In this document: positions 1-51,014 of the stretch, piece after piece
How positions within the stretch are numbered: the first letter of the stretch is position 1
Layout of the letters: the number at the start of each line of letters is the position of its first letter
Source: Escherichia phage tiwna
Reading direction: 5' to 3' (one strand)
Sequence record: NC_054896.1
Length of the DNA: 51,014 nt
Position numbers and translations under genes: made by a program
Notes under the pieces: generated by a model
The model's database searches: none
Told to the model about the DNA's origin: nothing
What the model saw: only the letters and a program-made list of their open reading frames with translations

Positions 1-1
1 A

Positions 2-337
2 GCCTTGCGCGCTATTGGCCTGGACAACATTGTTTGCGCCTTTGACGATTCGCCGAACGTGGTTAAGCACTTCCGCAGATTGGGGATCACAACCTATCAG
101 GTCACGGAATACGACAAGCCACACGCTCACATACAATCTCACGGCGTGGAGTCAATAAAGATCACGAAGCGCGCCCGATTCGTTGGCAGCAAAGATAGCC
201 TTGTCAATGCCAGCTTTACCAGAGGAATAGCCTATGACGTTGTTTCTTATCATGACAAGAGTTTTATAGTTCATGATGATTCTGGATGCGCCTGGTCATT
301 CGATCATAGTGACGGCGATTTTGTTAATGCGGAGTAA
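2..337 (+). CDS. hypothetical protein, probably 5'-truncated at the window edge (no in-frame ATG)
   Basis: Open frame runs from the window start to a stop at 337; the next gene starts 7 nt later with an RBS. Confidence 0.3.
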   Translation, partial: ALRAIGLDNIVCAFDDSPNVVKHFRRLGITTYQVTEYDKPHAHIQSHGVESIKITKRARFVGSKDSLVNASFTRGIAYDVVSYHDKSFIVHDDSGCAWSFDHSDGDFVNAE

Positions 338-343
338 TTATAA

Positions 344-535
344 ATGGCTGACTTTATGCATCAAATGATTGTTGTATTTAAGGGCAGTGAAGATGAAGAG
401 GTTCGCGAATGCTTCACCATTGAGAAATCATACAGCGCATCTTTAACCAGTTTTGGCAACATATCTATGATTGATGATAATGGCGATCCGTGGATTTTTG
501 AAGATGATACGGATTGCTTTGAGATTAAAGAATAG
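344..535 (+). CDS. small acidic hypothetical protein (63 aa)
   Basis: ATG with upstream GGAG; D/E-rich product; its TAG stop is the first triplet of the conserved box at 533. Confidence 0.5.
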   Translation: MADFMHQMIVVFKGSEDEEVRECFTIEKSYSASLTSFGNISMIDDNGDPWIFEDDTDCFEIKE

Positions 536-550
536 CACTTTTTGCAAAAA
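533..550 (+). promoter_or_regulatory. conserved box (variant TTGCAAAAA) with -10 TATAGT at 570-575 in a hairpin loop
   Basis: TAGCACTTTTTGCAAAAA; hairpin gggcttgcggTATAGTaagccc. Confidence 0.5.
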
Positions 551-606
551 CAGATTATCGGGCTTGCGGTATAGTAAGCCCATCGACAACGAAAGAGGAA
601 GAGGCG

Positions 607-906
607 ATGTTAGTACGCAATGCGATCTATAAATTCACAAACGAGATGGGGGTTCACCTTTACCACGTAAACCATCAAGGCAACACCTCAATTGCGATGT
701 ATCGCGACGCTCGCGGGAAGTGTAGGCCTTCTCTTCGTGGCAGAATTTCTCCTGCGTTCTTCATGTTTAGATGGTATGCAACAGAACAAATCAACCATAA
801 CCATTGGAATAAAGTATTGATTGCAGGAGGCCGAATTGTTGCCAGTCACGTAGTCGATCCTTGCAAACTAACCAGCCGCCAGCTTCGCAAAATGGCGCGC
901 AAATAG
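607..906 (+). CDS. hypothetical protein (99 aa)
   Basis: RBS gaggaagagg before ATG; TAG stop embedded in the box at 904. Confidence 0.5.
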   Translation: MLVRNAIYKFTNEMGVHLYHVNHQGNTSIAMYRDARGKCRPSLRGRISPAFFMFRWYATEQINHNHWNKVLIAGGRIVASHVVDPCKLTSRQLRKMARK

Positions 907-921
907 CACTTTTTGTTAAAA
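904..921 (+). promoter_or_regulatory. conserved box with -10 TATAGT at 941-946 in a hairpin loop
   Basis: TAGCACTTTTTGTTAAAA; hairpin ggcctgcggTATAGTaggcc. Confidence 0.5.
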
Positions 922-977
922 TCAACTTTACGGCCTGCGGTATAGTAGGCCCATCAACAACAAACGAGGATTAAATC

Positions 978-1241
978 ATGGCTAACAAGATCGAATTTTT
1001 TAAAGCGGTAGACATTATCGACGGCGCGCCTAGCTTCTTCGCTATCCATTCTATTGACGGCAAGGATATTGGGTACAACGTTATCCGTCGAGATGGAATC
1101 TCAAAACTTAGTGACCTGGTAGGTCATGTTGTGTCAAACGGGAAGTGTGCATGGCCCGATTCGCCACGAGAGCCACGCCGCCGCGACATGGTAGAGCCTG
1201 TTCTGCTTTACACGCTGGTAGTAGAAGGAGAAAATAAATGA
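978..1241 (+). CDS. hypothetical protein (87 aa)
   Basis: RBS gagga before ATG; tight packing with the next gene. Confidence 0.5.
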   Translation: MANKIEFFKAVDIIDGAPSFFAIHSIDGKDIGYNVIRRDGISKLSDLVGHVVSNGKCAWPDSPREPRRRDMVEPVLLYTLVVEGENK

Positions 1242-1423
1242 TTTGGCTACTTGCTTTTTTGGTTGTTTTTCTTTACATTTCAGGCCTGTTTACGTTCCGA
1301 ACATTGGTGAAATATTCTGACGCGACAGACAAGGACGATAAAATAGTTCTCGCTTTCTGGTTTGTTTGGGTGTGGTTAGCAATTTACGAGATCATCAGAG
1401 ACAAACAGAAATTTGATTGGTGA
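1238..1423 (+). CDS. small membrane protein (61 aa)
   Basis: ATGA start/stop overlap with the upstream gene; hydrophobic stretch LLAFLVVFLYISGLF. Confidence 0.45.
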   Translation: MIWLLAFLVVFLYISGLFTFRTLVKYSDATDKDDKIVLAFWFVWVWLAIYEIIRDKQKFDW

Positions 1424-1479
1424 TTCTTGCTATGGCGCATTCATGCAGTGCGCCATGTTGAGAAAACCTAAAGGGGGAA

Positions 1480-1623
1480 ATGATGCGTAACTTTGAAAAA
1501 ATCGTTACCAAAAAGAAGCGTCGCGGATACGATGAGCATGTAGAGTTTGTGAACAAGCAACGCAAGAAGCGCCATAGGCGCGAAATGCTACATAATATCA
1601 ACTCACGCTACGGAGATCATTAA
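1480..1623 (+). CDS. small basic hypothetical protein (47 aa)
   Basis: Strong RBS aaggggg before ATGATG; K/R-rich; ends 3 nt before the kinase ATG. Below the 60-aa cutoff of the ORF track. Confidence 0.35.
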   Translation: MMRNFEKIVTKKKRRGYDEHVEFVNKQRKKRHRREMLHNINSRYGDH

Positions 1624-1625
1624 TC

Positions 1626-2216
1626 ATGAAACGAGACATTATTATCCTTAATGGGCCGCCTGGCTGTGGAAAGGACACTATTGCAGCTTACCTAACGGGC
1701 CATCGTTACCCAGCGGTCAAGGCGTCATTCAAACAGCCGATGTTCGATATTGCGTTTTCCATGCTGGGCGTGTACAGATACGATGAATTTATGGACCTGT
1801 ACAACGACCGAGAGCAAAAAGAAAAGCCTCAAGTTATCTTAGGCGGCAAGTCACCTCGACAATTCATGATCTGGATTAGCGAGGAGGTCATGAAGCCAGC
1901 ATTTGGGGAACAGTATTTCGGGCGTCGCATGGTTGAAGAGATTCACGAGATGTACCGAGATTTGACGGTTGTGATCAGTGATGGCGGATTCCCCGAAGAA
2001 ATCAAGCCGCTTGTTAAGGAAGGGCATGAAGTGCATATTTGCCGATTGCATCGCGACGGCTTCACGTTTGCTGGCGATTCGAGAGACTACATTGACCTGA
2101 GCGGTTATCACTATCGAATCCATCACTATGACTTCCAATTGCAGGACGGCAAGCCGGAAATGGCTGTAAACGAGATCGTCAATACGGTCAAATGGAAGCA
2201 CACACAGATTAAATAG
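1626..2216 (+). CDS. P-loop nucleotide kinase (dNMP kinase / polynucleotide kinase-like)
   Basis: N-terminal Walker A LNGPPGCGKDT; overall resemblance to phage dNMP/polynucleotide kinase N-termini; TAG stop inside the box at 2214. Confidence 0.5.
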   Translation: MKRDIIILNGPPGCGKDTIAAYLTGHRYPAVKASFKQPMFDIAFSMLGVYRYDEFMDLYNDREQKEKPQVILGGKSPRQFMIWISEEVMKPAFGEQYFGRRMVEEIHEMYRDLTVVISDGGFPEEIKPLVKEGHEVHICRLHRDGFTFAGDSRDYIDLSGYHYRIHHYDFQLQDGKPEMAVNEIVNTVKWKHTQIK

Positions 2217-2230
2217 CACGAATTGCTAAA
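2214..2230 (+). promoter_or_regulatory. conserved box (spacer variant CGAAT) with -10 TATAAT at 2251-2256
   Basis: TAGCACGAATTGCTAAA; half-sites TAGCA/TGCTA preserved despite the altered spacer. Confidence 0.5.
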
Positions 2231-2286
2231 CGCGGGGTTATCTGCCCCGCTATAATGCGCACATCAACAAGCAAGAGGAAATTACA

Positions 2287-2667
2287 ATGGTTAACATCCG
2301 AAAAATCCGCGTCGGCACTAAATTCTTAGTTACTTATGCAATTCCCGATAGCGGAATGAAGAAGGGCCAGATTGTTAAGGTTGATAGCAAAAGGTTCGGA
2401 ATCCCTGGTATCAATGGCTATCTAATCAATAAAGATCTTGGATTCGACGGCTTCGCTATCCGTGCGCTTGAGGGTATTGTTGCCACTCTTAAGCGAATCA
2501 CTAATCATCGCGGTTGTCCAATCAAGACGATTAAAGCGCCAATAAATTACGGCAAACTGGATAATCGTCGAATCCGCCGCCTGGCGCGTAACGCGTTAAA
2601 ATTCCGTGGCGTAGGCGATGATTTCTACTATGGATACAAGAGGATTGCGCGCAATGCTGGTAAATAA
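2287..2667 (+). CDS. hypothetical protein (126 aa)
   Basis: RBS aagagg before ATG; basic C-terminus. Confidence 0.5.
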   Translation: MVNIRKIRVGTKFLVTYAIPDSGMKKGQIVKVDSKRFGIPGINGYLINKDLGFDGFAIRALEGIVATLKRITNHRGCPIKTIKAPINYGKLDNRRIRRLARNALKFRGVGDDFYYGYKRIARNAGK

Positions 2668-2766
2668 CAATAACGCAACGAATCCTAAGCCACCTTTTGA
2701 TTTTCATTCCGCAATGATTGCGGTATTATCAATGCTACTTTTTCTTTATAGCATGAGGGCGCTACT

Positions 2767-3015
2767 ATGGTTTTTAACGCATTGAAACGACTGTTTAAGC
2801 CGGAATACCGGATCGTATTTTGCCGCGACTGTTCTACTTATCATGTGCAGCGACGCAGTTTAGGCGGCAATTGGCACTATGTTACAGACGACTTTTTCGG
2901 CATCATTGCCACTGAATTTAAGTATTACAGTGATGCTTATATGTACGTCAAGAATCGCCACCGCTTACGCAAGTGTCGTTTTTCCGTACTGATTCACGTT
3001 AATGATTGTTACTGA
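2767..3015 (+). CDS. hypothetical protein with Cys pairs (82 aa)
   Basis: RBS gaggg before ATG; CRDC...RKCR Cys pairs. Confidence 0.45.
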   Translation: MVFNALKRLFKPEYRIVFCRDCSTYHVQRRSLGGNWHYVTDDFFGIIATEFKYYSDAYMYVKNRHRLRKCRFSVLIHVNDCY

Positions 3016-3022
3016 GGTAAAA

Positions 3023-3205
3023 ATGAAAACTGGTATTATTGTTCTTTTCCTGATCCTTTTCGGCAGCCATTTAACCATTAACTATGAGGGCATTATGGCC
3101 TTTTGGGGCAACTTGATGGTGTTTGCCGCTGGTTCAATTACTGGCTACTCTGACGGGAAAAAGGACGGCGTTCGCAAGATGCTGATGGGGCTTAAACAAA
3201 AATAA
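3023..3205 (+). CDS. small membrane protein (60 aa)
   Basis: RBS gaggtaaaa before ATG; two hydrophobic segments. Confidence 0.45.
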   Translation: MKTGIIVLFLILFGSHLTINYEGIMAFWGNLMVFAAGSITGYSDGKKDGVRKMLMGLKQK

Positions 3206-3216
3206 GGGGATCTGAA

Positions 3217-3507
3217 ATGGCAAACAAAACTTACCGCAAACTACTGGTTAACGCTTTTGAAAACATCGCGCAGTGTAACAAGTGGAACGACTCTAAACAC
3301 TCGCCAGTCACAATGAAGCGCGCCGGATTCAAAAATGCTCGTTCATGGGCGCGAGCTTTCGCAGCTTGCTATATGCCGGATGGCGGACTAGGAGCGATGG
3401 ACGATTTTTTGATCAACATGATAGAGGAAGCGGCGCGAGAGGATCGACCGCTGACACAGCTAGATTTTGATGACTTCGCGCGCGATGAGCTTTACTATCT
3501 GAGCTAA
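3217..3507 (+). CDS. hypothetical protein (96 aa)
   Basis: RBS aagggg before ATG; stop immediately followed by the box at 3508. Confidence 0.5.
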   Translation: MANKTYRKLLVNAFENIAQCNKWNDSKHSPVTMKRAGFKNARSWARAFAACYMPDGGLGAMDDFLINMIEEAAREDRPLTQLDFDDFARDELYYLS

Positions 3508-3525
3508 TAGCACTTTTTGTTAAAA
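3508..3525 (+). promoter_or_regulatory. conserved box followed by a hairpin
   Basis: TAGCACTTTTTGTTAAAA; hairpin aaggggcatttgataaagtgccctt. Confidence 0.45.
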
Positions 3526-3582
3526 CTTCCGAAGGGGCATTTGATAAAGTGCCCTTATTGAAGCGAAACAGAGGAAAGCGCA

Positions 3583-3795
3583 ATGAAAATCAAAATCACC
3601 AAAATCGACACTATCAACGGAGACGGATCAATCACTCTTGAGCAATGCGGTTTGGTTGTTGGTGATGTGCTGGAAGTTGACGGACATTTCAGCGACGGAT
3701 CTTATTGTGTTATTGCGCCGCGTAACAGCGAGTTTATCAAGGCTGGCGACAATATTAGTGTTAACCATGACGAATGCGAGGTAGTAGAAGAATGA
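3583..3795 (+). CDS. small acidic hypothetical protein (70 aa)
   Basis: RBS gaggaaag before ATG; preceded by a box-plus-hairpin promoter module. Confidence 0.5.
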   Translation: MKIKITKIDTINGDGSITLEQCGLVVGDVLEVDGHFSDGSYCVIAPRNSEFIKAGDNISVNHDECEVVEE

Positions 3796-4055
3796 TCACG
3801 ATTAACCTGTCAGAGCAGCAAGCGCGCATTATGTTGTCGGCCTTCGGTTGGCGAGACAATGACGGTTTACAGGCCACAGTTAAAATTTATGAGCCAGTGG
3901 CGCGTGAAGTTTTCAGCCAGCTAGAACACGCATTTGATCCTGCTGGGACTGAGCAAGCGGAAACTGCCGCATGGTTCGGAGAGAACGGATACAGAGATCA
4001 GCAAGTCGAAAACTGGAAGCGCATAAACGAGACTATGGAGGAATCAGGTTTATGA
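3792..4055 (+). CDS. hypothetical protein (87 aa)
   Basis: ATGA overlap with the upstream stop; internal ATG preferred over the track's alternative start at 3774. Confidence 0.45.
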   Translation: MITINLSEQQARIMLSAFGWRDNDGLQATVKIYEPVAREVFSQLEHAFDPAGTEQAETAAWFGENGYRDQQVENWKRINETMEESGL

Positions 4056-4366
4056 TTTACATTCACTACTACCAAATCGGAACTAACGAGAACAAAAAAG
4101 AGCATCGTTTCATCCACGATGATTTGGACAAGGCAAAGGCCCAGCAACAGGTTTTAGGCGGAGTCATTCAGGCTTTTGAGCCTGTAGAAGATATTGAGTA
4201 CCGCGAGCATTTAAAAGATGTTGTTATTGATGAGATCTCTTGCTTGATTGATGATATGACAAATCACGGCCCTGGTTCCCCGTGGGAAGATGCAGGATCT
4301 GTAACGTGGGATAAGGCCAAAGTTAAGACGCTAAACAACTTTCGAGAGATTCTCGACGGTTTTTAA
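4052..4366 (+). CDS. hypothetical protein (104 aa)
   Basis: GGAGG 11 nt before ATG 4052; ATGA overlap with the upstream gene. Confidence 0.45.
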   Translation: MIYIHYYQIGTNENKKEHRFIHDDLDKAKAQQQVLGGVIQAFEPVEDIEYREHLKDVVIDEISCLIDDMTNHGPGSPWEDAGSVTWDKAKVKTLNNFREILDGF

Positions 4367-4436
4367 TTAAAAACGCATAGCCGTTAGAGCGCCTCAATCG
4401 CATTCTAACGAGCTATTTTTCTGGTAAGGTGATTTA

Positions 4437-4565
4437 ATGGATGAGTACAAACAACCTTCGCAGTGGTGCAAAGAGAAGCAAGAAGAGGCACTGGAGCGCG
4501 GAGATGTGGAAGAAGCTATGAACTATTTCAAACTTGCGGAAGAATGGAAGGGGAGAGGATACTGA
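4437..4565 (+). CDS. small hypothetical protein (42 aa)
   Basis: ATG after ggtgatttaatgg; fills the gap and is translationally coupled to 4565. Confidence 0.3.
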   Translation: MDEYKQPSQWCKEKQEEALERGDVEEAMNYFKLAEEWKGRGY

Positions 4566-4795
4566 TGTTCGGCATGAATGAGGCGCAATTCAACGCAGCT
4601 AAACGCCAGGCTAAAAAGTGCGGCGAGGCGATGAAAGCGGATGTGGAAAAGCGCGGGAAGTATGTTGATGAAGTAATGAAGGGCATCATTGCAGAACACT
4701 ACCAGCCAATCGCGCCAATGTTGACGATCACTCAATTCATTTGGCTATGTGGTTACTTGCGTGGACGTTGGGGGAACGCTTTCGACAGGGAATGA
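4565..4795 (+). CDS. hypothetical protein (76 aa)
   Basis: RBS ggggagagga before ATG; the track ORF at 4463 starts at a non-ATG codon upstream. Confidence 0.45.
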   Translation: MFGMNEAQFNAAKRQAKKCGEAMKADVEKRGKYVDEVMKGIIAEHYQPIAPMLTITQFIWLCGYLRGRWGNAFDRE

Positions 4796-4824
4796 TTGAC
4801 AACTCTTTCCTGATTGGTTAGCAT
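4796..4824 (+). promoter_or_regulatory. sigma70-like promoter (TTGACA-17-TAGCAT)
   Basis: Consensus -35 at 4796-4801, 17-bp spacer, TAnnnT -10 at 4819-4824, upstream of gene 4958. Confidence 0.4.
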
Positions 4825-4957
4825 GGCGTCGTTTACATAAGAGCGGCTTAGTCCGAACGCGTGACGCGATAGTCACACAACAACGGCGATATGCAGGAGG
4901 TTTTTGCAACGCAAAATAATCCATAAGACGTATCGCCTTTTTTAATGGAGATCCAAA

Positions 4958-5191
4958 ATGATTAAATACAAATTAACAGTTTCTTTCCGTGATACCGTTA
5001 TTCATCCTTTATACAATAGCTTTGTTAACAGCTTTACGGTAGAGGCGACAGAGGATCAGCTGGACGGTGACGAAACTTGCATTTCTATTGGAAATGTTGC
5101 CTACCCGATTCACAACATTACCAGCATTAAGCGTGAGGTTGTCGCTGATGAATTACAAAGTGAAGATGACGATCCGGCGAATGGGGCGTAA
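4958..5191 (+). CDS. hypothetical protein (77 aa)
   Basis: RBS ggag before ATG. Confidence 0.5.
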   Translation: MIKYKLTVSFRDTVIHPLYNSFVNSFTVEATEDQLDGDETCISIGNVAYPIHNITSIKREVVADELQSEDDDPANGA

Positions 5192-5329
5192 TTGCCAATC
5201 ATGCAAACAGGAATATGAATGCGTAGTTGATGCTCTTGATGAACTGGAAGCAGTAGCAAAAGCAAAAGAGCAATCGGGCGCTAATCCTGAAACACATCAA
5301 TTTTCAATTAACCTTGTGAGGGCTTTACA

Positions 5330-5554
5330 ATGATCGCATTATCTTTCTGCATTGGTTTTATCATGGCTATCATTATCTTTTCCGTTGTCATGCGCTTTGC
5401 TTATAAGTTCGTGATTAATAAAGGTTGGTACGCTTCTGCAATCTGGAGCGAAAAACAAAAGAAATGGCTTGTACGTGGTCAATACCTGATGATCGGTAGC
5501 AAGATCCTAAATTCCATTCGAGCCAAAGATGGGAAAGTAAAATATACAGCTTAA
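5330..5554 (+). CDS. small membrane protein (74 aa)
   Basis: Hydrophobic N-terminus ALSFCIGFIMAIIIFSVV; followed by a strong terminator. Confidence 0.45.
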   Translation: MIALSFCIGFIMAIIIFSVVMRFAYKFVINKGWYASAIWSEKQKKWLVRGQYLMIGSKILNSIRAKDGKVKYTA

Positions 5555-5560
5555 AAATCA

Positions 5561-5583
5561 CCCGCCGAACGGCGGGTTTTTTA
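5561..5583 (+). terminator. rho-independent terminator
   Basis: Hairpin cccgccgaacggcggg followed by a T-run. Confidence 0.7.
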
Positions 5584-5595
5584 TTGCCCGTTGTT

Positions 5596-5604
5596 TGGTA
5601 TAAT
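5596..5604 (+). promoter_or_regulatory. extended -10 promoter element (TGgTATAAT) upstream of terS
   Basis: TG at 5596-5597 and TATAAT at 5599-5604, about 28 nt before the terS RBS. Confidence 0.45.
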
Positions 5605-5632
5605 CAGGCATCTAACCAAAGGAGGATTAACA

Positions 5633-6160
5633 ATGGCTAAAAACGTTGAGCCTGCTGTAAAGGCATTAAATTTCAAAGAGTTATACAATAAAACTTATGG
5701 CGATATTGTTACGCTAAACAACCGCCACAAGTACACGCCGGAACAGGTTTTTGATATGGCGATCCGCTATTTCACTTGGGCCGAAGAGAATCACATCCAG
5801 GCGGCTGAAACTGCTTCCTTTCAGGGTGACGTGTACGAGAGCAGAGTTTACAAGCCTCGCGTTTTCACGGTTAACGGATTCAGCTTGTATCTCGGCGTGA
5901 CTGAGGCCGCCGTAAGCAAATGGCGTAAAGAGCCTGGATTCTGCGATGTGATGGAGTTTGTTGATAAAGTAATTTACGAGCAAAAATTCCAGCTTGCGGC
6001 AAATAACATGATTAATGCTGGATTTATCGGTAAAGAGATCGGAGTAGAGAAGCCAGCAACAGTGAGCGTTGAAGCGAGCGCGGCAGCTAATGAAAGCATT
6101 GACGCAGTAACTGCCGATGAGGTGAAAGAGGCTGTGATTGATATTCTGGAGCAACTTTAA
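5633..6160 (+). CDS. terS: terminase small subunit
   Basis: Position immediately upstream of and overlapping terL; RBS aaaggagg; size about 175 aa. Confidence 0.6.
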   Translation: MAKNVEPAVKALNFKELYNKTYGDIVTLNNRHKYTPEQVFDMAIRYFTWAEENHIQAAETASFQGDVYESRVYKPRVFTVNGFSLYLGVTEAAVSKWRKEPGFCDVMEFVDKVIYEQKFQLAANNMINAGFIGKEIGVEKPATVSVEASAAANESIDAVTADEVKEAVIDILEQL

Positions 6161-7728
6161 TGATCATATGGGAAGATTTGACGGCGGCGCAAAAGCGAGC
6201 CATTAAAGAAATCAGTGAGCATTCATTCGAAAAGATGATCAGAATCTGGTTCCAATTATTGCAGGGGCAAAAATTCCAGAGCAACTGGCATTTTAGCTTA
6301 TTGTGCAGTGAGGTAGAGAAGATCATCAATGGAGAGTCGCAGAATGTGATTTTCAACATTACGCCAGGTAGCGGCAAGACTGAGATTTTCTCGATCCACA
6401 TGCCACCCTACGCGTCATTGAAAAGCCGGAAAGTGAGAAACCTTAACCTTTCGTTTAGTGATGGCCTTGTCCAGCAAAACAGCAACCGGATAAAGGAGAT
6501 TATCGGTTCTCCTGAGTGGCAAGAGCTATGGCCTGGAAAACTGGCAAAGGCGAGCGCTAAAGATCTGATAGTCACCGAAGGCGGCAAGGTTAAATTGCAA
6601 GTTAACTCACGTTCTATTGGCGGCCAGGTAACAGGTTTGCGTGGCGGCTATATGGATGATGGTTTTACTGGTATGCTGGTTCTTGACGATCCAGACAAGC
6701 CGGATGATATGCTTTCTAAGGTCAAGCGCGAGGCTATTCACATGCGGTTAAAAAACACAGTGCGATCGCGTCGAATGAAAGACACCACGCCAATTGTTAT
6801 GGTGCAACAGCGACTACACGTTAATGATTCCACCTGGTTCATGCTTAATGGCGGGATGGGTGGTATTGAGTTTAAAGTCGTGAGCATTCCGGCGCTGGTT
6901 ACGAAAGAATACCGCGAAACGCTTCCTGATTGGTTGAAGCCTGAATTTGATCGTGATGTGCTGTCAAGTAAGCCAGTGATGATAGATGGCGTCGCTCATT
7001 ATTCATTTTGGCCTGCGAAGGAAAGCGCGGAGGAGTTGCTTGCATTGCGCAATGCAGATCCTTACACGTTCGCCAGCCAATACCAACAGCAACCAATCGC
7101 GCTTGGCGGGAACGTGTTTAAAACAGAGTGGTTCCAGTATTACGGAAGCGGCGAAAAGTGCGCACTACCAAAACCGGATCGCTTTGAATACACATTTATT
7201 ACTGGAGATACCGCGCAGAAGGCCGGAGAGCTTAACGACTATTCGGTTTTTTGTTATTGGGGGATGTATAAGAATCGCGTTTACTTCATTGATGGCATTC
7301 GCGGAAAGTGGGAAGCGCCGGATCTTGAATTAAATTTTATTGCCTTCGTTAACCAGTGCTGGAAGCGCAATAAGGAGTGTGGCAGCTTGCGACGTATCCA
7401 CATTGAGGATAAGGCCAGCGGCACGGGTTTGATTCAGGGGGCCAAAAAGAAGATCCCGATTGATATAAATCCCGTTCAGCGAAGCAATGACAAGGTGACG
7501 CGAGCAATGGACGCCGCGCCAGTAATGAGGGCCGGACGTGTGGCGCTGCCAGAAAATCACCCCATGCTGCCTGAGATACTGGCAGAGGTTGCAGCATTCA
7601 CTTTTGATGATTCTCATCCCCATGATGATATTGTCGATAATATAGTTGATGCTGTTAACGTCGAAATGAATTTGGCAGATGATCCGGTAGCAAGGATGAA
7701 AAAGCTGGCAGGTCTACGCAATAAATAG
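6160..7728 (+). CDS. terL: terminase large subunit
   Basis: Walker A TPGSGKTE in the N-terminal ATPase, acidic nuclease-type C-terminus, 522 aa, precedes portal. Confidence 0.8.
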   Translation: MIIWEDLTAAQKRAIKEISEHSFEKMIRIWFQLLQGQKFQSNWHFSLLCSEVEKIINGESQNVIFNITPGSGKTEIFSIHMPPYASLKSRKVRNLNLSFSDGLVQQNSNRIKEIIGSPEWQELWPGKLAKASAKDLIVTEGGKVKLQVNSRSIGGQVTGLRGGYMDDGFTGMLVLDDPDKPDDMLSKVKREAIHMRLKNTVRSRRMKDTTPIVMVQQRLHVNDSTWFMLNGGMGGIEFKVVSIPALVTKEYRETLPDWLKPEFDRDVLSSKPVMIDGVAHYSFWPAKESAEELLALRNADPYTFASQYQQQPIALGGNVFKTEWFQYYGSGEKCALPKPDRFEYTFITGDTAQKAGELNDYSVFCYWGMYKNRVYFIDGIRGKWEAPDLELNFIAFVNQCWKRNKECGSLRRIHIEDKASGTGLIQGAKKKIPIDINPVQRSNDKVTRAMDAAPVMRAGRVALPENHPMLPEILAEVAAFTFDDSHPHDDIVDNIVDAVNVEMNLADDPVARMKKLAGLRNK

Positions 7729-7743
7729 CACTAATTGCTAAAA
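7726..7743 (+). promoter_or_regulatory. conserved box (spacer variant CTAAT) after terL, with atypical spacing to TATAAT at 7749-7754
   Basis: TAGCACTAATTGCTAAAA; half-sites preserved. Confidence 0.4.
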
Positions 7744-7755
7744 AGTTATATAATC

Positions 7756-7782
7756 AAGGCTGGATTTTTCCAGCCTTTTTTA
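7756..7782 (+). terminator. rho-independent terminator after terL
   Basis: Hairpin ggctggatttttccagcc followed by a T-run. Confidence 0.6.
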
Positions 7783-7798
7783 TTATGGAGATTTGACT

Positions 7799-9091
7799 AT
7801 GAGCGAAAAAACAAGGCTAGTTAAGGCCGATGGATACAACGAGATTTTCAAGGGTAGCAAGGGCAATGGGCGTGTGGAGTTGCCTTTCTTTATGCAAGGG
7901 TTCGAATACACCACGCACGCTGATTTTTACATTCGCGACGGCCTAGCGAAACGAATCATCGACGTTGTTCCAGAAGAAATGGTGACACCTGGATTTAATA
8001 TTGATGGCGTGGAAGATGAGGAGAGTTTTAGATCTTTGTGGGATGAGAAGCGACTAAACGATAAAATCATTGATGCGCTTTGCTGGTCGCGTCTTTTTGG
8101 TGGCGCTGCAATCGTGGCAATCGTTCAGGATGGCAGGGCATTAAAGTCACCTGTAGCGCCTGGTGCAATCCTTGAAGATGTTCGCGTTTACGATCGCTTT
8201 CAGGTTCGCGTAGAAAAGCGAGAAACTAATCCACGCAAGGTACGATATGGTGAACCATTAATTTACACCATTGCACCTGGTGCCGACTTGCCAGAATACC
8301 AGGTTCACTATTCGCGAGTCTGTATCATCGACGGTGAGCGGCTACCGAATCAGCGACGTCAGTCAAATGATGGTTGGGGTGAGTCGATCTTGAATAAGCG
8401 ACTTGTTGAGGCCATTTGTGATTATAACTACTGCGAAAACTTAGCAACTCAATTGTTGCGACGTAAGCAACAGGCGGTATGGAAAGCTAAAGGTCTTGCT
8501 GATCTTTGTGATGATGATGATGGTGTTAACGCCGCACGTTTGCGCCTTGCTCAAGTTGATGATGAGGGTGGCGTAGGCCGTGCGATCGGCATTGATGCGG
8601 AAGATGAGGAATATGATGTTTTAAATTCTGATATTTCCGGCGTCGATTCATTCCTGGAAAAGAAGATGGATCGCATTGTATCGCTTTCCGGCATCCATGA
8701 AATCATCCTCAAAAATAAGAACGTTGGCGGTGTTAGCGCGAGCCAAAACACGGCGCTTGAAACCTTCTACAAGCTGATCGATCGAAAGCGAAAGGAAGAA
8801 TACAAACCAATCCTTGAATTTCTGATCCCGTTCCTGATTCAAGAGGAAGAATGGAGTATTCAGTTTGCGCCGTTAAGCGTTCCCAGCGAAAAGGACCAGG
8901 CCGAGATCTTGAACAAGAATATTGATTCTTTGAGCAAGGCTATTGACGGTCAATTCATGGATACAGAGGAGGCGCGCGACACATTGCGAGCCATTGCGCC
9001 TAACGTTAAACTAAAAGACGGCAATAACATTAAATTACCTGAGCAGGACGTAGAGCCGGAGCCAGGAACAACCGAGGGTAGCAATCAATGA
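7799..9091 (+). CDS. portal protein
   Basis: About 430 aa directly after terL; GGAG 8 nt before ATG 7799; acidic C-terminus. Confidence 0.7.
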   Translation: MSEKTRLVKADGYNEIFKGSKGNGRVELPFFMQGFEYTTHADFYIRDGLAKRIIDVVPEEMVTPGFNIDGVEDEESFRSLWDEKRLNDKIIDALCWSRLFGGAAIVAIVQDGRALKSPVAPGAILEDVRVYDRFQVRVEKRETNPRKVRYGEPLIYTIAPGADLPEYQVHYSRVCIIDGERLPNQRRQSNDGWGESILNKRLVEAICDYNYCENLATQLLRRKQQAVWKAKGLADLCDDDDGVNAARLRLAQVDDEGGVGRAIGIDAEDEEYDVLNSDISGVDSFLEKKMDRIVSLSGIHEIILKNKNVGGVSASQNTALETFYKLIDRKRKEEYKPILEFLIPFLIQEEEWSIQFAPLSVPSEKDQAEILNKNIDSLSKAIDGQFMDTEEARDTLRAIAPNVKLKDGNNIKLPEQDVEPEPGTTEGSNQ

Positions 9092-9843
9092 TAGTGAAAG
9101 GCGTCGTTAAACAATGGCGCTTTCCTGAAGCAAGCGAGCGGCAATTGCGCCGCTCAATTCAGGAGGCGATAAGGGATCTTGTTGTGCTGATGCGCAGCAA
9201 AACAAAGGAAATGAAATTTGACGCGGACACCGAAGAAATCAACGCCGCAGAGGATGAGATTAGTAGCTTCGCGTTAAAGCTAATAGCTGGCATTGCCGCA
9301 TCACTTCCGGCTGTCGGCCTTGCTGTTTATAAATTCAACGCAAAGCAATTTATTAACGTAGCGAAATCAACGGGAGGCAAGTCAAATTCCGCCGTTATCA
9401 TCCTTATGGCTATTGGGGCCAATGCTAATGAGAGTTGGTATAGGACGCTATACGGTCAATGGCATGACATGACGATCGCATCTCTTCAAAAACTATTTGG
9501 AAACATCGTGTCTGACTGGTCAACCAATATTAGATCGGCAAACTTTCGCGGAATGAGAGATAGTCAGGTTAATGAATTGGCTGGTAAGAGATTTGCAGTG
9601 TATAGCTCTTGGGGTAAGACAAGGGCTGAAAATATCATAGGTGCTTGGAATAGTAGACTCATGCGCCAGCGTCTTTATGATGCAAAAGTAACTCATTATT
9701 TTTGGCATGGTATGCTTGATGACAGAGAACGATTGCAGCATGTACAATGGGAGGGTAAGCGCATTGCGCTAGATTCTGAACATGATTTTCCTGGTGAGCC
9801 TTTCGGTTGTCGCTGTTGGGCCATACCAGATTGGAACAGTTAA
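9088..9843 (+). CDS. head morphogenesis protein (Mu F / SPP1 gp7-like)
   Basis: Position after portal; C-terminal CRCW motif; ATGA overlap with portal. Confidence 0.5.
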   Translation: MIVKGVVKQWRFPEASERQLRRSIQEAIRDLVVLMRSKTKEMKFDADTEEINAAEDEISSFALKLIAGIAASLPAVGLAVYKFNAKQFINVAKSTGGKSNSAVIILMAIGANANESWYRTLYGQWHDMTIASLQKLFGNIVSDWSTNIRSANFRGMRDSQVNELAGKRFAVYSSWGKTRAENIIGAWNSRLMRQRLYDAKVTHYFWHGMLDDRERLQHVQWEGKRIALDSEHDFPGEPFGCRCWAIPDWNS

Positions 9844-9853
9844 GAGGTGTTAA

Positions 9854-10969
9854 ATGAAGGCAAAACAAAGATTTGATAGCGCCAAAGTAAAGGCGCACTT
9901 TGATGATAACGGGTTTTTAGTTGATCGCCCTATCGTGGCGCGAATTGGTTTGCAAGTCTATCAGACTCCTTTCGGTGAGCGCAGAGAATTTCGTCCGGCG
10001 TCCGAAGTATTCAAGGCCGACTCGCTCGCCACCTTCGCAGGTAAGCCAGTCACGGTTGGTCACGTCACGGTAACGCCAGAAAACGCCGAAAAGGTTGTGG
10101 TTGGTTCTTGTGCTGGCGCTGGCGTGCCGAACGGGATCGGCGTAGAGGTTCCGTTAAGCATTTACTCAAAACGAGCAATCGAAAGCGCGAAGAAGCGAGA
10201 CACGGCGGAAATTTCGGTTGGTTATACATCGGTTGATATTGATAAACCAGGCTGGGGCAATAATAAAACTGGTGAGTACGTTTTCGATGAGGATGTTAGC
10301 GAAGACTGGAAACCTGATTCTCCTGATTGGGTTAAGTTTGATGCAATCCAGACTGAAATCAAGGTAAACCACATCGCGTTAGTTTTCAGAGGCCGTGCTG
10401 GTATCGCAAAATTAAACCTTGATAGTCAGCAAGATTTTCCGTATAGTGACGAAGTTATTAACAACAAAGAGGATCAAATCATGACTGTAAAAATTAAACT
10501 GGATGGCGCTGTAGAATTTGATGTTCCGAAAGCAGTTGCGGATCACATTGAATCACTGAAAGCTGATGCCAAAGCACAGAAAGAAAAGGCGGACGGCTTG
10601 GAAGCTGAGCGCGATGCGCTGCAATCCAAAGTAGATGGCATTCAGGATCAGATTGATACCGCAGTCAAGAAGGCCAAAGAAGATGCCGAGCAATATGCTC
10701 AATTAGTGGCAGACGCTAAAGAGTTAGGCATCAAGTGCGACGGTCTGGATGCGAAAGCAATCAAGGTTGCATACATCAAAGAAGTCATGGGCAATGACGT
10801 TTCCGATAAAACTGATGCCTATATCGAAACAGCTTTCGACATCGCCAAAAACTCTGATAAAATGGCGGCGCAGCGTAAGAGCATTAAAGGTGACTCTTTC
10901 GCGAATGAAAAGCAGGATGACGCAGGTTCTAAGCTGAATCCTAACGCTCGTTTTGAGAAACTGAAATAA
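9854..10969 (+). CDS. putative capsid scaffolding (possibly protease-scaffold) protein
   Basis: Long C-terminal coiled-coil-like region rich in A/K/E/D; located between head morphogenesis and capsid genes. Confidence 0.45.
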   Translation: MKAKQRFDSAKVKAHFDDNGFLVDRPIVARIGLQVYQTPFGERREFRPASEVFKADSLATFAGKPVTVGHVTVTPENAEKVVVGSCAGAGVPNGIGVEVPLSIYSKRAIESAKKRDTAEISVGYTSVDIDKPGWGNNKTGEYVFDEDVSEDWKPDSPDWVKFDAIQTEIKVNHIALVFRGRAGIAKLNLDSQQDFPYSDEVINNKEDQIMTVKIKLDGAVEFDVPKAVADHIESLKADAKAQKEKADGLEAERDALQSKVDGIQDQIDTAVKKAKEDAEQYAQLVADAKELGIKCDGLDAKAIKVAYIKEVMGNDVSDKTDAYIETAFDIAKNSDKMAAQRKSIKGDSFANEKQDDAGSKLNPNARFEKLK

Positions 10970-10981
10970 GGAGTAATTAAA

Positions 10982-11491
10982 ATGGCTAAAATTGGAGCAA
11001 GTTATTTTGACACTATGGCGCGTGCGCTTCCTGGTCAGGTATCCGATACTTCGGCATATAACATCGACGGCGCTTGCGTTCTTGACAAGGAAGACGGCAT
11101 CCCAATCCTGGTTGGCGTGGCTGTTAAGCTAAAAGGCGTTGACTCAATGGGTAATAAGCTGATCGACGCTATTTCTGGTGGTGGTGATGTTCCTTATGGC
11201 GTTGGCATCCGATCGCACTTTCAAACCACGGCTGATAATGGTCGAATGGTTTATGAGGCTGGCGGCGGAATCAACGTTATGACCGAGGGCCGCGTTTGGA
11301 TGATTGGCGATGATTCCGATAAGAGCAAAAAGCCATCTTATCGTGAGCCTGTAAAAATTGATGAAAACACTGGCAAGGTTAAAAGTGCTGGTGCTATCAA
11401 TACCAATTGGATTTACACGGGAGATAAAACCACATTTGGAACTGGCGAAGATGTGTTGACTTTGTTTGAAGTTCAGGTGTTCCCTGGTTAA
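10982..11491 (+). CDS. capsid accessory/decoration-like protein, paralog 1
   Basis: Shares blocks (YNIDG, INV/ILT..G.VW, W.FTGD) with the next gene; followed by its own terminator. Confidence 0.45.
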   Translation: MAKIGASYFDTMARALPGQVSDTSAYNIDGACVLDKEDGIPILVGVAVKLKGVDSMGNKLIDAISGGGDVPYGVGIRSHFQTTADNGRMVYEAGGGINVMTEGRVWMIGDDSDKSKKPSYREPVKIDENTGKVKSAGAINTNWIYTGDKTTFGTGEDVLTLFEVQVFPG

Positions 11492-11497
11492 AATGAT

Positions 11498-11523
11498 AGG
11501 CGCTCAATTGAGCGCCTTTTTTA
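11498..11523 (+). terminator. rho-independent terminator
   Basis: Hairpin ggcgctcaattgagcgcc followed by a T-run. Confidence 0.65.
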
Positions 11524-11542
11524 TTATGTAAGGAGAAATGAA

Positions 11543-12325
11543 ATGGCTAAAGATTATTCATCTGTTATGGGTCTTTCTTGCCCTGGTTGTTTGGTTGATT
11601 CTACTCGCTACAATATTGATGGCACTGGAGTTTGCGGATCTGAGTCGATCATTGCTGGCAAAGTTGTTTTCTTCAAAGAGAGGGTGGAAGGTTATAACAT
11701 ATTTGTTGATCATAAAGAGTATGATGCGGTTGTTGCTGGCGTCGCGCTAAGGAGCAACATAACAACAACGGTTAACGAGGAAGATGGGTATTCTGACTAC
11801 AAGGAAGGAGACTCCATCAACATTTTGACAAGAGGTGTCGTATGGTGTGTAACTCAAACAATTGACTCGCCACCTGAACATGGTGATCTTGTTTATGTTA
11901 ACAATGATGGCTTTGTAGCAAAGAGTGACGGGGATGAAATTGTTGATGGCTGGATTTTTACTGGTGATTTTTACAAGTTTGATGAAACAATCAATATCGT
12001 TGGAGTTAGAATCACTCCTTTGCATCACAGAAAATACCCACTAACAGCGGCAATAATTGAGGCAGATGGCGATTATGTTGAGGGAACGCCAACAAGAAAC
12101 AACGTTCAGCTTAAAGTAACCGTAGCTCCTGAGTGGGCAGATGATAAGACTGGTCAATGGGTAATAACAAATCCTCAAAGTCCAAAGGTGGCAACAATTA
12201 GCCAAACAGGTCTGGTTGTTCCTTCTGGAGTTGGGGGTAGTGTTAATGTTAACTGGACCGCAAATGACGGTTCGGGCGTTGCGGATCAGTTCGATATAGT
12301 TTTTGAGAAAACCGTAGGCGAATAA
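11543..12325 (+). CDS. capsid accessory protein, paralog 2, with C-terminal extension
   Basis: AGGAG 7 nt before ATG 11543 (the overlapping track ORF at 11538 is too close to the RBS); N-terminal half is paralogous to 10982. Confidence 0.45.
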   Translation: MAKDYSSVMGLSCPGCLVDSTRYNIDGTGVCGSESIIAGKVVFFKERVEGYNIFVDHKEYDAVVAGVALRSNITTTVNEEDGYSDYKEGDSINILTRGVVWCVTQTIDSPPEHGDLVYVNNDGFVAKSDGDEIVDGWIFTGDFYKFDETINIVGVRITPLHHRKYPLTAAIIEADGDYVEGTPTRNNVQLKVTVAPEWADDKTGQWVITNPQSPKVATISQTGLVVPSGVGGSVNVNWTANDGSGVADQFDIVFEKTVGE

Positions 12326-12351
12326 CTAATAGCATAAAAAAACATTGCACG

Positions 12352-12368
12352 TTTAACAAAAAGTGCTA
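12352..12368 (-). promoter_or_regulatory. conserved palindromic box, inverted copy inside the late operon
   Basis: TTTAACAAAAAGTGCTAT, directly upstream of a terminator-like hairpin and the major capsid RBS. Confidence 0.4.
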
Positions 12369-12374
12369 TCATCT

Positions 12375-12400
12375 AGGCCGTTACATTTAGCGGCCTTTTA
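12375..12400 (+). terminator. weak terminator/attenuator hairpin
   Basis: Hairpin ggccgttacatttagcggcc followed by a short T-run. Confidence 0.4.
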
Positions 12401-12413
12401 TGGAGGAAACAAA

Positions 12414-13385
12414 ATGGCTAAAAAATACGATGAATTAGATGCTACTATTGTAGCAAATCATTTACAGGTTCAGGGCGTTAAGGGTGATGCTTCTGATATG
12501 GGTATTTGGACCGCTCAAGAGCTACACAAGATCCGCTCAACCGCATACGAGAAAGAATATCCGGCAGGTTCCGCGCTTCGCGTATTCCCTGTAACAAACG
12601 AGCTTTCTGATACTGATAAGACTTTTGAGTATCAGACTTTTGACAAGGTTGGCTACGCGAAAATTATCGCCGACTACACCGACGATCTACCGACTGTGGA
12701 TGCGCTGATGACTTCTGAGTTTGGCAAAGTGTTCCGCCTGGGTAACGCTTATCTGATCTCCATTGATGAGATTAAAGCAGGTCAGCGAACTGGCAAGAGC
12801 CTGTCAACTCGCAAGGCTAACGCTGCGCAAAATGCGCATGATCAGATGATTAACTTCCTGGTGTTCAAAGGTTCCAAGCCTCATAAGATCGTTTCCGTTT
12901 TCGATCATCCTAACCTTACGAAAATTGCATCCAAAGGATGGATTAGCAATGACGGCAATACCAAGTTCCCGCAGGTAGCAAGCGATGAACTGGAGGCTGC
13001 AATCGAAACGATCGAGGAAGTGACCAAAGGTCAGCACCGCGCGACCAATATCCTGATCCCGCCGTCCATGCGCAAAGTCCTGACGGTTCGAATGGAAAAT
13101 ACCACTGAAAGTTATCTGGAATACTTCCAGAAGCAAAACGGCGGTATCACTATCGACTCTATCGCAGAGCTTGAGGATATTGACGGCAAAGGTACGAAAG
13201 GTTGCTTGGTTTACGAAAAAGATCCAATGAACATGAGCATTGAGATTCCAGAAGCGTTTAACATGCTTCCTGCGCAGCCAAAAGACCTACATTTCAAGGT
13301 TCCTTGCACTTCCAAGTGTACTGGCCTTACGATTTATCGTCCGTTTACGATGGTGCTCATTACCGGCTTGAAAAAAGCTGAGTAA
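12414..13385 (+). CDS. major capsid protein
   Basis: About 323 aa; strong RBS ggagg; followed by a strong terminator (high-expression structural gene); position in the head module. Confidence 0.6.
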   Translation: MAKKYDELDATIVANHLQVQGVKGDASDMGIWTAQELHKIRSTAYEKEYPAGSALRVFPVTNELSDTDKTFEYQTFDKVGYAKIIADYTDDLPTVDALMTSEFGKVFRLGNAYLISIDEIKAGQRTGKSLSTRKANAAQNAHDQMINFLVFKGSKPHKIVSVFDHPNLTKIASKGWISNDGNTKFPQVASDELEAAIETIEEVTKGQHRATNILIPPSMRKVLTVRMENTTESYLEYFQKQNGGITIDSIAELEDIDGKGTKGCLVYEKDPMNMSIEIPEAFNMLPAQPKDLHFKVPCTSKCTGLTIYRPFTMVLITGLKKAE

Positions 13386-13395
13386 TTAGATAACA

Positions 13396-13423
13396 TGGGG
13401 AGCCTTAAGGGTTCCCCTTTTTT
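13396..13423 (+). terminator. rho-independent terminator after the major capsid gene
   Basis: Hairpin ggggagccttaagggttcccc followed by a T-run. Confidence 0.7.
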
Positions 13424-13441
13424 ATTTATGGAGTGCATAAA

Positions 13442-13708
13442 ATGAGCAAAAATTTAAAACTTAAAGTAACTGGCGTTTGCATGATTATTATGGACGGTAA
13501 GCGTTATCATCCTGGTGATGAAATTGAAATTGAATCTGAACGCATTAATGATTCCGCAATTGAATACCTGATCGCTCGCGGTGATGTGGAAGTTAAAGAC
13601 AATTCCGAAATTAACGAGCAAATCAAGGCGAAAGCGGAGAAGAAGCGCAAAAAAGATCCTACCGAGGGTAAGAGCCGCAAAGAGCTAGAGGACGGCGGCG
13701 AATATTAA
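13442..13708 (+). CDS. hypothetical head-associated protein (88 aa)
   Basis: GGAG 8 nt before ATG 13442. Confidence 0.45.
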
Positions 13709-13754
13709 TAATTGGGGCGCTTATGCGCCCTTTGTCACATCTGGAGAAAACAAA

Positions 13755-14174
13755 ATGGTAGATGAATTTTACACAGACGCTGAAATCATGCAGCAAATCG
13801 TAAAGTTAGCGCCGCCAATGAAACAAGTTGATCCCGATTTAATTGTTGCATGGATTGAGCTTGCTAAAGAGTTTGTTTGTAAAAAGCGGTTTAAAAACTC
13901 ATACCCGAAAGCGGTTGCGCTTTACACTCTTCACCTTATGACCTTAGACGGGGCAATGAAACAGGAAGGTGAAAGCGTAGAAAGCTATTCCCGCCGCGTT
14001 GCCTCGTTCACTCTGACTGGTGAGTTTAGTCAGACGTTTGATCGAATTTCTTCCGATACAAGCGGAAAGCAGATCCGACAAACGCCGTGGGGAAAAATGT
14101 ACGAAGTGTTAAACCGTAAGCACGGTGGCGGTTTTGGTCTTGTAACTGGATTGCGCCGGAGATGTTGCCGATGA
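13755..14174 (+). CDS. putative head-tail connector protein
   Basis: RBS ggag; position between capsid and tail genes. Confidence 0.45.
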
Positions 14175-14545
14175 ATTACAATGAGATTGCAAGAATGGCT
14201 ACTGCTGGGATTAACTTTTTCAGCGACGCCAACGGAATGTTTAAGTGTATCACGCAGCAGGGAGGGGTTGAGATTATCGGAGGTGAGGAATTTATAAAGC
14301 CGGAGATTTCAGTGATGATAAAGGGGCTTGTTAGATCCCCAAGAGTTAGAGAGGTTGACGGTGAAACAATCCGAGTAACCGACAAGTTGGGGATATTCAC
14401 CAATGAAACTGAGATCAAAAATGGTTATCAGATTGAAATTGATGGCGATCGTTATGTTGTTGTTGAAGCAAGACCAGTCAGGCAGACTAACATCACGGCG
14501 GCTTATCGTCCGATATTAAGGAGGATTGCTGTGCATGGCGGATAA
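14171..14545 (+). CDS. putative head-tail joining protein
   Basis: GGAG 10 nt before ATG 14171; overlaps the upstream stop. Confidence 0.45.
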
Positions 14546-14978
14546 TTATAAGATCAGGGAATTTCACGGTGATATAAGCAGGTGGATTGATTCAGTAAGC
14601 AGCGGCCTTGTTGATTGCGTTGAAATGTTTGCGACAAACGTCCACGAGGATCTTGTAAATCGCTCGCCAGTTGATACGGGGCGATATAAAGCTAACTGGC
14701 AGATAACAGCAAACAAGCCGCCGCTATATGCGCTCAACCAATACGATCGCGATGGTAGTAAAACCATTGCAGAAGGCAAGCGAGCAATATATGCAATCAT
14801 GCGTGGCGGTGGCGCGGTGCGGTCAATCTATTTTTCAAACATGCTTATTTACGCCAACGCGCTTGAATACGGTCATTCAAAACAAGCGCCGTCCGGCGTA
14901 CTTGGAATCGTGGCGGTAAAGCTGCGATCTTATATGGCTAAGGCAATAAAGGATTCGAGGGCAAAAAATGCACTATGA
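14535..14978 (+). CDS. putative head-tail joining protein
   Basis: GGAGG before ATG 14535; overlaps the upstream gene end. Confidence 0.45.
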   Translation: MADNYKIREFHGDISRWIDSVSSGLVDCVEMFATNVHEDLVNRSPVDTGRYKANWQITANKPPLYALNQYDRDGSKTIAEGKRAIYAIMRGGGAVRSIYFSNMLIYANALEYGHSKQAPSGVLGIVAVKLRSYMAKAIKDSRAKNAL

Positions 14979-15369
14979 TTTAATGTTGGCGGCAAGAAAG
15001 GCGCTGGCGGCTGAATATGAATCACGATTCAAGATCTACTATGAAAACGTTGATTTTGTACCGCCTGGAGACGGTTCTATGTGGTTAAAATTTGACTACA
15101 TGGAAGCAGACACGGATCGCATATCTCTTGATAGAAAATGTGTTTCTTATATCGGCTTGGTTCAGGTTGGAATTGTCATTCCTCCTGGCGGTGGCACTGA
15201 TAACGCTCGTTTGCTGGCTAAAGAGATTGCGAGATTTTTCTATGATGGTAGAATGTTTGAAACTGGCTATATTAGCGAGGGAGCAAACGTCCACGCATTA
15301 CTAAAAAGTGAAACAGGTTGGTTCTTGCCGATCCGTTTCAGTGTTAGGCTTGATACAAAGGAGGAATAA
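14968..15369 (+). CDS. putative tail completion protein
   Basis: Position just upstream of the major tail gene; overlapping start. Confidence 0.4.
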   Translation: MHYDLMLAARKALAAEYESRFKIYYENVDFVPPGDGSMWLKFDYMEADTDRISLDRKCVSYIGLVQVGIVIPPGGGTDNARLLAKEIARFFYDGRMFETGYISEGANVHALLKSETGWFLPIRFSVRLDTKEE

Positions 15370-15371
15370 TC

Positions 15372-16034
15372 ATGCACTTGCCTAATGGTTCTCAAATTTT
15401 CATCGGCGTTAACATGGGTGAGCCAATTAGCGCTACTCAAATCAGCAATGCTGATAATCCTGTTTTTACAACCGAAAACACTCAAAGCATCAAAAAAGGC
15501 GCTTATGTTCTTATTGAAACATCTTCCTGGGGCAAACTTGTTAGTCGCGTGCTTCGAGTTAAGGAAGTATCAGATAATGTAAGTGTTACTCTTGAAGGTG
15601 TTAGCACTAAAGATACAAACGTATTTCCAGAAGGACAGAACACAGCGACTTTCCGAGAGGTTAAATCTTGGGTAGAGATTCCTTGCGTACAGGATCTTGC
15701 TCAGGACGGCGGCGAGCAACAGTATTACACTTATCAGTGTTTGGCTGATGACCAGGAGCAGCAGTTACCGACCTACAAGAGCGCAGTTTCTCTTACCTAC
15801 ACTTTCGCGCATGAATATGATAATCCGATTTATCCGATCTTGCGCGAGGCTGAGGAATCCGGCGACGTAACCGCTTTGCGTATGTACGTTCCGAAAGCTA
15901 AAGAGATGCGTTGCTGGGCTGGCGTATTGTCTTTTAATGACATTCCGCAAACCACTATGAACGAAATGGAAACTGTTTCCCTTTCCGTATCTCTGAAAGG
16001 TCGATTTACGTTCTTATCTTCCGACATCAATTAA
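15372..16034 (+). CDS. major tail protein
   Basis: Strong RBS aaggagg; 220 aa; followed by a strong terminator; precedes the chaperone and tape measure genes. Confidence 0.6.
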   Translation: MHLPNGSQIFIGVNMGEPISATQISNADNPVFTTENTQSIKKGAYVLIETSSWGKLVSRVLRVKEVSDNVSVTLEGVSTKDTNVFPEGQNTATFREVKSWVEIPCVQDLAQDGGEQQYYTYQCLADDQEQQLPTYKSAVSLTYTFAHEYDNPIYPILREAEESGDVTALRMYVPKAKEMRCWAGVLSFNDIPQTTMNEMETVSLSVSLKGRFTFLSSDIN

Positions 16035-16038
16035 AACA

Positions 16039-16061
16039 AGGGGCGTTGCGCCCCTTTTTTC
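16039..16061 (+). terminator. rho-independent terminator after the major tail gene
   Basis: Hairpin aggggcgttgcgcccct followed by T6. Confidence 0.7.
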
Positions 16062-16100
16062 ATTCCTGTAAAATCAATCTATCAAATAAATCAATTCCAC

Positions 16101-16119
16101 TTTTAACAAAAAGTGCTAT
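16101..16119 (-). promoter_or_regulatory. conserved palindromic box, inverted copy abutting the chaperone RBS
   Basis: TTTTAACAAAAAGTGCTAT immediately followed by AAGGAG and ATG 16134. Confidence 0.4.
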
Positions 16120-16133
16120 AAGGAGATCTTGAG

Positions 16134-16451
16134 ATGGCAAAGATGAAACTAACGTTAGGCCCACTGCCTGATTTTAAGCTACCTGTTTCTTTCGTGCTTC
16201 CAAATGGTGATGAGCAAGTTATTGTTTTCACAGTACGCCACAAGAAGGCAAGCGAGATTCACGAGCGATACACGGCAGAAAAGCCGATGAGTGACGTAGA
16301 AATGATCACCTTCCTTGCTTCCGGTTGGGATCTGGATGATGAATTTAATGAGGAGAACGTTGCTAAATTGCTGGATTATTACCCGTCTGCGTCATTATCG
16401 CTGACTGGTCATTATATGAAAGCGCTTGCGGGGCAGCGGGTAAAAAACTAA
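16134..16451 (+). CDS. tail assembly chaperone (lambda G-like)
   Basis: About 105 aa directly upstream of the tape measure gene; ends just past a slippery heptamer. Confidence 0.6.
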   Translation: MAKMKLTLGPLPDFKLPVSFVLPNGDEQVIVFTVRHKKASEIHERYTAEKPMSDVEMITFLASGWDLDDEFNEENVAKLLDYYPSASLSLTGHYMKALAGQRVKN

Positions 16452-16768
16452 AGCGGGCGGTTTACCTGTTTTACCTCAAGCCGCCAACTGACGCACAATT
16501 AGAGGCCGTCGGCCTATCCCGTTCAGACTACGAAGGGGAGGAGCCGCCGGAGGTAATTTTTGATGAATCAATGTTTCAATCTTGGGATCTGTTTTGCGCT
16601 ATGCAGACGCAATGGAGATCGACTAGCGGCAGCGTGTATGGGTTCGACTATAACGTTTTGCCTATGCTTTTTGACATTTACAAGATTGAGGATCGGGAAA
16701 TGGCGCTAAATGATTTGCGCATCATGGAACAAAAGGCGCTAGAAATGATTCATTCAAACAAAACATAA
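16134..16768 (+). CDS. tail assembly chaperone frameshift product (GT-like), via -1 frameshift near 16442-16448
   Basis: The -1 frame is open from 16403 to 16768 and overlaps the end of G; slippery A AAA AAC in the G frame. Confidence 0.5.
16442..16448 (+). other. programmed -1 ribosomal frameshift slippery heptamer A AAA AAC
   Basis: X XXY YYZ pattern in the zero frame, 3 nt before the G stop codon. Confidence 0.5.
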
Positions 16769-16790
16769 GCGCCGCAAGGCGCTTTTTTAA
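16768..16790 (+). terminator. rho-independent terminator between GT and the tape measure gene
   Basis: Hairpin agcgccgcaaggcgct followed by T6. Confidence 0.55.
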
Positions 16791-16807
16791 TATCTGGAGG
16801 TTTTAAA

Positions 16808-19489
16808 ATGGCTGAGAAATACGCTGGCCTAACGCTAGGCGTTGACGTGTCGCAGGTCAACAATGCTGTTAAATCATTGCAGCAATTCAAGAAGGCAAAC
16901 GACGACGCAAAAAAAAGCGTTAATGAATTTGTTGATTCTGAGGTTGTGGCGCGACAGCAAGCTAAACAGTTTGCCGAAGAACTGGCGCGCCAGAAAGCAG
17001 AATTTAAGAAAATCCAGGAGTCAATTGATCCCACCGCGTCAAAGATGGATAAGCTGCGAAAAGCAGCGACACAGCTTGATGCGCTATGGAAAAAGGGCGT
17101 TGTTCCTGATGAGACTTTTTTTGAGCTTGGGGCAATTCTTGAGACACAGCAAAACAAGCTGATCGCAACCAAAAAGGCGATGACAGAGGAAGGCCGCGCG
17201 GCGCTTGAGGAATCAAAGAACAAGGCGCGTGCAGCGGAAGAGGCTAAAAAATTCATCCAGGCTTTGCGTGAGCAGGAAGAAGCAGCCGGAAAAAGCAAGT
17301 CTGAATTGCTGGAAATGAAAGCGGCACAGCTTGGAGTTAGCCAGGAGGCGGCGCCTTACATCGCAAGACTGAAAGAGCAGGAAAAGCAGATCCAAAAACT
17401 TGGGATTTCTACAGGCCAATACAATCAAGCAATGAAGCTATTGCCAATGCAGATCACAGACGTGGTGACTTCACTTGCTTCTGGTATGCCCGTTTGGTTG
17501 GTAGCAATCCAGCAGGGTGGACAGATTAAGGATTCTTTTGGTGGCGCATCCAATGCTTTAAAAGCGTTGCTATCTTTCCTGAATCCGGTAAACGTGGCGT
17601 TTGGCTTGCTTTCCGGCACGCTGGCAATTGCTGCATATAATGCATACAAAACACAGACAGAGTTTGAGGCAATTAAAAAAACCGTTCAGGAAACAACTGG
17701 CTTGACTGGTGATTTTGCCGAAAAGATTGCTACCGGAATCCAGGAGCTTTCCGACAAGACAGGCGAAAGCGCCGAAGATCTGGCAAAGGCTTACATCACC
17801 ACGAAAGACGGCGCGAGCGAGGCGATTAAAAAACTGGTTGACGTTGGCATGACTTATGATGACGCAAAAAAGAAAGTCAACGAGTACAAAGGCGCATCTA
17901 GCTTTGTTGGCCTGAATAACGACATTGCAAACCACAAAAATAAAATCCTTGAGTTGGGCGAGTCGTGGTATGAAGTTTTGAAAGCGAAGCGTGATTACGC
18001 TTCCCCGTCCGGCGGCCTGTTAGGTAAAGAGCTTGGCTATGTTAATCCTATGCTTAAGTTTGCACTTAACACTTATGAAGACATTGGAAAGGTCGTAAAA
18101 GATGCGAATAAGGACATGGCGGAACGAGCGGAGCGAATCGACAAAGAAAACCTTGCCTTGAACAGAGTGAGAGCAGCGCAGGAGGCTTTAAACAAAGCCA
18201 TTGAGGATCAGAAGGGCGTGGCGCGTTCGGCTGATGAAGAACTGAAAAAGCGCGCGGCTGAAAACGTGGAGTTCAGACGCAAAGAGCTTGAGGAGATCAA
18301 GAAGCAGGAGCAGAAAAAGAAAGAGGCTAAAGGTGGAATAGTTCGCGGCCCTACTGAGCAGCTTGATAAAGAGTTGTACGTTTTAAAAGCGCAACTGGAA
18401 ACTCTTAAAGAGCATCGCACTGTTAACGATGTTATTTCTCGCCAGCGTAAATCTTTATGGAGCATCGAAAAGCAGATCGAGATCCTGGAGGGTGCGCAGA
18501 GCAAGCGTAAATTGACAGGAGCGGAACAGGCGCTACTAAACGAGCAAAAAGCCGTTCTTGAAATGGCAAGGCAAAAAGCGGAGCTAGGGGATCAGATTGT
18601 TTTGCAGGAGCGCAAAAACAAGCTGGAGCAAGATAGCATTAAGTTTATCCGTGAAACGCAGGCGGCTATTGATGTGCTTGGCCTTAAGCAACTTGGCTAC
18701 ACTGAAAAGCAGATCGAGCGTGAGCTAGAGTTACGCAAGCTGCGCACCGACTACGAGGCGCAAGGCGGAAGCGTTAGCGATGAAGTTTTTCAGCAAATGG
18801 AGGCGAAACTTAAGCAGTATTATCAGACACAGGATGAGGTTCAAGGCAACTGGTTGGCAGGAGCAAAAAACGCATGGGAGATGTTCGCGGAAGATGCAAA
18901 CAATGCCTATGGCAATGTTCAGCAGATCGCAAGCGAGGCGTTAAACGGCCTTACAAACCAATTAGCGAATTTTATCGCTACTGGCAAGGCAAACTTTAAA
19001 GACTTCTCGACGGCTATCATCAAAATGATTATTCAGATGATCACGAAAATGGTTGTCTTTAATGCGTTATCTGGCCTGATGGGTGGTCAAACCTGGACGA
19101 TGGGGAGCCTGCTTAAGAATATTGGCGGATTTGCTGGCGGTGGATACACTGGCGACGGCGGGAAGTATGAGCCAGCCGGAATTGTCCATAAAGGTGAATT
19201 TGTCATGACGAAGGAGGCGACGCAGCGTATCGGGGTAGGCAACTTGTACCGCATGATGCGAGGCTATGCTAACGGCGGCGTTGTTGGTAGTTCCGGCTAT
19301 ACTGGCGGTGGCGCTGTCACTGGTGGAGCACCTCAATTTAACATTGGTGGGATTGATGTTAGCATCAATAACGGCAGCGATCCGAAGGGCATCGAAACTG
19401 GCGTTAAGATGATCTTTACTGATATGATTAAACGTTCCTGTATGCAGGGCGGGGAGGTTTACGAATTTGTTATGAGCAAGCGAGGTTGA
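16808..19489 (+). CDS. tail tape measure protein
   Basis: 893 aa, extensive coiled-coil-like A/E/K/Q-rich sequence, Gly-rich C-terminus; strong RBS ggagg. Confidence 0.8.
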   Translation: MAEKYAGLTLGVDVSQVNNAVKSLQQFKKANDDAKKSVNEFVDSEVVARQQAKQFAEELARQKAEFKKIQESIDPTASKMDKLRKAATQLDALWKKGVVPDETFFELGAILETQQNKLIATKKAMTEEGRAALEESKNKARAAEEAKKFIQALREQEEAAGKSKSELLEMKAAQLGVSQEAAPYIARLKEQEKQIQKLGISTGQYNQAMKLLPMQITDVVTSLASGMPVWLVAIQQGGQIKDSFGGASNALKALLSFLNPVNVAFGLLSGTLAIAAYNAYKTQTEFEAIKKTVQETTGLTGDFAEKIATGIQELSDKTGESAEDLAKAYITTKDGASEAIKKLVDVGMTYDDAKKKVNEYKGASSFVGLNNDIANHKNKILELGESWYEVLKAKRDYASPSGGLLGKELGYVNPMLKFALNTYEDIGKVVKDANKDMAERAERIDKENLALNRVRAAQEALNKAIEDQKGVARSADEELKKRAAENVEFRRKELEEIKKQEQKKKEAKGGIVRGPTEQLDKELYVLKAQLETLKEHRTVNDVISRQRKSLWSIEKQIEILEGAQSKRKLTGAEQALLNEQKAVLEMARQKAELGDQIVLQERKNKLEQDSIKFIRETQAAIDVLGLKQLGYTEKQIERELELRKLRTDYEAQGGSVSDEVFQQMEAKLKQYYQTQDEVQGNWLAGAKNAWEMFAEDANNAYGNVQQIASEALNGLTNQLANFIATGKANFKDFSTAIIKMIIQMITKMVVFNALSGLMGGQTWTMGSLLKNIGGFAGGGYTGDGGKYEPAGIVHKGEFVMTKEATQRIGVGNLYRMMRGYANGGVVGSSGYTGGGAVTGGAPQFNIGGIDVSINNGSDPKGIETGVKMIFTDMIKRSCMQGGEVYEFVMSKRG

Positions 19490-19490
19490 T

Positions 19491-19842
19491 AATGAAGCTG
19501 GATCAGTTTAAGTGGTGTACGCAGGTTCAGAACGGCGGCGGGGCAATGACGTCATCGAATAACGATCGAGAGATTGCATTCGGTAACGGATACACACAGG
19601 TAGCATCTGGAGGTTTTAACACAATCCGGCGAGAGTTTAGCATTGTTTACGCTGGGCTTGATTACATAGATGTTGTCAAGTTCCTGAATGAGCACAGGCT
19701 AAAACCTTTCTTGTGGATCATGCCAGATGGAAGCCCTGGATTGTTTAGGGTGAAAAGCGGTAGCGTCGGGCTTACCCCATTGTCGCCAACCGTTCAGGAA
19801 GTAAAAGCCACTTTTACGGAACAATTTACATCAATGCAGTAA
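19491..19842 (+). CDS. minor tail protein (lambda M-like)
   Basis: About 117 aa immediately after the tape measure gene; lambda-like tail tip gene order. Confidence 0.5.
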
Positions 19843-19846
19843 TTTA

Positions 19847-19871
19847 AAGCCGCCTTTGTGCGGCTTTTTTC
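19847..19871 (+). terminator. rho-independent terminator
   Basis: Hairpin aagccgcctttgtgcggctt followed by a T-run. Confidence 0.65.
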
Positions 19872-19904
19872 TTGATGTTACAATGAGCAAAAAGGAGGTA
19901 GAAA

Positions 19905-20666
19905 ATGGCTAATAAAGAATCAGGTAGAGTTGAATTTGAGAACTGCCTACAAAGTTTGTACCCAGGCGAGATTATAACGCTTGTAGAGATTGACGGGACG
20001 AAGTTCGGGGCAAATATTTACCGATTTCACAATGAGAACATCTCTTATACTGCCGAAGAATTAATGCAAGCTCAGCAAACCGGAATCTTGCCGCCGAAAG
20101 ATATTATTTTCCAGGGTGAGGTTTACGGAGCGCGGCCTTTCGGTGTGAGCGGGATTAACTTCACAAGTAACGGCAGGGCAGATAAGCCTCAGCTTATAGT
20201 GTCAAACCTTGACAGCAGGGTTAGCGCCATGATCAGAAATTACAATGGCATGATGCAAGCAAAGGTGACTTTCTGGATTACGGCAAAGGAATTTATAGGA
20301 GAAGGCGGAGCAATCAAAGATGGCGCTTACAGAAAATTGGTTTATTACATTGAGCGCCCAAGCCAGTATAATAGAGAGGTGGCGAAATTTGATCTGACAT
20401 CGCCTTACGATATGGATGGATTAATGATCCCGCCGCGCATCACTCAAAGCGTTTGCTATTGGGCGCAAAGGGGGTGGTACAGGAGCGGAAAGGGTTGCTC
20501 TTATAACGGATCGGCAATGTTCGATAAAGACAATAAGCCAGTAACAGATCCATCACAAGACTATTGCGCCGGAACTGTAACGGCTTGCAAATTGAGGTTC
20601 GGTCAGCAAAACGAATTGGATTTCGGCGGTTGCGCGGTTGCTTCACTGCTACGGAGGAATCAATAA
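19905..20666 (+). CDS. minor tail protein (lambda L-like)
   Basis: 253 aa; C-terminal Cys cluster CYWAQ...GCSYNG...YCAG...ACK; strong RBS aaggagg. Confidence 0.6.
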   Translation: MANKESGRVEFENCLQSLYPGEIITLVEIDGTKFGANIYRFHNENISYTAEELMQAQQTGILPPKDIIFQGEVYGARPFGVSGINFTSNGRADKPQLIVSNLDSRVSAMIRNYNGMMQAKVTFWITAKEFIGEGGAIKDGAYRKLVYYIERPSQYNREVAKFDLTSPYDMDGLMIPPRITQSVCYWAQRGWYRSGKGCSYNGSAMFDKDNKPVTDPSQDYCAGTVTACKLRFGQQNELDFGGCAVASLLRRNQ

Positions 20667-21397
20667 TGATTAGTGCAAAAATTAAACTTGAAATAATGCA
20701 GCACGTTAAAGAGGAATACCCTAAAGAGGCTTGCGGCGTCATAACTCAAAAGTCACGGGTACAGAAATATCACCGCATAACCAACGTGCATGACGATCCA
20801 GAAAATCATTTTGAAATGGACGCTGTAGAATACGCTGAATCGCTCGACAAAGGCGAATTAATCGCGGTGGTGCATTCCCATTGCGGGGATGGTGCTAGTA
20901 CGATACCGAGCGCGCACGACTCATGTATGTGCGATGAAATGGGTGTGTCGTGGATTATAGTTTCATGGCCCGAAGGTGATATGAGAATTGTCGAGCCGCA
21001 GGAGAGGCCGCTTATCGGTCGCCCGTGGTCGCTTGGGTCGTTCGATTGCTGGGGTCTTATCATGGCGTGGCATAAACAGCACGGAATAGTATTGAATGAC
21101 TTCCGAAAGCCTTACGAGTGGTGGAAGTCAGAATATGGTGAAAATCTTTACCATGATAATTATTTGAAAGAGGGATTTGTTGAAACTAACGAGCCTCCAA
21201 AACCTGGTGATATGGTGATTATGCAGCTATCATCGCCAGTCTGGAATCATGCGGGGATTTATTTGGGTAACAATCAGCTATTACATCATGCGTTTGGAAA
21301 GCTATCTCGCATTGACTTGTATTCTGGATGGTATCAGGAGCACACTGTAAAAATTTGCCGACATAAGGATCTGAAATATGACATTGAAAGTAATTAA
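20666..21397 (+). CDS. tail tip assembly protein (lambda K-like; JAB/MPN plus NlpC/P60 domains)
   Basis: HSHCGDG...SAHD (JAMM-like) and CWGLIMAWHKQ (NlpC/P60 Cys); ATG 20666 overlaps the L stop; the track ORF at 20564 is an upstream extension. Confidence 0.65.
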   Translation: MISAKIKLEIMQHVKEEYPKEACGVITQKSRVQKYHRITNVHDDPENHFEMDAVEYAESLDKGELIAVVHSHCGDGASTIPSAHDSCMCDEMGVSWIIVSWPEGDMRIVEPQERPLIGRPWSLGSFDCWGLIMAWHKQHGIVLNDFRKPYEWWKSEYGENLYHDNYLKEGFVETNEPPKPGDMVIMQLSSPVWNHAGIYLGNNQLLHHAFGKLSRIDLYSGWYQEHTVKICRHKDLKYDIESN

Positions 21398-21974
21398 GCT
21401 ATCTGGTTCCCTGGGGCGTAGATTTGGCGTCTTTCACAAAATGGCGGTTGACTCATACCCCGAAGCAATACGCGCGCTATCTTCCCAGGTTGAAGGGTTC
21501 AAAGACTACATGCAAAGCGAAGTAGGATCGCGCATGAAGTATGCTGTATTCGTTGACGGTAAAAACGTTGGTCAGCATGATGAAAAATCATGGAAGTGCG
21601 CGCGAGAGGTTAGAATAATTCCCGTTCCAACTGGTTCTAAGTCCGGCGGCCTGTTCAATGTTGTTTTTGGCGCTGTAATTATGGCTACTGCGTTCATTAC
21701 TGGTGGTGCAAGCCTTGCGGCTATGGGCGCTTTTGCATCTTCCGCATTTATGATGGGTGGTGCTATCGCGCTGGGCGGTGTCATGCAAATGATTTCGCCG
21801 CAGCAGGGCGGAATGAAACTGCAAAGCCAATCAGCAGAAAACAGGCCTTCTTACGCTTTCGGCGGTGCAGTAAATACCACGGCGGCAGGTTATCCGGTTC
21901 CTTTGCCATATGGATATAGGACGGTAGGCGGCGCGATCTGGTCGGCTGGCAGCTACGCAGAAGATAAAGCATAA
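21378..21974 (+). CDS. tail assembly protein (lambda I-like)
   Basis: About 198 aa with a Gly/Ala-rich hydrophobic C-terminal half; position between K-like and J-like genes. Confidence 0.55.
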   Translation: MTLKVIKLSGSLGRRFGVFHKMAVDSYPEAIRALSSQVEGFKDYMQSEVGSRMKYAVFVDGKNVGQHDEKSWKCAREVRIIPVPTGSKSGGLFNVVFGAVIMATAFITGGASLAAMGAFASSAFMMGGAIALGGVMQMISPQQGGMKLQSQSAENRPSYAFGGAVNTTAAGYPVPLPYGYRTVGGAIWSAGSYAEDKA

Positions 21975-21980
21975 AAAAAT

Positions 21981-22004
21981 ACCCGCCTTGCGCGGGTTTT
22001 TTTG
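21981..22004 (+). terminator. rho-independent terminator
   Basis: Hairpin acccgccttgcgcgggt followed by T7. Confidence 0.7.
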
Positions 22005-22052
22005 TGCCTTTATAATGTGCAAACCAAGAAACAGCACAAAAGGTTAAAAGTC

Positions 22053-25000
22053 ATGGCTAAATATATGATAAGCGGCAGTAAGGGAGGCGGTCAAAAGCCC
22101 TACGTGCCAAAAGAGATGGAAGATAACCTGATCTCGATAAACAAGATTAAAGTTTTGCTGGCTGTATCTGATGGCGAGTGCGATCCAGATTTTACGTTGC
22201 GTGATCTTTATCTTGATGATGTTCCGGTTATTGCCAGCGATGGCACTGTTAACTACGAGGGAGTTACGGCTGAATATCGACCAGGTACGCAGACGCAAGA
22301 TTACATCCAGGGTTTTACTGACACATCAAGTGAGGTTACAGTTGCCAGAGATATTACCGGAGACAATCCTTATGTTATTTCTGTTACAAATAAAAACCTA
22401 TCTGCGGTAAGAATAAAGATCCTGATGCCAGTAGGCATTAAAACAGAGGATAATGGCGATCTTGTTGGCGTAAGGGTTGAGTATGCCGTAGATATGGCTG
22501 TTGATGGCGGTTCTTATAGCGAGGTTATGAGAGATGTAATTGACGGCAAGACAAGATCAGGATACGACCGCAGCAGAAGGATTGATCTTCCTAAGTTTGA
22601 TGAGCGCGTTTTAATCAGGGTTAAGCGACTTACTCCAGACAGCACATCTTCAAAGGTGACTGATAAAATCAAACTGCAAAGTTACGCTGAGGTTGTGGAT
22701 GCAAAATTCCGTTATCCTCTGACTGGCCTTGTATTTGTAGAATTTGACAGCGAATTGTTTCCTACACAAATCCCTAACATTTCTATAAAAAAGAAATGGA
22801 AGATTATTAATGTGCCAAGCAACTATGATCCAATATCAAGAGAATATCACGGGTCATGGGATGGGACTTTTAAGAAAGCGTGGTCAAATAATCCTGCATG
22901 GGTTCTTTATGATCTGGTGACGAATCAGCGTTATGGGCTTGACCAGCGAGAGTTAGGGATACAGATCGACAAGTGGAGCTTATACGAGGCAGGCGTTTAC
23001 TGTGATCAGAAAGTTCCAGACGGTAAGGGCGGTACAGAGCCTCGCTACCTATGCGATGTGGTGATTCAGAATCAAGTTGAGGCTTATCAGCTAATCCGTG
23101 ACATTTGCTCAATCTTTCGCGGAATGAGCTTTTGGAATGGTGAGAGCTTATCAATCGTGATTGATAAGCCGCGCGATCCATCATACGTGTTTACTAATGA
23201 AAACGTCATCAACGGTGATTTTCAGTACACAACCGCAAGCGAAAAAAGCATGTACACGCAATGTAATGTGACGTTTGACGACGAACAAAACATGTATCAA
23301 CAGGACGTCGAGGGGGTTTTTGATACTGAGGCGGCATTACGATTTGGATACAATCCAACAAGCATTACAGCGATCGGGTGTACACGCAGGAGCGAAGCGA
23401 ATCGTCGAGGTCGGTGGGTTTTGAAAACAAACCTTAGAAGCACTACTGTAAACTTTGCTACTGGACTGGAGGGGATGATTCCATCCATAGGTGATGTGAT
23501 TGCTATCGCTGATAATTTTCAGAGCAGCAATCTAACGTTAAATCTTTCGGGCCGAGTAATGGAAGTTTCAGGCTTGCAAGTTTTCGTTCCGTTTAAAGTT
23601 GATGCGCGTCCTGGTGATTTTATTATCATCAATAAGCCGGACGGCAAGCCAGTTAAGCGAACGATCTCAAAGGTGAGCGCGGACGGAAAAACCATTGAGT
23701 TAAATATTGGCTTTGGTTTTGATGTTAAGCCAGACACTGTTTTTGCGATTGACCGTACTGACCTTGCGTTGCAGCAATACGTTGTGACCACTATCAGCAA
23801 GGGAGATGACGAAAACGAGTTTACCTATTCAATCACGGCTGTGGAGTACGATCCGAACAAATACGACGAGATTGATTATGGCGTAAACATTGATGACAGG
23901 CCTACTTCAATTGTTCAGCCTGACGTGATGGCAGCGCCGGAGAATGTTCAGATCTCATCTTATTCTCGCGTCGTGCAGGGTGTTAGCGTTGAAACTATGG
24001 TTGTTTCATGGGATAAGATTCCTTACGCATCGCTTTATGAAATGCAGTGGCGAAAAGGTGATGGTAACTGGCTGAATACGCCGCAGACCGCTAACAAAGA
24101 GATAGAGGTAGAAGGAATTTATTCAGGCAACTACCAAGTAAGGGTGAGATCCGTTTCTGCAAGCGGTAACACTTCCCCGTGGTCAAAGATTGCAACAGCT
24201 ACCCTGACAGGTAAAGTTGGCGAGCCAGGAGCGCCGATTAATCTTACAGCTTCTGATAATGAAGTTTTTGGCATTCGTGTCAAATGGGGCATGCCGGAAG
24301 GATCTGGCGATACGGCTTACATTGAGCTTCACCAATCGCCAGATGGAACGGTGGAAAACTCAAGTTTGCTTACGCTGATTCCATATCCTCAATATGAGTA
24401 TTGGCATAGCACGTTACCAGCGGGTAAAGTTGTATGGTATAGAATCCGTAGCGTTGACAGGATCGGCAACGTTTCAGGCTGGACTGACTTTGTTCGTGGC
24501 ATGGCGTCAGATGATGTTGAATCTGTTTTAGGCGACATTCTTGACAAGATTTTTGATACCGAAGCTGGTCAAGAAATCAAAGAGAACGCCATAGACAGTG
24601 CCAACAAAATCAAAGACCAGGCGCAATCAATCATCCAGAACGCATTGGCAAATGATTCTGATGTTAGAGTTATGAGAAAGGAGAATGGGAAACGGAAAGC
24701 TGAATTTAGGCAATCTATACAGATGATTACTGATGAAACAGAGGCAAGGGTAACAGCGTTAACGCAATTAAAAGCAGAATTTGATGAGGAGATAACTAGC
24801 GAAGTAACAAGACTTGATCAGGCGATCGCAACAGAATCAGAAACGCGAGCAACAGCTATAGAGGAATTAAAATCACAGATTGGTGATGATATTCAGGGGC
24901 AGTTAACGAGAGTTGAGGAAGCGATTGCAAGCGAAACAGAAGCGCGCGTTTCTGCCGATACTGCATTAACGGCAAAGTTTGGTGATCTTGAGTCAGCACT

Positions 25001-25478
25001 TACTGAAAAACTTGATTCATGGGCTGGCGTTGATTCCGTTGGTGCTCAATATTCAATGAAGCTGGGCCTAACCTATAACGGTCAGCAGTACAGCGCCGGA
25101 ATGGTTATGCAGTTAACGCAATCACCGCAAGGATTAATATCACAGATTCTGTTTGACGCTAACAGATTCGCGATCATGACAAGTTCTAGCGGCGGGGTAT
25201 ATACGCTTCCTTTCGTGGTTGAGAATAACCAGGTTTTCATCAATAGCTTACTTGTGAAAGATGGTTCAATAACTAATGCTATGATTGGAAACTTTATTCA
25301 GTCAAACAATTTTGTTCAAAATCAGCAAGGTTGGAGGCTTGATAAAAACGGAATATTTGAAAACTACGGGTCAACTCCAGGAGAGGGAGCTACTAAATTC
25401 ACCAACGAAGGATTGAAGGTAAAAGATGCAAACGGAGTATTGAGGGTTGAAGTCGGAAGGATTACCGGAAGCTGGTAA
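22053..25478 (+). CDS. tail tip / host specificity protein (lambda J-like)
   Basis: About 1141 aa, position after K/I-like genes, coiled-coil segment near the C-terminus; true ATG at 22053 lies after the terminator, so the track start at 22002 is rejected. Confidence 0.75.
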   Translation: MAKYMISGSKGGGQKPYVPKEMEDNLISINKIKVLLAVSDGECDPDFTLRDLYLDDVPVIASDGTVNYEGVTAEYRPGTQTQDYIQGFTDTSSEVTVARDITGDNPYVISVTNKNLSAVRIKILMPVGIKTEDNGDLVGVRVEYAVDMAVDGGSYSEVMRDVIDGKTRSGYDRSRRIDLPKFDERVLIRVKRLTPDSTSSKVTDKIKLQSYAEVVDAKFRYPLTGLVFVEFDSELFPTQIPNISIKKKWKIINVPSNYDPISREYHGSWDGTFKKAWSNNPAWVLYDLVTNQRYGLDQRELGIQIDKWSLYEAGVYCDQKVPDGKGGTEPRYLCDVVIQNQVEAYQLIRDICSIFRGMSFWNGESLSIVIDKPRDPSYVFTNENVINGDFQYTTASEKSMYTQCNVTFDDEQNMYQQDVEGVFDTEAALRFGYNPTSITAIGCTRRSEANRRGRWVLKTNLRSTTVNFATGLEGMIPSIGDVIAIADNFQSSNLTLNLSGRVMEVSGLQVFVPFKVDARPGDFIIINKPDGKPVKRTISKVSADGKTIELNIGFGFDVKPDTVFAIDRTDLALQQYVVTTISKGDDENEFTYSITAVEYDPNKYDEIDYGVNIDDRPTSIVQPDVMAAPENVQISSYSRVVQGVSVETMVVSWDKIPYASLYEMQWRKGDGNWLNTPQTANKEIEVEGIYSGNYQVRVRSVSASGNTSPWSKIATATLTGKVGEPGAPINLTASDNEVFGIRVKWGMPEGSGDTAYIELHQSPDGTVENSSLLTLIPYPQYEYWHSTLPAGKVVWYRIRSVDRIGNVSGWTDFVRGMASDDVESVLGDILDKIFDTEAGQEIKENAIDSANKIKDQAQSIIQNALANDSDVRVMRKENGKRKAEFRQSIQMITDETEARVTALTQLKAEFDEEITSEVTRLDQAIATESETRATAIEELKSQIGDDIQGQLTRVEEAIASETEARVSADTALTAKFGDLESALTEKLDSWAGVDSVGAQYSMKLGLTYNGQQYSAGMVMQLTQSPQGLISQILFDANRFAIMTSSSGGVYTLPFVVENNQVFINSLLVKDGSITNAMIGNFIQSNNFVQNQQGWRLDKNGIFENYGSTPGEGATKFTNEGLKVKDANGVLRVEVGRITGSW

Positions 25479-25508
25479 AAAAAAGGGGGCATAGCCCCCT
25501 TTAATTTT
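25476..25508. terminator. bidirectional terminator between J (+) and the leftward cassette (-)
   Basis: Hairpin agggggcatagccccct flanked by an A-run and a T-rich stretch. Confidence 0.6.
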
Positions 25509-26121
25509 AATCATAGTGTGATGCATTTATAACCAAAACAGATGAGGCGGTGTAAATACCAACAGGTCCAGGGGTTTGTGCAACCTGCCTGGAAAAAGAG
25601 TAGATCCCGTTACCATACGCGGCAGCTTGAGACTCAAAAATCATAAATCCACCTAAAGCCGGATTAGGTACAGAGTTTAACGCTGTTAGTGATGGCATTA
25701 TTGCGCAAGGGTAGCCCAGGTTAACATCAAACGCGATCCCGCTCACACCAACTTGCTTTGCATCAAGCGGCCTCATTTTTCCATGATAAACCATTTCACC
25801 ATGAGCGTTATAAAACGCTATGCCGTGACTACCTGGAGGAGTCACCATGTTACTAAAAGCATAAACAATAACCTCCCCTTGATTATCAGATCTATCAATT
25901 CTTATTGCGTGCCTTCCACCATTGTTAAATTGCGTAAATGATATGTATGATTTAGCAGTCAATCTAACAAAGAAAAAACATACCCTATCAACAGGAATTG
26001 ACGAAGTAAAAACGGTTCCGGTATTAGCAGATATTACGGCCCGATCAATTAGATTAACTGGAGTGAAATCTGGACTTAACCATAACGATCCGTCTGATTT
26101 TTTTATACTCATCCCGTACAT
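25507..26121 (-). CDS. hypothetical Gly-rich protein (204 aa)
   Basis: GGGGG RBS before ATG 26121; shares a short motif (G.A.Y...G.E.V) with the upstream 92-aa gene. Confidence 0.5.
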   Translation of the reverse strand: MYGMSIKKSDGSLWLSPDFTPVNLIDRAVISANTGTVFTSSIPVDRVCFFFVRLTAKSYISFTQFNNGGRHAIRIDRSDNQGEVIVYAFSNMVTPPGSHGIAFYNAHGEMVYHGKMRPLDAKQVGVSGIAFDVNLGYPCAIMPSLTALNSVPNPALGGFMIFESQAAAYGNGIYSFSRQVAQTPGPVGIYTASSVLVINASHYD

Positions 26122-26123
26122 TA

Positions 26124-26402
26124 TCACCCCCAAAAAGTATATATATATCTTGAATCAGATCCAGAAAGCCCACTCCATGTAACGGTGTCGCCACTTACCC
26201 CTAAGTTTGGTGCTCCAGGGTCGCCACCACGCCAGGAATTCATGCCAACATATATTGCTTTCAATGATTTACCTGGCGGCCTGTTTTGGTAAGTCTTGCT
26301 ACCTGATGGCTGAGTGAATTTATCAAGGAAGAAAACAGGCGTTAAAAGTCCTGTAACTTCCCTTCCTCGATCGTCATATATTGCATAACCATATTGCGCC
26401 AT
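26124..26402 (-). CDS. hypothetical protein (92 aa)
   Basis: GAGGTG RBS; TAATG overlap with the lipoprotein gene. Confidence 0.5.
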   Translation of the reverse strand: MAQYGYAIYDDRGREVTGLLTPVFFLDKFTQPSGSKTYQNRPPGKSLKAIYVGMNSWRGGDPGAPNLGVSGDTVTWSGLSGSDSRYIYTFWG

Positions 26403-26671
26403 TAATTACACCTCAAATCAATAAATTTACTTTCATTTTGCCAACGGTTGATAAATTTAACTTCTTTATTGTCAACGCTCAACCTGTATTGCTTTTGGCT
26501 GAATCTGTTTTCGCGTACTGCATTAATTTTAACTTCATGGAATCCGTTAACAGGGAATGTTTTAACGTTAAATTTTGCCGTGCAGTCGATCTCATTGAAG
26601 TTGCCAGTAGGAGACGCTGCGCACCCGGTCAGAGCGGCTACGGTGGCGATAACTGCGATTATTTTTTTCAT
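26402..26671 (-). CDS. small lipoprotein, candidate Cor-like superinfection-exclusion protein
   Basis: Signal peptide with lipobox LTGC (MKKIIAVIATVAALTGC); AGGAG RBS; located downstream of the tail tip genes. Confidence 0.5.
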   Translation of the reverse strand: MKKIIAVIATVAALTGCAASPTGNFNEIDCTAKFNVKTFPVNGFHEVKINAVRENRFSQKQYRLSVDNKEVKFINRWQNESKFIDLRCN

Positions 26672-26727
26672 CTTCAATACTCCTTAGTTGTCGTTGTCTG
26701 TAACTATACACGATCCGACAAGCGGCG

Positions 26728-26744
26728 TTTAGCAAAAAGTGCTA
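26728..26744 (-). promoter_or_regulatory. conserved palindromic box (minus orientation) with -10 at 26703-26708
   Basis: TAGCACTTTTTGCTAAA on the minus strand, 19 bp from TATAGT, upstream of the lipoprotein operon. Confidence 0.5.
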
Positions 26745-26854
26745 CTTGTTATTTTTTGTTTTTCGGTGTTATCGAATTTAAGACGGCGTAAATTTAGCGC
26801 AAATTTTAGCCAACATAAGGGCAATAAACAATCAATAAAATAGATATATACATA

Positions 26855-27060
26855 TAAAATCAATAGTTTATTTATTTATGTATGTATATTTGTTTTTTCT
26901 TGTTATCTGTGTTTCTTGTGGTTTTGGTTGTTTGTGGTGATTTTTCTTTCTGAGTATCTGTATGTGCCATCATTCATGTGTATGTATATAATCCGGCGTA
27001 TCTGAGAGAACAAGGGAACAAGAAAAATAACACATATTAATCATTGACTTACGTTTCAAA
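26855..27060. repeat. GT-rich strand-biased noncoding region A, homologous to 47395-47660
   Basis: Shared blocks ttatttatttat, ttgttatct, gtatctgtatgtg and gggaacaagaaaaa; top strand almost devoid of C over about 80 bp. Confidence 0.5.
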
Positions 27061-27114
27061 TTTGTTTTATTGCAATCTAAGAACGTTTAGAAAACAGAAA
27101 AAACAAAACAACTA

Positions 27115-27142
27115 TTGACTAAATCAACCAAATGGCTACAAT
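27115..27142 (+). promoter_or_regulatory. sigma70-like promoter (TTGACT-16-TACAAT) for the recombination module
   Basis: -35 at 27115-27120 and -10 at 27137-27142, about 30 nt before the exonuclease RBS. Confidence 0.5.
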
Positions 27143-27172
27143 GCACACACAAAGCAACAAGGAGCATCAAAG

Positions 27173-28228
27173 ATGAGTGATTTTAACGCCTACACTAGCG
27201 AAGAAATGAGCAATGAGCTTTATCATGATCCTAACGCGTGGACGGCTGAATACGTCAGCGGTTCCAGCTTGGCGGAGATTTACAGCACTTGCCCGGCGTA
27301 CTGGAAGTACAAGCCTCGCCAGGAAACTAAGGCACTTGTTTTCGGTACGCAGTCGCATACCAATTTTGAAAGCAAGGAGTTATTCGAAAAAACATATCGC
27401 CGCGCACCGTCGCAGGATGACTTTAAAGATCTGATCACAAGCCAAACGGCGTTGGCTTCAAAGCTGAAATCTTTTAGCCTGAAAGGCACGACGGGTAAGC
27501 AGTATCCAGAATTGCTGGAAATGCTGTACAAGTGCGGTGAGGATCTCAATGTATGGTGGCTTATCGAAATGATGGCAGAATGCCAGGCCGCAGCGGACGG
27601 AGTGCAGTTAATCGACGCGAAAGACTATGATGCCTGTGTAGCGATGCGGAGCGTACTTGAGGCAATACCTGAGCATAATGCTTGCATGAATAGCCCAACC
27701 GCGCAGCGTGAAATGTCAATATTCGGGATCATCAATGGCGTAAAAGTTAAAGTGCGTCTTGATCACGTTGACGTAAACAAGGATGTAAAGGCCACAATCA
27801 TTAACGGTTACGACGAAAAAGGCCGACCGATTTATGAAGAAGTCATCTATCCAGAAGCTGTGATTATCACTGACTATAAAACAACGGTTAGCGCAAATCC
27901 GGTTGACTTCCAGCGCCTGGCTTACAATCACGGCTATTATCTAAAAATGGCTTTGCAGCATGATTTATTTAAAAAGGCGTATCCAGACGATGAAAGGCCA
28001 GTAATTGTGAGATTGCTTGCTCAGGAGAAGAAAGAGCCTTACTTGCCGCTCGCATTCCGCATGAACATTGAGCAATTGAAGATCGGGCGTATCCAGTACA
28101 TGAGCGTGATCAACAAGTTCAACGTTTGCCAACAGTTAGATGAATGGCCTTCGTATGCAAACGGACAACCAGAAATTGATCTTGATACTCCTGATTGGGT
28201 TCGTGCTCAATTCAGGCAGTATCTATGA
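27173..28228 (+). CDS. PD-(D/E)XK family exonuclease (RecE/RecB-like)
   Basis: Motif VIITDYKT typical of the PD-(D/E)XK D..K core; position upstream of annealase and SSB; AGGAG RBS. Confidence 0.6.
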   Translation: MSDFNAYTSEEMSNELYHDPNAWTAEYVSGSSLAEIYSTCPAYWKYKPRQETKALVFGTQSHTNFESKELFEKTYRRAPSQDDFKDLITSQTALASKLKSFSLKGTTGKQYPELLEMLYKCGEDLNVWWLIEMMAECQAAADGVQLIDAKDYDACVAMRSVLEAIPEHNACMNSPTAQREMSIFGIINGVKVKVRLDHVDVNKDVKATIINGYDEKGRPIYEEVIYPEAVIITDYKTTVSANPVDFQRLAYNHGYYLKMALQHDLFKKAYPDDERPVIVRLLAQEKKEPYLPLAFRMNIEQLKIGRIQYMSVINKFNVCQQLDEWPSYANGQPEIDLDTPDWVRAQFRQYL

Positions 28229-28303
28229 CAAACCAAACAAATAGCTAAACTTTTATAATGGTTGGTGATATAATTCGCCAACCAGATAACGGGAGAATGA
28301 GAA

Positions 28304-28561
28304 ATGACAGATAAAGACAATGCCACATTATTGCATTTAGAACGATTCATTGATCGAGTAACCATTGCAATGAAAGAATTTATTAAGCCGATGAACATTA
28401 AAGAGTCGGAAGAAATGAAGACTTACATCAAGGACGTGGTTGCATCCATTGACAACGTTATCCTTGTTGCAACGATGAGCAAGGGAAACAAAGAGCGCGA
28501 GAGGTTGGTTGCTGAATCAACAGAAGAATTTATTAAAATGCTTGAAAGCGAGAAGGAATAA
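28304..28561 (+). CDS. hypothetical protein (85 aa)
   Basis: RBS gggag before ATG. Confidence 0.45.
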   Translation: MTDKDNATLLHLERFIDRVTIAMKEFIKPMNIKESEEMKTYIKDVVASIDNVILVATMSKGNKERERLVAESTEEFIKMLESEKE

Positions 28562-29218
<657 letters not shown>

Positions 29219-29261
29219 TAAACGGGGCGCTTGCGCCCCTTTTGTCATAGGAGAAAACAAA

Positions 29262-29714
29262 ATGCACGTTATTACAGGTGAGATCCGAAAAGAGCCAAAA
29301 GTAAAGCAAATGCCTAACGGCAGCACGCTATATGTTGTTGAGCTTTCCGAACGATATAAAGACCGTGAAGGCAATTGGCAGTATACAAACTATGTATTTT
29401 TCTTTAACGCGAAAACAGATGGCCTGAATGGTTGGTATGCTGAGGCGTTCCAGGTAGGCAAGGTTATTTCTGTTTCCTGCGATACCTTGCGAGTTGAAAC
29501 GCGAGAATACAACGGAAAGATTTACAGCACCGTGCAGCCTGGCGGATTTGCAAACTTGCTATTTAGCCAGCGTGGGGAAAGCCAGCAACAATATCAACAG
29601 CGAACGCAAGGAGGCTGGGGGCAACCACAACAGCAACAGCAACAAAATACTCAACAGCAGCCGCAGCAAAGCAATCAGCCGCCGATTGACTTTGATGATG
29701 ACATCCCTTTCTGA
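29262..29714 (+). CDS. ssb: single-stranded DNA-binding protein
   Basis: Q/G-rich linker and acidic tail ending DFDDDIPF (SSB hallmark); ATG 29262 follows a hairpin and AGGAG. Confidence 0.8.
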   Translation: MHVITGEIRKEPKVKQMPNGSTLYVVELSERYKDREGNWQYTNYVFFFNAKTDGLNGWYAEAFQVGKVISVSCDTLRVETREYNGKIYSTVQPGGFANLLFSQRGESQQQYQQRTQGGWGQPQQQQQQNTQQQPQQSNQPPIDFDDDIPF

Positions 29715-29719
29715 TAACA

Positions 29720-29750
29720 AAAAGCCCCGCATATGCGGGGCATATTTTAT
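29720..29750. terminator. bidirectional terminator between ssb (+) and the tail fibre gene (-)
   Basis: Hairpin gccccgcatatgcggggc with flanking A- and T-runs. Confidence 0.65.
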
Positions 29751-31879
29751 TTATCACTTAACTTTGAAATTAAATTTCTAATTTCGTTAATTTCTGATTT
29801 TAACATTTCTATTTCCTCTTGCTGTTTTTTTATTAATTCCTCTTGTCTATCTGAGTCAGAGATCATCTCATTTATAGCATTTACAAGCAATGCAGTAACG
29901 CCGCTATAACTTACACCCAAGTAATCAGAGTCTGATATTTTGTAAACAGCCTCCGGTAAAACATTTTGCACATCTTGAGCTATTACCCCAGCCTCCTCCG
30001 AATATATAGAATATTCATCTTCATAAAGATTACTGCGCTTAAAGTAAGTGTAACCCTTGATTGACTTCACTTTTTCTCTAGCGCCCTTAATCTCCTTCAA
30101 GTTTGCTTTCAGTCTAATATCTGACGTGCTGACCCATTGAACACATGAGGCGTAACCAGCATCATTAAATCCGAAAATCGCACCCCTTACATTAAAATGA
30201 GCCGCGCAACCTCCACTGCTATATCTGACAACATCAAGACCAGCAACCCATTCATAACCCCACCGAACGGCCTTAAAGATGCTTGAGGCTGCATCATCTG
30301 TTGGCAACTCAACAAGAAGACCAGACGCTCTATCCCTCCAGTCAGTAAAAGCACCTCCATATACTTGACCGCCAATTAGAGCATTGCCTCCGCCAATTCT
30401 AGATCCTGAAACTCTAATGCCATTTGCGTTATTATCAATAGGCCATATGGTTAAAAGACCGTTAAGGTGAGCTTGATATGCCTCCCATGTAAAAACATTT
30501 CTACCGTTTGCGAATGTCTGTAATATGCCGTCCCCACCTTGCTTAAACCCGGTGTCGCTATCACCTATAACTAACGAATTAGACCCAAGTGAATTTATAA
30601 TGCCTCTACCAATTGTTATTGTATTGTAATTTATGGCGTTTCCGCTTTCGTCAAATTGATAATAGTTTGTATCTCCACCTTCTCTTGTTACCTGTATTGT
30701 TGCTTTAGCTGTACCACCTATAATTTCATTGTAGACCCTTGAGTATGAAAGCTGCACACCTTCTGCGTTCTTGTTTCTAAGGTAAAGAATGCCTGATGCT
30801 TCTCCGTTGTTGTTATCAAGATTTACCCCCAAGAATACAGGGATATGATTTGTCGCAAGCCCTAAATTGTGCCTTACTCCATCGGGAGTTGTTGCGCCTG
30901 TACCGCCAGCGCCAATAGAAAGCGCATATGTAGCGTTATCACTATTACTTGCAACTCTCCATTCTCCATTGTTAGCAATCCTCAATTCATAGCTTGCTTG
31001 CGGATTAGCGAAGCTGTTGTAATCGCCAGGCGTTGAATGAGAAGCCGGATCATTGCTAATTACCGCTTGAACCTGCAACACTTTTCTTGCTTCAGCCTTA
31101 TCAGTAAGATCATTAAGGTTTTGATCCTTATGGAGAATATTTTCAGGATTTACTTGTTGCGCCCATTGCATAGCCTCATCTCTTGCAGATTCAGCGGCTG
31201 ATTTTGCACTTTCAGCATAATTCTTGGCATTGTCAGCCTCATTTTTAGCATTAATTGCGCCATCTCTAGCTGATTCAGCCTCTGATTTAATGCTTGTAAC
31301 CTCAACAACTGCAGAGTCCTTTATTTGCTGAGTCTGATCTTTAATTGATTGAGCCTCGTTTTTTATGGCGTTAGTTTCGCTTACTGCGTCATCTTTGATC
31401 TTCTGAGTTTCAGCTAGGGCAGAATCCTTTATCTGTTGAGTGTCATTTTTTAATTGCTCAGTGGCTGCGCGATCTGTTGCTACTTGTTGCGCAGACTCCT
31501 TAACTTGATTCACCAGATCCTTTAAGCCATCCAAATCAAAATCTTTAAAAAACTCTATTGCTTCTGCAATTTCTGTTTCCTTGCTCTGGTAATAACGCAA
31601 AGTTTCCGCTACATCCTGCGCAAGCCCGTCAACCGTTAACGAGTCATGAAGCAAGATCAGGTAATTTGTTTGCTGAACTACTTCACCGCCAGTAGTAATG
31701 GCGCGAATGCTTGTATCGCTAATCACCTCTGTGATCACGGCAGCTTGCAAAGGTTGAGTAAGAAAGAAAATAGTTGCACCTGGGCGAATCAATGTTAATT
31801 GCTCGCGCCATTTTGTTTCGTAACCAGTAACATAACCTTGAGCGTCCATCGACGCTTGGCCTTGTCTGTAAATCGCCAT
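29747..31879 (-). CDS. tail fibre protein with C-terminal intramolecular chaperone (S74-type) domain
   Basis: C-terminal SDIRLK motif and following about 110 aa resemble self-cleaving chaperone domains; coiled-coil Q/K-rich region; GGAGG RBS before ATG 31879. Confidence 0.65.
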
Positions 31880-31897
31880 TTGTAAAATCCTCCTAAA

Positions 31898-31914
31898 TAG
31901 CACTTTTTGCTAAT
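31898..31914 (+). promoter_or_regulatory. conserved palindromic box (perfect palindrome TAGCA-N5-TGCTA) abutting the tail fibre RBS
   Basis: TAGCACTTTTTGCTAAT; lies between the primase terminator and the tail fibre RBS. Confidence 0.4.
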
Positions 31915-31943
31915 GACAATGCAGATAATAGCATTTTCAAATG

Positions 31944-31970
31944 CAAAAAAAAACCCCGCATAAGCGGGGC
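31944..31970 (-). terminator. rho-independent terminator after the primase-like gene
   Basis: Hairpin ccccgcataagcgggg with a T-run on the minus strand. Confidence 0.65.
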
Positions 31971-31985
31971 AATACTAGCGGAGTT

Positions 31986-32915
31986 TTATAGCAGTGATTC
32001 GGGCTTGTATAGTTTTCTTTCTACGCCCTGTTTAAAATTATCGTTAACAGGCATCATTATGTCAAGACCTCTTTCCTCTGCCGCGATTATCACATCACGA
32101 TCATCTTTCCGGCAGATTACGCGCATTCTTCTTTCTCCTTTATATCTATGCGCAACCATTTCAAGATTTGAAGGAGTAAAGCAAGCCCACACTTCTTGAC
32201 CAGTTGATAAATGAACATGCTGGGAATCAACCCAATCAAGGCACAAATAGATCGTCTTATCTGTGCTACCTGTTTTAACAACAGATCCGCGCGTGTAGTC
32301 GCGAGCTAAAAACCAATCCTTTCCATCCTCATCAATGAAAAGCACGTTACACATTTCATCATCAAGCCCGTCATCATGCACCAAGTGACAAGGTAGCGCG
32401 TGAATGTATCGACCATCCTTGACGCCGCAATCATAATGACAACCTTCCGGCGGATATATCCCCTCATAAACGCTTAAAGGTGTGCGATCGAATTTTAATG
32501 TTTTTGCCATCACTTTTTCGCAGCATTCATGACTTGCCTGTTTCCCGAACGAGTAACCAGAAGAACGCGAAGCGCGCTTGTTTGCTCTGATCCTGTAATC
32601 CTGCGGCACTTTTCCGAGGAAGCGGCCCAAAATGTTGATGGCCTCGCTGTAAGGTTCGCCAGTTAATTTCATTAACCAACCGATCCCCGTGTCGTTACCG
32701 CATACGTTGCAGATCGCGCCGCCGTCGCCCTCTTCATTTAGCTTATCAGTCCATCTAAAACGATCCTTACCGCCGCAGTGTGGGCAAGGCTGATGCTTTT
32801 TGTTGAAAACATCGCTATGCAGTCCGCAAATGCTTTGTAGTGCTTCACGCCATAACCCCTTCATATATGGCAAAACATCTTCTTTCTGATAGGTCATAAA
32901 GTTTTCAGTATTCAT
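31986..32915 (-). CDS. DNA primase-like zinc-binding protein
   Basis: CPHCGG-x18-CNVCGN zinc-ribbon pair; ATG 32915 follows a terminator, so the track's upstream extension is rejected; adjacent to the helicase. Confidence 0.45.
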   Translation of the reverse strand: MNTENFMTYQKEDVLPYMKGLWREALQSICGLHSDVFNKKHQPCPHCGGKDRFRWTDKLNEEGDGGAICNVCGNDTGIGWLMKLTGEPYSEAINILGRFLGKVPQDYRIRANKRASRSSGYSFGKQASHECCEKVMAKTLKFDRTPLSVYEGIYPPEGCHYDCGVKDGRYIHALPCHLVHDDGLDDEMCNVLFIDEDGKDWFLARDYTRGSVVKTGSTDKTIYLCLDWVDSQHVHLSTGQEVWACFTPSNLEMVAHRYKGERRMRVICRKDDRDVIIAAEERGLDIMMPVNDNFKQGVERKLYKPESLL

Positions 32916-32925
32916 GGCAAACCTC

Positions 32926-32963
32926 AATAAAAAAGCCCAGCAAATATTATCATTTCGCTGGGC
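32926..32963 (-). terminator. rho-independent terminator after the HTH gene
   Basis: Hairpin gcccagc...gctgggc with a T-run on the minus strand. Confidence 0.55.
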
Positions 32964-32970
32964 CTTATCA

Positions 32971-33447
32971 TTAGCTATTCGTGCTGTTATCACCTTTGTA
33001 GAATCTTCCGCCTGGTTCGTAGTCTGAATTTTTGACTACGCGCAACATTTCGTATTTGTCGCAACGGGTAGTAAGAGGCTTGCCGTTAGAATCAAACCGC
33101 AGATCTGGACGACAAAACGAGGCGCGGTATCCTTTGCATCCATTATATTTGTAGTCGTTATGCACCTTTTGTGCTCCAGCGGCTGAAATCATACCACGCT
33201 TTCGCCACTGGTTAACGACTTGCTGAGATACGCGCAGACGTCGAGCCATAGCAGGAACACCGCCGTAATACTCGATCAGAATGTCAAGGCGAGATTTTAG
33301 GCTTGCTTTTACCTCATCTCGCAGGATAAGAAATCCGGTTCGGTGTTTTCGTGGCTTTTTGTCTTTACCTCGTCGCGTTCCGTTGTTACCGTTAATAGTG
33401 CGCTTGTCGATCTCACCCGTAGACACTGCAATTCGTGCATCTTTCAT
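32971..33447 (-). CDS. putative DNA-binding protein (HTH)
   Basis: Candidate HTH segment AMARRLRVSQQVVNQWRKRG; basic N-terminus; divergent from the helicase gene. Confidence 0.45.
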   Translation of the reverse strand: MKDARIAVSTGEIDKRTINGNNGTRRGKDKKPRKHRTGFLILRDEVKASLKSRLDILIEYYGGVPAMARRLRVSQQVVNQWRKRGMISAAGAQKVHNDYKYNGCKGYRASFCRPDLRFDSNGKPLTTRCDKYEMLRVVKNSDYEPGGRFYKGDNSTNS

Positions 33448-33459
33448 CTAGTCACCTCA

Positions 33460-33477
33460 TAGCATTTTTTGTTAAAA
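33460..33477 (+). promoter_or_regulatory. conserved box with -10 TATTAT at 33497-33502, in the divergent region between the HTH and helicase genes
   Basis: TAGCATTTTTTGTTAAAA with the 19-bp spacing to the -10. Confidence 0.5.
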
Positions 33478-33534
33478 CAGTTTATTGTAATGAGTCTATT
33501 ATATACTCCAAATGGCATTTTTTAAAGGTTTAAG

Positions 33535-35532
33535 ATGATTCCAAATATCGAAAAACAAATATCAGCGTTAGGCGAGGCAGTAATAAAAAGCATCCAAGAG
33601 CGATTCACTGTTGGCAATATAGTGCCTTATCCTTATCAGTGCGTTGCGTATGCCGAGATCGCAAAGCGCATGAAAAACTATGAGCATCCTTTCTTCGTTA
33701 AGGCTTCTGTGTCGGCTGGCAAAACTTTGATGTTTGCGATGGTTGCTGCGCAATGCCGCAAAATGGGATTGAAAATGATGGTCCTTGCTCGCCAGGCTGA
33801 AATTGTTGATCAGGATTCGGAAGAGATCAGCAATCTTGGCGTGCCAAACTCAATCTATTGCGCCGGACTGAAAACAAAAAGCGCATACTTTCCGATCGTA
33901 GTCGGTTCTGAGGGCACTGTAGTAAACGGATTGTTTAAGTCGTTAGGTGATTATGTTCCGCACGTTATCGGTATTGATGAATGTCACCAGGTGGATTGGG
34001 AGGATCTCGCCGACGCGATAGAAAATAATGAATCTTACCAGCAGATGACCACTAAGAAGGATTTGCCTGTACTGATTGGAGAAGAACAGCAATTTGATTC
34101 CAATGGCGATCCAATGTTCGGAACAGGGCGCGCACAGTACACCGTAATAATCATGGAAATGATGCGCAGGTGTCGCGAGGCATACGGGCACGAATTGCGA
34201 ATATTCGGTATGACTGGATCTGAATTTCGCGGCGTGGTTCCAATACTGGTTGAAGATAAGAACAAAAAGGGATTCTGGCGTGAGCAGGTGACTAACATAG
34301 ACACAAACTACTTAATCAAATTCGGTTCGGTAGTGCCAACAAATTTCGGCGACGTAGGCGACCTGGGGTATGACCTTTCAGAGTTCGAAGCCAGTAGCGA
34401 GGATGGCGTTTCAGACTTTGACGCTAAAACATTGCGCAAGATGGAAGAAAAAATCCATCAAGACGCAACAATGACACAGAAAATCATGGCTAAAGTCCAT
34501 GAGATATGCAAAGACAGGAACGGAGTTTTAGTTACATGCGCAGGGGAAAGGCACTGCAAGGAGGCCGCCGCCGCACTGCCGCCAGGCGTTGAATACAGGA
34601 TCATAACTGGCAAGACTGGAGATAATCAGCGTAAAGAGTGGCTAAGGGAGGCATACGAGGGAAAAGTAAAATACATCTTCCAGGTACAGGCGCTTACCAC
34701 TGGCGTTAACGTTCCGTTTTGGGATACTTCGGTAATACTGAGAAAGATAGGATCTCTAACATTGCTTATCCAGCTTTTGGGGCGCGGTATGCGACTGCTT
34801 AAGCAATGGCACATTGAGCAGGGATTCAAGAAAAAAGACCATCTTGTATTGGATTTTGCCGGTACTATGGATGAGTTAGGGGATTTGTATTTCGATCCAA
34901 TCCTTGAGCAAGCGCAATTCCAAAAGAGATTTACAAACGGGAAAGAGCCTAAGACTTGTCCGATATGTGGAACGCTAAACAGCTTTTACGCTCGCCGATG
35001 TATGCACGTAGACGATAACGGGAAGAGATGCGAGCATTTTTGGACTTACAGAATTTGCGAGGACCAGGTAGATCCGAGAACGAAAAAGATAATCAAGCGC
35101 GGTTGCGGAACAAAAAACGACGTAGTGGCGAGAGTTTGCCGTTGTTGCGATATTTCTCTTGTCGATCCTAACGAGAAGTTAAGCGGCAAGCACTACACCA
35201 AAAACGATTGGTGCAACGTTAAATCTTTCCGCGTTGATATGACGAAAAACCAGAAAGGAATTGTTTTTTGCTATGAGCTTGAGGCCAACGGCGACACGTT
35301 CAAGGCATACGAAAGATTTTTCCCTGAGTCAGAAAGCAACATTTGCCGGACGATATGGAGAAAAATAGCATTGCAGTACATACCGGATCGCAAGATTGCT
35401 GGTATGGTGGCGAGCTATAGAAATGCGCGTAAAATAATGTCATACGCTCATCACATCATGCCTCCTGTACGCGTAACGCATCGCAAAAACGGCAAAGGTG
35501 AGGATAACATTGCAAAACGGGAGTTTGTTTAA
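33535..35532 (+). CDS. superfamily 2 DNA helicase
   Basis: Walker A SAGKTLM, DExH box GIDECHQ, C-terminal Cys-rich zinc-ribbon-like segments; 665 aa. Confidence 0.7.
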   Translation: MIPNIEKQISALGEAVIKSIQERFTVGNIVPYPYQCVAYAEIAKRMKNYEHPFFVKASVSAGKTLMFAMVAAQCRKMGLKMMVLARQAEIVDQDSEEISNLGVPNSIYCAGLKTKSAYFPIVVGSEGTVVNGLFKSLGDYVPHVIGIDECHQVDWEDLADAIENNESYQQMTTKKDLPVLIGEEQQFDSNGDPMFGTGRAQYTVIIMEMMRRCREAYGHELRIFGMTGSEFRGVVPILVEDKNKKGFWREQVTNIDTNYLIKFGSVVPTNFGDVGDLGYDLSEFEASSEDGVSDFDAKTLRKMEEKIHQDATMTQKIMAKVHEICKDRNGVLVTCAGERHCKEAAAALPPGVEYRIITGKTGDNQRKEWLREAYEGKVKYIFQVQALTTGVNVPFWDTSVILRKIGSLTLLIQLLGRGMRLLKQWHIEQGFKKKDHLVLDFAGTMDELGDLYFDPILEQAQFQKRFTNGKEPKTCPICGTLNSFYARRCMHVDDNGKRCEHFWTYRICEDQVDPRTKKIIKRGCGTKNDVVARVCRCCDISLVDPNEKLSGKHYTKNDWCNVKSFRVDMTKNQKGIVFCYELEANGDTFKAYERFFPESESNICRTIWRKIALQYIPDRKIAGMVASYRNARKIMSYAHHIMPPVRVTHRKNGKGEDNIAKREFV

Positions 35533-35951
35533 TGGCTATAACTGATAAAGGCGATTATCTTGAGTTTTACGAAAGGGATCCAACCGACACGAGAAGGGAA
35601 GTTAATCACCAGATAGATAGTTTTCAGTGGTTGACTTATGCTCATCCTTATTTGCTGGCGTGGCATACGGTAAACGAGAATGAGAAGTCTAAAGCAACGG
35701 CGATGATTGATCAGCAGTCCGGCTTGGTTAAGGGAGTAAGCGATTTCATCATCCTGATTGGTTTAAACGGAAAATACCCCTTTGCAGCGATTGAGATCAA
35801 ACGAGTGAATAAATCAGGCAAGGGGAAAGCATCACCAGTCAGCGATGAACAAAAGGCTTTTTTGCGTCGCGTTCGCAGCTTAGGAGGATTCGCTGCGGTA
35901 GCCTACGGATTCAATCAGTTTAAGTTGGCTATTGAATACATGCTTAAATAG
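35532..35951 (+). CDS. VRR-NUC domain nuclease
   Basis: Motifs AIEIKR (E.K) and QKAFLRRVRSLGG typical of VRR-NUC; ATG overlaps the helicase stop. Confidence 0.5.
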   Translation: MAITDKGDYLEFYERDPTDTRREVNHQIDSFQWLTYAHPYLLAWHTVNENEKSKATAMIDQQSGLVKGVSDFIILIGLNGKYPFAAIEIKRVNKSGKGKASPVSDEQKAFLRRVRSLGGFAAVAYGFNQFKLAIEYMLK

Positions 35952-35966
35952 CACTTTTTGTTAAAA
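35949..35966 (+). promoter_or_regulatory. conserved box with -10 CATAAT at 35986-35991
   Basis: TAGCACTTTTTGTTAAAA; TAG is the stop codon of the upstream gene. Confidence 0.5.
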
Positions 35967-36031
35967 CTGGCGCGATGGATTGCGCCATAATTCAATAACG
36001 CGAGATGGCTTTTAATAGCGGAGAAATGAAA

Positions 36032-36757
36032 ATGGCTAAAGATATTTTAGATAAAGACACCCATGACGCATTCGTTAGCTTTGAGCAGTTGGAGAGAGAA
36101 ACGTTTATAGGGAATGCCCTTGCAACTGGAGGCCATTACCAGGCAGTAAAGCCAAATCAATATTATAAGGTAAGTGGCAACCGATACGCTGGAAGCACCA
36201 CGCCGGACGTTGTGCGCGATATGTGGAGTACGCCTCAAGAGATCGTGGAGTGGATGGAATCAGAATTTGGTGAATACGATCTCGACGCGGCAGCAAGCCA
36301 GGAAAACGCAGTTTGCGAGAAGTTCTATAGCAAGGAGACAAACTGCTTAAAGCGTTGGTGGGGTAGCAACAAGCACGTATGGCTTAACCCGCCGTACAGC
36401 AACCCAACTCCATTTATCAAGAAAGCAATTGAGCAAATGGAGCACAACAACCAAATTGATGTTTTGTTGCCAGCAGACAACTCTACAGCATGGTTTTATG
36501 AGGCGCAGAAAAACGCGGCTGAAATCATCTGGATCACTGGTGAGGTTTACGAAGAGGGTGGAGTAGAATACTCCCGCACCGGAAGAATCGCCTTTGTGTC
36601 TGGATTGACTGGCGAGCCTGTGCAGGGCAACAACAAGGGAAGCGTGATTTTTGTCATGCGCAAACTTAAAGAAGGCGAGGAGCAGAAAACGCGATACGTT
36701 AAGATCAGCGATATTTGCCCTTCTGTAACCGAACGTCGCGCACGCAAACGGAGCTAA
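36032..36757 (+). CDS. dam: DNA N6-adenine methyltransferase (phage Dam-like)
   Basis: DLDAAAS and NPPY motifs; GGAG 9 nt before ATG 36032 (alternative ATG at 36005). Confidence 0.65.
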   Translation: MAKDILDKDTHDAFVSFEQLERETFIGNALATGGHYQAVKPNQYYKVSGNRYAGSTTPDVVRDMWSTPQEIVEWMESEFGEYDLDAAASQENAVCEKFYSKETNCLKRWWGSNKHVWLNPPYSNPTPFIKKAIEQMEHNNQIDVLLPADNSTAWFYEAQKNAAEIIWITGEVYEEGGVEYSRTGRIAFVSGLTGEPVQGNNKGSVIFVMRKLKEGEEQKTRYVKISDICPSVTERRARKRS

Positions 36758-36761
36758 CACG

Positions 36762-37019
36762 ATGGAAAAAGAGAGAAGCGTTTATTTAAATGAAACTGGC
36801 GAGTGGTTGTTATTTCGCGCTATGGTGTGCGATGCACTTGATAAAAACCCTAACGTGAAAAAGATGATTGATTGCGATCCGTGGGAATTTTCAAGCGCAT
36901 TAGATATGAGCTTTGAGGAGACAAGAAAACTCCCGCTTGAAAAATGGCACGAACAAATCAGAAATGACATGCAAGAGTTTGTCGATTCGTGGAATTTTCA
37001 GCACGGAATGATCCACTAA
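36762..37019 (+). CDS. hypothetical protein (85 aa)
   Basis: RBS ggag before ATG. Confidence 0.45.
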   Translation: MEKERSVYLNETGEWLLFRAMVCDALDKNPNVKKMIDCDPWEFSSALDMSFEETRKLPLEKWHEQIRNDMQEFVDSWNFQHGMIH

Positions 37020-37065
37020 TAGCACTTTTTGTTAAAACGCCCGGCCTAGTGTCGGGCATAATTAT
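37020..37065 (+). promoter_or_regulatory. conserved box plus hairpin plus -10 CATAAT; left arm of the ~46-bp inverted repeat
   Basis: TAGCACTTTTTGTTAAAAcgcccggcctagtgtcgggCATAAT, nearly identical to the reverse complement of 40234-40279. Confidence 0.55.
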
Positions 37066-37094
37066 TTCAACGAAGCAAGCATGAGGAAATAAAA

Positions 37095-37274
37095 ATGGTG
37101 GTATTCGATAAACGCGCTTTTAATCTTGCCCAAGAAGTAGCAAAAGGTTCAGTGGATGGCGGTTCAAAGGAAGGATTCCAGTTTGATTGGGAGATCGCAA
37201 TGTTTTTACTGAAAGTTGCATACGGTCACGCACCAATTGAACAAGCGGAGGCATATTATAAGCATGAAGGTTGA
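37095..37274 (+). CDS. small hypothetical protein (59 aa)
   Basis: RBS gaggaaat before ATG; below the ORF-track cutoff. Confidence 0.35.
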   Translation: MVVFDKRAFNLAQEVAKGSVDGGSKEGFQFDWEIAMFLLKVAYGHAPIEQAEAYYKHEG

Positions 37275-37506
37275 GCAAGGAAGAGATGCGGTATGGAATC
37301 ACGCTAAAAAATGCGGTATTGCCGACGATATAAAGAAGATCGCGCAATACTTTGATATTGCAGATGTGAGCATAATTAGCGGCGACAAGATGACTTTCCT
37401 CAAGGAAAGGCCGCGAAAAATGGTAAGAGTTCCAGCAGTTCCAACAAAAATTGATTTCAAAGAGGCAATGGCTAAAATCCGAGAGCCTCGCAAATATTAT
37501 AAATGA
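37264..37506 (+). CDS. hypothetical protein (80 aa)
   Basis: Internal ATG of track ORF 37216; overlaps the upstream small ORF. Confidence 0.4.
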   Translation: MKVEQGRDAVWNHAKKCGIADDIKKIAQYFDIADVSIISGDKMTFLKERPRKMVRVPAVPTKIDFKEAMAKIREPRKYYK

Positions 37507-37600
37507 GGATAGTTATCATGTGGCGCTTGTTTGTTCTACCGTTACCCGTTATCATCGCTGTTACAGTTATGTACCATATAGTGATGAGATAGGTAGCAGA

Positions 37601-38716
37601 ATGAAAAATGTAAAAATTACAGATGAGCAATTCAAGATCGAACGGGCGGCAGGTAAGACATATAAACAGATCGCTCAAGAGTACGGAATGAATGTGAGAA
37701 GCGTCGAGCGTCGCGCGGCGCGTCTTGCAAAGCAAGGACAGTTATCGACCATCGGAGCGCCTGGTTTTGGTGTTCATGGTGAGTCAGTAATGACTGACAA
37801 AGAAGGAAATATAATCCTCAAGTGGACCAAAACCAGCAAGGATAAAGAGCAATTAGAGGCATTGATGCGCGCAGCAATGGAGGCATTTAGCGAGGAAGTG
37901 CCGCGATTAGATCCAGTTCCATTGCAGGAGCGTAACTATAATGAAACGCTTTCATTGTATCCGATCTTTGACATGCACTTAGGAGCTATGGCCCATAAGC
38001 ACGAATGCGGCGAAAATTGGGATACTGCGACGGCAGAGCGCGTTATGAATAACTTTATCGACTATGCTTTGATGTGCGCACCGGACAGCGAAAAGGCTGT
38101 TATCCTGATTGGTGGCGATATGCTGCATAGCGACGGCCTGGAGGCGGTGACACCTGCAAGCGGTCACGTACTTGATCAAGATAGCCGATATGCAAAATTG
38201 GTTTACGTTGCAATCCGTGCAATGCGTCGCGCAATTAATAAAATGCTGTTAAAGCATAAACATGTTGAGGTCCAGATCGTAGAGGGGAATCACGACCAAT
38301 CAGGAATGATTTGGCTACGCGCAGCAATGGCGGCAGCATATGAGAACGAGCCGCGCGTTTACGTTGATGTTTCTCCTCGCGTTGTTCACCACACGCAATA
38401 CGGAAAAACTTTCCTTGCGTACCATCACGGGCACACAGTGCGTAAACCGGAGACTTTGCTAATGATGTGCGCGTCAGATTGGCGGGAGGACTTCGGAAAC
38501 TCAAAAACGATGTATGCGCACGTAGGGCACTGGCATCACCAGACCGTGACAGAAACGTCGCTTGGCATCGTGGAGGTGCATAGCACCCTGGCGGCAAAAG
38601 ACGCATACGCCGCGCGAGGTGGCTGGAGATCTCGACGCCGTGCAGCGGTTATCATTTACGACAAAGAGCATGGAGAAGTCGGGCGATTTGTTCACTATCC
38701 AGAAATGATGAATTGA
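37601..38716 (+). CDS. calcineurin-like metallophosphoesterase with N-terminal HTH-like segment
   Basis: Motifs DMH, GGDMLH, GNHD, HHGH and GHWHH in canonical order; N-terminal KTYKQIAQEYGMNVRSVERRAARL; start could instead be upstream at 37451. Confidence 0.5.
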   Translation: MKNVKITDEQFKIERAAGKTYKQIAQEYGMNVRSVERRAARLAKQGQLSTIGAPGFGVHGESVMTDKEGNIILKWTKTSKDKEQLEALMRAAMEAFSEEVPRLDPVPLQERNYNETLSLYPIFDMHLGAMAHKHECGENWDTATAERVMNNFIDYALMCAPDSEKAVILIGGDMLHSDGLEAVTPASGHVLDQDSRYAKLVYVAIRAMRRAINKMLLKHKHVEVQIVEGNHDQSGMIWLRAAMAAAYENEPRVYVDVSPRVVHHTQYGKTFLAYHHGHTVRKPETLLMMCASDWREDFGNSKTMYAHVGHWHHQTVTETSLGIVEVHSTLAAKDAYAARGGWRSRRRAAVIIYDKEHGEVGRFVHYPEMMN

Positions 38717-38762
38717 TGAATTTTTATTTAAATCAATGACAAATTAAATCAAAAACTTGCAA

Positions 38763-38791
38763 AGGGGCGGCGTTTGTCGCCTCTTTTTTTT
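38763..38791 (+). terminator. rho-independent terminator
   Basis: Imperfect hairpin ggggcggcg...cgcctc followed by T8. Confidence 0.5.
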
Positions 38792-38861
38792 GTTTAATTC
38801 TTTATCATGTGCGTTTATCATGCGGTCAATATATTGACTTTAATTAATATGGAGAATAAAA

Positions 38862-39077
38862 ATGAAAGATTTTATTAACGCAGCTACCGCCGGATCTGGC
38901 GGTTCATCTATCGCAAGCGCCGCTACAGGGCAGTTAACCATTGCTATTGCCAGCTTTGTTTTAATGGCTGCATTCGGTGCATGGGGCGCTTACCTTCGCT
39001 GGCGTGATAGTAAAAAATTCCACGAGGCGATCGAAAAAGGTGATATTCAAAAAGCTATTGAGATCAGGGGCAAGTAA
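38862..39077 (+). CDS. holin (possibly pinholin-type)
   Basis: 71 aa with a Gly/Ala/Ser-rich first hydrophobic segment, a second TM and charged C-terminus; immediately upstream of the endolysin. Confidence 0.6.
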
Positions 39078-39568
39078 TGAGCATAAAGAACAGGGTAGCG
39101 GCTGCGGCCTTTGGCGTTGCGGTTGCCTTGACTTCTCCACTTCTTGAAGAGATCGAAGGGGTAAGATACAAGCCATACAAAGATATTGCGGGGGTATGGA
39201 CGGTTTGCGCAGGAATCACCGGACCCGATGTTATCCTGGGGAAAACGTACACTAAAAAAGAGTGTGATGCTTTGTTGGCTAAGCATATCCAGGTTGCTAA
39301 AAAGGAAGTTGACAAGCAAGTTAAGGTTGACATTCCTGATAGTATGCGTGCAGCAATGTACTCATTCACTTACAATGCAGGTGTGGGAGCTTTCAGAAAT
39401 TCAACAATGCTGAAACTCATCAATCAGGGGAAATTAAAAGATGCTTGCGATCAGCTTTATCGTTGGACGTATTACCATAACCCCAAAACAGGAAAGCGCG
39501 AGAAGTCTAAAGGCTTACTTAACAGGCGCAAGGTCGAACACAAATATTGCACAATGGATCTGAAATGA
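39077..39568 (+). CDS. SAR endolysin (lysozyme, E-x8-D-x5-T type)
   Basis: N-terminal weakly hydrophobic [12 protein letters not shown] signal-anchor-release-like segment followed by a catalytic E..D..T spacing ([16 protein letters not shown]). Confidence 0.7.
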
Positions 39569-39960
39569 TGAAGAAATTTTTACTTACACCAATCGCAATG
39601 GCGGTGATCTTGTCTGGATGTTCAAGCGTTACGCCACTGACCGGATTAATCGGCAGTAAGCCGGAAATCACAGCACAGGCTGGCGCGGAGAACGTGAAGC
39701 AGACAGTTGGCATTACAGAAAAGCATGACGCCAGCACAAAACAGAAAACCACAATAAAGGAATCTGCGGTTGACAAGGTTGACACGTCCAGCAAGAAGGA
39801 TTTCACAACATCAACCATTCAGGCCAATACCATCAAGGCAGACAAAATTCAGGTCGTGCAGGGTAATAACGGCAGATGGTACGATCCAATAATCATATGC
39901 GTGGTTGTGTTAATTGTGCTGATTTGTCTTTACTGGAGAGAAAAGAAAAAGGAGGCTTAA
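39565..39960 (+). CDS. unimolecular spanin (lipoprotein with C-terminal TMD)
   Basis: Lipobox ILSGC at the N-terminus and C-terminal [18 protein letters not shown], as in the T1-type u-spanin; the track start is TTG, real ATG at 39565. Confidence 0.6.
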
Positions 39961-39976
39961 TGCCTCCTTTATTTTT
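39945..39976. terminator. bidirectional terminator
   Basis: Hairpin aggaggcttaatgcctcct with flanking A- and T-runs, overlapping the spanin stop. Confidence 0.55.
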
Positions 39977-40199
39977 ATGCGTCGGGCCACATATGAGTTT
40001 CGTTTGTTGGCTTGTTCGATTCTTCGTACTGCCTTACTTCAATGCTGCAAGTGTCGCCGTACAGTTCTGCAATCTTGCGCTCATTTTCAACAGCCGATTG
40101 CTCACTCCATCCAAAATCCCTGTCATAAATTGTCGGGATTTCAGCAGAAGATCCGTTGTCATGATTATATACGCGAACTACTAAAAACTTGCTGGACAT
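39975..40199 (-). CDS. hypothetical protein (74 aa)
   Basis: First gene downstream of the minus-strand promoter module at 40236-40279. Confidence 0.45.
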   Translation of the reverse strand: MSSKFLVVRVYNHDNGSSAEIPTIYDRDFGWSEQSAVENERKIAELYGDTCSIEVRQYEESNKPTNETHMWPDA

Positions 40200-40233
40200 A
40201 ATTTTACCTTTTGGTTGTTTCGTTTCGATGAAA

Positions 40234-40279
40234 CAAATATACCCGACACTAGGCCGGGCGTTTTAACAAAAAATGCTAT
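40234..40279 (-). promoter_or_regulatory. conserved box plus hairpin plus -10; right arm of the ~46-bp inverted repeat
   Basis: Reverse complement reads ATAGCATTTTTTGTTAAAAcgcccggcctagtgtcgggTATATT. Confidence 0.55.
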
Positions 40280-40470
40280 TCCATACGCTTTACCGTAACC
40301 AGTAATACACCATCATCATTGCATAAAACATGTTCAGTGGTGCTAAAAGCGCGCATATCTGAATAAAGTAGCGTAAGTAAAGCATGAATAAAATCCTCAT
40401 GTGATATTGAATTTACGGCGCAGTGCTTCAAGATCTTGTCTATTAGCTTTTGCCTGGAACAATTCATCAT
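40276..40470 (-). CDS. hypothetical protein (64 aa)
   Basis: GGGGAG RBS; stop codon is the TAG of the box; overlaps the upstream gene by 74 nt out of frame. Confidence 0.4.
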   Translation of the reverse strand: MMNCSRQKLIDKILKHCAVNSISHEDFIHALLTLLYSDMRAFSTTEHVLCNDDGVLLVTVKRME

Positions 40471-40792
40471 CGCCCATCTCCCCTATTCTCGCCATATCCC
40501 TGATCCAGTCGTTGCGCATACCATCCAGGCTATACAATTCGAATCCGAAAGGCCGCTTTGACGATCCTTTGGACCAGTATTTACCGCAGACCCCATCTAT
40601 ATAGCCAGCCGTCATCATTCTTGCGCAAAATTCCTTAGATGCAAGGCTGGCGAACATTCGCGGCGTAAGTCCGGCGGCCCGTGCGAGCCGCTCACATTCT
40701 CTATGCTGATAGATAAATTTGGCTATGTGCTGCCTGTTAAACCAGTCGTATGACTCACACCATTTATACAGATCAAGCAAAAACATAATCAT
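40397..40792 (-). CDS. hypothetical protein (131 aa)
   Basis: ATGA coupling to the upstream ATPase gene. Confidence 0.45.
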   Translation of the reverse strand: MIMFLLDLYKWCESYDWFNRQHIAKFIYQHRECERLARAAGLTPRMFASLASKEFCARMMTAGYIDGVCGKYWSKGSSKRPFGFELYSLDGMRNDWIRDMARIGEMGDDELFQAKANRQDLEALRRKFNIT

Positions 40793-42369
40793 CCCAGCAG
40801 TATTGGATTGACAAAAATAACACCATTAATAACACAAACATAATTTCTTTCTTCCAGCATTGGCAGCAAGTGCCCTTCTATCCTCTTCATTACGCCAGCT
40901 TGACCAACGAAAGGTTTTACCTTTCTCGCTGATTCGTACAGGGCGCGAATATTCAGAATCCCTTTATTAGCCTTGCCGTGTCTAGTGATCAATTCAATCA
41001 ATTTGCCCATTTCAGCATCATCACCAGCATAACCAGAAGCATTGGCGGCGCTAATGTATGTTTTGCTCAATTCCTGAAACATGATCAGCGCCTCTTGCAT
41101 TGTTTCCACGTCGATCTCTTTCGACTTCTGCTGGTATCCAGCAGGATTAAACCAGTTGCGGATAACATGCAGGACGGAAGCAAGCCTGATCACCTGTTTA
41201 TCCATTTTACCCAGCGCACCGCGTAACATTGTATGAGAATACTTTCCGCCGTCTGCAAGATGCGGTTCCATATCCTGGCGAGCAATGTTGAGCACTCGCA
41301 TAGCTGAACGGCTTATTTTCAGCGATATATTTGATTCGCTCATGATGTTATGCACCAATTGATAATATTGGGCCTTCAATTCAGGATCCACCGCCTCATA
41401 GGTAGAATCACCATTTTCATCAATGAATGAGCGACGGCCTAAGAATGATTCCTCACGGACCAACAAAAAGCGCTCACTCACACCGATACCGCGCGATCCA
41501 GCGTCCATGATTCCGCTTATCGTTTCATCCTGGGCTATAACGCTCATACATCCAAGCGCGCGAAAACTCATGTTATTGTCAGCATTAGCACGGGCGATTG
41601 ATACGTGACCATTATCCCACGCCTTAAGCACTAGCTCGCTGTTAGTCTTCCTTTCGCTATTGGCATAGGTCAAGCCTAACAGGCTGTTAATACTTGTTGC
41701 TTCGTCAGATATTACGGCAAAGTTACCTTGCTTGTTGTTGATTTTCGCCAAGCCTTCTGGAGTTGTATCTGAAACAGGGAAAGTTATATCACACATTTTT
41801 TCCAGCTTCTCCTCCAGATCCTCTTTTTCCTGGTATAGAGATTCCATATCAGCGCCTGATCTTTCGCTTTTCATCTCCTTTGCAAGACCTGCCAACTTTG
41901 CCTGTATTTTCTTTCTTTCCTTGCGGCGTTGCTCGTTGATCTTCTCAACTTCCGCAATCATCGGAGCAATAGCCATGCTGTTGATCGCAGATTTACCAGT
42001 TGACGGCGGCTGGCTTGTAACGACGTAAAGCGCAGTCGGCTGATCGGTCCCGTGATAGTCAACCGTAAAGCGTCCAAGCATGGCGGCAGAAATGCAGCCG
42101 ATAAAGTGCATGTAAGCCGATGATTCAGGGAATTGAACGGATCGCGCAATGCTGCGTGATAACTTTCCGACAACATCAATATCATTACCAAGAGAAATTA
42201 CGGGGTAGCGATCGTGACCGCTATTTACATCCTTCACGTCGCCCCAAAAGCTGGACGACTGGCGATAGCCGTTAGCCTGAATTGATACGCGAACTGGTGA
42301 AAGGTTCTGGCTTTCAGCCATAGCGATTATTTGCTGTGGAGTTAATTTGTTCGTTTCTAATGAAAACAT
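40789..42369 (-). CDS. P-loop NTPase of unknown function (526 aa)
   Basis: Walker A SQPPSTGKSAI and Walker B-like FAVISDEA; GGAG RBS; first gene after the promoter box at 42423. Confidence 0.5.
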   Translation of the reverse strand: MFSLETNKLTPQQIIAMAESQNLSPVRVSIQANGYRQSSSFWGDVKDVNSGHDRYPVISLGNDIDVVGKLSRSIARSVQFPESSAYMHFIGCISAAMLGRFTVDYHGTDQPTALYVVTSQPPSTGKSAINSMAIAPMIAEVEKINEQRRKERKKIQAKLAGLAKEMKSERSGADMESLYQEKEDLEEKLEKMCDITFPVSDTTPEGLAKINNKQGNFAVISDEATSINSLLGLTYANSERKTNSELVLKAWDNGHVSIARANADNNMSFRALGCMSVIAQDETISGIMDAGSRGIGVSERFLLVREESFLGRRSFIDENGDSTYEAVDPELKAQYYQLVHNIMSESNISLKISRSAMRVLNIARQDMEPHLADGGKYSHTMLRGALGKMDKQVIRLASVLHVIRNWFNPAGYQQKSKEIDVETMQEALIMFQELSKTYISAANASGYAGDDAEMGKLIELITRHGKANKGILNIRALYESARKVKPFVGQAGVMKRIEGHLLPMLEERNYVCVINGVIFVNPILLG

Positions 42370-42422
42370 TCGTTAGCTTCTCCTTTGTGGGCCGTAAATT
42401 TTAACGGCCCAATACTACCCCG

Positions 42423-42441
42423 TTTTGTCAAAAAGTGCTAT
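42423..42441 (-). promoter_or_regulatory. conserved box (variant TTGACAAAA), minus orientation
   Basis: TAGCACTTTTTGACAAAA on the minus strand; TAG is the stop of gene 42438..42659. Confidence 0.5.
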
Positions 42442-42659
42442 TTGATCCGCTCTATTGCAACCAGAAGTCGATCAGGCTGGCGGTCGCTGTAGCATTCTCC
42501 TGTAATCCCATCCTTAAACGTAAAGTAAAGCGCCTTATGATATGAAAAACCAATCAGCCAACCTACCGCCGTTTTTTTGATGGGCCTGACTATATCGCCA
42601 GGCTTGAAAGTCTTTGTGGTAGAATGCGTTACTTTGTAACGGTTTTCACTGTTTATCAC
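42438..42659 (-). CDS. hypothetical protein (73 aa)
   Basis: ATGA coupling with the upstream gene. Confidence 0.45.
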   Translation of the reverse strand: MINSENRYKVTHSTTKTFKPGDIVRPIKKTAVGWLIGFSYHKALYFTFKDGITGECYSDRQPDRLLVAIERIK

Positions 42660-43042
42660 AGATATTTACCCTCAAAAAGATAACAGCCGCCAGCAGAGAA
42701 TCCGACCTCTTCACGGTACAGGTTCCAGCGGTCGCCGCACTCATCAAAAACATAACCCGCAACGCTTCCAAGCGGTCGCCCTTTCTCGATCTGGTATCGC
42801 TTGCCCTGCTTAAAGTGCTTTTTGCACGGCATGTTATGATCTACAAACGTGCAAAGAACGGTTTTTGTGTTAATGGCGCGGTAATCATCTCGGTTTGCTG
42901 GAAGCCAGCGGCTACCCTTAACAAGCGTCTTAACCTGGAACTCTTCCACCTCGATCACATCATCACTTCCTGCAATCTTCTGATAAACCGTTTTAAAACG
43001 GCCTTTCATCAATACGTTGGTTTCATTACAGATAACATTCAT
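42656..43042 (-). CDS. hypothetical protein (128 aa)
   Basis: GGAG RBS; downstream of the box at 43097. Confidence 0.45.
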   Translation of the reverse strand: MNVICNETNVLMKGRFKTVYQKIAGSDDVIEVEEFQVKTLVKGSRWLPANRDDYRAINTKTVLCTFVDHNMPCKKHFKQGKRYQIEKGRPLGSVAGYVFDECGDRWNLYREEVGFSAGGCYLFEGKYL

Positions 43043-43096
43043 GATCAGATCTCCTTTGTTTGTTCGATGTGATTATGCCAGGTTTTTACACCTGGC

Positions 43097-43115
43097 TTTT
43101 AACAAAAAGTGCTAT
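43097..43115 (-). promoter_or_regulatory. conserved box, minus orientation, with -10 at 43062-43067
   Basis: TAGCACTTTTTGTTAAAA, hairpin gccaggtgtaaaaacctggc, then CATAAT. Confidence 0.5.
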
Positions 43116-43822
43116 TTTGAGTTTGACTCAAAGACGGCGCGAGCAAAGCCGCGCGGAGTGAGGGAGCGGATCATCTTTGTGCGCGATGACTTACCGCCAG
43201 TTTTGGCCCAGCCTGGATTATCTTTGTCTTCCTCTTTCGGCAGGATTAAAGCGCGCGGAGGAATAACAAAGCCGTTGCCAGTCCAGAGGCACGTTTTCTT
43301 AAAATAGCGATCCCGTGCCGGAATAATATCAGGGAAGTCGGGATGTTTATCATCTTCCGGCAGATAGCCAGCGTAATCGCACGGATGGAACGTATAATCA
43401 GGCTTTCGCCATAACGTTGACAACTTGCCAACCGGATTTTCGATCATGTAAGGAACACCGAAATAATCAGCTATATCAGCCGCGATTCTGCAAGTGTCGG
43501 CGGCCTCATCCTGGAACGATGGATTCTCAAGGCGTTTTTTGGCCCAATGGCGAGATCCGCTATTTGCAAGGTCAGTGCATGGTGGGAAGGCCATAATAAA
43601 ATCAGGATTGCCCCACTCATTATTGATTGCCTTAACATAAAAAGCATCATCAATCCAGGCGTTAACGTATTCGATATTCTCATGCTGTATGCGCACTGAC
43701 TGGTAATCACCGTGATCGCCACCGTCAGCATTAAAGCAAATGCACTTATAGCCATTATCAGCCCAATCTTTAACGGCTTTACCAGATCCATCAAATAGGG
43801 AGAATATTAAACCTTTATACAT
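43112..43822 (-). CDS. small DNA C5-cytosine methyltransferase-like protein
   Basis: Motif I-like LFDGSG, motif IV-like FPPC, motif VI-like IENP in the expected order; GAGG RBS before ATG 43822. Confidence 0.4.
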   Translation of the reverse strand: MYKGLIFSLFDGSGKAVKDWADNGYKCICFNADGGDHGDYQSVRIQHENIEYVNAWIDDAFYVKAINNEWGNPDFIMAFPPCTDLANSGSRHWAKKRLENPSFQDEAADTCRIAADIADYFGVPYMIENPVGKLSTLWRKPDYTFHPCDYAGYLPEDDKHPDFPDIIPARDRYFKKTCLWTGNGFVIPPRALILPKEEDKDNPGWAKTGGKSSRTKMIRSLTPRGFARAVFESNSK

Positions 43823-43832
43823 CGTCATTACC

Positions 43833-44057
43833 TCAAAACGGAAAACAGCGCGGACAACTAGGATCGAAATCGCATCCACAATCATTAACAATCATATTGG
43901 GATCTGCAAATATTGCGCTTGATTCAAGATCCATATCCATATCACCTAAAGCCTCATCAAGAGTCTTAATTTTATATGCCACTTCAAGCGCCGCCTCTTT
44001 ATTTAGTCCGGCATCTTCTGCCATTTGAAGGCGCTCAAAAAAACCGTCCTGACTCAT
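43833..44057 (-). CDS. hypothetical protein with Cys-rich C-terminus (74 aa)
   Basis: C-terminal CGCDFDPSCPRC; acidic N-terminal half. Confidence 0.45.
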   Translation of the reverse strand: MSQDGFFERLQMAEDAGLNKEAALEVAYKIKTLDEALGDMDMDLESSAIFADPNMIVNDCGCDFDPSCPRCFPF

Positions 44058-44171
44058 CGCATAACTCCCTTAATAACAGCCAAGATAATAGCCAGGCCAG
44101 CAGCAGTAACCAAAAATCCAACCGCGCCAATAATCGAATAAAAAAAGAAATCAATAGCTTTATCTATCATT
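44055..44171 (-). CDS. small membrane peptide (38 aa)
   Basis: GAGGTG RBS; single TM IIGAVGFLVTAAGLAIILAVI; ATGA coupling to the downstream gene; below the ORF-track cutoff. Confidence 0.35.
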
Positions 44172-44212
44172 TTTCACCTCATTTAAAAGGCGGCAAAACG
44201 CCGCCAGATTAA

Positions 44213-44440
44213 TTAAAGAGCGCGCCAACTTTGAATATAGAAAGCGTTTTCTTCCAGCAATTCTTTTACCTGATCTTTATTGTATTTGCGCACCTTACCG
44301 CCTGGATGGATACCAATAAGATAGCCGCCTTTGCCCTCGGTGATAGTGATTTGGCTAATTCCGCAGGACTTATCAAGTTTTACAGCCACGCGGTGATGAG
44401 CGTCAATAGTTGCCATAATGTTTAAAACTTTTGCTTTCAT
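44213..44440 (-). CDS. hypothetical protein (75 aa)
   Basis: GAGGAT RBS. Confidence 0.45.
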   Translation of the reverse strand: MKAKVLNIMATIDAHHRVAVKLDKSCGISQITITEGKGGYLIGIHPGGKVRKYNKDQVKELLEENAFYIQSWRAL

Positions 44441-44548
44441 TTAAATATCCTCAATTGAAATATGAATGACGTGGCGCTCTTTTTCCGTCGCCGCCGTAAT
44501 GGTCATTTGCAACCGCCACCATCCAAGCGCTTTTGAAAATAAATAGCC

Positions 44549-44761
44549 TCATTTCTTATTTTTCAGCTTAAATTTATGACCTGGAACACCAGCGCCAATA
44601 TACCCATCGTTGTATTCCATTAAATAAAGGTGAAGACCATTATCTGAAATTACATGAGGATCTTCTTTGAGATTTCCCATTAGTGTATATTCTTTTCCGC
44701 GCGTAAATTTCCAAATTGAGTTATAAGTTTCTACGCATTTAAGTTTTAATTGCTTTGCCAT
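44549..44761 (-). CDS. hypothetical protein (70 aa)
   Basis: ATG overlaps the upstream stop. Confidence 0.45.
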   Translation of the reverse strand: MAKQLKLKCVETYNSIWKFTRGKEYTLMGNLKEDPHVISDNGLHLYLMEYNDGYIGAGVPGHKFKLKNKK

Positions 44762-45042
44762 TATGCGATCCCAGTTACGTTAAAACTTACAGCCTTTGTT
44801 GCGCTAAATACATAAGCATCAACAGCGCCGCCAAATACACGAATTTTACCCTGGCCGTACTGCGCATTCATATTTCGCCAAACCGTTCTATTAGAGCAGA
44901 ATGCGCTACCAGTCTTAATAAGCGTATCCATCTCTTTTCTTAGATCGCGATAGTCAAGCCAGAATCTAAAGGCACGCTGTTTAATTCGCGCCGCCTTGAT
45001 TTTTTCTCTTGCGCTATTGAAATCATTCTTTTCGTATGCCAT
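44761..45042 (-). CDS. hypothetical protein (93 aa)
   Basis: ATG overlaps the upstream stop. Confidence 0.45.
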   Translation of the reverse strand: MAYEKNDFNSAREKIKAARIKQRAFRFWLDYRDLRKEMDTLIKTGSAFCSNRTVWRNMNAQYGQGKIRVFGGAVDAYVFSATKAVSFNVTGIA

Positions 45043-45239
45043 TAAATGATCTCCATGTATGTTTCAAAGCCATTTAACTTGAACAGGCCGTTTTCACATT
45101 TGCGCACGTTCCAAGTTAGCCCTGAGTGGTACGCCTCCATATCATCAAGGTCAATGGTGATTTCAGCGCCTTTCTTAAACAAACCTTTTTCGTGAGACTT
45201 GTCGCGCTTAACAACTTTAACATCAACCTGATTTTCCAT
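45042..45239 (-). CDS. hypothetical protein (65 aa)
   Basis: GAGGA RBS before the internal ATG (MENQ...) of track ORF 45042..45290. Confidence 0.45.
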   Translation of the reverse strand: MENQVDVKVVKRDKSHEKGLFKKGAEITIDLDDMEAYHSGLTWNVRKCENGLFKLNGFETYMEII

Positions 45240-45295
45240 CTTTAAATCCTCGCTTGTTTTCGATGGGTGTAATATACCATTCAGGCGCACATCGT

Positions 45296-45314
45296 TTTTA
45301 ACAAAAAGTGCTAT
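45296..45314 (-). promoter_or_regulatory. conserved box, minus orientation, with -10 at 45271-45276
   Basis: TAGCACTTTTTGTTAAAA then 19 bp then TATATT. Confidence 0.5.
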
Positions 45315-45601
45315 TCAACAACTTTTCCAGTTAAAGAGATAAGTTGCCTTGTAATCTTGTGGCGGCGATACTTACGCGCAACAACAGGAAGGCTTTCACC
45401 GCTTTGATGACCAAAACAGATCGGCAATTCACCTTCAAGCGAACGGAAGCCGCCAAATTCAAGATCCCGCACTGGCTTAGCGCGCCAGGCTTCAATAAAT
45501 CCGCGCTCGTCACGAGTGATATAGCGGTATATATTTGGGAGGGGCAATTGTATCCCCTCAAAATCCACTGTGTCGGTGTAGCTGTAAAACTTAGAACTCA
45601 T
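45311..45601 (-). CDS. hypothetical protein (96 aa)
   Basis: GGAG RBS before the internal ATG (MSSKFY...); stop codon is the TAG of the box. Confidence 0.45.
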   Translation of the reverse strand: MSSKFYSYTDTVDFEGIQLPLPNIYRYITRDERGFIEAWRAKPVRDLEFGGFRSLEGELPICFGHQSGESLPVVARKYRRHKITRQLISLTGKVVE

Positions 45602-45744
45602 AGTCAACAACTCCAAACTCGTTAACGATTTGCGCCTTGTAGAATCCGCCATTTTTCGCTAGGTTGTAACAAGCGGCTACGGTTTCAAATTCGCGCGCTT
45701 CCGGCTGGCTGTTTTCATGTTCCCAGGTAATCAGAGTAACCATT
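45589..45744 (-). CDS. small hypothetical protein (51 aa)
   Basis: ATG about 58 nt downstream of the box at 45802; ATGA coupling to the next gene; below the ORF-track cutoff. Confidence 0.3.
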
Positions 45745-45801
45745 TTCAAATCCTCGCATTCGTTGTCGATGCGTGTAATGTACAGGAATGCGAGGATTGA
45801 G

Positions 45802-45820
45802 TTTTAACAAAAAGTGCTAT
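45802..45820 (-). promoter_or_regulatory. conserved box, minus orientation, with -10 at 45777-45782
   Basis: TAGCACTTTTTGTTAAAA then 19 bp then TACATT. Confidence 0.5.
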
Positions 45821-46084
45821 TTAGTCCAGGAATTCGATTTCACGCTCTCCAGTTAACGGATCCACAAGCCAGAATCCGAGCGGTTCGCCGTGAACACCGC
45901 CATAGAATCCAAGCGCCGTCAGATCTTCACCTTTAACGAATACCAGGTTTCCGCTACGGCTTACGTGAGACACGTTAACGATAACCGGAAATGTGCGATC
46001 CTTAAATGCAGGCCGCAGGGCGTAACATCCGTTGTTGAGCAAACGTGCTTTGCGCTTAACTGGAATAGGTGCATTAATTTTCAT
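45821..46084 (-). CDS. hypothetical protein (87 aa)
   Basis: Strong RBS aaggag; stop abuts the box. Confidence 0.5.
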   Translation of the reverse strand: MKINAPIPVKRKARLLNNGCYALRPAFKDRTFPVIVNVSHVSRSGNLVFVKGEDLTALGFYGGVHGEPLGFWLVDPLTGEREIEFLD

Positions 46085-46232
46085 GGTTATTACTCCTTAT
46101 CGTAAAGATTTAAAGACGTATAGTTTATTGCGGTAACTATATATCCGCATTGTTATTTCTCGCAGTGCAATATATTCCTTCCTGTTTTCCGGCAGACTGG
46201 CGAGCAACAACAGGCAGTATTTATAAGCGCGG

Positions 46233-46520
46233 TCAAGATTTCTTTCCGTGCCCCTGCAATATCCCTTGTTGCGCCTGGAGCGGTACAGCCATAACAATTT
46301 CTTGAACATTTCGGATACGCCCATACAGATCACAAACTTCGTTGATAAAACAGCGTTGAGACTCTTTATCCTGCTTCTCAGACATCGCACGGCACTCATA
46401 GCGGTGATTATGCACGATGACAACAACCATATTTTCAGGTGCTGACGGGTGACGCGCTGACGCGTCGCAGATTGAAACATCCATACCCATCTCATGTGCT
46501 TTCTTGATCACATCCAACAT
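46233..46520 (-). CDS. hypothetical protein (95 aa)
   Basis: AGGAG RBS before the internal ATG (MLDVIKK...). Confidence 0.4.
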   Translation of the reverse strand: MLDVIKKAHEMGMDVSICDASARHPSAPENMVVVIVHNHRYECRAMSEKQDKESQRCFINEVCDLYGRIRNVQEIVMAVPLQAQQGILQGHGKKS

Positions 46521-46774
46521 TTTTTCTTCTCCTGCAATAAGCAAACATCATTGATAAAATCAGCACGGCCCTTAATGTTGCTGATGTGGAACGTCTTTTC
46601 AGCGTACAGGCCATCACCTTCAATAACGATCATTACGCGAGTCGGTTTATTCACGGGCGCACACGAAAAGAGTGGTCGCGCCGGAAGAAATTTAGTAGCC
46701 ACATCCAGGTTAGCCCTGGCGGCCCTGCAAAATGCCTCCGCCAGATCCAAATCATTTTCGGTAATCACCGCCAT
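46508..46774 (-). CDS. hypothetical protein (88 aa)
   Basis: ATG overlaps the upstream stop. Confidence 0.45.
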   Translation of the reverse strand: MAVITENDLDLAEAFCRAARANLDVATKFLPARPLFSCAPVNKPTRVMIVIEGDGLYAEKTFHISNIKGRADFINDVCLLQEKKKCWM

Positions 46775-47046
46775 TACTTCTTGATCTCCTCACTGATAAA
46801 TTTCAGCACCTGACGTAAGAAAACCTCGTTGTTGATAGTCGCTGGCAATTCTTCTTTCACTTCTTGCGGCAGATAGATATTGCCGTGCCAGGTCAAGCAA
46901 TCGTAGTTGATACGATAAGAGCAAAGCCACTCGCAATCGTTATCTGCTTCCCAAATGCAGAGTTGCAGAACATCGCCAAAATCCTCAACAGTCAGATCCA
47001 GACCGTGACGCTTAGCGAAGTTGAAAGTGGTTTTGCTGATGTTCAT
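46774..47046 (-). CDS. hypothetical protein (90 aa); first gene of the leftward early cluster
   Basis: GGAG RBS; directly downstream of the promoter box at 47106. Confidence 0.5.
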   Translation of the reverse strand: MNISKTTFNFAKRHGLDLTVEDFGDVLQLCIWEADNDCEWLCSYRINYDCLTWHGNIYLPQEVKEELPATINNEVFLRQVLKFISEEIKK

Positions 47047-47105
47047 TGCTATCTCCTGAGCGGTTCGTTTTGATGTGTGTAATGTACCCGATCAGGTGGC
47101 CTGAG

Positions 47106-47124
47106 TTTTAACAAAAAGTGCTAT
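47106..47124 (-). promoter_or_regulatory. conserved box, minus orientation, with -10 at 47081-47086
   Basis: TAGCACTTTTTGTTAAAA then 19 bp then TACATT. Confidence 0.5.
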
Positions 47125-47394
47125 TTGACGGTTAGCGCCAGGATTGTGATCGAAATAATCAAAAGTAATCATTCGTAATCAAATCACGTCAAAATGATGA
47201 TTGCCTTTGCAAATTTGATGAGAAAAGCAATCACGTTTAATCATTGGTTGCAGGGGAGATAGTGAAACCTTCCCCTCTCGCCTCAATTTTCCGCCTGGCT
47301 GTCAGTGGTTGTTATGTTCCGTTCCCGCCTGTTCTTTTGTTGACCTTCCGCAAAATACGATAACAAAAAATAACAAACAATACCTATATAATAC

Positions 47395-47660
47395 ATTGAA
47401 AAATAAGGATTATTTATTTATATGTATCTATATATTCTCTTTTGTTATCTTGGTTATTGTGGTATTTGGTGGGGTATATAGTTTTTGTGTATCTGTATGT
47501 GTGTATGGGTATGTAGGGGCATATATATCTATATGGCACTTTCCGCGAGAAAACTTCGATAACAGGCAATGATAACATTGATTTATAAGGAAAAATAACG
47601 CCTATATTGTTATTGTGCCACCATGTAAAATTGATAAAACACGCGGGAACAAGAAAAAAC
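47395..47660. repeat. GT-rich strand-biased noncoding region B, homologous to 26855-27060
   Basis: Shared blocks ttatttatttat, ttgttatct, gtatctgtatgtg and gggaacaagaaaaa; G-runs ggtgggg and gtagggg. Confidence 0.5.
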
Positions 47661-47662
47661 AG

Positions 47663-47691
47663 TTGACACATTAAATAGCATTATTGATAAT
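47663..47691 (+). promoter_or_regulatory. near-consensus sigma70 promoter (TTGACA-17-GATAAT)
   Basis: -35 at 47663-47668 and -10 at 47686-47691, about 28 nt before the AGGAGG RBS of gene 47720. Confidence 0.6.
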
Positions 47692-47719
47692 GCCCACACC
47701 TAACAACCAGGAGGCAGAA

Positions 47720-48184
47720 ATGAGCGAGCAATCATTCACTGACACGCTGCGCCGTGCCGCTATTATGCTGGCTAATGGCGAGGAAGAGACGATCAAGATT
47801 CCTGACGCGTATTTGCAGGTCCACATGTTCGGCAAGAAGTCGGCAAGCAATCCGGCGGCCTACATTCGCCAGATCATGAGTCGAGTGCCAGAAGTCGCCG
47901 AGCGGGGGCGCGTATCCGTTACCCGTGGCGTTTACGGGCCGGAAGATGAAAACTTCGGTAGCACTTTCTACGAGGTGCGGATTGTTGAAGGCCGTCGCAA
48001 GGTTTACAACAAAGAGGCACTGGAAAGGGCAGTACGCCAGGCTAAGCGCAAGGTTGCAGAGGCGATCATTGATATGTCACCCAACCTGGCAAACTATGCG
48101 CCGGAAGAGTACGAAACATTATCAAAGGCCGTCGCTGACTTTCACGCGATGATCAAAAAAACTTTCCTGGAGGATGAGCAATGA
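47720..48184 (+). CDS. hypothetical protein (154 aa), likely immediate-early
   Basis: Consensus promoter plus AGGAGG RBS; internal ATG of track ORF 47684. Confidence 0.55.
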   Translation: MSEQSFTDTLRRAAIMLANGEEETIKIPDAYLQVHMFGKKSASNPAAYIRQIMSRVPEVAERGRVSVTRGVYGPEDENFGSTFYEVRIVEGRRKVYNKEALERAVRQAKRKVAEAIIDMSPNLANYAPEEYETLSKAVADFHAMIKKTFLEDEQ

Positions 48185-48441
48185 AAAAGGCATTAATCGG
48201 CGTTTTGGTGGCAATGGCATTCCTGACCGGATGCGAAAAGGCATCAGAATCAACGGTTGTCGTAGGCGTGGAGTCAGATTTCAAAGTCGGCCGCCTGTTC
48301 ACTGTTGACGGATGCACAGCATACAGATTCTATGATAACGGTCGCGCGATCTATTACACCAATTGCAAGGGCGCAACGGATAGCACGTACAACAGCGGAA
48401 AGAACGTAATGCACCAGCAAGTCACAACAGATATTAAATAG
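48181..48441 (+). CDS. small lipoprotein (86 aa)
   Basis: Signal peptide with lipobox LTGC (MKKALIGVLVAMAFLTGC); ATGA coupling. Confidence 0.5.
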   Translation: MKKALIGVLVAMAFLTGCEKASESTVVVGVESDFKVGRLFTVDGCTAYRFYDNGRAIYYTNCKGATDSTYNSGKNVMHQQVTTDIK

Positions 48442-48456
48442 CACTTTTTGTTAAAA
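48439..48456 (+). promoter_or_regulatory. conserved box with -10 CATAAT at 48476-48481
   Basis: TAGCACTTTTTGTTAAAA, hairpin gccaggcgcaaagcctggc, then CATAAT. Confidence 0.5.
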
Positions 48457-48513
48457 CGCCAGGCGCAAAGCCTGGCATAATAGCCTCATCGAAACGAGAT
48501 TGAGGAAACAAAA

Positions 48514-48699
48514 ATGGCACGTCGCATCACCAAAGACCTTAAAGTTCTTAACAAAGAAAACGTAGTTAAAATCCTGGTTATCTGGGGCTACAACGAAGAA
48601 ACAGCAAAGCAGAAGGTAGAGGCAGGTTATGACCTGGCTGTAAAAGCAATGCCAAACGACGACGCCAAAGGCATTGCAAACTATGTAGCTTTCTTTTAA
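48514..48699 (+). CDS. hypothetical protein (61 aa)
   Basis: RBS gagga before ATG. Confidence 0.45.
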   Translation: MARRITKDLKVLNKENVVKILVIWGYNEETAKQKVEAGYDLAVKAMPNDDAKGIANYVAFF

Positions 48700-48714
48700 T
48701 TAGCAGGTGAATAA

Positions 48715-48900
48715 ATGAAAACGAAATTAGTCCATAAATCAGAAATCAAGATCGGCGATACTGTGATTCACAACGGAGAGCTTAGAACGGTTGACAAAGA
48801 GTCAATAAGCCACGATGAATTTGTGGGGATTTTGTTGTTCGGTGACTCTTATCGTCTTGGTTACAAGATGGTTGAGCTTGTGGAAGAGGTAAAATTCTAA
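48715..48900 (+). CDS. hypothetical protein (61 aa)
   Basis: RBS aggtg before ATG; stop abuts the box at 48902. Confidence 0.45.
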   Translation: MKTKLVHKSEIKIGDTVIHNGELRTVDKESISHDEFVGILLFGDSYRLGYKMVELVEEVKF

Positions 48901-48901
48901 A

Positions 48902-48918
48902 TAGCACTTTTGTTAAAA
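48902..48918 (+). promoter_or_regulatory. conserved box (one T shorter) with -10 CATAAT at 48938-48943
   Basis: TAGCACTTTTGTTAAAA then 19 bp then CATAAT. Confidence 0.5.
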
Positions 48919-48998
48919 CTCAAAGACGACAACCAGGCATAATAAATCACATAGGGCGGCACGGCGTCGCCCAGTAAAATCAATCAGGAGAAAGCACC

Positions 48999-49889
48999 AT
49001 GTTAAAACTTACTGACATTAAATTCCCGATCACCTTCGAATCTCGCGGAGTTGGTCATTTCATGTTTACCGACGAGAAGACATGCACTAAGTTTAACGAA
49101 TACGGAAGTCCAAACGCTTCAACAATGGAGATTGAACACTTCATTGAAGCGCACAATAAACACTACAACTCACTCAGAGACTACGGTTACGCAATGCTAG
49201 GCTACACCTGTTTCCACTACAAGCCATATAAAGGCCAGGTGTTGCCAGTGCGCTCACCGGAACGCGTAGAGATTCCGATGGTCGAGATGAAAACCTGCGA
49301 CTATAAAAAATTGTGGCGCTTAAGTGTGGACAATATCAAGTATCCGATCACGTTCCGCTACGCTGGTAATTTAACGATTCGCTACACATCGCGCGACAAT
49401 GGCGTTTATAGCGGTGGTCAGAAATCAGAGCTTAAGGTGGATTTCTTTGTTAATGGTCATAATAAATACAATCCGCACAATGAAAAAGATAAGATTTACT
49501 ATGTGGAAGACATTACAAAACACTTGTTTGGAGAAACTCCATTCGGCGGCGGAAAGACGTCAATTCAAAAAATAATTGGCGAGGAGATCCACAAAGCGGC
49601 TGCCGAAATGAAAGCGCCTGGAGGCTGGCGTATTGATAAGAGCGCCTTTGCAAATCAAGAAATCGTAACGCAGGGCGCGATTGAAGATATGCCAGTTGCA
49701 GCCACGCTAAAAGGAGTCCGGCTTGATGATGGTGTGTGGTTTGAAGTAACGGCTACACCAAAGACGATCGAGATTCATGATGACGTTGTTATTCTTCTGC
49801 TTCACTACGGCGGCTATAAAAACCGGACGGTTGCAGGTGAGATCAGCATCAAGCGCGGAACGATGGTTAAGTGGAAGGTGAAGATTTGA
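48999..49889 (+). CDS. hypothetical protein with an internal tandem repeat (296 aa)
   Basis: RBS aggag; repeated segment IKFPITFESRG / IKYPITFRYAG. Confidence 0.5.
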   Translation: MLKLTDIKFPITFESRGVGHFMFTDEKTCTKFNEYGSPNASTMEIEHFIEAHNKHYNSLRDYGYAMLGYTCFHYKPYKGQVLPVRSPERVEIPMVEMKTCDYKKLWRLSVDNIKYPITFRYAGNLTIRYTSRDNGVYSGGQKSELKVDFFVNGHNKYNPHNEKDKIYYVEDITKHLFGETPFGGGKTSIQKIIGEEIHKAAAEMKAPGGWRIDKSAFANQEIVTQGAIEDMPVAATLKGVRLDDGVWFEVTATPKTIEIHDDVVILLLHYGGYKNRTVAGEISIKRGTMVKWKVKI

Positions 49890-49965
49890 GTTTGTTCACT
49901 GCGGCGCACGTCGCCGCATGGATCGGATTGTTTGCCTACCTGTTTAGCTTTTATTGAGGTGAGAG

Positions 49966-50118
49966 ATGGCTACATGGATTCTACTGATTCTTATGATTGA
50001 TGGCGGCGTTGACCATATCGAAATGAATAGCCAGCAATCTTGCATTGAGGCACGAGAGCAGATCAAGAACAACAACAGGTTTTATGCGTACACTCACACG
50101 CTATGTATTAAGAAATAG
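49966..50118 (+). CDS. small membrane peptide (50 aa)
   Basis: RBS gaggtgagag; hydrophobic N-terminus; TAG stop is the first triplet of the box at 50116; below the ORF-track cutoff. Confidence 0.35.
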   Translation: MATWILLILMIDGGVDHIEMNSQQSCIEAREQIKNNNRFYAYTHTLCIKK

Positions 50119-50133
50119 CACTTTTTGTTAAAA
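50116..50133 (+). promoter_or_regulatory. conserved box with -10 TATAAT at 50152-50157
   Basis: TAGCACTTTTTGTTAAAA then 18 bp then TATAAT. Confidence 0.5.
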
Positions 50134-50187
50134 CTCAAATGTGGGGCCAGGTATAATGGCCTCACTTTCAACGAAGGAGATAAAACG

Positions 50188-50418
50188 ATGTACATTAAAA
50201 AGAAGATGAAATGCGTTTCCGTTAACTATGCTTGCTCTGGCATGTTCAAGCCTGGCGAAATCTATACGGCGCAAAAACTGAAATCATCAACCGGATCTTT
50301 TTACGTGAGCAATAGTAAGGGGCATCGCATGTTCCTGAACGGCGGCGAAGGCACTAAGGTTATGGCACACGCTATGGTAATGGCTGAATTTGAGGAAGTG
50401 AAAGATGAAAACAAATAA
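50188..50418 (+). CDS. hypothetical protein (76 aa)
   Basis: RBS aaggag before ATG 50188; internal start of track ORF 50125. Confidence 0.45.
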   Translation: MYIKKKMKCVSVNYACSGMFKPGEIYTAQKLKSSTGSFYVSNSKGHRMFLNGGEGTKVMAHAMVMAEFEEVKDENK

Positions 50419-50626
50419 GCGCGTCAAGCACAGGTTTACTGATAACCACGGCGACGCGATTGATGTATACAAGTTCGGCGATCGCGTGTTTATTGATGGC
50501 ACGTTTGAAGGTGGGCGTAGGCCGGATTTTAGGTCGATACTTACCGTTGACCAAGTGCGCAAGCTGGCAGATAAGTTAAATGATCTGGCAGATGAAATAG
50601 AATACAAGCAAATCCATTTTAATTGA
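50405..50626 (+). CDS. hypothetical protein (73 aa)
   Basis: Overlapping start; compact arrangement. Confidence 0.45.
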   Translation: MKTNKRVKHRFTDNHGDAIDVYKFGDRVFIDGTFEGGRRPDFRSILTVDQVRKLADKLNDLADEIEYKQIHFN

Positions 50627-50637
50627 TAGGTTTGATA

Positions 50638-51014
50638 ATGAAAAAATACACTTTCGAACTGTGGGGCAAGAAGTACGAATTAATGACCAGCAAGCCGATT
50701 GTTATCGTTGATCTGGACGGCACACTATCGGACGGATCGCATCGTTTGCATTTGCTGCCAACTGAAAACTTGCACCTTACGGAATCGTGGCGCGAGTTTA
50801 ACAGGGCCGCCGCCGGAGATTCACCAATTAAAAGCACTATCGCGGTTATTAACGGTTTATGGGTGTCGGGATTTGCCATCGTCATCTTGACCGGACGCAG
50901 CGACGAGGTGCGCTATGAAACCTGCAAATGGTTGAATGAGAACGGCGTGAAGTTTGACGAAATCATTATGCGCCGCCAGGAGGACAACCGAAAGGATACG
51001 GTTATTAAAGAAGA
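50638..51014 (+). CDS. HAD-family phosphatase (polynucleotide 3'-phosphatase-like), 3'-truncated at the window edge
   Basis: HAD motif I IVIVDLDGTL, followed by ILTGRSDE and RRQEDNRKDTVIKE, resembling the phosphatase domain of phage polynucleotide kinase/phosphatase. Confidence 0.5.
   Translation, partial: MKKYTFELWGKKYELMTSKPIVIVDLDGTLSDGSHRLHLLPTENLHLTESWREFNRAAAGDSPIKSTIAVINGLWVSGFAIVILTGRSDEVRYETCKWLNENGVKFDEIIMRRQEDNRKDTVIKE

Follow-up and report, generated by a model that had tools for sequence, protein, structure and literature searches.

MarA, SoxS and Rob are the stress and antibiotic-resistance activators of E. coli. In the middle promoters of phage T4, a MotA box centred near -30 replaces the -35 element while the sigma70 -10 is kept, and with sigma appropriation by AsiA these promoters form a temporal regulon whose activator (MotA) and co-activator (AsiA) are both phage-encoded. 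The promoter-early stem-loop (PeSL) cassettes of T4-type phages are compact repeats of a promoter and a stem-loop that lie between small, variable early ORFs, and their promoters are ordinary sigma70 early promoters. The site of the MarA-type proteins, the mar/sox/rob box or marbox, is non-palindromic and is bound by monomers (PMC6900184, PMC12052159). Class II marbox promoters typically lack a -35 (PMC10268841), and on micF RamA sits at about -41 (PMC8811837). In phage TLS, 21-nt intergenic direct repeats, aaATAGCACnnnTTGnTAAAA, have been described with their function left open (German et al. 2024, PMC11447400); the authors noted the element also in T1, Rtp and Rogue1, and offered a stoperator, an enhancer or an UP element as possible roles (PMC11447400).

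Here we analyze a stretch of 51,014 nucleotides (the window) from the genome of phage tiwna, a T1-like, Warwickvirus-type member of the Drexlerviridae, which contains a repeated 18-bp box. The repetition is real: the whole window holds 14 exact copies of TAGCA-N5-TGYTAAAA, against 0.01 expected, and 19 copies with at most three mismatches to TAGCACTTTTTGTTAAAA, against 0.10 expected. Together with the copies at 2214, which has CGAAT as its spacer, and at 48902, which lacks one T, this makes 21 boxes, 12 on the + strand (533, 904, 2214, 3508, 7726, 31898, 33460, 35949, 37020, 48439, 48902 and 50116) and nine on the - strand (12351, 16101, 26727, 40261, 42423, 43097, 45296, 45802 and 47106). A sequence-only reading of the window had reported at least 21 copies in these same proportions, and our count bears it out against about 0.1 expected by chance; the spacer variants at 2214 and 7726 are likewise as it described them. 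It had also remarked that the leading TAG is often the stop codon of the preceding gene, and indeed the TAG terminates the upstream ORF in frame in 11 of the 21 boxes (533, 904, 2214, 7726, 35949, 48439, 50116, 45313, 43114, 42440 and 40278), while the boxes at 3508 and 37020 directly adjoin a TAA stop.

Conservation within the box is uneven, with AATAGCAC, TTG and TAAAA near-invariant and the A/T-rich centre (TTT, GAA, TAA and AAA variants) the least conserved part. The box fits the asymmetric marbox at 13 to 14 of the 14 specified consensus positions. When the window was searched with the 20-bp marbox consensus AYNGCACNNWNNRYYAAAYN, which two papers corroborate, allowing at most one mismatch in 14, we found 19 sites, 15 of them boxes, as opposed to about one in shuffled sequence. 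The commonest box core, GCACTTTTTGTTAAA, agrees with the published 15-bp marbox, GCAHWWWWTGYYAAA, at 15 of 15 positions (PMC6900184), and under a matrix built from ChIP-seq sites the boxes outscore 78-100% of the real sites (leave-one-out scoring). The arrangement is also that of the host: E. coli micF reads ACAGCACTGAATGTCAAAAC, 18 bp, TAGAAT, 7 nt, +1, and its phage counterpart reads ATAGCACTTTTTGTTAAAAC, 18 bp, then TATAGT or CATAAT, so that the forward-oriented box with a -10 18 bp downstream reproduces the class II geometry of micF. By sequence comparison we show that the phage box copies the marbox class II promoters in sequence, orientation and spacing; the earlier description of a phage-specific promoter class is not supported, because both site and spacing are those of a host regulon. 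We consider it fairly probable that the boxes are marboxes in class II promoters that are activated by a host protein of the MarA/SoxS/Rob type.

In E. coli and Salmonella, the class II mar/sox/rob promoters (micF, lpxC P2, lpxL P1, rfaY P1) carry the same asymmetric box in the forward orientation, lying over the -35 position and centred near -41 with 18 bp to the -10, and both groups lack a -35 hexamer and depend on sigma70, a dependence that is predicted in the case of the phage. The host promoters are scattered over a chromosome, whereas those of tiwna occur about once every 2-3 kb along the genome of a virulent phage and are nearer to the consensus than most host marboxes. The phage promoters have further conserved features: the 5' AAT, the G at -14, the start region CATCGAAAC and an overlapping RNA hairpin.

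The box does contain a dyad, TAGCA/TGCTA separated by 5 bp, which the sequence-only reading had interpreted as a palindrome bound by a dimer. This interpretation is not supported, since conservation is asymmetric, the flanks read AA on both sides and not AA/TT, and the match is to the non-palindromic marbox. The related alternative, which we regard as unlikely, is that a phage HTH protein, such as the Cro/YdaS-like product of 32971-33447, binds TAGCA-N5-TGCTA as a dimer near -42, acting as an activator or repressor much as lambda cI does at PRM. An HTH dimer could be accommodated by the 5-bp partial dyad with its 10-bp centre-to-centre spacing; a conserved single-HTH "transcriptional regulator" gene occupies the same place in T1 and Webervirus; the box at 33460 directly adjoins the HTH gene; and early expression of the protein would be possible from the canonical sigma70-like promoter at 33526-33498. 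However, 13 of the 21 copies, 12 of which share the commonest box, have an imperfect dyad (TGTTA), and the base that would complete the dyad is only C or T, while C7, TTG and the AAAA tail are near-invariant. For an unrelated specificity, a chance match to the marbox consensus, orientation and micF spacing would have a probability of roughly 1e-5 or less. Moreover, the first leftward early promoter (47074-47124) is itself a box promoter, so the factor must be present at injection.

Neither of the binders put forward earlier, this HTH protein (32971..33447) and an HTH-phosphoesterase, is supported: the former is a Cro/YdaS-like single-HTH protein, the product of 37451-38716 gives just a sub-threshold match to sigma70 region 4, and nothing ties either one to the box. 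A six-frame translation searched with MarA, SoxS and Rob query sequences shows no homologue (best E 0.28), and no AraC-type HTH domain occurs in the 40 phage proteins scanned against Pfam. As judged by these searches, the phage does not encode an AraC homologue, which makes a host activator (Rob, MarA or SoxS) the most likely binder. Like T4 middle promoters, the tiwna promoters have an activator box in place of the -35 and retain the host sigma70 -10; unlike them, they have no phage activator that we could find in tiwna, and their box copies a host site at about -41. We know of no report of rob, marA or soxS mutants resisting T1-like phages, and a literature search found none; an effect could be hidden by redundancy among Rob, MarA and SoxS or by basal promoter activity. 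Nor did the library searched yield binding, transcription or start-site data for any Drexlerviridae promoter. Cells that are not under stress contain little MarA or SoxS. With Rob thought to be mostly sequestered without inducers (PMC10268841), the amount of activator may fall short in ordinary growth.

A -10-like hexamer lies 19 bp past the 18-bp box in 15 copies and 18 bp past it in three, and among all 21 boxes only those at 7726, 12351 and 31898 have none; the sequence-only reading had the spacing of 18-19 bp right and the number too low, at 15 where we find 18. It had also seen no canonical -35, and a sigma70 consensus scan confirms this, passing just one box promoter (50128) by way of the TTAAAA of the box itself. 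Genome-wide, sigma70 consensus promoters are not enriched (26, 32 and 34 found versus 31.0, 28.6 and 30.6 in shuffles). The boxes precede early, middle and DNA-metabolism genes in the orientation of these genes, with 71-79 nt from box to start codon in most copies, and the proposal of a promoter class without a -35, in which an activator-type site stands at a fixed distance from the -10, is supported. In the -10 region a G at -14 is conserved; this G and the AAT before GCAC are near-invariant, making the phage consensus tighter than that of the host, which may stem from a shared ancestry of the cassettes or from some further specificity. A covarying sense-strand RNA hairpin spans the core promoter.

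The box might instead be an element that needs no activator, resembling an UP element or making some unusual upstream contact, which is read by the alpha-CTD of RNA polymerase or by sigma and boosts promoters of the extended -10 type. The A/T-rich centre, the position of the box (about -50 to -31) and the G at -14, as in extended -10 promoters, are in keeping with this idea, which was raised for the TLS repeats by German et al. 2024 (PMC11447400). Yet the A/T centre is the least conserved part, which is the pattern of a marbox, with two recognition elements around a tolerant A/T spacer. UP elements, furthermore, are not known to require either an invariant ATAGCAC or a fixed TTG..TAAA, and we judge this explanation improbable.

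If the boxes are marboxes, then one activator of the AraC family would bind the asymmetric 20-bp box through two helix-turn-helix motifs. The forward box, centred at about -41 and 18 bp from the -10, would cover the usual position of the -35 hexamer, and the bound activator would substitute for the missing -35 contact while sigma70 RNA polymerase recognizes the -10. Transcription probably starts 7 nt past the -10, at the conserved A within CATCGAAAC, and the transcript would carry a C/A-rich leader of about 25 nt and a Shine-Dalgarno sequence. In unstressed cells the role of activator would fall to Rob, whose production needs no inducer although part of the protein is sequestered; MarA or SoxS would take over under phenolic, antibiotic or oxidative stress, and RamA would serve when the host is Klebsiella or Salmonella. 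We infer that MarA, SoxS or Rob binds and activates during infection, and that the phage probably borrows this host activator to fire about 17 promoters.

The scan of related phages that had been suggested earlier shows that the architecture holds. Among 249 unique sites from the window, T1, Klebsiella phage KpV522 (Webervirus) and 27 metagenomic relatives from IMG/VR, 159 have a -10 TAnnnT exactly 18 bp past the 20-bp box, with 14 at the next-best offset; in unrelated viral contigs, 3 of 47 sites have this spacing. The same box recurs without change in lineages with large terminases of just 61-65% identity, which fits constraint from a conserved host protein. The TLS repeats are the same element, agreeing in consensus, in co-orientation with genes and in lying about 76 nt from start codons; that study connected them neither with the marbox or a -10 at fixed distance nor with the MarA, SoxS or Rob of the host (PMC11447400).

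On the + strand, the predicted class II promoter at 532..582 (ATAGCACTTTTTGCAAAAAC, 18 bp, TATAGT at 570-575, predicted +1 A582) precedes gene 607-906 and takes its TAG from the stop of 344-535; that at 903..953 (TATAGT at 941-946, predicted +1 A953) precedes gene 978-1241 and shares the stop of 607-906. The GAATT-spacer variant at 2213..2263 matches 14 of 14 consensus positions, has TATAAT at 2251-2256, precedes gene 2287-2667 and uses the stop of 1626-2216, and at 3507..3557 the TAAAGT (3545-3550) before gene 3583-3795 lies in the loop of the covarying hairpin. A GCAT variant at 33459..33509 (TATTAT at 33497-33502) serves the helicase gene at 33535, and its -10 is overlapped by the divergent sigma70-like promoter (33526-33498) of the Cro-like HTH/primase operon. 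Promoters with CATAAT lie at 35948..35998, before the Dam methylase gene (start 36032) and with the stop of 35532-35951 as its TAG; at 37019..37069, before 37095 and the genes after it, with a terminator-like hairpin (37039-37057) in the spacer; and at 48438..48488, before the DUF7421 gene 48514-48699. The box at 48901..48950, with a 1-nt deletion in its T-tract, has CATAAT at 48938-48943 before gene 48999-49889, and the promoter at 50115..50164 has TATAAT in a hairpin loop before the gene starting at 50188.

Predicted class II promoters on the - strand comprise 26696..26745 (18 bp from box to -10, TATAGT), for a leftward membrane-protein cluster (start 26677); a GCAT variant at 40229..40279 (TATATT), whose spacer hairpin (40259-40241) is the same as that at 37039; the TGACAAAA variant at 42391..42441, with TAAAAT in a hairpin loop, for the DNA helicase gene 40789-42369; 43065..43115 (CATAAT), for gene 42656-43042, with the stop of 43112-43891 as its TAG; 45264..45314 (TATATT), for the Gp54-like gene (start 45239); 45770..45820 (TACATT), for the gene starting at 45743; and 47074..47124 (TACATT), the first leftward promoter of the early arm, for gene 46774-47046. 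As a contrast, the best canonical sigma70 promoter of the genome (47663..47691, +; TTGACA, 17 bp, GATAAT; 11/12), which heads the rightward early arm, has no box.

It is highly improbable that the boxes are mainly something other than promoters, either stoperator-like transcription roadblocks or, as in the T4-type PeSL cassettes, boundaries of mobile cassettes that promote recombination. The boxes are intergenic and co-oriented with transcription (PMC11447400), their own TAG and internal TAA shut two of the three reading frames and in many copies an upstream TAA shuts the third, a stem-loop accompanies most copies, many small orphan ORFs are flanked by boxes, and three late genes have reversed boxes that do not form class II promoters. 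But such roles would require no sharp 18-bp register to a TAnnnT hexamer, no conserved +1 region and no constant spacing of about 75 nt from start codons; they could be secondary rather than exclusive. Like the PeSL cassettes, the tiwna modules are compact promoter and stem-loop repeats among small, variable early ORFs, and both are candidate substrates for modular gene shuffling; unlike in PeSL, the stem-loop in tiwna overlaps the core promoter, and a marbox makes up the upstream part.

Reverse boxes occur at late genes, and one of them (12350-12369, -) forms the spacer of the late, sigma70-type promoter that serves the major capsid gene (12345..12372, +; TTGCAC, 16 bp, TATCAT). In E. coli pbpG, a marbox in the -35/-10 spacer lets MarA, SoxS and Rob repress (PMC12052159), and repression from the spacer is also named for purA, hdeA and rob. 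The capsid promoter likewise has its box in the -35/-10 spacer, which by analogy would be a repression-type arrangement. The marbox at 31897..31916 (+) is reversed relative to the - strand tail-fibre gene, lies 18 nt 5' of its ATG and has no usable -10. At 7725..7777 (+) the large terminase gene ends on the TAG of a marbox that scores 18.0 bits. This marbox has no -10 at the class II distance, a canonical terminator (7756-7777) comes next, and it is probably not a class II promoter. Finally, the marbox at 16069..16119 (-; TAGATT at 16076-16081) lies within the + strand tail gene block and faces a bidirectional terminator (16038-16056); its reverse complement adjoins the Shine-Dalgarno sequence of gene 16134, and it is conserved family-wide.

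The repeated 18-bp intergenic element TAGCA-N5-TGYTA-AAA (hereafter, the box) probably belongs to marbox-type class II promoters that the phage uses with a host activator of the MarA/SoxS/Rob type. The box itself is real and well above chance. The pattern TAGCA-N5-TGYTAAAA occurs in 14 exact copies in the window against 0.01 expected, and 19 copies differ from the commonest form at no more than three positions, where 0.10 would be expected; with the variant at 2214 and the copy at 48902, from which one T is deleted, this gives 21 copies, 12 on the plus and 9 on the minus strand, as the sequence-only reading had counted. A -10-like hexamer follows 18 of them (15 at 19 bp and three at 18 bp, where 15 had been recognized before), with four to six of six positions identical to TATAAT. 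The earlier observation that a canonical -35 is missing also holds, because only one of these 18 promoters passes a sigma70 consensus scan and the TTGTTA sequence, at 22 bp from the -10, is too distant to be a -35 hexamer. A sigma32-like reading of CCCCAT 3' of the -10 was likewise discarded because of its spacing. Nowhere in the genome is there an excess of sigma70 consensus promoters; the lone strong canonical promoter, TTGACA-17-GATAAT at 47663-47691, opens the rightward early arm.

The first 20 kb of the window are 96-97% identical to Escherichia phages atuna, tonnikala, tunus and SECphi27, and tonnikala is classified in Drexlerviridae, Tempevirinae, Warwickvirus. The window looks like an entire T1-like genome, circularly permuted, with two divergent arms of small early genes that meet in about 540 bp of non-coding DNA (47124-47660), a terminase, head and tail block on the plus strand (about 5.6-25.5 kb), and replication, recombination and lysis genes in the remainder. 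The region between the early arms has an odd TA/TG-rich composition with short tandem repeats (TAATCAAAAG in 2.8 copies, ATAACAAAAA in 2.3 and a 14-mer in 2.1), and could serve as an origin, a pac site or a region related to injection. Pfam matches were obtained in the box-driven early genes at 45042-45239 (minus strand), 47684-48184, 48514-48699 and 3774-4055 (all plus strand), namely Gp54 'phage antiviral trigger protein' (E 4e-38), DUF7174, DUF7421 and DUF7180.

The element itself has been described in phage TLS, which carries 18 intergenic 21-nt direct repeats, aaATAGCACnnnTTGnTAAAA, co-oriented with genes and located about 76 nt 5' of start codons; the same authors state that T1, Rtp and Rogue1 carry it too, and just three sigma70-like promoters were found in TLS (German et al. 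2024, PMC11447400). The repeats were suggested to be stoperators, enhancer sites or UP elements, and their function was left among the unanswered questions of T1-like phages (PMC11447400). By consensus, intergenic site and co-orientation, the box in the window is a TLS-type repeat, with the family consensus aAATAGCACtttTTGcTAAAAc and a distance of 71-79 nt between box and start codon in most copies. Our literature searches on the box sequence, on marbox together with phage, and on start-site mapping in Drexlerviridae returned nothing that ties T1-like repeats to the marbox, MarA, SoxS or Rob, and an earlier remark in the Rtp or T1 genome papers is possible. Hence, the element was already known from 2024, and its functional assignment appears to be new.

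The marbox is the binding site of the E. coli activators MarA, SoxS and Rob, and its 20-bp consensus, reportedly given by Martin et al. in 1999, is AYNGCACNNWNNRYYAAAYN. With one flanking base on each side, our box reads ATAGCACTTTTTGTTAAAAC. Fifteen boxes match the 20-bp consensus at 13 or 14 of its 14 specified positions, against about one such site in shuffled genomes, and the commonest box agrees at 15 of 15 positions with the published 15-bp form, GCAHWWWWTGYYAAA (PMC6900184). Scored with a ChIP-derived matrix, the phage boxes reach 14.0-18.0 bits and exceed 78-100% of genuine sites in a leave-one-out comparison. At a cut-off of at least 12 bits there are 27 matches in the window, 16 of which have a correctly spaced -10, compared with 3.1 and 0.2 in shuffles. 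Judged by its sequence, the box is a mar/sox/rob box, and an asymmetric one.

This asymmetry bears on the palindrome that the sequence-only reading had seen in the box, interpreted as the site of a dimeric protein. The parts that are nearly invariant across the family are AATAGCAC, TTG and TAAAA, and AA stands on either side of the box. The G in the left half is invariant, while its partner, needed to complete the dyad, is only C or T; C7 and T10 are invariant yet non-complementary; and TGTTA replaces TGCTA in 13 of the 21 copies, 12 of which are the commonest box. Two-fold symmetry is thus not what is conserved, and the asymmetric conservation together with the exact marbox match led us to reject the palindromic site. 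MarA-type proteins bind the non-palindromic marbox as monomers (PMC6900184, PMC12052159), so that the 5-bp dyad would be incidental. The variable centre of the box (TTT, GAA, TAA or AAA) is an A/T-rich spacer separating two recognition elements.

Class II marbox promoters have their box centred between -36 and -55. In these promoters, the box lies in forward orientation over the -35 position (PMC6900184, PMC12052159), typically without a match to a -35 element (PMC10268841), and RamA is positioned at about -41 on micF (PMC8811837). The E. coli micF promoter, taken from the K-12 genome, consists of ACAGCACTGAATGTCAAAAC, 18 bp, TAGAAT, 7 nt and the annotated +1, with the box centred at -41.5; the phage promoters consist of the box, 18 bp, TATAGT, CATAAT or TATAAT, 6 nt and a conserved CA, with the +1 predicted. 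The two are alike in having 18 bp between the 20-bp box and the -10. Seventeen boxes are forward and point the same way as the -10 and the gene downstream of them; the copy at 16101 is directed antisense, and those at 12351, 31898 and 7726 do not count among these. The promoter class proposed earlier therefore survives as an activator-type class that is devoid of a -35 and defines a non-structural regulon, but its site is an asymmetric host marbox and the phage-encoded binder suggested for it was not borne out.

The family consensus, aAATAGCACtttTTGcTAAAAc-N13-t..GgTAtAaT...c.cAtcgaaac, adds a conserved G at -14, resembling an extended -10, and a conserved start region; neither the G nor this start region and leader are part of the description of host marbox promoters. 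The start region, about 7 nt past each -10 (e.g. 581-590, 45255-45265 and 48487-48496), reads cAtcgaaac and is followed by C/A-rich, G-poor sequence up to the Shine-Dalgarno sequence. The box could also be read as an upstream element that works without any activator, which we regard as quite improbable.

The combination of box and fixed -10 spacing is retained in related phages. T1, a member of Tunavirinae whose large terminase is about 65% identical, has 23-25 matrix matches, 14-17 of them with a correctly spaced -10, and Klebsiella phage KpV522 (Webervirus; large terminase about 61% identical) has 20-25, of which 12 are so spaced. When the window, T1, KpV522 and 27 IMG/VR loci linked to a related terminase are pooled, TAnnnT is found exactly 18 bp past the 20-bp box in 159 of 249 unique sites, with at most 14 at any other offset. 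In about 700 kb of unrelated viral contigs, only 3 of 47 matrix matches have TAnnnT at the correct offset, and a Vibrio myovirus that has only the terminase in common shows one matrix match and no composite site. An exact-pattern scan of IMG/VR for the box gave single chance matches among the matches listed, which were used as the control set.

Three observations point to a binder supplied by the host. First, no AraC-type protein was detected in the phage: MarA, SoxS and the N-terminal domain of Rob had no match in the six-frame translation with phmmer/hmmsearch (best E 0.28), and the AraC-type HTH domain is absent from 40 phage proteins searched with Pfam, so that a phage-encoded MarA-like protein was discounted. 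Second, the leftward early arm has a box promoter (47074-47124) as its first, so that the factor must already be present in the cell. Third, the box is the same in lineages that are otherwise strongly diverged. We therefore infer that the predicted binder is a host marbox-binding activator, Rob, MarA or SoxS, or RamA in Klebsiella and Salmonella. Of the two phage proteins formerly put forward as binders, the one encoded at 32971-33447 is a Cro/YdaS-like protein with a single HTH and the other has only a sub-threshold match to sigma70 region 4. That a phage HTH protein occupies the box as a dimer is unlikely; the Cro/YdaS-like protein does exist, but nothing connects it to the box, and the conservation of the site is asymmetric. 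MarA and SoxS are scarce in the absence of stress. Rob is reported to be partly sequestered when inducers are lacking (PMC10268841). Our literature searches returned neither genetic evidence that rob, marA or soxS matter to T1-like phages nor published data on binding of MarA, SoxS, Rob or RamA to phage boxes.

Some boxes are not class II promoters. Three reverse-oriented copies adjoin late structural genes on their upstream side, each past a terminator, and are kept in T1 and the family. In the capsid promoter (12345-12372, plus strand), of sigma70 type (TTGCAC-16-TATCAT), the reverse box constitutes the 16-bp spacer; the T1 equivalent is TTGACG...TATTAT (T1 about 15060-15090), and the KpV522 record independently annotates the equivalent TTGACC-16-TATTCT (13922-13949) as a promoter. 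E. coli pbpG likewise has a marbox in its promoter spacer and MarA, SoxS and Rob act on it as repressors (PMC12052159), and by this analogy the capsid promoter would have a repression-type arrangement. The second copy, 16101 (16038-16119, minus strand), is a marbox with a good -10 (TAGATT), kept family-wide, that points into the bidirectional terminator 16038-16056 downstream of the major tail gene; the predicted product is an antisense RNA of about 35 nt that runs into this terminator. The box, the -10 and the following GATTTTACAGG segment are kept in T1 and the IMG/VR relatives, and the reverse complement of the box adjoins the Shine-Dalgarno sequence of the tape-measure chaperone gene. The third copy (31897-31916) lies in reverse to the tail-fibre gene (minus strand), 18 nt upstream of its ATG and just past the primase terminator 31970-31953, has no usable -10 in either direction, and has an equivalent in T1. 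A reading of these reverse boxes as class I sites of the adjacent late genes was rejected, as transcription starting 52-62 bp downstream would begin at or beyond the start codon.

At 33460, the class II -10 of the helicase promoter (TATTAT, 33497-33502, plus strand) shares positions with the -10 of a divergent sigma70-like promoter (TTTAAA-17-TATAAT, 33526-33498, minus strand) that serves the operon of the Cro-like HTH and primase genes, so that the two promoters face each other and would compete for polymerase. For the HTH gene, the box then falls within the 5' UTR. The best-scoring marbox of the genome (18.0 bits; 7725-7777) provides the stop codon of the large terminase, with a canonical terminator following it and no correctly spaced -10; we saw no equivalent in T1. 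That the boxes serve primarily in a role other than that of a promoter is, in our view, very improbable. The arrangements suggest, but do not show, that the same factor turns on the early and middle genes and holds back some late or divergent ones.

A more speculative extension, which we regard as possible though rather doubtful, is that the Drexlerviridae, as a whole family of virulent phages, have left promoter recognition to MarA, SoxS and Rob, the host activators of antibiotic and stress responses, and use the same box in two modes. About 17 forward boxes at -41 would turn on early and middle genes, while reverse boxes in or abutting late promoters (capsid, tape-measure chaperone and tail fibre) would hold these genes back. 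Replication would raise the boxes to thousands and titrate the activator, which would flip the programme from early to late and also drain the activator from the host regulon for efflux, porins and envelope defence. If this were true, bile salts, salicylate, oxidants and antibiotics would tune phage development, with a bearing on phage-antibiotic combinations and on phages in the bile-rich gut. T1-like phages have no RNA polymerase or sigma factor of their own and almost no consensus promoters, and both their mode of transcription and the role of the 21-nt repeat were open questions in 2024. The class II marbox reading offers a concrete mechanism that can be tested with standard reagents, and could help to explain the robustness of T1 contamination.

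The boxes are also closely joined to the genes that precede them. Reuse of the leading TAG as a stop codon, reported in the sequence-only reading, is confirmed in 11 copies, where it is the in-frame stop of the upstream ORF, and TAA abuts the box in two more. Many boxes read TAAATAGCAC...GTTAAAA (5' edge at e.g. 529-535, 2210-2216, 35945-35951 and 48435-48441). In many copies, the upstream TAA, the TAG of the box and an internal TAA shut all three reading frames, so that the ORF before the cassette can be in any of them, a property that would be convenient for genes shuffled as modules. As compact activator-dependent expression modules, these cassettes may interest synthetic biologists.

Within the 34 nt 3' of the box, 12 of the 21 sites in the window have a stem-loop whose strength exceeds that of about 98% of genomic windows (Mann-Whitney p = 4e-5), for example at 560-581, 3534-3556, 37039-37057 and 48459-48477, and such hairpins also occur in T1, KpV522 and the IMG/VR relatives. 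Among the 159 unique promoters of the family, 70% reach a folding energy of -10 kcal/mol or lower, compared with 4.7% of shuffles, with 83 different 5' arms. In one orthologous group, 84 of 84 cells are paired, with compensatory changes in 3 of 7 pairs (0 of 500 shuffles). In the commonest geometry, the loop contains the -10 hexamer and the 3' arm forms the GC-rich segment from -6 to -1; hairpins of a second class have their end immediately before the -10 or inside it, with a U-rich stretch thereafter. Folding is more stable on the sense than on the antisense strand (-11.4 versus -8.8 kcal/mol; better at 121 sites versus 31, Wilcoxon p = 1e-17), and sense stems hold twice as many G-U pairs. 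Hence, the hairpin probably acts in the read-through RNA of the upstream gene, as a terminator, a pause or a stabiliser of the 3' end. A DNA cruciform or an antisense terminator is unlikely, and both were set aside because of the stability and G-U pairs of the sense strand and, in the commonest geometry, an antisense T-run about 10 nt from the stem. In that geometry, the stem is followed by AUCGA instead of U residues; the U-tract is mostly missing, and only the window hairpins at 37039-37057 and 40259-40241 pass a scan for terminator-like structures. In the T1 record, equivalent hairpins are annotated as rho-independent terminators.

What the first reader, a model, noticed from the sequence alone, without database searches (positions are those of the whole stretch)
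560..581. -10 hexamers embedded in loops or flanks of GC-rich hairpins within the box promoters
In several box promoters the 19-bp spacer and -10 form a GC-rich stem-loop, e.g. gggcttgcggTATAGTaagccc (560-581), ggcctgcggTATAGTaggcc (932-951), gccaggcgcaaagcctggCATAAT (48457-48481) and cgcccggcctagtgtcgggCATAAT (37038-37062). Such structure in promoter DNA is unusual. It could act as a terminator for read-through from the upstream gene (insulating each small gene), as a structured promoter, or as a stabilising 5' stem-loop if transcription starts upstream.
Basis: seen in the sequence. Interest (0 to 1): 0.6.

Follow-up and report, generated by a model that had tools for sequence, protein, structure and literature searches.

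The report
Read-through hairpins nested in phage promoters
In this T1-like coliphage, most copies of a repeated promoter cassette carry a GC-rich RNA hairpin between the upstream box and the start site; it probably curbs transcripts reading through from the preceding gene, a siphovirus counterpart of the promoter/stem-loop cassettes (PeSLs) of T4-like phages.

Summary
The window is a Drexlerviridae (Warwickvirus) genome with about 19 copies of the box AGCACTTTTTGTTAAAA. Each is followed by a 19-nt spacer, a TAnnnT hexamer with G at -14, a C-A start 7 nt later, a 25-nt leader, SD and ATG. Eleven of 19 copies fold at -12 to -17 kcal/mol as RNA, against 3.5% of random 40-mers.

In 268 unique copies from 120 related phage loci the hairpins fall into classes. 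Some fill the spacer, some enclose the -10, a few are true terminators with TTTT, and some pair the spacer with the SD.

Stems covary. G.T outnumbers A.C 74:21, and GNRA/UUCG loops occur on the sense strand only. Hairpins are present at 71% of boxes with a co-oriented upstream gene and at 7% of divergent ones. They therefore act as sense RNA made only by read-through, not as promoter DNA structure.

My best reading is a nested attenuator or insulator of the upstream transcription unit. Most lack a U-tract, so canonical termination is unproven.

The cassettes are also junctions of gene swaps. The box is a published repeat of unknown function (TLS, 2024), and T1's record already calls four such hairpins terminators. 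This is a new variant of a known kind (PeSL).

The parts
534..606 (+). Box cassette. Box 534-550, spacer 551-569, -10 TATAGT 570-575, inferred +1 A at 582, SD, ATG at 607. The upstream ORF stops at the TAG overlapping the 5' edge of the box.
560..581 (+). Class A hairpin (the finding): GGGCTTGC/GTAAGCCC with the -10 in the loop. RNA -14.9 kcal/mol, z -4.2.
905..977 (+). Box cassette: box 905-921, -10 941-946, ATG 978. Class A hairpin at 932-951 (-13.6 kcal/mol).
3509..3582 (+). Box cassette of the CTTCCG..ATTGAAG subfamily. Class A hairpin at 3526-3563 (inner stem 3533-3556), -16.7 kcal/mol. -10 is TAAAGT at 3545-3550.
7727..7798 (+). Degenerate box (3 mismatches) followed by a canonical terminator at 7756-7777 plus TTTTTTATTAT, then SD and ATG at 7799.
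35950..36025 (+). Box cassette. Class B hairpin at 35968-35987 (-12.1 kcal/mol) abutting -10 CATAAT at 35986-35991.
37021..37094 (+). Box cassette. Class B hairpin at 37039-37057 (-13.0 kcal/mol) followed by ATAATTATTT. The simple scan calls it terminator-like.
40200..40277 (-). Box cassette. Class B hairpin at 40241-40259 followed by ATATTTGTTT. The simple scan calls it terminator-like.
42370..42439 (-). Box cassette. Class A hairpin at 42388-42411 (GGGCCGT/ACGGCCC) with -10 TAAAAT in the loop, -15.6 kcal/mol.
43043..43113 (-). Box cassette. Class B hairpin at 43077-43096 (-14.2 kcal/mol, z -6.3).
45240..45312 (-). Box cassette with a co-oriented upstream gene but no strong local hairpin. Its 5' edge is a homology breakpoint against phage atuna.
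45744..45818 (-). Box cassette with a class D long-range helix at 45746-45800. The spacer sequence CAATCCTCGCATT pairs with GAATGCGAGGATTTG, which covers the SD (about -20 kcal/mol). The 5' arm lies upstream of the inferred +1.
48440..48513 (+). Box cassette. Class B hairpin at 48458-48476 (GCCAGGC/GCCTGGC, -15.7 kcal/mol) abutting CATAAT at 48476-48481.
50117..50187 (+). Box cassette. Class A hairpin at 50141-50165 with TATAAT in the loop (-16.4 kcal/mol). A 1.2-kb insertion relative to atuna ends 4 nt before the box.
33461..33534 (+). Box cassette at a divergent intergenic region, between the HTH regulator gene on the - strand and the helicase gene on the + strand. AT-rich spacer, no hairpin.
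47047..47122 (-). Box cassette at the edge of a 640-nt divergent non-coding region. No GC hairpin.
16061..16117 (-). Reverse-oriented box in the late region. No GC hairpin, and its AT-rich fold is not conserved in relatives. It points into the bidirectional terminator at 16041-16055.
12311..12367 (-). Reverse-oriented box upstream of the major-capsid-like gene. No hairpin in its spacer.
26672..26743 (-). Box cassette with an 18-nt spacer and -10 TATAGT. It has only a weak or atypical fold.
31899..31915 (+). Degenerate box (3 mismatches) with no downstream gene on its strand. No hairpin.

Best explanation
Each element is a compact intergenic cassette. In order it contains the stop codon of the upstream gene (usually the TAG that overlaps the box), the 17-nt box, a 19-nt spacer, an extended-(-10)-like promoter core (G at -14, TAnnnT), a C-A start 7 nt downstream, a roughly 25-nt A-rich leader, the SD and the ATG.

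The spacer and discriminator are free of promoter sequence constraints. They have been used to encode an RNA stem-loop whose 5' arm always lies upstream of the cassette's own inferred start site. The structure therefore exists only in transcripts that began at an upstream promoter and read through.

In such RNA the structure marks and limits the upstream transcription unit in several ways. Class C hairpins carry a TTTT run and are ordinary intrinsic terminators. Class B hairpins abut the A/T-rich -10 and are probably partial terminators or attenuators. Class D helices sequester the downstream SD. Class A hairpins enclose the -10 and run into +1 to +5; their effect is the least clear, and could be pausing, 3'-end protection or insulation.

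The net effect is that each small gene is expressed mainly from its own promoter.

What is shown: the anatomy, enrichment, covariation, sense-strand RNA signature, dependence on upstream context, and breakpoint clustering.

What is inferred: that the box element is a promoter, the position of +1, and the actual termination or insulation activity.
For: - Enrichment: 11 of 19 copies in the window fold at or below -12 kcal/mol, against 3.5% of random 40-mers.
- Across 120 related loci there are 268 unique copies. Spacer length is 19 nt in 237 of them, and loop positions are bimodal.
- Covariation: 82-93% of cells are paired against 30-51% with slid partners. Covariation scores are 0.52-0.53 against 0.04-0.16. 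None of 500 shuffles reached the observed values. One subfamily was chosen by its flanking sequence rather than by folding, and it sits before at least 10 unrelated genes.
- Sense-strand RNA signature: internal G.T to A.C is 74:21 (p = 4e-8), 22:1 in class B and 44:18 in class A, against 552:544 in random 40-mers. Sense MFE is lower than antisense MFE (p = 2e-7). Eleven GNRA/UUCG tetraloops occur on the sense strand and none as reverse complements.
- Context: 138/194 boxes with a co-oriented upstream ORF have a hairpin, against 1/15 divergent boxes (p about 1e-6). In the window the figures are 11/14 against 0/5.
- Short hairpins that end early in the spacer are followed by TTTT in 7 of 10 cases.
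- Two class B hairpins in the window pass a terminator scan.
- T1's GenBank record annotates four box-associated hairpins as rho-independent terminators.
- Class D helices pair the spacer with the SD.
- An analogous PeSL stem-loop reduced lacZ expression as strongly as rrnB T1 (PMC2839356).
Against: - Most hairpins lack a U-tract. The tail score is 1.4 for class B and 0.3 for class A, against about 4-4.5 for canonical terminators in the window.
- T content after class B hairpins equals that of hairpin-less promoters.
- Class A hairpins have 6-10-nt loops and A-rich tails, which is atypical for terminators.
- About 29% of co-oriented cassettes have no strong local hairpin, and recombinant cassettes with broken stems exist, so the structure is dispensable.
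- I found no transcript-end data for any T1-like phage.
- The promoter status of the box element and the +1 position are inferred from sequence only. No canonical -35 lies at a workable distance.
Confidence: 0.6

Rival explanations
1. The hairpins do not terminate transcription. They protect RNA 3' ends or define processing points. Read-through polycistronic RNA is cut in the AU-rich leader or box, and the hairpin blocks 3'-to-5' exonucleases, which stabilises the upstream cistron. REP elements and intercistronic stem-loops work this way.
For: This needs no U-tract, which fits the tails of class A and B. It is also consistent with the sense-strand RNA signature and the dependence on a co-oriented upstream gene.
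Against: It does not explain why short hairpins that end early in the spacer are followed by TTTT. It does not explain why class D helices target the SD. There is no processing data.
Confidence: 0.2
2. The inverted repeats are a DNA-level promoter device. They extrude as a cruciform, or present the -10 as single-stranded DNA in a loop, and so tune or enable recognition by RNA polymerase. This would resemble N4 virion-RNAP hairpin promoters or single-strand promoters.
For: In class A the -10 hexamer does lie in the loop. The box has no canonical -35 at a workable distance.
Against: Hairpin-less box promoters have identical geometry. Hairpins are missing at divergent promoters. The strand asymmetry of G.T over A.C, and the GNRA loops, are not expected for a duplex or cruciform. 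The DNA hairpins are weak and have long loops. Class B hairpins do not expose the -10.
Confidence: 0.05
3. The hairpins are by-products or substrates of the recombination that shuffles ORFs between cassettes, for example as targets of a structure-specific nuclease. They would have no role in gene expression.
For: Homology breakpoints cluster at the cassettes. They are enriched 24-fold in the 10 nt 5' of the box and 4.4-fold at +42 to +100. Chimeric cassettes exist. The window and atuna differ by ORF swaps bounded by cassettes.
Against: Breakpoints pile up at the conserved box edge and at the SD/ATG, not in the hairpin; only 6 fall at +17 to +42. The strand-specific RNA signature and the dependence on upstream gene orientation are unexplained by this model. 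Recombination needs only the conserved box and leader.
Confidence: 0.07
4. The box plus hairpin is an RNA-level nut-like site, with a boxA-like element followed by a boxB-like hairpin. It would load antitermination factors onto polymerases coming from upstream.
For: The arrangement is a conserved linear motif followed by a stem-loop, often with a GNRA loop. The box RNA GCACUUUUU loosely resembles boxA GCUCUUUA, but that comparison rests on memory only.
Against: Hairpin sequence, loop and position are highly variable, which is incompatible with a specific hairpin-binding protein. The rigid 19-nt spacing from box to TAnnnT, maintained despite complete spacer turnover, argues for DNA geometry. 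The box also occurs without any hairpin.
Confidence: 0.04
5. The hairpins are 5' stabilising stem-loops of transcripts that start inside or just after the box.
For: The TGnTAAAA part of the box superficially resembles an extended -10.
Against: That hexamer lacks the T at -7. Class B stems begin 1-3 nt after the box and would be truncated. A 5' stabiliser would be needed at divergent promoters too, yet hairpins are absent there.
Confidence: 0.03

Closest known systems
PeSLs (promoter-early stem-loops) of T4-like myoviruses RB49/phi1, PST and nt-1 (PMC2839356, PMC4122927)
   Same: Both are repeated intergenic cassettes that start at the stop codon of the upstream gene and end at the SD and ATG of the next. 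Both combine a host-type promoter with a stem-loop placed mostly between the upstream element and the -10, or overlapping the -10. Both flank small genes of unknown function. Both are the junctions of insertions, deletions and replacements between related genomes.
   Different: The sequences are unrelated and the virus family differs (Drexlerviridae siphoviruses). The upstream element here is a 17-21-nt box with 19-nt spacing, not a consensus -35 with an AT-rich tract. Stems here have varied sequence rather than a Gn-loop-Cn form. A spacer-to-SD class is present here. Terminator activity and mini-circles are untested here.
The 21-nt intergenic direct repeat aaATAGCACnnnTTGnTAAAA of TLS, T1, Rtp and Rogue1 (PMC11447400)
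   Same: It is the same box, with the same orientation relative to genes. Its stated distance of about 76 nt from start codons matches the 17 + 56 to 58 nt measured here.
   Different: That paper treats the repeat alone and lists its function as an open question, suggesting a stoperator, an enhancer site or an UP element. It does not describe the fixed-distance -10, the conserved start and leader, or the hairpins.
Intrinsic (Rho-independent) terminators
   Same: Class B and C hairpins have 5-8-bp GC-rich stems and 4-5-nt loops, often GNRA or UUCG, and lie just after a stop codon. Class C is followed by TTTT. Some are annotated as terminators in the T1 record.
   Different: Most lack the U-tract. 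Class A has large loops and A-rich tails.
Intercistronic protective or processing hairpins (REP elements, T7 early RNase III sites)
   Same: They are sense-strand RNA stem-loops between cistrons of read-through transcripts.
   Different: The stems here are too short for typical RNase III substrates. They are nested in a promoter. No processing evidence exists.
Phage N4 early hairpin promoters
   Same: Both place an inverted repeat at a promoter.
   Different: N4 promoters have conserved 5-7-bp stems and 3-nt loops read by a virion RNA polymerase. No such polymerase is annotated in the close relative atuna or reported for TLS (PMC11447400). The stems here vary in sequence and show RNA-level asymmetry.

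Membership tests
PeSL-type composite promoter/stem-loop cassette | Repeated intergenic motif that contains a host sigma70-type early promoter | tested here: inconclusive
   The motif is repeated 19 times in the window. It has TAnnnT at a fixed 19 nt, G at -14 in 92% of copies, and C-A at -1/+1. No canonical -35 is present: TTGnTA would be 22 nt away, and canonical scans are not above shuffles. Promoter activity has not been measured.
PeSL-type composite promoter/stem-loop cassette | Stable stem-loop inside the promoter, most often between the upstream element and the -10 or overlapping the -10 | tested here: met
   Loop positions are bimodal, giving class B in the spacer and class A around the -10.
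PeSL-type composite promoter/stem-loop cassette | Cassette runs from the stop codon of the upstream gene to the SD and ATG of the downstream gene | tested here: met
   The upstream stop is the TAG overlapping the box in 125 of 191 co-oriented cases. The ATG lies 53-65 nt after the box.
PeSL-type composite promoter/stem-loop cassette | Indel and replacement breakpoints between related genomes fall at the cassettes (modular shuffling) | tested here: met
   Of 386 unique breakpoints, 29 lie in the 10 nt 5' of the box (24-fold enrichment) and 31 lie at +42 to +100 (4.4-fold). Examples against atuna are at 45315/45741 and 50113.
PeSL-type composite promoter/stem-loop cassette | Preferential association with small genes of unknown function in plastic regions | tested here: met
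   Hairpin-bearing cassettes lie at 0.5-3.6 kb and 36-50 kb, among 50-130-codon ORFs. The atuna record annotates those ORFs as hypothetical proteins.
PeSL-type composite promoter/stem-loop cassette | Stem-loop terminates or attenuates transcription in vivo; mini-circles form by recombination between cassettes | not testable with these tools
   This needs reporter, Term-seq and inverse-PCR experiments.
PeSL-type composite promoter/stem-loop cassette | Homology or taxon: T4-like myoviruses | tested here: not met
   The window is 98% identical to Warwickvirus atuna, Drexlerviridae. The box is unrelated to PeSL sequences, so this is an analogue and not a homologue.
Intrinsic terminator | GC-rich hairpin with a short loop, on the sense RNA | tested here: met
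   Class B has about 7 bp and a loop of about 4.8 nt. GNRA/UUCG loops and the G.T bias occur on the sense strand.
Intrinsic terminator | U-rich tract directly 3' of the stem | tested here: not met
   The mean tail score is 1.4 for class B and 0.3 for class A, against 4-4.5 for bona fide terminators. The feature is met only for class C and about 8% of class B.
Extended -10 sigma70 promoter | TGn immediately upstream of TAnnnT, with a start 6-8 nt downstream | tested here: inconclusive
   G at -14 occurs in 92% of copies but T at -15 in only 41%. A at position 2 and T at position 6 of the hexamer, and A at +1 (94%), are conserved. The A and T of the hexamer were partly imposed by my filter.
Hairpin/cruciform (N4-type or single-strand) promoter | Conserved stem-loop required for polymerase recognition at every promoter copy | tested here: not met
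   The stems vary in sequence and position. They are absent from divergent and some co-oriented copies.
lambda/rrn nut-like antitermination site | Conserved boxA plus a hairpin with a conserved loop at fixed distance | tested here: not met
   Hairpin loop, sequence and distance all vary. The boxA likeness was not tested.

The most novel reading that the evidence does not exclude
T1-like phages independently evolved a PeSL-like system that discriminates transcripts by origin. An unconventional promoter class is defined by the 17-21-nt box at -48 to -32, read either by host RNA polymerase in an unknown mode or by a phage factor. Each copy carries a structure that forms only in read-through RNA and either stops that RNA or hides the next gene's SD. 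Every gene cassette is thus self-contained and can be swapped between genomes at the conserved box and leader without disturbing its neighbours. This would answer the published open question about the function of the 21-nt repeat.
Probability: 0.3. Interest if true: 0.65.

Novelty: new variant of a known kind. Interest (0 to 1): 0.5.

Why it matters
- It assigns a testable role to a repeat that the 2024 TLS re-annotation lists as an open question. In this reading the repeat is the upstream element of a fixed-geometry promoter cassette.
- It shows that nested promoter/stem-loop cassettes are not peculiar to T4-like myoviruses. They recur in an unrelated siphovirus family with unrelated sequence, which argues for convergent selection for self-insulated, exchangeable gene cassettes in lytic phages.
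- It offers compact natural parts for synthetic biology: promoters of about 70 nt with a built-in read-through insulator.
- It shows that the current annotation of "terminators" and "few promoters" in Drexlerviridae genomes misses this architecture.

Tried and rejected
- **Canonical sigma70 scan.** Hits were no more frequent than in shuffles, and box promoters were not picked up except 50128. The box is therefore not a standard -35.
- **Rfam.** No family matched in the window.
- **Literature.** The exact box sequence is not found in any paper. I found no transcript map for a T1-like phage. PeSLs are reported only for T4-like phages.
- **Canonical terminator hypothesis for all hairpins.** Rejected as a general statement, because the tails are not U-rich and are no more T-rich than in hairpin-less promoters.
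- **Cruciform or structured-promoter idea.** Rejected on context dependence, strand asymmetry and weak DNA energies.
- **Antisense terminator idea.** The reverse complement of a class B hairpin is followed by TTTTAAC from the box. Rejected because G.T exceeds A.C on the sense strand.
- **The AT-rich fold at 16068-16100(-).** It scores z -4.9 but is not conserved in relatives, so I treat it as incidental.
- **My first context classifier** mislabelled some sites. I replaced it with a stricter one.
- **My first A/B classifier** left many copies "mixed". I replaced it with one based on loop midpoint.
- **The hit at 43288(+)** (3 mismatches) has no promoter features and was dropped.

Full report
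**What the window is.** The first 6 kb are 98% identical to Escherichia phage atuna, and there are many hits to T1-like coliphages and Klebsiella phages. Atuna belongs to Drexlerviridae, Tempevirinae, Warwickvirus. At 51,014 bases the window is essentially a whole genome of this type.

**Checking the observation.**
- The four quoted stem-loops are present. The coordinates are exact except that the third starts at 48458 rather than 48457.
- The "box" AGCACTTTTTGTTAAAA occurs 20 times at up to 3 mismatches, against 0.45 expected. About 19 copies are real and they lie on both strands.
- Lining them up shows a complete cassette. It contains the upstream stop codon (usually the TAG in aaTAGCAC), the box, 19 nt of spacer, a TAnnnT hexamer, a conserved CATCGAAAACGA, the SD and the ATG.
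- As RNA, the 40 nt after the box fold at -12.1 to -16.7 kcal/mol at ten copies, with z from -1.9 to -6.3. An eleventh copy, 7727, carries a canonical terminator.
- Only 3.5% of random 40-mers from the window reach -12 kcal/mol, so 11 of 19 gives p = 6e-12.

**Bringing in relatives.**
One contig has the 49,902-bp length reported for TLS.
- Together with the window, these loci give 268 unique copies. The box-to-hexamer spacing is 19 nt in 237 of them, 18 nt in 21 and 20 nt in 8.
- The consensus is aAATAGCACTTTTTGtTAAAAc, then spacer with G at -14 (92%), then tATaaT, then five bases, then C(-1) A(+1, 94%) tcgaaAcgaa..gga.
- The spacer length is held constant while its sequence turns over completely. 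That argues that the box and the hexamer are read together on DNA, meaning this is a promoter. This is an inference, and no transcript map exists in the searchable literature.
- Canonical sigma70 sites are no more frequent than in shuffles. The TLS authors likewise found only three.

**Anatomy of the hairpins.** Loop midpoints are bimodal.
- **Class B.** The midpoint is at 10-11.5. The stem is about 7 bp with a 4-5-nt loop. It fills the spacer and its 3' arm ends at spacer positions 19-21, abutting the -10.
- **Class A.** The midpoint is at 18-20.5. The 5' arm is in the spacer, the -10 is in the loop, and the 3' arm lies in the discriminator. The 3' arm often extends into the conserved CATCGA at +1 to +5.
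- **Class C.** These are rare. A short hairpin sits right after the box and is followed by TTTTG and then the -10, which makes an ordinary intrinsic terminator. Seven of the ten short early-ending hairpins are followed by TTTT.
- **Class D.** Some cassettes without a local hairpin pair the spacer with the SD region of the downstream gene. An example is window 45746-45800(-), at about -20 kcal/mol.
- In every class the 5' arm lies upstream of the inferred start site.

**Are the stems under selection?**
- I built gapless alignments of 39 class B and 34 class A copies. They are 89% and 82% paired, against 30-46% when partners are slid by 1-3 columns. Covariation scores are 0.53 against 0.04-0.16, and none of 500 shuffles reached them.
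- Those two sets were chosen by their fold, so I repeated the test on a subfamily chosen by its flanking sequence (CTTCCG../..ATTGAAG). That subfamily precedes at least ten unrelated genes.
- It is 92.9% paired, 8 of 13 pairs change on both sides, and the covariation score is 0.52 against 0.04-0.13.

**At what level do they act?**
- I used a strand-symmetric stem finder. Among unique stems, internal G.T mismatches outnumber A.C by 74:21 (p = 4e-8). The split is 22:1 in class B and 44:18 in class A. Random 40-mers give 552:544.
- Sense RNA folds are more stable than antisense folds (p = 2e-7).
- Eleven of 30 tetraloops are GNRA or UUCG on the sense strand, and none are in reverse complement.
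- As DNA hairpins the structures reach only -4.6 to -9.1 kcal/mol.
- The structures are therefore selected as sense-strand RNA.
- They start upstream of the cassette's own start site, so that RNA must come from an upstream promoter.

**Context test.**
- Where a co-oriented ORF of at least 40 codons ends at the box, 138 of 194 copies have a hairpin (MFE of -9 or lower).
- Where the upstream gene is divergent, only 1 of 15 does (Fisher p about 1e-6).
- In the window the figures are 11 of 14 against 0 of 5, p = 0.005.
- Spacers without a hairpin have lower GC content, 0.49 against 0.64.
- This argues against any role intrinsic to promoter function and against a 5' stabiliser. It fits an element that belongs to the 3' end of the upstream transcription unit.

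**Is it a terminator?** Only partly.
- Class C is canonical.
- Two class B hairpins in the window pass a simple terminator scan.
- The T1 GenBank record annotates four box-associated hairpins as rho-independent terminators.
- On average, however, tails after class B and class A stems score 1.4 and 0.3. Canonical terminators in the window score 4-4.5.
- T content after class B stems is the same as in hairpin-less promoters.
- The mechanism for most copies is therefore open. Candidates are partial termination using the A/U-rich -10 as a weak tract, pausing, 3'-end protection, or insulation of the downstream translation start (class D).
- I commit to attenuation or insulation of read-through at confidence 0.6. 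A pure RNA-stabiliser role is the main rival, at 0.2.

**Comparison with what is known.**
- The box is the 21-nt intergenic direct repeat reported for TLS, T1, Rtp and Rogue1. Its function is listed there as an open question and hairpins are not mentioned (PMC11447400).
- The closest system is the PeSL of T4-like phages. It has the upstream stop codon, an AT-rich region, a promoter, a stem-loop lying mostly between -35 and -10 or overlapping the -10, and the SD and ATG.
- One PeSL stem-loop reduced lacZ expression as strongly as rrnB T1, and PeSLs mediate modular shuffling (PMC2839356, PMC4122927).
- I tested the shuffling feature. Among 386 unique homology breakpoints in an all-against-all comparison, 29 fall in the 10 nt 5' of a box (24-fold enrichment) and 31 fall at +42 to +100, near the SD and ATG (4.4-fold).
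- Against atuna, one ORF is replaced exactly between a box edge (45315) and the ATG of the preceding cassette (45741). A 1.2-kb insertion ends 4 nt before box 50117.
- The same downstream gene carries class A, class B or no hairpin in different phages. One cassette is a chimera with mismatched arms, which is a crossover footprint inside the -10.
- PeSLs are reported only for T4-like phages in the searchable library.
- This element is an analogue and not a homologue. The sequence is unrelated, the upstream element is different, and it occurs in a siphovirus family.

**Verdict.** The feature is real, conserved and selected. The element is a new variant of a known kind, of moderate interest. The unconventional promoter and the class A mechanism are the parts still unexplained.

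Noticed in passing
window 12351-12367(-) and 16101-16117(-); T1 locus L122 15084(-) and 18848(-): There are reverse-oriented boxes inside the + strand late-gene block, and T1 has them in the same places. Box 16117(-) sits 3 nt from the SD of the + strand gene at 16134. It points into the bidirectional terminator at 16041-16055, so it would make only a 40-45-nt RNA. Box 12367(-) lies just upstream of a + strand hairpin followed by TTTTAT (12376-12397) and the capsid-like gene. At divergent sites the box abuts the opposite gene's SD by 2-4 nt.
   Followed up: partly
window 47047-47683: This is a non-coding divergent region of about 640 nt between the two early gene arms. It holds the best canonical sigma70-like site in the window, 47663 TTGACA-17-GATAAT (11 of 12 matches). 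It may be the primary early control region.
   Followed up: no
window 32971-33447(-): This 158-aa protein has a Cro/YdaS-like helix-turn-helix (below Pfam cut-offs) and matches PHROG 2856, 'transcriptional regulator'. It is transcribed divergently from box 33461. It is a candidate reader of the box, but this is untested.
   Followed up: partly
L122 (phage T1) 35930-35971(-), 38973-39001, 39998-40024, 41980-42007: The T1 GenBank record annotates these as rho-independent terminators. All four lie in the spacer/-10 region of a box copy.
   Followed up: yes
IMG/VR loci: L110, and the MKIKLLCTGGYKGF cluster: One cassette carries a tandem duplication of its spacer 5' arm. Another is a chimera, with 5' arm GGGATAAC from one family and 3' arm AACCCC from another, and its hairpin is destroyed. 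Both look like footprints of recombination inside cassettes.
   Followed up: partly
window 21975/21981, 29751-31089, 1616/1621: These are differences from phage atuna. Atuna has an HNH endonuclease gene and a 192-nt small gene that this genome lacks. The tail-fibre C-terminal part is replaced, which probably reflects a host-range difference.
   Followed up: no
window 5560-5577 and 39948-39970: Both are perfect bidirectional terminators, with T-runs on both strands.
   Followed up: no
L122 (T1) boxes at 2832, 4346, 4866, 6533: T1 uses a box variant, AGCACGAATTGCTAAAA, which is the 'G' group of the TLS paper. It has the same 19-nt spacing and hairpins. The central three bases are free while ATAGCAC and TTGnTAAAA are fixed, which suggests a bipartite recognition site.
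   Followed up: no

What the first reader, a model, noticed from the sequence alone, without database searches (positions are those of the whole stretch)
1626..2216. Kinase and HAD phosphatase as separate genes at opposite window ends (split polynucleotide kinase/phosphatase-like end-healing pair)
The P-loop kinase (1626..2216) and the truncated HAD phosphatase at 50638..51014 (DLDGTL, GRSDE, RKDTVIKE) resemble the two halves of phage polynucleotide kinase/phosphatase but are encoded separately. If the genome is circularly permuted they lie in the same early region. Together they could repair cleaved tRNAs or nucleic-acid ends damaged by host anticodon nucleases, yet no RNA ligase is evident. 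Alternatively the kinase is a dNMP kinase for nucleotide metabolism.
Basis: partly seen in the sequence, partly recalled or inferred. Interest (0 to 1): 0.5.

Follow-up and report, generated by a model that had tools for sequence, protein, structure and literature searches.

The report
Phage dNMP kinase plus kinase-less phosphatase
The two genes are real and lie 1.3 kb apart on a circular T1-like phage genome, but the kinase belongs to the nucleotide (dNMP) kinase family, so the pair most likely feeds DNA-building-block supply rather than repairing cut tRNAs, and both genes are already routinely annotated in related phages.

Summary
The window is a complete, circularly permuted Drexlerviridae (Warwickvirus) genome opened inside the HAD gene. 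Joining 50638..51014 to 1..337 gives one intact 237-aa ORF, so the phosphatase is not truncated and ends 1.3 kb upstream of the kinase on the same strand.

The phosphatase is a true relative of the T4 Pnkp 3'-phosphatase domain, with the catalytic residues conserved, but it has no kinase domain. The common label "polynucleotide kinase" is a misnomer.

The two genes are linked. HAD lies upstream of the kinase in 61 of 80 related loci. They are abutting or overlapping in Webervirus and in Autographiviridae, and three protein clusters are natural HAD-kinase fusions.

The contexts point to nucleotide metabolism. Homologues sit in td-nrdA-nrdB operons, next to a MazG-like dNTP pyrophosphatase, and near thyA/nrdA. 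One such genome separately carries full pseT and rnlA. The window has no ligase.

Verdict: an ordinary, already-annotated gene pair, most likely a dNTP-supply module. The end-healing reading is not excluded but is not favoured.

The parts
50638..51014 (+). 5' part of the HAD phosphatase gene (aa 1-125 plus 2 nt of codon 126). Contains an N-terminal beta-hairpin, motif I D25-L-D27-G-T29, an invariant insert (HRLHLLPTE..LTESW), motif II/R87 (TGRSDE), and D120/K124 (RKDTVIKEE).
1..337 (+). 3' part of the same HAD gene (codon 126 completed by base 1; aa 127-237; stop at 335..337). Contains motif IV D141-D142 (FDDS), the conserved tail YDKPH..SHGVE, and an extra C-terminal small beta domain (aa ~178-237, window ~155..334).
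   Evidence: read-through across the join; 237-aa homologues at 99% identity; gapless DNA alignment across the join; relatives lack ~180 nt here; 179-aa versus 237-aa forms; pLDDT ~90 for aa 181-237.
344..1623 (+). Five small same-strand ORFs between the HAD gene and the kinase gene (344..535, 607..906, 978..1241, 1238..1423, 1480..1623), with two copies of a repeated intergenic element at ~535-606 and ~905-977. The content of this spacer varies between relatives.
   Evidence: ORFs; sequence; repeat element at 570 and 941; the HAD-to-kinase gap ranges from -34 to 2072 nt across 61 loci.
1626..2216 (+). Kinase gene, 196 aa: a compact T4-gp1-type (d)NMP kinase. P-loop G10-PPGCGK16-D17-T18. Family-invariant residues S34, K36, R62, K65, E66, R78, S85, E86, K90, G120-G121-F122, E125 and D151-S152-R153-x-Y155; D119 is nearly invariant (at least 90% of sequences).
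37598..38716 (+). PHROG 704 'DNA repair exonuclease' (weak N-terminal HTH plus a weak metallophosphoesterase signal). It is not adjacent to the pair here. In Webervirus its homologue lies directly upstream of HAD->kinase, and in the metagenomic phage L004 it lies directly downstream of the HAD-kinase fusion. In Autographiviridae the corresponding upstream slot holds a different metallophosphoesterase (PHROG 221 in ZPAH7).
   Evidence: Pfam Sigma70_r4_2 0.0018 and Metallophos 0.01. PHROG 704, 7e-149 for the window protein; PHROG 221 for the ZPAH7 phosphoesterase; nuclease/phosphoesterase->HAD->kinase cassettes; the fusion gene is followed by a PHROG 704 gene.

Best explanation
The two genes are separate members of a conserved phage nucleotide-supply module. 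They are not the two halves of a T4-type polynucleotide kinase/phosphatase.

Gene 1626..2216 encodes a compact T4-gp1-type deoxynucleoside monophosphate kinase. It uses ATP to convert dNMPs to dNDPs, and host nucleoside diphosphate kinase then makes dNTPs. T1-like phages are known to degrade the host chromosome and reuse its nucleotides, and they encode no DNA polymerase or reductase of their own.

The gene that spans the window join (50638..51014 + 1..337) encodes a kinase-less, Mg-dependent HAD phosphomonoesterase of the Pnkp-phosphatase clade. It forms an aspartyl-phosphate on D25, with D27 as the acid/base. It acts on nucleotide or oligonucleotide phosphomonoesters in the same pathway, most likely 3'-phosphates on DNA-breakdown products or 3'-dNMPs. 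That would make them usable by exonucleases and the kinase, or trim the pool.

Shown here: family membership, folds, catalytic residues, gene linkage, fusions and genomic contexts.
Inferred: the substrates, the 3' versus 5' specificity of the phosphatase, and the pathway role.
For: Kinase:
- PHROG 139 'dNMP kinase' at 2e-50. T4 gp1 hits the same PHROG and the same profile region, whereas T4 Pnkp hits PHROG 505/415 and never 139.
- The named BFVD matches are mostly 'deoxynucleoside monophosphate kinase', and none of the top 50 is named polynucleotide kinase.
- hhalign aligns 73 columns to gp1 (P-loop, DRE, LNGKSP) but only the 23-column P-loop to T4 Pnkp.
- Matching the conserved motifs of the family alignment by eye to gp1 places R62, R78, D119, E125 and D151 opposite the gp1 dNMP-site residues R68, R132, D175, E181 and D204. 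Only R62/R68 lies inside the hhalign alignment. The gp1 residue list comes from Table 2 of PMC10653934, and the gp1 sequence was checked against it.

Phosphatase.

Linkage:
- HAD lies upstream of the kinase on the same strand in 61 of 80 IMG/VR loci.
- The genes overlap in Webervirus and in Melnykvirinae podoviruses.
- There are three fusion clusters: P0258, P0387 and P0262.

Nucleotide-metabolism context:
- In Krischvirus GEC-3S, a HAD 47.7% identical to this one is the last gene of td-nrdA-nrdB, with a 4-nt overlap with nrdB. The same genome has full pseT and rnlA elsewhere.
- In phage glasur, the slot after HAD holds a dATP/dGTP diphosphohydrolase-like (MazG-type) protein, Pfam 3e-34.
- In Klebsiella phage Iguana, the kinase homologue lies between a DNA-polymerase exonuclease subunit and thyA/nrdA. 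It is followed by another HAD-like ORF (PHROG 420, with a weak NT5C hit).

Host DNA reuse by T1 and TLS is cited in PMC11447400. PMC13164509 also reads the two genes as nucleotide supply.
Against: - No member of this kinase subfamily or of this stand-alone HAD subfamily has been assayed, as far as the searchable literature shows.
- By motif matching, two gp1 dNMP-phosphate ligands are not conserved in place: gp1 K37 corresponds to F40, and gp1 R177 to G121. Invariant K36 and R153 are only guessed to compensate.
- The phosphatase's closest solved relatives are RNA/DNA end-healing enzymes.
- A fused HAD-kinase, and a metallophosphoesterase nuclease next to the pair, would also fit a DNA-end-processing enzyme.
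- A kinase together with a phosphatase in one pool pathway needs distinct substrate specificities that I cannot show.
- 19 of 80 kinase loci lack a HAD. Many phages (P1 Pap, for example) have the HAD alone, so the two are not obligate partners.
- Most of the 80 loci are Drexlerviridae, so the synteny count is not phylogenetically independent.
Confidence: 0.55

Rival explanations
1. Split end-healing enzyme. The HAD removes 3'-phosphates (or 2',3'-cyclic phosphates) and the kinase phosphorylates 5'-OH ends of cleaved tRNA/RNA or nicked DNA. Together they would form a PNKP analogue built with a gp1-like kinase. Sealing would be left to a host ligase (LigA for DNA), or the phosphorylated ends would be used to speed RNA decay.
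For: - The HAD is a true Pnkp-phosphatase homologue with all catalytic residues.
- The two genes are linked, and in rare cases fused in the order phosphatase-kinase. From my own knowledge, mammalian PNKP has the same order.
- A metallophosphoesterase nuclease is often the neighbouring gene, which suggests DNA-end processing.
- An anticodon-nuclease-repair role for the T1-like 'polynucleotide kinase' has been suggested in a genome announcement (PMC4319613).
Against: - The kinase shares only the P-loop with Pnk-type kinases. No counterpart of T4 D35/R38 was identified. Its best structural and profile matches are dNMP kinases.
- There is no RNA or DNA ligase in the window or in its close relative.
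- No Stp-like peptide was found.
- Converting ends to 3'-OH/5'-P would block the host RtcB pathway (my own knowledge).
- A genome with a complete pseT + rnlA set still carries this HAD subfamily, inside the nrdAB operon.
Confidence: 0.15
2. The two genes have unrelated functions, and the linkage is only inherited synteny. The kinase is a dNMP kinase. The HAD does something else, for example acting as a general acid phosphatase like P1 Pap, or degrading a phosphorylated host signal or defence molecule.
For: - Each gene occurs without the other: 19 of 80 kinase loci lack a HAD, while P1 Pap, Krischvirus and glasur have the HAD without this kinase.
- In the window they are separated by five ORFs and by two copies of a repeated intergenic element.
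- Most linked loci belong to one family, Drexlerviridae.
Against: - Adjacency with overlapping stop/start codons recurs in unrelated lineages: siphoviral Webervirus and podoviral Melnykvirinae.
- Fusions persist across lineages only 37% identical.
- A second kinase-HAD-like pairing, with a different HAD family, occurs in phage Iguana.
Confidence: 0.2

Closest known systems
Bacteriophage T4 gp1 deoxynucleotide (dNMP) kinase (PDB 1DEK/1DEL); PHROG 139. From my own knowledge, phage T5 Dnk is the other assayed phage dNMP kinase; its similarity to this protein was not tested here.
   Different: It is 45 aa shorter, and gp1 residues ~96-129 look like an insertion missing here. Only 16% identity in the structural alignment. 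No hit by phmmer or hmmsearch against PDB sequences. By motif matching, gp1 R11, K37 and R177 are not conserved in place. The substrate range is unknown.
Phosphatase domain of T4 polynucleotide kinase/phosphatase (PseT; PDB 1LTQ, 5UJ0) and of Capnocytophaga Pnkp1 (4XRP); Pfam PF25109 HAD_PNKP
   Different: There is no kinase domain in the polypeptide. It has an extra N-terminal beta-hairpin. It has a longer, invariant but low-confidence insert after motif I (aa 28-55, pLDDT below 50). In this phage it also has an extra C-terminal small beta domain. No ligase partner is present.
Stand-alone phage HAD phosphatases of PHROG 415, usually annotated 'polynucleotide kinase', '3'-phosphatase' or 'HAD-superfamily hydrolase' (for example the P1 Pap homologue, the Krischvirus nrdB-linked gene, TLS Gp09)
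   Same: Same family and domain content. 39.6% identity to P1 Pap and 47.7% to the Krischvirus protein. This is what the window gene is.
   Different: The window copy carries the additional C-terminal domain. None of these proteins appears to have been characterised biochemically in the literature I could search.
Mammalian PNKP (domain order FHA - HAD phosphatase - kinase). This comparison rests on my own knowledge and was not tested here.
   Same: The rare natural fusions P0258, P0387 and P0262 have the order phosphatase-then-kinase.
   Different: The PNKP kinase is Pnk-type, whereas the kinase here is gp1-type. No FHA domain is present. In the window the genes are separate.

Membership tests
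T4-type bifunctional polynucleotide kinase/phosphatase (Pnkp/PseT) | C-terminal HAD (DxDxT) 3'-phosphatase domain homologous to T4 Pnkp aa ~160-301, with the catalytic Asp/Arg/Lys set | tested here: met
T4-type bifunctional polynucleotide kinase/phosphatase (Pnkp/PseT) | P-loop 5'-OH polynucleotide kinase domain homologous to T4 Pnk aa 1-150 (PHROG 505 / AAA_33 type, with Asp35 as general base and Arg38) | tested here: not met
T4-type bifunctional polynucleotide kinase/phosphatase (Pnkp/PseT) | Kinase and phosphatase in one polypeptide (kinase N-terminal) | tested here: not met
   They are separate genes 1.3 kb apart. The rare fusions in other phages have the reverse order.
T4-type bifunctional polynucleotide kinase/phosphatase (Pnkp/PseT) | A partner RNA ligase (Rnl1/Rnl2) encoded by the same genome, giving a healing-and-sealing pathway | tested here: not met
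   No ligase is annotated in the whole genome of the close relative MikeNSara. There are no ligase domains in the larger unannotated window ORFs.
T4-type bifunctional polynucleotide kinase/phosphatase (Pnkp/PseT) | 5'-OH kinase and 3'-phosphatase activity on polynucleotides | not testable with these tools
   Needs enzyme assays.
gp1-type phage dNMP kinase (PHROG 139; T4 gp1, PDB 1DEK) | Profile-level membership and the GxxxxGK[DS]T P-loop | tested here: met
   PHROG 139 at 2.1e-50, the same profile span as gp1. The P-loop is GPPGCGKDT.
gp1-type phage dNMP kinase (PHROG 139; T4 gp1, PDB 1DEK) | Same fold as 1DEK (P-loop core, helical NMP-binding domain, lid) | tested here: met
gp1-type phage dNMP kinase (PHROG 139; T4 gp1, PDB 1DEK) | Conservation of the gp1 dNMP-binding residues (K37, R68, R132, R177, D175, E181, D204, H206) | tested here: inconclusive
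   By motif matching, R62/R68, R78/R132, D119/D175, E125/E181 and D151/D204 are conserved, and H206 corresponds to R153. But K37 corresponds to F40 and R177 to G121. Only R62/R68 lies inside the hhalign alignment. No superposed coordinates were available to check for compensation by K36 and R153.
gp1-type phage dNMP kinase (PHROG 139; T4 gp1, PDB 1DEK) | ATP:dNMP phosphotransferase activity | not testable with these tools
   Needs enzyme assays. A prophage homologue of gp1 (P. putida PP_1964) supplies thymidylate kinase activity in vivo (PMC10653934), but I did not test how close it is to this protein.
Stand-alone HAD_PNKP phosphatase (PHROG 415) | HAD_PNKP domain with the four HAD motifs and no kinase domain | tested here: met
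   PHROG 415 at 3.5e-67. Pfam finds only HAD families in the 237-aa protein. The invariant D25, D27, T29, R87, K124, D141, D142 and the nearly invariant D120 are seen across 23 homologues.

The most novel reading that the evidence does not exclude
The HAD and the gp1-like kinase (separate here, fused in P0258, P0387 and P0262) could be a second, independently assembled PNKP-type enzyme. In it, a dNMP-kinase scaffold would have been recruited to phosphorylate the 5'-OH of nucleoside 3'-phosphates or polynucleotide ends, with the HAD then removing the 3'-phosphate. This would either heal DNA/RNA ends without a phage ligase, or convert 3'-dNMPs from host DNA breakdown into usable 5'-dNMPs.
Probability: 0.12. 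Interest if true: 0.6.

Novelty: new member of a known kind. Interest (0 to 1): 0.3.

Why it matters
For this window the practical result is a correction. The gene that public records mostly name 'polynucleotide kinase' (its HAD domain matched 2,508 phage records in the tblastn search, including true T4-type PseT genes) has no kinase domain. Its neighbour is a gp1-type dNMP kinase. The pair should therefore not be read as a tRNA-repair counter-defence system.

More broadly, the recurrent HAD-kinase linkage, the rare fusions, and the repeated association with nrdAB, td/thyA, a MazG-like pyrophosphatase and a metallophosphoesterase nuclease mark out an uncharacterised, widespread phage nucleotide-salvage module. 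T1-like phages recycle the host chromosome, and the enzymes responsible have not been identified (PMC11447400). These two proteins are cheap, testable candidates.

Tried and rejected
- Sequence searches of the kinase against PDB, with a single sequence and with a 24-sequence profile, gave only P-loop matches. Pfam and NCBIfam gave nothing above cut-off. The fold search was needed to place the kinase.
- hhalign against single T4 sequences gave only short alignments. The residue correspondences beyond column 78 are by motif matching, not by superposition.
- A search for a T4 Stp-like peptide, suggested for T1-like phages in PMC4319613, found nothing significant.
- The generic sigma-70 and terminator scans around both genes were no better than shuffled sequence. 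I make no claim about transcription units beyond the repeated intergenic element. Its TTGnnA-to-TATAGT spacing is 22 nt, too long for a canonical promoter.
- The ORF upstream of the kinase homologue in Kuravirus 4E8 was tested as a possible hidden HAD, and it is not one.
- Literature searches found no biochemical or genetic study of either protein subfamily. The retron Eco2 paper mentions Drexlerviridae only as insensitive phages.
- The 1996 gp1 structure paper could not be fetched. The gp1 functional residues were taken from Table 2 of PMC10653934 instead.
gp1 was validated at 32 positions against that table. Pnkp aa 202-298 matches the alignment printed, but its N-terminal kinase part is validated only by its 1e-125 full-length match to PHROG 505.

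Full report
**What is in the sequence.**
The window (51,014 nt, 44.6% G+C) is 94-97% identical over its first 3 kb to the Escherichia phages atuna, FritzSarasin (Bas04) and MikeNSara. These are Drexlerviridae, subfamily Tempevirinae, genus Warwickvirus.

The ORF at 1626..2216 (+) encodes 196 aa with a P-loop, LNGPPGCGKDT. The ORF that starts at 50638 carries DLDGTL, GRSDE and RKDTVIKE and runs off the window end.

Joining the last 377 nt to the start of the window gives one uninterrupted 237-aa ORF with its stop at 335..337. Three results confirm that the join is real:
- 237-aa proteins at 99% identity occur on ~50 kb contigs.
- The joined DNA aligns without a single gap across the join to related phages, for example 98.1% over 825 nt.
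- The close relatives carry the HAD gene intact inside their records.

The window is therefore a complete, circularly permuted genome that happens to be opened inside the phosphatase gene. The phosphatase ends 1.3 kb upstream of the kinase on the same strand. Five small ORFs lie between them.

**The phosphatase.**
The protein matches Pfam HAD_PNKP (PF25109, 6e-21, aa 21-162) and PHROG 415 (3.5e-67).

By sequence alone it finds the phosphatase domains of Capnocytophaga Pnkp1 (4XRP, 1.2e-6) and T4 Pnkp (5UJ0 at 1.5e-6, 1LTQ at 1e-5).

T4 residues D165, D167, T169, R213, D254, K258, D277 and D278 align with D25, D27, T29, R87, D120, K124, D141 and D142. All but D120 are invariant in the family, and D120 is conserved in at least 90% of sequences. 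That these are the essential T4 residues is from my own knowledge of the Shuman laboratory's mutagenesis.

The polypeptide has no kinase domain. The frequent database names 'polynucleotide kinase' and "3'-phosphatase, 5'-polynucleotide kinase" are transferred from T4 PseT and are misnomers.

Three features are peculiar to this protein:
- an N-terminal beta-hairpin;
- an invariant but low-confidence insert after motif I (aa 28-55);
- in this phage, an additional small, confidently predicted beta domain at aa ~178-237. Many relatives lack it (179-aa form) or replace it with a CxxC zinc-ribbon.

**The kinase.**
Pfam, NCBIfam and PDB sequence searches see only the P-loop. PHROGs places the protein in family 139, 'deoxynucleoside monophosphate kinase' (2.1e-50, profile positions 81-261).

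T4 gp1 hits the same family over the same profile span (1.8e-65, positions 83-261). T4 Pnkp goes to PHROG 505/415 and never to 139.

Against predicted viral structures, the named hits are mostly 'deoxynucleoside monophosphate kinase'.

hhalign aligns the family profile to gp1 from the P-loop through the DRE and LNGKSP motifs (73 columns). It aligns to T4 Pnkp over the P-loop only (23 columns).

I used the gp1 ligand list in Table 2 of PMC10653934 and matched motifs in the family alignment by eye. Only the first pair below lies inside the hhalign alignment.
- gp1 R68, R132, D175, E181 and D204 correspond to R62, R78, D119, E125 and D151. All are invariant in the family except D119, which is nearly so.
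- gp1 K37 and R177 correspond to F40 and G121. They are not conserved in place. Invariant K36 and R153 might substitute, but I could not superpose coordinates to check.

The protein is thus a compact gp1-type kinase, about 45 aa shorter. gp1 residues ~96-129 look like an insertion that it lacks.

The family is large: 4,004 clusters at 50% identity with E<=1e-3, and tblastn matches in 1,462 phage records.

**Are the two genes a pair?**
Yes, in the evolutionary sense.
- Among 80 IMG/VR loci recovered with the kinase family, 61 have a HAD homologue. It is always upstream and on the same strand, with a gap of -34 to 2,072 nt (median 696). The other 19 have none within the flanks held.
- In Klebsiella Webervirus the order is nuclease (PHROG 704) -> HAD -> kinase, with a 4-nt overlap between HAD and kinase.
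- In podoviruses of Autographiviridae/Melnykvirinae (Aeromonas ZPAH7, Klebsiella K59PH2), a metallophosphoesterase occupies the slot upstream of overlapping HAD and kinase genes. This cassette sits between endonuclease VII and the RNA polymerase gene. In ZPAH7 that phosphoesterase is PHROG 221, not 704.
- Three protein clusters are natural fusions: an N-terminal HAD_PNKP, a linker, and a C-terminal kinase of this family. They are P0258 (403 aa, on three contigs), P0387 (74% identical to P0258) and P0262 (461 aa, 37% identical). In the 60-kb phage carrying P0258, the next gene is a PHROG 704 nuclease.

The domain order, phosphatase then kinase, is the reverse of T4 Pnkp.

Each gene also occurs alone (P1 Pap; the 19 HAD-less loci), so the partnership is not obligatory.

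**What the pair most likely does.**
Genomic contexts outside Drexlerviridae point consistently to nucleotide metabolism.
- In Krischvirus GEC-3S, a HAD 47.7% identical to the window protein is the last gene of the thymidylate synthase-nrdA-nrdB cluster and overlaps nrdB by 4 nt. The same genome has a full-length pseT and rnlA a few kb away. This HAD subfamily is therefore kept in addition to the canonical RNA-repair pair, and is placed with ribonucleotide reductase.
- In Bonnellvirus glasur, the slot after HAD is filled by a dATP/dGTP-diphosphohydrolase-like (MazG-type) protein instead of the kinase (Pfam 3.3e-34).
- In Klebsiella phage Iguana, the kinase homologue lies between a DNA-polymerase exonuclease subunit and thyA/nrdA. 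It is followed by an overlapping ORF of PHROG 420, a family that both the window HAD and T4's HAD hit weakly, with a sub-threshold NT5C match.

T1 and TLS degrade the host chromosome and reuse its nucleotides, and the responsible early enzymes are unidentified (PMC11447400). T1-like phages encode no polymerase, reductase or ligase.

I therefore favour a nucleotide-supply module. The kinase turns breakdown-derived dNMPs into dNDPs. The HAD removes phosphomonoesters, most plausibly 3'-phosphates, from breakdown products or mononucleotides. The 3' preference is inferred from its kinship to the T4 enzyme, which from my own knowledge also acts on 3'-dNMPs. The authors of PMC13164509 reached the same general reading from PHROG labels alone.

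Family membership, folds, active-site residues, linkage and contexts are shown here. Substrates and pathway are inferred.

**Rivals.**
The end-healing reading keeps some weight for three reasons: the HAD's nearest characterised relatives heal nucleic-acid ends, the fusions mimic a PNKP, and a nuclease is a frequent neighbour.

Against it:
- The kinase's family is the dNMP-kinase family.
- There is no ligase.
- There is no Stp-like peptide.
- The HAD subfamily coexists with a full pseT + rnlA set.

A third possibility is that the two proteins have unrelated functions and merely share inherited synteny. The cross-family adjacency and the fusions argue against that, but the sample is dominated by one phage family.

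**Novelty and verdict.**
Both genes are present and annotated in many sequenced T1-like phages. The tRNA-repair idea has been voiced before, and so has the nucleotide-supply idea. Neither protein subfamily appears to have been assayed.

The window feature is an ordinary member of known families.

The recurrent HAD-kinase linkage, the rare fusions and the association with nucleotide-metabolism genes are modestly interesting leads. They would be cheap to test.

Noticed in passing
window ~535-606, ~905-977, ~2213-2286 (+); ~45257-45276 and ~45763-45782 (-): A repeated ~70-nt intergenic cassette. It begins at the stop codon of the preceding ORF (AAATAGCAC). It contains TTGnnA, a short GC hairpin overlapping TATAGT/TATAAT, then CATCRACAA and a Shine-Dalgarno sequence before the next ATG. 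The core pattern gives 6 hits against 0.45 expected (five are convincing). The TTGnnA-to-TATAGT spacing is 22 nt, too long for a canonical sigma-70 promoter. It resembles the promoter-stem-loop cassettes that flank small genes in the plastic regions of T4-type phages (my own knowledge).
   Followed up: partly
window 155..334 (aa ~178-237 of the HAD protein): The extra C-terminal small beta domain of the phosphatase is confidently predicted (pLDDT ~90). It is absent from many close relatives, which have a ~180-nt deletion here. Elsewhere in Drexlerviridae early regions it occurs as free-standing ~63-aa ORFs and inside ~212-aa ORFs. Some relatives carry a CxxC...CxxC zinc-ribbon at the same place. 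Its function is unknown.
   Followed up: partly
HAD protein aa 28-55 (window 50719..50802): The insert after HAD motif I (GxHRLHLLPTxxLHLTESWxEFN) is nearly invariant across 23 homologues and is kept in the natural HAD-kinase fusions. Yet it is predicted with pLDDT below 50. It may be a cap or a partner/substrate-binding segment that orders only on binding.
   Followed up: no
window 37598..38716 (+): The PHROG 704 'DNA repair exonuclease' combines a weak N-terminal sigma-70 region-4-like HTH with a weak calcineurin-type phosphoesterase signal. Its homologues flank the HAD-kinase pair or fusion in Webervirus and in the metagenomic phage L004. Autographiviridae carry a different metallophosphoesterase (PHROG 221 in ZPAH7) in the same slot.
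   Followed up: partly
window 33535..35951 (+): A 665-aa ResIII/SNF2-type helicase is followed by a 139-aa VRR-NUC nuclease. Both are annotated only as hypothetical proteins in the close relative MikeNSara.
   Followed up: no
window 47684..48184 (+) and 48999..49889 (+): The first ORFs of the rightward early block are a DUF7174 protein (2e-28) and a 296-aa protein with no Pfam match.
   Followed up: no
BFVD entry A0A6J5RPH7 (uncultured Caudovirales phage), found with the kinase model: A 297-aa protein named 'nucleoside 2-deoxyribosyltransferase' matches the kinase fold over about half its length (E 1.1e-8). It may be another fusion of this kinase family with a nucleotide-metabolism domain.
   Followed up: no

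Follow-up and report, generated by a model that had tools for sequence, protein, structure and literature searches.

Tandem paralogous head genes of Escherichia phage tiwna very probably encode a T1-type two-component capsid cement

A cryo-EM study of 2025 resolved the two-component cement of T1-like phages (PMC11945409). The T=7 head of T1 is built from 415 capsid proteins and carries 80 homotrimers of gp49 together with 60 heterotrimers, each made of two gp49 subunits and one gp48 subunit, and these cement trimers, whose fold was termed β-tulip-like, occupy the three-fold and quasi-three-fold positions of the shell (PMC11945409). The N-terminus of gp49 inserts towards the inner surface of the shell and gp48 is found on the outside only, with its C-terminal Ig domain seen as weak, flexible protruding density, for which the T1 authors suggested a role as an adsorption aid; a figure legend further states that, of the six trimers that surround a hexon, two are heterotrimers (PMC11945409). 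Structures are available for T1 gp49 and gp48 (PDB 9KZJ) and for phage FCWL1, including its gp29 (9KMG, 9KMH), and the FCWL1 portal-vertex model contains five gp29 chains (PDB entry).

Several other capsids can be set beside this system. The families PF22758 and PF23982 include the single-component systems of Pam3 (gp6), E217 (gp24), XM1 (gp53), TW1 (gp56) and HFTV1, in which mostly one protein is present as homotrimers; for Borrelia BB1 two decorator proteins, P03 and P04, are listed. The β-tulip proteins of lambda (gpD) and P74-26 are likewise trimers at three-fold sites that stabilise the expanded capsid. Exposed and flexible Ig-like capsid domains, with a proposed function in weak adherence, are also carried by T4 Hoc, T5 pb10 and phiCrAss001 (PMC11945409). 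In phage TLS (HtjA, gp34, and HdeC, gp35) and in Hanrivervirus, tandem paralogues are found at the same position as the pair described here and with the same intervening terminator, but the second paralogue is 144–146 aa long and is without an Ig domain.

We have analysed a 51,014-nucleotide stretch of Escherichia phage tiwna (NC_054896.1), referred to here as the window. Its cement-pair region is ~93.6% identical to that of Escherichia phage FritzSarasin, and the identity of this region to tunus, atuna, tonnikala and JK16 is ~93%, which by sequence places the window in Warwickvirus (Tempevirinae, Drexlerviridae), as FritzSarasin is classified. The head module runs in the order portal (a match to PF06381), Mu-F-like minor capsid protein, prohead protease/scaffold, ORF1, ORF2, major capsid protein and a small DUF7444 protein (Table 1). 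The GTG at 12363, which the list of open reading frames gave as the start of the capsid gene, was rejected, the true start being the ATG at 12414. ARAGORN found no tRNA in the window.

Table 1. Coordinates and evidence for the features of the cement locus (positions in the window).
Feature	Coordinates	Strand	Evidence or sequence
Prohead protease/scaffold gene	9854..10969	+	Pfam DUF2213 6.8e-25; PHROG 530 head maturation protease 3.8e-109; FritzSarasin annotation prohead protease
ORF1, cement protein I, 169 aa	10982..11491	+	Very probable orthologue of T1 gp49; predicted major trimer-forming cement subunit
Intrinsic terminator between paralogues	11498..11517	+	AGGCGCUC-AAUU-GAGCGCCU then UUUUUAUU; terminator scan match
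ORF2 N-terminal cement domain, residues 1-160	11543..12022	+	PF22758; PF23982; BLASTP against ORF1; Foldseek
ORF2 C-terminal Ig-like (Big_2) domain, residues ~165-256	12035..12310	+	Pfam Big_2; AF2; Foldseek; T1 gp48 alignment
Promoter-like element for capsid gene	12345..12372	+	TTGCAC (12345-12350), 16 nt, TGc-TATCAT (12364-12372, extended -10)
Conserved hairpin	12375..12396	+	AGGCCGUUA-CAUU-UAGCGGCCU, then UUUUAU; capsid gene Shine-Dalgarno GGAGG 12402-12406
Major capsid protein gene, 323 aa	12414..13385	+	PF09950 1.5e-53; PHROG 264 9.5e-100; FritzSarasin annotation 972 nt
Intrinsic terminator after capsid gene	13397..13417	+	Scan match: 9-bp stem, 6 GC pairs, then TTTTTTATTT

ORF1 and ORF2 (11543..12325, 260 aa, the stop codon ending at 12325) are ancient paralogues with one common cement fold, to which ORF2 adds a C-terminal Big_2 Ig-like domain. 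A sequence-only reading of this DNA had proposed two tandem genes here that arose by duplication, and both open reading frames are borne out, each with a good Shine-Dalgarno site (AAGGAG at 10968–10973 before the ATG at 10982, and AAGGAG at 11530–11535 before the ATG at 11543). Both proteins start MAK, and the three motifs that this reading had taken as shared are all present, and in the same order, in the two proteins: YNIDG at residue 26 of ORF1 and 23 of ORF2, INVMTEGRVW at residue 97 of ORF1 with INILTRGVVW at 92 of ORF2, and WIYTGD at residue 143 of ORF1 with WIFTGD at 137 of ORF2. Pairwise alignment confirms the paralogy, since BLASTP gave 30% identity over 171 aa (E=9e-14), covering the first ~160 residues end to end, and the pair reached a Smith-Waterman score of 148, where 2000 shuffles gave 35.5 ± 5.9 (maximum 67; z=19). 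Moreover, 17 columns are invariant across 41–51 homologues of both the ORF1 and the ORF2 type. That ORF2 might be a decaying duplicate was considered and rejected, as the reading frame is unbroken, AF2 models the protein with confidence and most of the family keeps the gene.

Both proteins match the Phage_cement family (PF22758, E217 gp24 / Pam3 gp6), with scores of 84.5 bits for ORF1 (1e-23) and 78.4 bits for ORF2 (7.9e-22) against a curated gathering threshold of 27 bits, and both also match PF23982 (XM1 gp53; 9.3e-19 for ORF2). When compared with PDB sequences, ORF1 matched the 158-aa 'cement protein II/decoration protein' of T1 and FCWL1 (9KZJ, 9KMG, 9KMH) at 1e-36, and ORF2 matched the 255-aa 'BIG2 domain-containing protein' (T1 gp48, FCWL1 gp29) at 1.7e-16 over residues 10–245. 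Structure prediction, which the earlier reading had named as a check, gave confident AF2 models (pLDDT 88 for ORF1 and 84 for ORF2) with folds that match the T1/FCWL1 cement proteins, and the cement fold is common to both proteins and the solved PF22758 members; for the N-domain of ORF2, Foldseek gave a TMt of ~0.8 against the FCWL1/T1 cement chains. The ORF2 model has two domains, of which the C-terminal one has seven strands and a pLDDT of ~90. Residues 186–246 match Pfam Big_2 (PF02368, 8.2e-7), and the Foldseek matches for the C-terminus are Big_2-CBM56 (7quz) and the Ig domains of T5 pb6 and lambda gpV. The C-terminal extension had been described as roughly 90 aa long and as possibly surface-exposed; it is present, its length is closer to 100 aa (residues ~161–260), and exposure is supported by the Big_2 fold and by the cryo-EM structures of the homologous T1/FCWL1 proteins. 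A Pfam scan found no match to the gpD family at E≤0.1 for either protein, and ORF2 has no match to the Hoc family. By sequence, the pair thus stands outside the lambda gpD and Hoc families, yet with a predicted gpD-like job and a Hoc-like displayed domain.

The comparison with T1 and FCWL1 extends beyond the proteins. Gene order in these phages is the same and so is the design, which pairs a short cement protein with a cement-Ig fusion; they also have the same Pfam family and the same predicted folds, and the layout in the T1 GenBank record is identical (protease, first cement gene, terminator, second cement gene, promoter, hairpin, capsid gene and terminator). The differences are ones of divergence, with 48% identity between ORF1 and gp49 and 29% between ORF2 and gp48, of an ~11-residue insertion in ORF1 (169 aa against 158 aa in gp49) and of taxonomy, T1 being a Tunavirus. 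Relative to the single-component systems, the window has an extra, diverged paralogue with an Ig domain; relative to Hoc-like proteins it is the anchor that differs, as the Ig domain of ORF2 is fused to a cement-fold trimer subunit, whereas the Hoc-like proteins have a hexamer-centre binding domain. On every feature examined, all of them read from sequence or predicted from it, the two proteins are members of the Phage_cement family and of the T1-type two-component system. The capsid-accessory role suggested earlier is likewise supported by PF22758, the predicted folds, synteny and the T1/FCWL1 cryo-EM of the homologous pair, and the placing of both genes upstream of the major capsid gene was correct, that gene following ORF2. 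We consider it very probable that the two genes together encode the two-component capsid cement of T1-like phages (Drexlerviridae), ORF1 being the orthologue of T1 gp49 and ORF2 that of gp48.

As T1 already provides both a structure and an annotation of this pair, the finding is not new, and the practical value for the window is one of annotation. In the listed Warwickvirus relatives, ORF2 is called a 'hypothetical protein' or, misleadingly, a 'scaffolding protein' or 'zonula occludens toxin', and it could be renamed an Ig-domain cement (decoration) protein. A literature search found neither virion proteomics nor a structure for this phage or for Warwickvirus. The locus offers small testable leads on decoration dosage and on the role of the Ig domain, namely Ig turnover, unequal rates in the paralogues and a terminator conserved in position.

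The T1 and FCWL1 structures suggest how the two proteins would be arranged. After the T=7 HK97-fold shell has formed, ORF1 would trimerise on the three-fold and quasi-three-fold positions, clamping neighbouring capsomers, and ORF2 would take the place of one ORF1 subunit in 60 of the 140 trimers. By analogy with T1, where the Ig-bearing copy is found only inside 2:1 heterotrimers, the proteins would be subunits of cement trimers and not independent decorations, the heterotrimers and the 2:1 ratio being extrapolated to ORF1 and ORF2 from T1 across the 29% identity of ORF2 to gp48. ORF1 is then likely to be the abundant subunit, at ~360 copies, and ORF2 a minor one, at ~60 copies, in agreement with the weaker codon bias of ORF2 and its position behind a terminator. 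The earlier description of both as abundant decoration proteins would consequently hold for the decoration role, but for abundance probably in the case of ORF1 only.

With respect to location, a T=7 lattice has only one class of trimers with 60 members and two per hexon, the penton-adjacent one, so we infer from geometry, the site not being stated in the T1 study (PMC11945409), that the heterotrimers lie next to the pentons. The 60 mixed trimers would then adjoin the five-fold vertices, with the Ig-bearing subunit beside them, and the five gp29 chains at the portal vertex of FCWL1 fit such a vertex-proximal site. ORF2 would be anchored through its cement domain and project the flexible Ig domain outwards, where it would probably make weak contacts with cell-surface or environmental glycans and add no strength to the shell.

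Other arrangements of the second protein have been weighed. The ORF2-type proteins are fast-evolving and of varied architecture, ranging from 143 to 270 aa, and this could be consistent with ORF2 forming homotrimers at a subset of the three-fold sites, or with a stoichiometry other than the two ORF1 to one ORF2 of T1. We regard this as improbable, since in T1 and FCWL1, which are close to each other, ORF2-type proteins are seen as single chains beside ORF1-type chains, with five gp29 at the FCWL1 portal vertex, and the conserved upstream terminator and low codon bias suggest a low dosage of ORF2. Slightly less probable still is that ORF2 is an independent Hoc-like decoration protein, bound to the capsid alone, for example at hexamer centres, and not within a mixed trimer. 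Such a protein would also display an exposed Ig-like domain, as in Hoc and pb10, and ORF2 has just 29–30% identity to any solved cement protein; but its N-terminal 160 residues have the cement fold and the 17 invariant residues of the family, the syntenic proteins of T1 and FCWL1 are resolved inside trimers, and no likeness to the capsid-binding region of Hoc is found in ORF2. A role of both proteins in scaffolding or assembly, with neither retained in the mature virion, as might be read from related GenBank records ('putative scaffolding protein', 'SbcC-like', 'zonula occludens toxin'), is scarcely credible, as the Pfam, PDB sequence and fold matches are to external cement proteins resolved on mature T1/FCWL1 heads, the scaffold is most likely provided by the C-terminal, coiled-coil half of the protease gene upstream (PHROG 530 + 36941), and these annotations, which we reject, are legacy guesses.

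A comparative survey covered the window and 65 loci (T1, TLS, EC147, Domnhall, FritzSarasin and 60 IMG/VR contigs), with 61 usable sequences, window included. The tandem two-gene arrangement was present in 53 of these 61. Within the 53 pairs, the second protein was 250–270 aa, and so long enough for an Ig domain, in 28 (window included) and short, at 143–173 aa, in the remaining 25. Six sequences, five IMG/VR loci and the Webervirus phage Domnhall, had a single cement gene of 168–172 aa, one IMG/VR locus had a different single gene of 169 aa, and one sequence was left unscored because its second gene runs past the end of the fetched stretch. Many relatives thus have an ORF2-type protein that lacks the Ig domain, and Webervirus-type phages have a single gene, so that a capsid can be built without the Ig domain and even without the second paralogue.

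Neighbour joining places the first-gene proteins in a single tight clade, 48–58% identical to ORF1, with the single-gene proteins as its sister, and the second-gene proteins are long-branched and 29–42% identical to ORF2, their long (250–270 aa) and short forms being interleaved in the tree at no fewer than four places. This pattern points to an old duplication with a faster second copy and to repeated loss or gain of the Ig domain. In its N-domain, T1 gp48 resembles ORF1 and ORF2 about equally, and the ORF2 N-domain is no closer to gp48 than to gp49. Because this similarity does not discriminate between the copies, it is synteny and the common Ig domain that support orthology between the second genes, and gene conversion or independent duplication may have occurred in some lineages.

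The DNA between the genes is also conserved in its layout. We scored a rho-independent terminator where a GC-rich stem and short loop are followed by at least 5 U in the 8 nt after the stem, and the hairpin after ORF1 is a terminator by this definition, with an 8-bp stem containing 6 GC pairs, a 4-nt loop and then TTTTTATT (–15 kcal/mol, z=–4.2). All the two-gene loci surveyed have a hairpin and T-run directly behind the first gene, and a rho-independent terminator is annotated at the corresponding site in the T1 GenBank record; the conservation is in position only, since the stem sequences are unrelated between clades. The Shine-Dalgarno site of ORF2 begins 13 nt after the terminator stem, in a terminator-to-ORF2 gap of 25 nt, leaving no room for a promoter between them. 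Upstream of ORF1 there is no terminator, and the 12 nt that separate it from the protease gene hold no hairpin, so these two genes are likely to be co-transcribed. The claim that each cement gene has its own, flanking terminator was thus right for ORF1, where it is strong; after ORF2 the structure is weak or borderline, and the flank before ORF1 has none. The terminator after the capsid gene folds at –18.9 kcal/mol (z=–3.4) and its position is conserved across the surveyed loci. No family was matched when the entire window was compared with Rfam at gathering thresholds, and the hairpins do not belong to known RNA families.

We infer that the expression of ORF2 is limited by read-through of the terminator. 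Codon usage agrees with an unequal dosage of the paralogues, the Fop values, which use an E. coli optimal-codon list, being 0.59 for ORF1 and 0.61 for both the capsid protein and the major tail protein, as against 0.49 for ORF2 and 0.48 for the portal. The DNA layout suggests a relative dosage of ~6 ORF1 to 1 ORF2 to 7 capsid protein that would be set partly by transcription: at the strong terminator only read-through transcripts would continue into ORF2, and the promoter-like element directly upstream of the capsid gene would raise transcription again.

This 28-nt promoter-like element recurs in the gap that separates the last cement gene from the capsid gene, where 56 of the 61 loci with both genes located have it. 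The search required the TTG/TGn/TAnnnT frame and left the 13-nt spacer unconstrained, and that spacer is almost identical in all the loci found. The T1 GenBank record annotates both a promoter and a terminator in this interval. Positions 12353–12369 are an inverted copy of a 17–21-nt repeat that occurs genome-wide; the possibility that this copy acts as an antisense promoter into ORF2 was rejected, as no minus-strand –10-like hexamer lies there at the fixed 21-nt offset.

The conserved hairpin starts 2 nt after the –10 of the promoter-like element and has a 9-bp stem and 4-nt loop (–14.3 kcal/mol, z=–4.1). With only 4 U in its tail, UUUAUGGA, it did not pass the terminator scan, and at this position there are 6 T in close relatives and 0–3 T in others. 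Among unique sequences the stem shows compensatory variants (GCC/GGC in 17, GCU/AGC in 6 and GGC/GCC in 2), and G·U variants occur on the + strand only, which argues for structure at the level of RNA. Because it follows directly on a conserved promoter-like element of the capsid gene, it is not simply the terminator of ORF2; it is a borderline case that may be a weak terminator, a 5'-leader structure or both. A transcription start ~7 nt after the –10 would lie within the 5' arm of the hairpin. As a speculation, read-through RNA would then form the full hairpin and stop there, and capsid transcripts initiated at the promoter would lack the full hairpin and escape.

We tentatively suggest, as something that may well prove wrong, that the DNA punctuation of the cement pair is a conserved, uncharacterised dosage device, composed of the terminator, a repeat-built extended –10 promoter and a co-varying hairpin, for the ~6:1:7 ratio, and that, separately, the 21-nt repeat is the upstream element of a phage-specific promoter class with its –10 at a fixed 21 nt.

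The re-annotation of phage TLS reported a 21-nt repeat of unknown function, given only as a degenerate consensus (PMC11447400), and a full-text literature search for the repeat sequence found no match. In the window, TTAACAAAAA(G/A)TGCTAT is present 20 times with up to three mismatches, against 0.79 expected by chance, and the spacer and –10 of the capsid promoter together form one inverted copy of it. When the sites are read in the orientation of PMC11447400, 16 of 23 in the window and 16 of 24 in T1 have a –10-like hexamer exactly 21 nt downstream, so that the 21-nt repeat and –10 look, from sequence, like a class of phage-specific promoters. Often a conserved CATCGAAAACGA-like motif comes next, and start codons lie ~55–61 nt downstream.

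The element with an inverted copy 5' of the capsid gene is part of a family spread over the whole window, TTAACAAAAA(G/A)TGCTAT (reverse complement ATAGCACTTTTTGTTAA), which has 20 sites when up to three mismatches are allowed, compared with 0.79 expected. The same repeat has been reported in the related phage TLS as a 21-nt direct repeat (PMC11447400). In the reading direction ATAGCAC...TTGTTAA, 16 of 23 sites in the window and 16 of 24 in phage T1 show a -10-like hexamer at a distance of exactly 21 nt 3' of the repeat. The hexamer is often followed by a CATCGAAAACGA-like motif and then by an SD, with the start codon some 55-61 nt downstream. The repeat probably serves as the upstream element in a class of promoters specific to the phage.

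Three copies are inverted relative to the downstream gene, each standing just 5' of the SD of that gene, and the copy before the tape-measure chaperone gene is likewise inverted in T1 (site 18850). Of these three, the capsid copy alone is accompanied by a TTG at 16-nt spacing, giving a predicted sigma-70-like extended -10 promoter. Six surveyed Webervirus-like loci (L005 and L057-L061), whose only cement gene encodes 168-172 aa, retain the repeat-based promoter-like element 5' of the capsid gene, as in the window, and, unlike the window, are without the conserved hairpin after it.

Positions of the repeat and of associated features in the window
Feature	Position	Strand	Detail
Repeat sites (first coordinate)	532, 903, 3507, 7725, 12353, 16103, 26729, 31897, 33459, 35948, 37019, 40263, 42425, 43099, 45298, 45804, 47108, 48438, 48901, 50115		
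Inverted copy, capsid gene	12353-12369	+	hairpin between copy and SD
Inverted copy, tape-measure chaperone gene at 16134	16103-16119	+	just 5' of SD
Inverted copy, 718-aa gene (29747..31903)	31897-31913	-	just 5' of SD
-10 hexamer in loop or between arms of GC-rich inverted repeat	532-580, 903-950, 3507-3560, 42400-42441, 50115-50165		
Hairpin, T-run and SD units	11498-11535, 12375-12406, 13397-13432		
Large terminase/portal gene gap	7725-7800		
Small conserved gene, 88 aa	13445-13708		ATG at 13445; Pfam DUF7444, 1.6e-36

Every hairpin in the late-region stretch of the cement and capsid genes runs through its T-run directly into the SD of the next gene (pattern ...TTTTTAT(T)ATGGAG...), which matches the 'transcripton' layout of T1, where terminators adjoin ribosome-binding sites. 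Between the capsid-gene terminator and the head-tail adaptor gene sits the DUF7444 gene, whose codon bias is high (Fop 0.58, using a list of E. coli optimal codons). Its T1 equivalent, orf 46, is flanked by its own terminators, and the product has no assignment in the cryo-EM model.

At 51014 bp the window is close in length to the complete genomes of relatives (50.5-51.8 kb) and is apparently a complete phage genome in circularly permuted form; its small terminase gene lies near 5.6 kb. Neither tRNA genes nor Rfam families were found in the whole window.

The gap that separates the large terminase gene from the portal gene has an arrangement resembling that 5' of the capsid gene: a repeat copy with three mismatches, TATATAAT, a terminator-like hairpin (AAGGCTGG-ATTTTT-CCAGCCTT) followed by TTTTTATT, and an SD. 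The likely start of the portal gene is the ATG at 7799 and not the TTG at 7793 of the ORF list.

Several of the promoter-like sites associated with the repeat have their -10 hexamer inside a GC-rich inverted repeat, either in its loop or flanked by its two arms, as in GGGCCGT-TAAAATT-TACGGCCC at about 42400. In the capsid-gene hairpin, too, the loop includes TACATT, the hexamer found at the -10 position of sites 45820 and 47124.

Follow-up and report, generated by a model that had tools for sequence, protein, structure and literature searches.

The window, by which we mean the whole 51,014-nucleotide stretch of DNA analysed, is a nearly complete genome of a T1-like phage (Drexlerviridae). Three late structural genes, encoding the major capsid protein, the tape-measure (tail) chaperone and a lateral tail fibre that carries an S74 chaperone domain, are each preceded by a short box that runs opposite to its usual orientation relative to the downstream gene. 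The initial annotation had recorded these boxes, identified the genes and noted that no space is left downstream for a spacer and −10 element. On all of these points our analysis agrees. The capsid box, said to lie about 25 nt upstream of the ribosome-binding site, is 32 nt from the GGAGG.

12350 to 12369, minus strand: inverted box of the major capsid gene, reading ATAGCACTTTTTGTTAAACG; 12352-12369 reads TTTAACAAAAAGTGCTAT on the plus strand
12402 to 12406, plus strand: capsid GGAGG (ATG at 12414)
16100 to 16119, minus strand: inverted box of the tail chaperone gene, reading ATAGCACTTTTTGTTAAAAG; 16101-16119 reads TTTTAACAAAAAGTGCTAT on the plus strand
31897 to 31916, plus strand: inverted box of the tail-fibre gene, reading ATAGCACTTTTTGCTAATGA; 31897-31914 reads ATAGCACTTTTTGCTAAT on the plus and TTAGCAAAAAGTGCTAT on the minus strand

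The boxes belong to a repeat family. Allowing up to three mismatches, the motif AACAAAAAGTGCTAT occurs 23 times in the window against 2.9 expected, a count reached in 0 of 100 shuffles. The box is the published 21-nt direct repeat of T1 and TLS, aaATAGCACnnnTTGnTAAAA (PMC11447400). All three inverted copies match this sequence on the strand opposite to the gene, and the TLS repeat table includes the capsid copy as DR7, on the negative strand (PMC11447400). T1/TLS repeats point along the direction of transcription and precede a start codon by ~76 nt. Both traits recur in the window's ordinary copies; the three copies show neither, being inverted and 14–44 nt from the start codon.

What appears to be new here, judged from the sequence, is the match between the T1-family repeat and the enterobacterial marbox, the binding site of MarA, SoxS and Rob. 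Inverted copies and a link to the marbox are not discussed in the paper describing the repeat (PMC11447400), and our literature search found no paper linking marboxes to T1-like phages. The published definition of a MarA site, gcannwwntgnnaaa (PMC12052159), has 21 exact matches in the window, mostly box copies, against 1.46 expected. Similarly, 19 matches to the classical 20-mer AYnGCACnnWnnRYYAAAYn were found with at most one mismatch (1.2 expected). The capsid box is a perfect match to both forms, and the fibre box has one mismatch to the first (AAT for AAA). A matrix of 99 boxes, anchored solely on RYAGCA and a −10 at fixed distance, obeys the degenerate marbox code at its free positions: C7 77%, W10 92%, R13 90%, Y14 89% (C = T), Y15 90% and A16–18 83–86%. 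The exception is position 19, which is A rather than Y; the same is true of micF.

The geometry of ordinary copies is also that of a marbox promoter. The usual box lies upstream of a −10 hexamer, without a −35 element, and in four genomes the separation is exactly 18 bp for nearly every box. Orientation relative to the −10 is strict across ~55 sites. In class II promoters a forward marbox overlaps the −35 position, and the micF marbox is centred near −41. The E. coli micF sequence (ACAGCACTGAATGTCAAAAC, 18 nt, TAGAAT) has the same 20 + 18 + 6 layout as the phage box promoters. Hence, ordinary copies share with micF-type class II promoters of MarA, SoxS and Rob (RamA) a 20-bp asymmetric site with GCAC and YAAA elements, forward orientation, 18 bp to the −10, a centre near −41 and no usable −35. 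They differ from the E. coli class II promoters in that ~20 near-consensus copies occur in one 51-kb virulent phage genome, in that position 19 is A, and in that binding of a host protein is here a sequence-based prediction. We also considered class I activation, as at E. coli mar (marRAB), where 16 bp separate a backward box from the −35 downstream of it. Because the start codons are 14–44 nt from the three inverted boxes, no class I promoter fits downstream, and this assignment was rejected.

We examined the position of each inverted box with respect to promoters, with all start sites predicted from −10 positions. The capsid region contains the following features.

about 12336 to 12342, plus strand: conserved A-tract upstream of the capsid promoter
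12345 to 12372, plus strand: capsid promoter; −35 TTGCAC (12345–12350), 16-nt spacer, TG (12364–12365), −10 TATCAT (12367–12372)
12376 to 12399, plus strand: hairpin (12376–12395) and T run between the capsid promoter and the Shine–Dalgarno sequence (SD); fold −12.6 kcal/mol

The capsid box (about −29 to −10) supplies three parts of a σ70 extended −10 promoter: its spacer, its TG and half of its −10, the first. The T1 GenBank record has a promoter annotated at the orthologous place and a terminator at the place of the hairpin; we infer that the capsid start site lies in the 5′ arm of this hairpin. The promoter is conserved in ~80 relatives. We aligned 45 distinct sequences, drawn from 74 loci. 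Invariant columns are TTG in the −35, TG, TAT and the last T in the −10, AAAA upstream and TTTA.C in the box. The 16-nt spacer is almost invariant even though the capsid proteins have diverged to 77–89% identity. In one Webervirus clade (cp45-type) the capsid marbox is degraded; the −35, TG and −10 remain. Among the three inverted copies, only this one builds a conserved promoter of this kind (−35 TTG, 16–17 bp spacer, TGn, TAnnnT). The sense-strand hexamers within the chaperone and fibre copies (TATAAG, TATCAA, TATTTA and others) do not end in T and are not accompanied by a conserved −35.

At the chaperone gene the box has a different context.

16038 to 16056, both strands: bidirectional terminator 3′ of the major tail protein gene; the −35 TTGCGC (16046–16051) falls within its loop and 3′ arm
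16046 to 16074, plus strand: late promoter of the tail chaperone/tape-measure operon; TTGCGC, 17 bp, TAAAAT (16069–16074)
16076 to 16081, minus strand: TAGATT, −10 of a putative backward-facing box promoter, separated by 18 bp from the box and by 1 bp from the forward −10
16121 to 16125, plus strand: AGGAG, separated from the box by a single A (ATG at 16134)

IMG/VR relatives, including ones that have no box, retain the spacing and key bases of the late promoter, as does T1. The box itself occupies ~+20 to +39 of this promoter. An antisense TAnnnT stands exactly 18 bp from the box in all 13 of the distinct sequences that bear one, and eight different hexamers occur among them. Thus, the class II layout is reproduced facing backward in every one of them. 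Relatives lacking the chaperone box lack the TAnnnT. The combination looks like a backward-facing promoter that abuts the forward −10. The middle bases vary but the antisense T, A and T do not, a pattern that suggests selection for a functional backward promoter.

The fibre gene, on the minus strand, again has a σ70 promoter upstream of the box.

31953 to 31970, minus strand: terminator 3′ of the primase gene, upstream of the tail-fibre gene
31925 to 31933, minus strand: extended −10 promoter of the tail-fibre gene, TGcTATTAT
31893 to 31889, minus strand: GGAGG of an AGGAGG that follows the box after TT (ATG at 31879)

The sequence aTGcTATTAT is conserved in relatives L104 and L107–L111; the corresponding elements are TTGCAT-N17-CATAAT in L105 and L106, and TTGCAA-N17-TAAAAT in T1. 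The box, which is backward for the fibre gene, spans ~+2 to +21 of this promoter. Distant phages have kept just that part of the region which holds the terminator and promoter. With conserved promoters upstream at both the chaperone and fibre genes, the box at each falls downstream of the predicted start. The initial annotation had proposed that the box sits in the mRNA leader or serves as a DNA operator. A leader position therefore stands for these two genes, and fails for the capsid gene, where the box is promoter DNA outside the mRNA.

Two further leader copies were found in addition to the three.

22031 to 22050, plus strand: degenerate forward box in the leader of a gpJ-like gene; it contains the SD (ATG at 22053)
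33459 to 33478, plus strand: box of the helicase promoter, 18 bp from TATTAT (33497–33502); a fourth inverted copy with respect to a divergent regulator gene

The gpJ box lies downstream of a promoter (TTGCGC 21988–21993, 17 bp, TATAAT 22011–22016) and is conserved in T1 and in TLS. The other edge of the helicase box abuts the SD of a divergent gene for a Cro-like regulator (ATG at 33447), whose promoter (−35 33526–33520, −10 33503–33498) reads through the box. In the TLS table, DR8 is the gpJ copy, and DR11 and promoter P57 are orthologues of the regulator/helicase site (PMC11447400).

Taken together, these arrangements point, with a probability that we put at roughly 45%, to the inverted boxes being marbox-type DNA sites within or beside late σ70 promoters, rather than elements of ribosome-binding sites, with an activator that turns early promoters on and hinders late ones. 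The T1-family repeat would be an asymmetric marbox-type site bound by monomeric MarA, SoxS or Rob (RamA in Klebsiella). Forward boxes, ~17 of which drive non-structural genes, would be activator-dependent class II promoters with the micF layout. The inverted copies would act on DNA, each lying inside the RNA polymerase footprint of an activator-independent σ70 promoter of a late structural operon. At the chaperone gene, the backward class II promoter and the forward late promoter would not be occupied together because their −10s are 1 bp apart. Hence, an activator on the boxes would switch on forward promoters and hinder late ones, presumably by steric exclusion or promoter competition. The late promoters would be freed once the activator had been diluted over replicating phage DNA or had decayed.

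Such dual use of one recognition sequence, which had been suggested from the outset, fits what is known of E. coli marboxes, where class II activation occurs alongside repression at sites overlapping a core promoter. The pbpG marbox overlaps the promoter spacer, and the promoter is under repression by MarA, SoxS and Rob. One lpxC marbox overlaps the P1 core promoter and has a class II position for P2. These layouts resemble the capsid site (pbpG) and the chaperone and helicase/regulator sites (lpxC); the likeness is one of layout, orientation and exact register aside. A marbox within the core of a complete σ70 promoter is found both at the capsid gene (−29 to −10) and at the fibre gene (~+2 to +21). 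Conversely, at the σ28 promoter flgBP2 a marbox from −16 to −30, between the −35 and −10, activates. The effect of a core-promoter marbox can thus be positive, and at the capsid promoter it may go in either direction.

On a wider and more doubtful scale, T1-like phages may have ~20 promoters wired to host MarA, SoxS and Rob (RamA). Forward boxes would activate early genes, and backward or overlapping ones would hold down the capsid, tail and fibre promoters. The switch would be timed by dilution or decay of the activator, and phage development would be coupled to the antibiotic and bile-stress regulon. In cells free of stress, Rob is mostly inactive, and there is little MarA or SoxS. It is hard to see how a phage could rely on such proteins, and this counts against the marbox reading.

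It is also possible, though we hold it to be somewhat unlikely, that there is no regulatory coupling. The capsid box would then simply make a good spacer and extended −10 for a strong constitutive promoter; the chaperone and fibre copies would be dispensable leftovers of inserted promoter cassettes, next to a ribosome-binding site by chance. Consistent with this, relatives without the chaperone or fibre box keep the promoter and SD, and a further late promoter (19856–19884) has no box at all. Together with the degraded Webervirus capsid marbox, such relatives indicate that any control by the box is dispensable. An absence of coupling is harder to reconcile with the near-invariant capsid spacer, as σ70 spacers are not normally so constrained, or with the antisense T, A and T of the chaperone site.

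The same DNA-level logic, with activation at −41 and late hindrance, could be exerted by a phage protein in place of the host MarA family. Phmmer detected no MarA/SoxS homologue encoded in the window. Two proteins were considered: the regulator (32971–33447), which folds as a Cro-like HTH domain, and a 130-aa protein that folds as a winged helix. In every lineage examined, the box adjoins the regulator gene and abuts its SD. The box, ATAGCA-N5-TGCTAa, is a partial 17-bp palindrome, the size used by Cro and cI proteins, and any class II activator could work from a centre near −41. However, dimeric Cro-type proteins usually require symmetric operators, and here the two halves are distinct and each conserved as such (ATAGCAC and TAAAAC). 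The strict orientation to the −10, and variable positions that follow marbox degeneracy, also argue against a phage protein. Furthermore, the box is unchanged between E. coli and Klebsiella phages, whereas the regulator is just ~65% identical between them. We therefore regard a phage-encoded binder as unlikely.

The idea that the box controls translation found no support. Compared with shuffled sequence, the three leaders show no excess of structure (z = 0.62, −0.08 and +1.96), and the SD is kept in relatives without the box; neither result favours a translational operator or structured leader. Importance had been attached to the adjacency of box and ribosome-binding site. At ordinary sites the same box edge is packed just as tightly against stop codons, so this proximity looks like a by-product of tight genome packing. 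Action in the leader as an A/U-rich translational enhancer, as a protein site beside the SD, or by pairing with complementary box RNA at the 3′ ends of early transcripts (which could exist because forward copies overlap early-gene stop codons) is very improbable: predicted promoters do place the box in the transcript at the chaperone, fibre and regulator genes, 0–11 nt from the SD in many lineages, but the capsid box is upstream of the predicted start and the gpJ leader copy faces the other way.

What the intergenic repeats of T1-like phages do was among the questions left open in 2024 (PMC11447400). A second question touched here is how T1, which has neither a polymerase nor a σ factor of its own, sets the order of early and late transcription. 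The marbox reading makes both experimentally testable. If true, the early transcription factor of a classic virulent phage family is supplied by the host, in the form of its multidrug-resistance and stress activators, and site placement (forward upstream of a promoter or backward within it) gives opposite effects on early and late genes. It would also matter for phage therapy against Enterobacteriaceae, as salicylate, bile salts, oxidants and mar mutations change activator levels.

At T4 middle promoters (MotA/AsiA), at promoters activated by Mu C and at PRM of lambda (cI), a protein at an upstream box replaces the −35. Mu Mor is centred at −43.5. These systems, including Mu Mor and C, share with the phage box promoters a good −10, no −35 and a conserved upstream box that recruits host polymerase. 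They differ in the sequence of their boxes and in having activators encoded by the phage; in the phage studied here we identified no protein of this type. Symmetric or overlapping divergent promoters are also known, as are the promoter-plus-stem-loop cassettes of T4-type phages. Likewise, opposite-strand −10s overlap at the helicase/regulator site and abut at the chaperone site, and between small early genes there are repeated promoter cassettes that include hairpins. Here, unlike in those pairs, one partner is of the box type and the other an ordinary σ70 promoter, and the choice of direction would depend on the activator.

The repeat of ~20-21 bp carried by T1-like phages (hereafter the box) resembles, judged by its consensus, the mar/sox/rob box (marbox) at which MarA, SoxS and Rob bind in E. 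coli. MarA sites have been defined as gcannwwntgnnaaa (PMC12052159). The window matches this definition exactly at 21 places (1.46 expected), and the majority are box copies. The classical 20-mer marbox consensus AYnGCACnnWnnRYYAAAYn, reportedly from Martin et al. 1999, gives 19 matches with at most one mismatch, where 1.2 are expected in the window. For comparison, the 15-mer core of the box itself has 23 occurrences at up to three mismatches (2.9 expected). A matrix was then built from 99 boxes, with RYAGCA and a −10 at fixed distance as its only anchors. At the free positions the matrix obeys the marbox code, with position 19 as the sole deviation. The positions at which phage boxes vary are the degenerate positions of the marbox (W at 10; Y at 14, with C and T equal).

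Most copies share one layout on the gene strand, in which 18 bp separate ATAGCACTTTTTGTTAAAAC from a −10-like hexamer and the gene comes after a conserved leader, CATCGAAACGA. The standard example of a class II promoter, E. coli micF, has ACAGCACTGAATGTCAAAAC, 18 nt and TAGAAT, with the marbox centred near −41. Nearly every phage box promoter, in four genomes, has this same 20 + 18 + 6 layout. Read backward, the phage box (TTTTAGCAAAAAGTGCTAT) closely resembles GATTTAGCAAAACGTGGCAT, the marbox of the mar promoter. Class II denotes a forward marbox overlapping the −35 position (PMC12052159).

The box is the "21-nt direct repeat" aaATAGCACnnnTTGnTAAAA of phage TLS, which T1, Rtp and Rogue1 also carry (PMC11447400). 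The TLS authors counted 18 intergenic copies "in the direction of transcription", proposed stoperators, enhancers or UP elements, and left the function an open question (PMC11447400). Their supplementary table lists the capsid-site copy, on the opposite strand, as DR7, the gpJ copy as DR8 and the regulator promoter as P57 (PMC11447400). At the capsid site, the GenBank record of T1 carries a promoter prediction and a hairpin. Hence, the repeat family and the capsid-site promoter prediction are already on record. The literature searched gave no link between the marbox and T1-like phages, and no usable T1 transcription maps or Drexlerviridae start sites. Relative to that literature, the putative marbox identity with class II geometry, the conserved backward promoter predicted for the chaperone gene, and the apparent placement of boxes inside late-promoter footprints are new.

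The initial annotation described inverted boxes at the capsid, chaperone and fibre genes. All three are present, in the orientation opposite to the usual copies, and we add two further leader copies.

Inverted and additional leader copies of the box
12352-12369, inverted box, site 1: TTTAACAAAAAGTGCTAT, 32 nt before GGAGG of the major capsid gene (ATG 12414)
16101-16119, inverted box, site 2: TTTTAACAAAAAGTGCTAT, directly abutting AGGAG; ATG 16134, tape-measure chaperone gene
31897-31914, inverted box, site 3: read on the minus strand, then AGGAGG; ATG 31879, 710-aa lateral tail fibre
33459-33478, extra leader copy, site 4: adjoining the SD of the Cro-like regulator gene
22031-22050, extra leader copy: forward, degenerate, in the leader of the gpJ-like gene

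The window is a nearly complete genome of a T1-like phage (Drexlerviridae). In a search with the 6-kb stretch 11000-17000, identity was 95% to Escherichia phage FritzSarasin and ~94% to tunus, JK16 and others; phage PeterMerian has a protein identical to one encoded in the window. Phage T1, with its curated annotation, was the comparison genome.

At site 1, 79 IMG/VR loci and T1 yielded 45 distinct upstream sequences, with capsid protein identity down to ~54%. Invariant columns include an upstream A-tract, TTG of the −35, TG at −15/−14, and TAT and the final T of the −10. TTTA.C of the box is likewise invariant in this set. Among relatives the −35 reads TTGCAC, TTGACG, TTGAAC or TTGACC, and the −10 reads TATCAT, TATTAT, TATATT or TATTCT. 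The spacer measures 16 nt, except in a few sequences where a 1-nt insertion makes it 17 nt. As sequence, this is the signature of a σ70 extended −10 promoter, and the box is predicted to supply its spacer, its TG and half of its −10. The box would thus be part of the promoter and absent from the mRNA. A hairpin spans 12376-12395, and transcription is predicted to start within its 5′ arm (~12379). No co-variation between the capsid-site box and ordinary boxes was seen in Webervirus, and one Webervirus clade has lost the capsid-site marbox with its ordinary boxes unchanged. A weak forward marbox-like sequence at 12344-12363 (ATTGCACGTTTAACAAAAAG), overlapping the backward marbox, arises because the −35 reads TTGCAC; it is not conserved in the TTGACG and TTGAAC lineages and so is probably incidental.

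Upstream of the site 2 box there is a promoter in 23 loci and T1. The −35, TTGCGC, lies within a terminator hairpin and is followed, after exactly 17 bp, by TAAAAT, TACAAT or TAGAAT. TLS-like relatives keep the terminator and promoter (TTGCGC or TTGCGT, 17 bp, TAATAT) without the box, which marks the box as an optional insert between promoter and SD. On the opposite strand it has the ordinary geometry, 18 bp and then TAnnnT, in 13 of 13 distinct box-bearing sequences. Eight different hexamers occur among the 13, always retaining T, A and T, and box-less relatives have no backward TAnnnT hexamer at this site. Only 1 bp separates the backward −10 (16076-16081) from that of the forward promoter (16069-16074), too little for both to be occupied simultaneously. 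The predicted backward transcript in the window would be ~40 nt, running into a bidirectional terminator.

Three late promoters (16046-16074, 19856-19884 and 21988-22016) have one design. A rho-independent terminator hairpin contains the −35 (TTGCGC or TTGTGC) in its loop and 3′ arm, with a spacer of exactly 17 bp before the −10; T1 keeps this design (TTGCGC, 17 bp, TAGAAT or TATAAT). Since the −35 is inside the hairpin, termination of the upstream unit overlaps restart of the next. A simple promoter scan, used only for terminators and the regulator promoter, missed the conserved late promoters of the window because their −35 matches only 3/6 bases.

Site 3 has an extended −10 promoter, aTGcTATTAT, after the primase terminator. 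It is kept in six of eight related loci; the other two have TTGCAT-N17-CATAAT, and T1 has TTGCAA-N17-TAAAAT. The box begins 8 nt past the −10, covering ~+2 to +21, and the marbox would sit within the downstream footprint of polymerase. Relatives with ~65% tail-fibre identity have no box here, and in distant phages the terminator and promoter are the only part of the region retained. On the opposite strand, no ordinary −10 lies 18 bp from the site 3 box.

The site 4 box is that of the helicase promoter, 18 bp from TATTAT, and in every lineage examined its far edge adjoins the SD of the regulator gene, which is divergent. The regulator has a σ70 promoter that reads through the box and whose −10 overlaps the helicase −10 on the opposite strand. 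In the window these elements (TATAAT, minus strand; TATTAT, plus strand; 33497-33503) share 5 bp, and all lineages examined show the overlap, making the promoters mutually exclusive. Start sites are predicted near 12379, 16081, 19891 and 22023 and, on the minus strand, near 16069, 31917 and 33491.

Taken together, the placements suggest action at the level of DNA and promoter, with the capsid box probably being the promoter itself. One alternative, raised by the initial annotation from boxes lying at ribosome-binding sites, is control of late-gene translation, and it is not favoured. The capsid box, put there ~25 nt upstream of the ribosome-binding site, is 32 nt from GGAGG, and this copy would not be transcribed from its own promoter. 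A structured RNA leader at sites 2-4 was rejected, as folding energies are no better than those of shuffled sequence. The gpJ leader copy has the forward orientation, and the SD is kept in relatives without the box. Tight abutment is also common at ordinary sites, where the same box edge overlaps the stop codon of the preceding gene (e.g. TAG 904-906, inside a box) and numerous ORFs terminate within the first four bases of a box; such packing is thus normal for this genome. The interpretation in the initial annotation is partly supported: its proposal of two uses for a single recognition sequence is plausible given E. coli precedents.

Among these precedents is pbpG, a promoter that MarA, SoxS and Rob repress and whose spacer is overlapped by the marbox; site 1 has this layout. 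At lpxC one marbox overlaps the P1 core promoter and is in the class II position for P2, which is the layout of sites 2 and 4. The σ28 promoter flgBP2 is activated by a marbox at −16 to −30; hence the sign of the effect at site 1 is uncertain. In the simplest reading, a single activator would turn on ~17 box promoters of non-structural genes and at once hinder the activator-independent promoters of late structural genes. Speculatively, repression could be lifted late by dilution over replicating DNA or by rapid MarA/SoxS turnover. Of the three inverted sites, only the capsid one bears out a reading of the box itself as an extended −10 promoter; at the other two (chaperone and fibre) the hexamer has no final T, there is no conserved −35 and the start site would lie past the SD. 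Class I activation via the backward marbox is dismissed, since no promoter fits before the start codon.

Coliphages and Klebsiella weberviruses have the same, unchanged box. This constancy fits a conserved host protein as binder, although it is not proof; in the hosts concerned, both RamA and Rob are conserved. A phmmer search with manually entered MarA and SoxS query sequences found no homologue in any window ORF. Two ~130-aa proteins match T1 gp70 and gp73 (annotated "HTH") by position and size:

40397-40792 and 42656-43042, minus strand, two ~130-aa proteins

Neither has a Pfam match. The conserved protein at 40397-40792, the only one of the pair modelled, is predicted to be winged-helix-like (pLDDT 86); it has no significant PDB fold match, and a PDB profile search was also empty. 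The regulator has, by predicted fold, a single Cro-like HTH domain. A phage-encoded MarA-like protein is thus rejected, there being no homologue in the phmmer search and the predicted folds of the modelled 130-aa protein and the regulator being winged-helix-like and Cro-like, not the two-HTH MarA fold.

At ordinary copies, the leader CATCGAAACGA or a close variant begins ~6-7 nt past the −10, near the predicted start site, and extends into the SD (e.g. 48487-48497; 40224-40214, minus strand); it is kept in T1 and Webervirus. GC-rich hairpins often make up the 18 bp between box and −10 (37039-37056, 40242-40259, 43080-43097, 48458-48475 and 35968-35985), two of these being identical (GCCCGGCCTAGTGTCGGG). 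Such spacers may be cassettes in which terminator and promoter overlap, a layout that recalls the promoter-plus-stem-loop cassettes of T4-type phages. The box upstream of the portal gene (7725-7790) is laid out oddly: TATAAT is only 4 nt past the box, which puts the TAGCAC of the box 17 bp upstream of TATAAT, like a −35. Further on come a hairpin, a T run and the SD, an arrangement shared with the capsid gene. The degenerate forward box ACAGCACAAAAGGTTAAAAG in the gpJ-like leader (tail-tip gene, ATG 22053) contains the SD. Its counterparts are ATAGCACAAAAAGGTAAACA in T1 and DR8 in TLS, where the spacing is 1 nt longer. The TTG start at 22002 given for this gene by the ORF lister is probably wrong.
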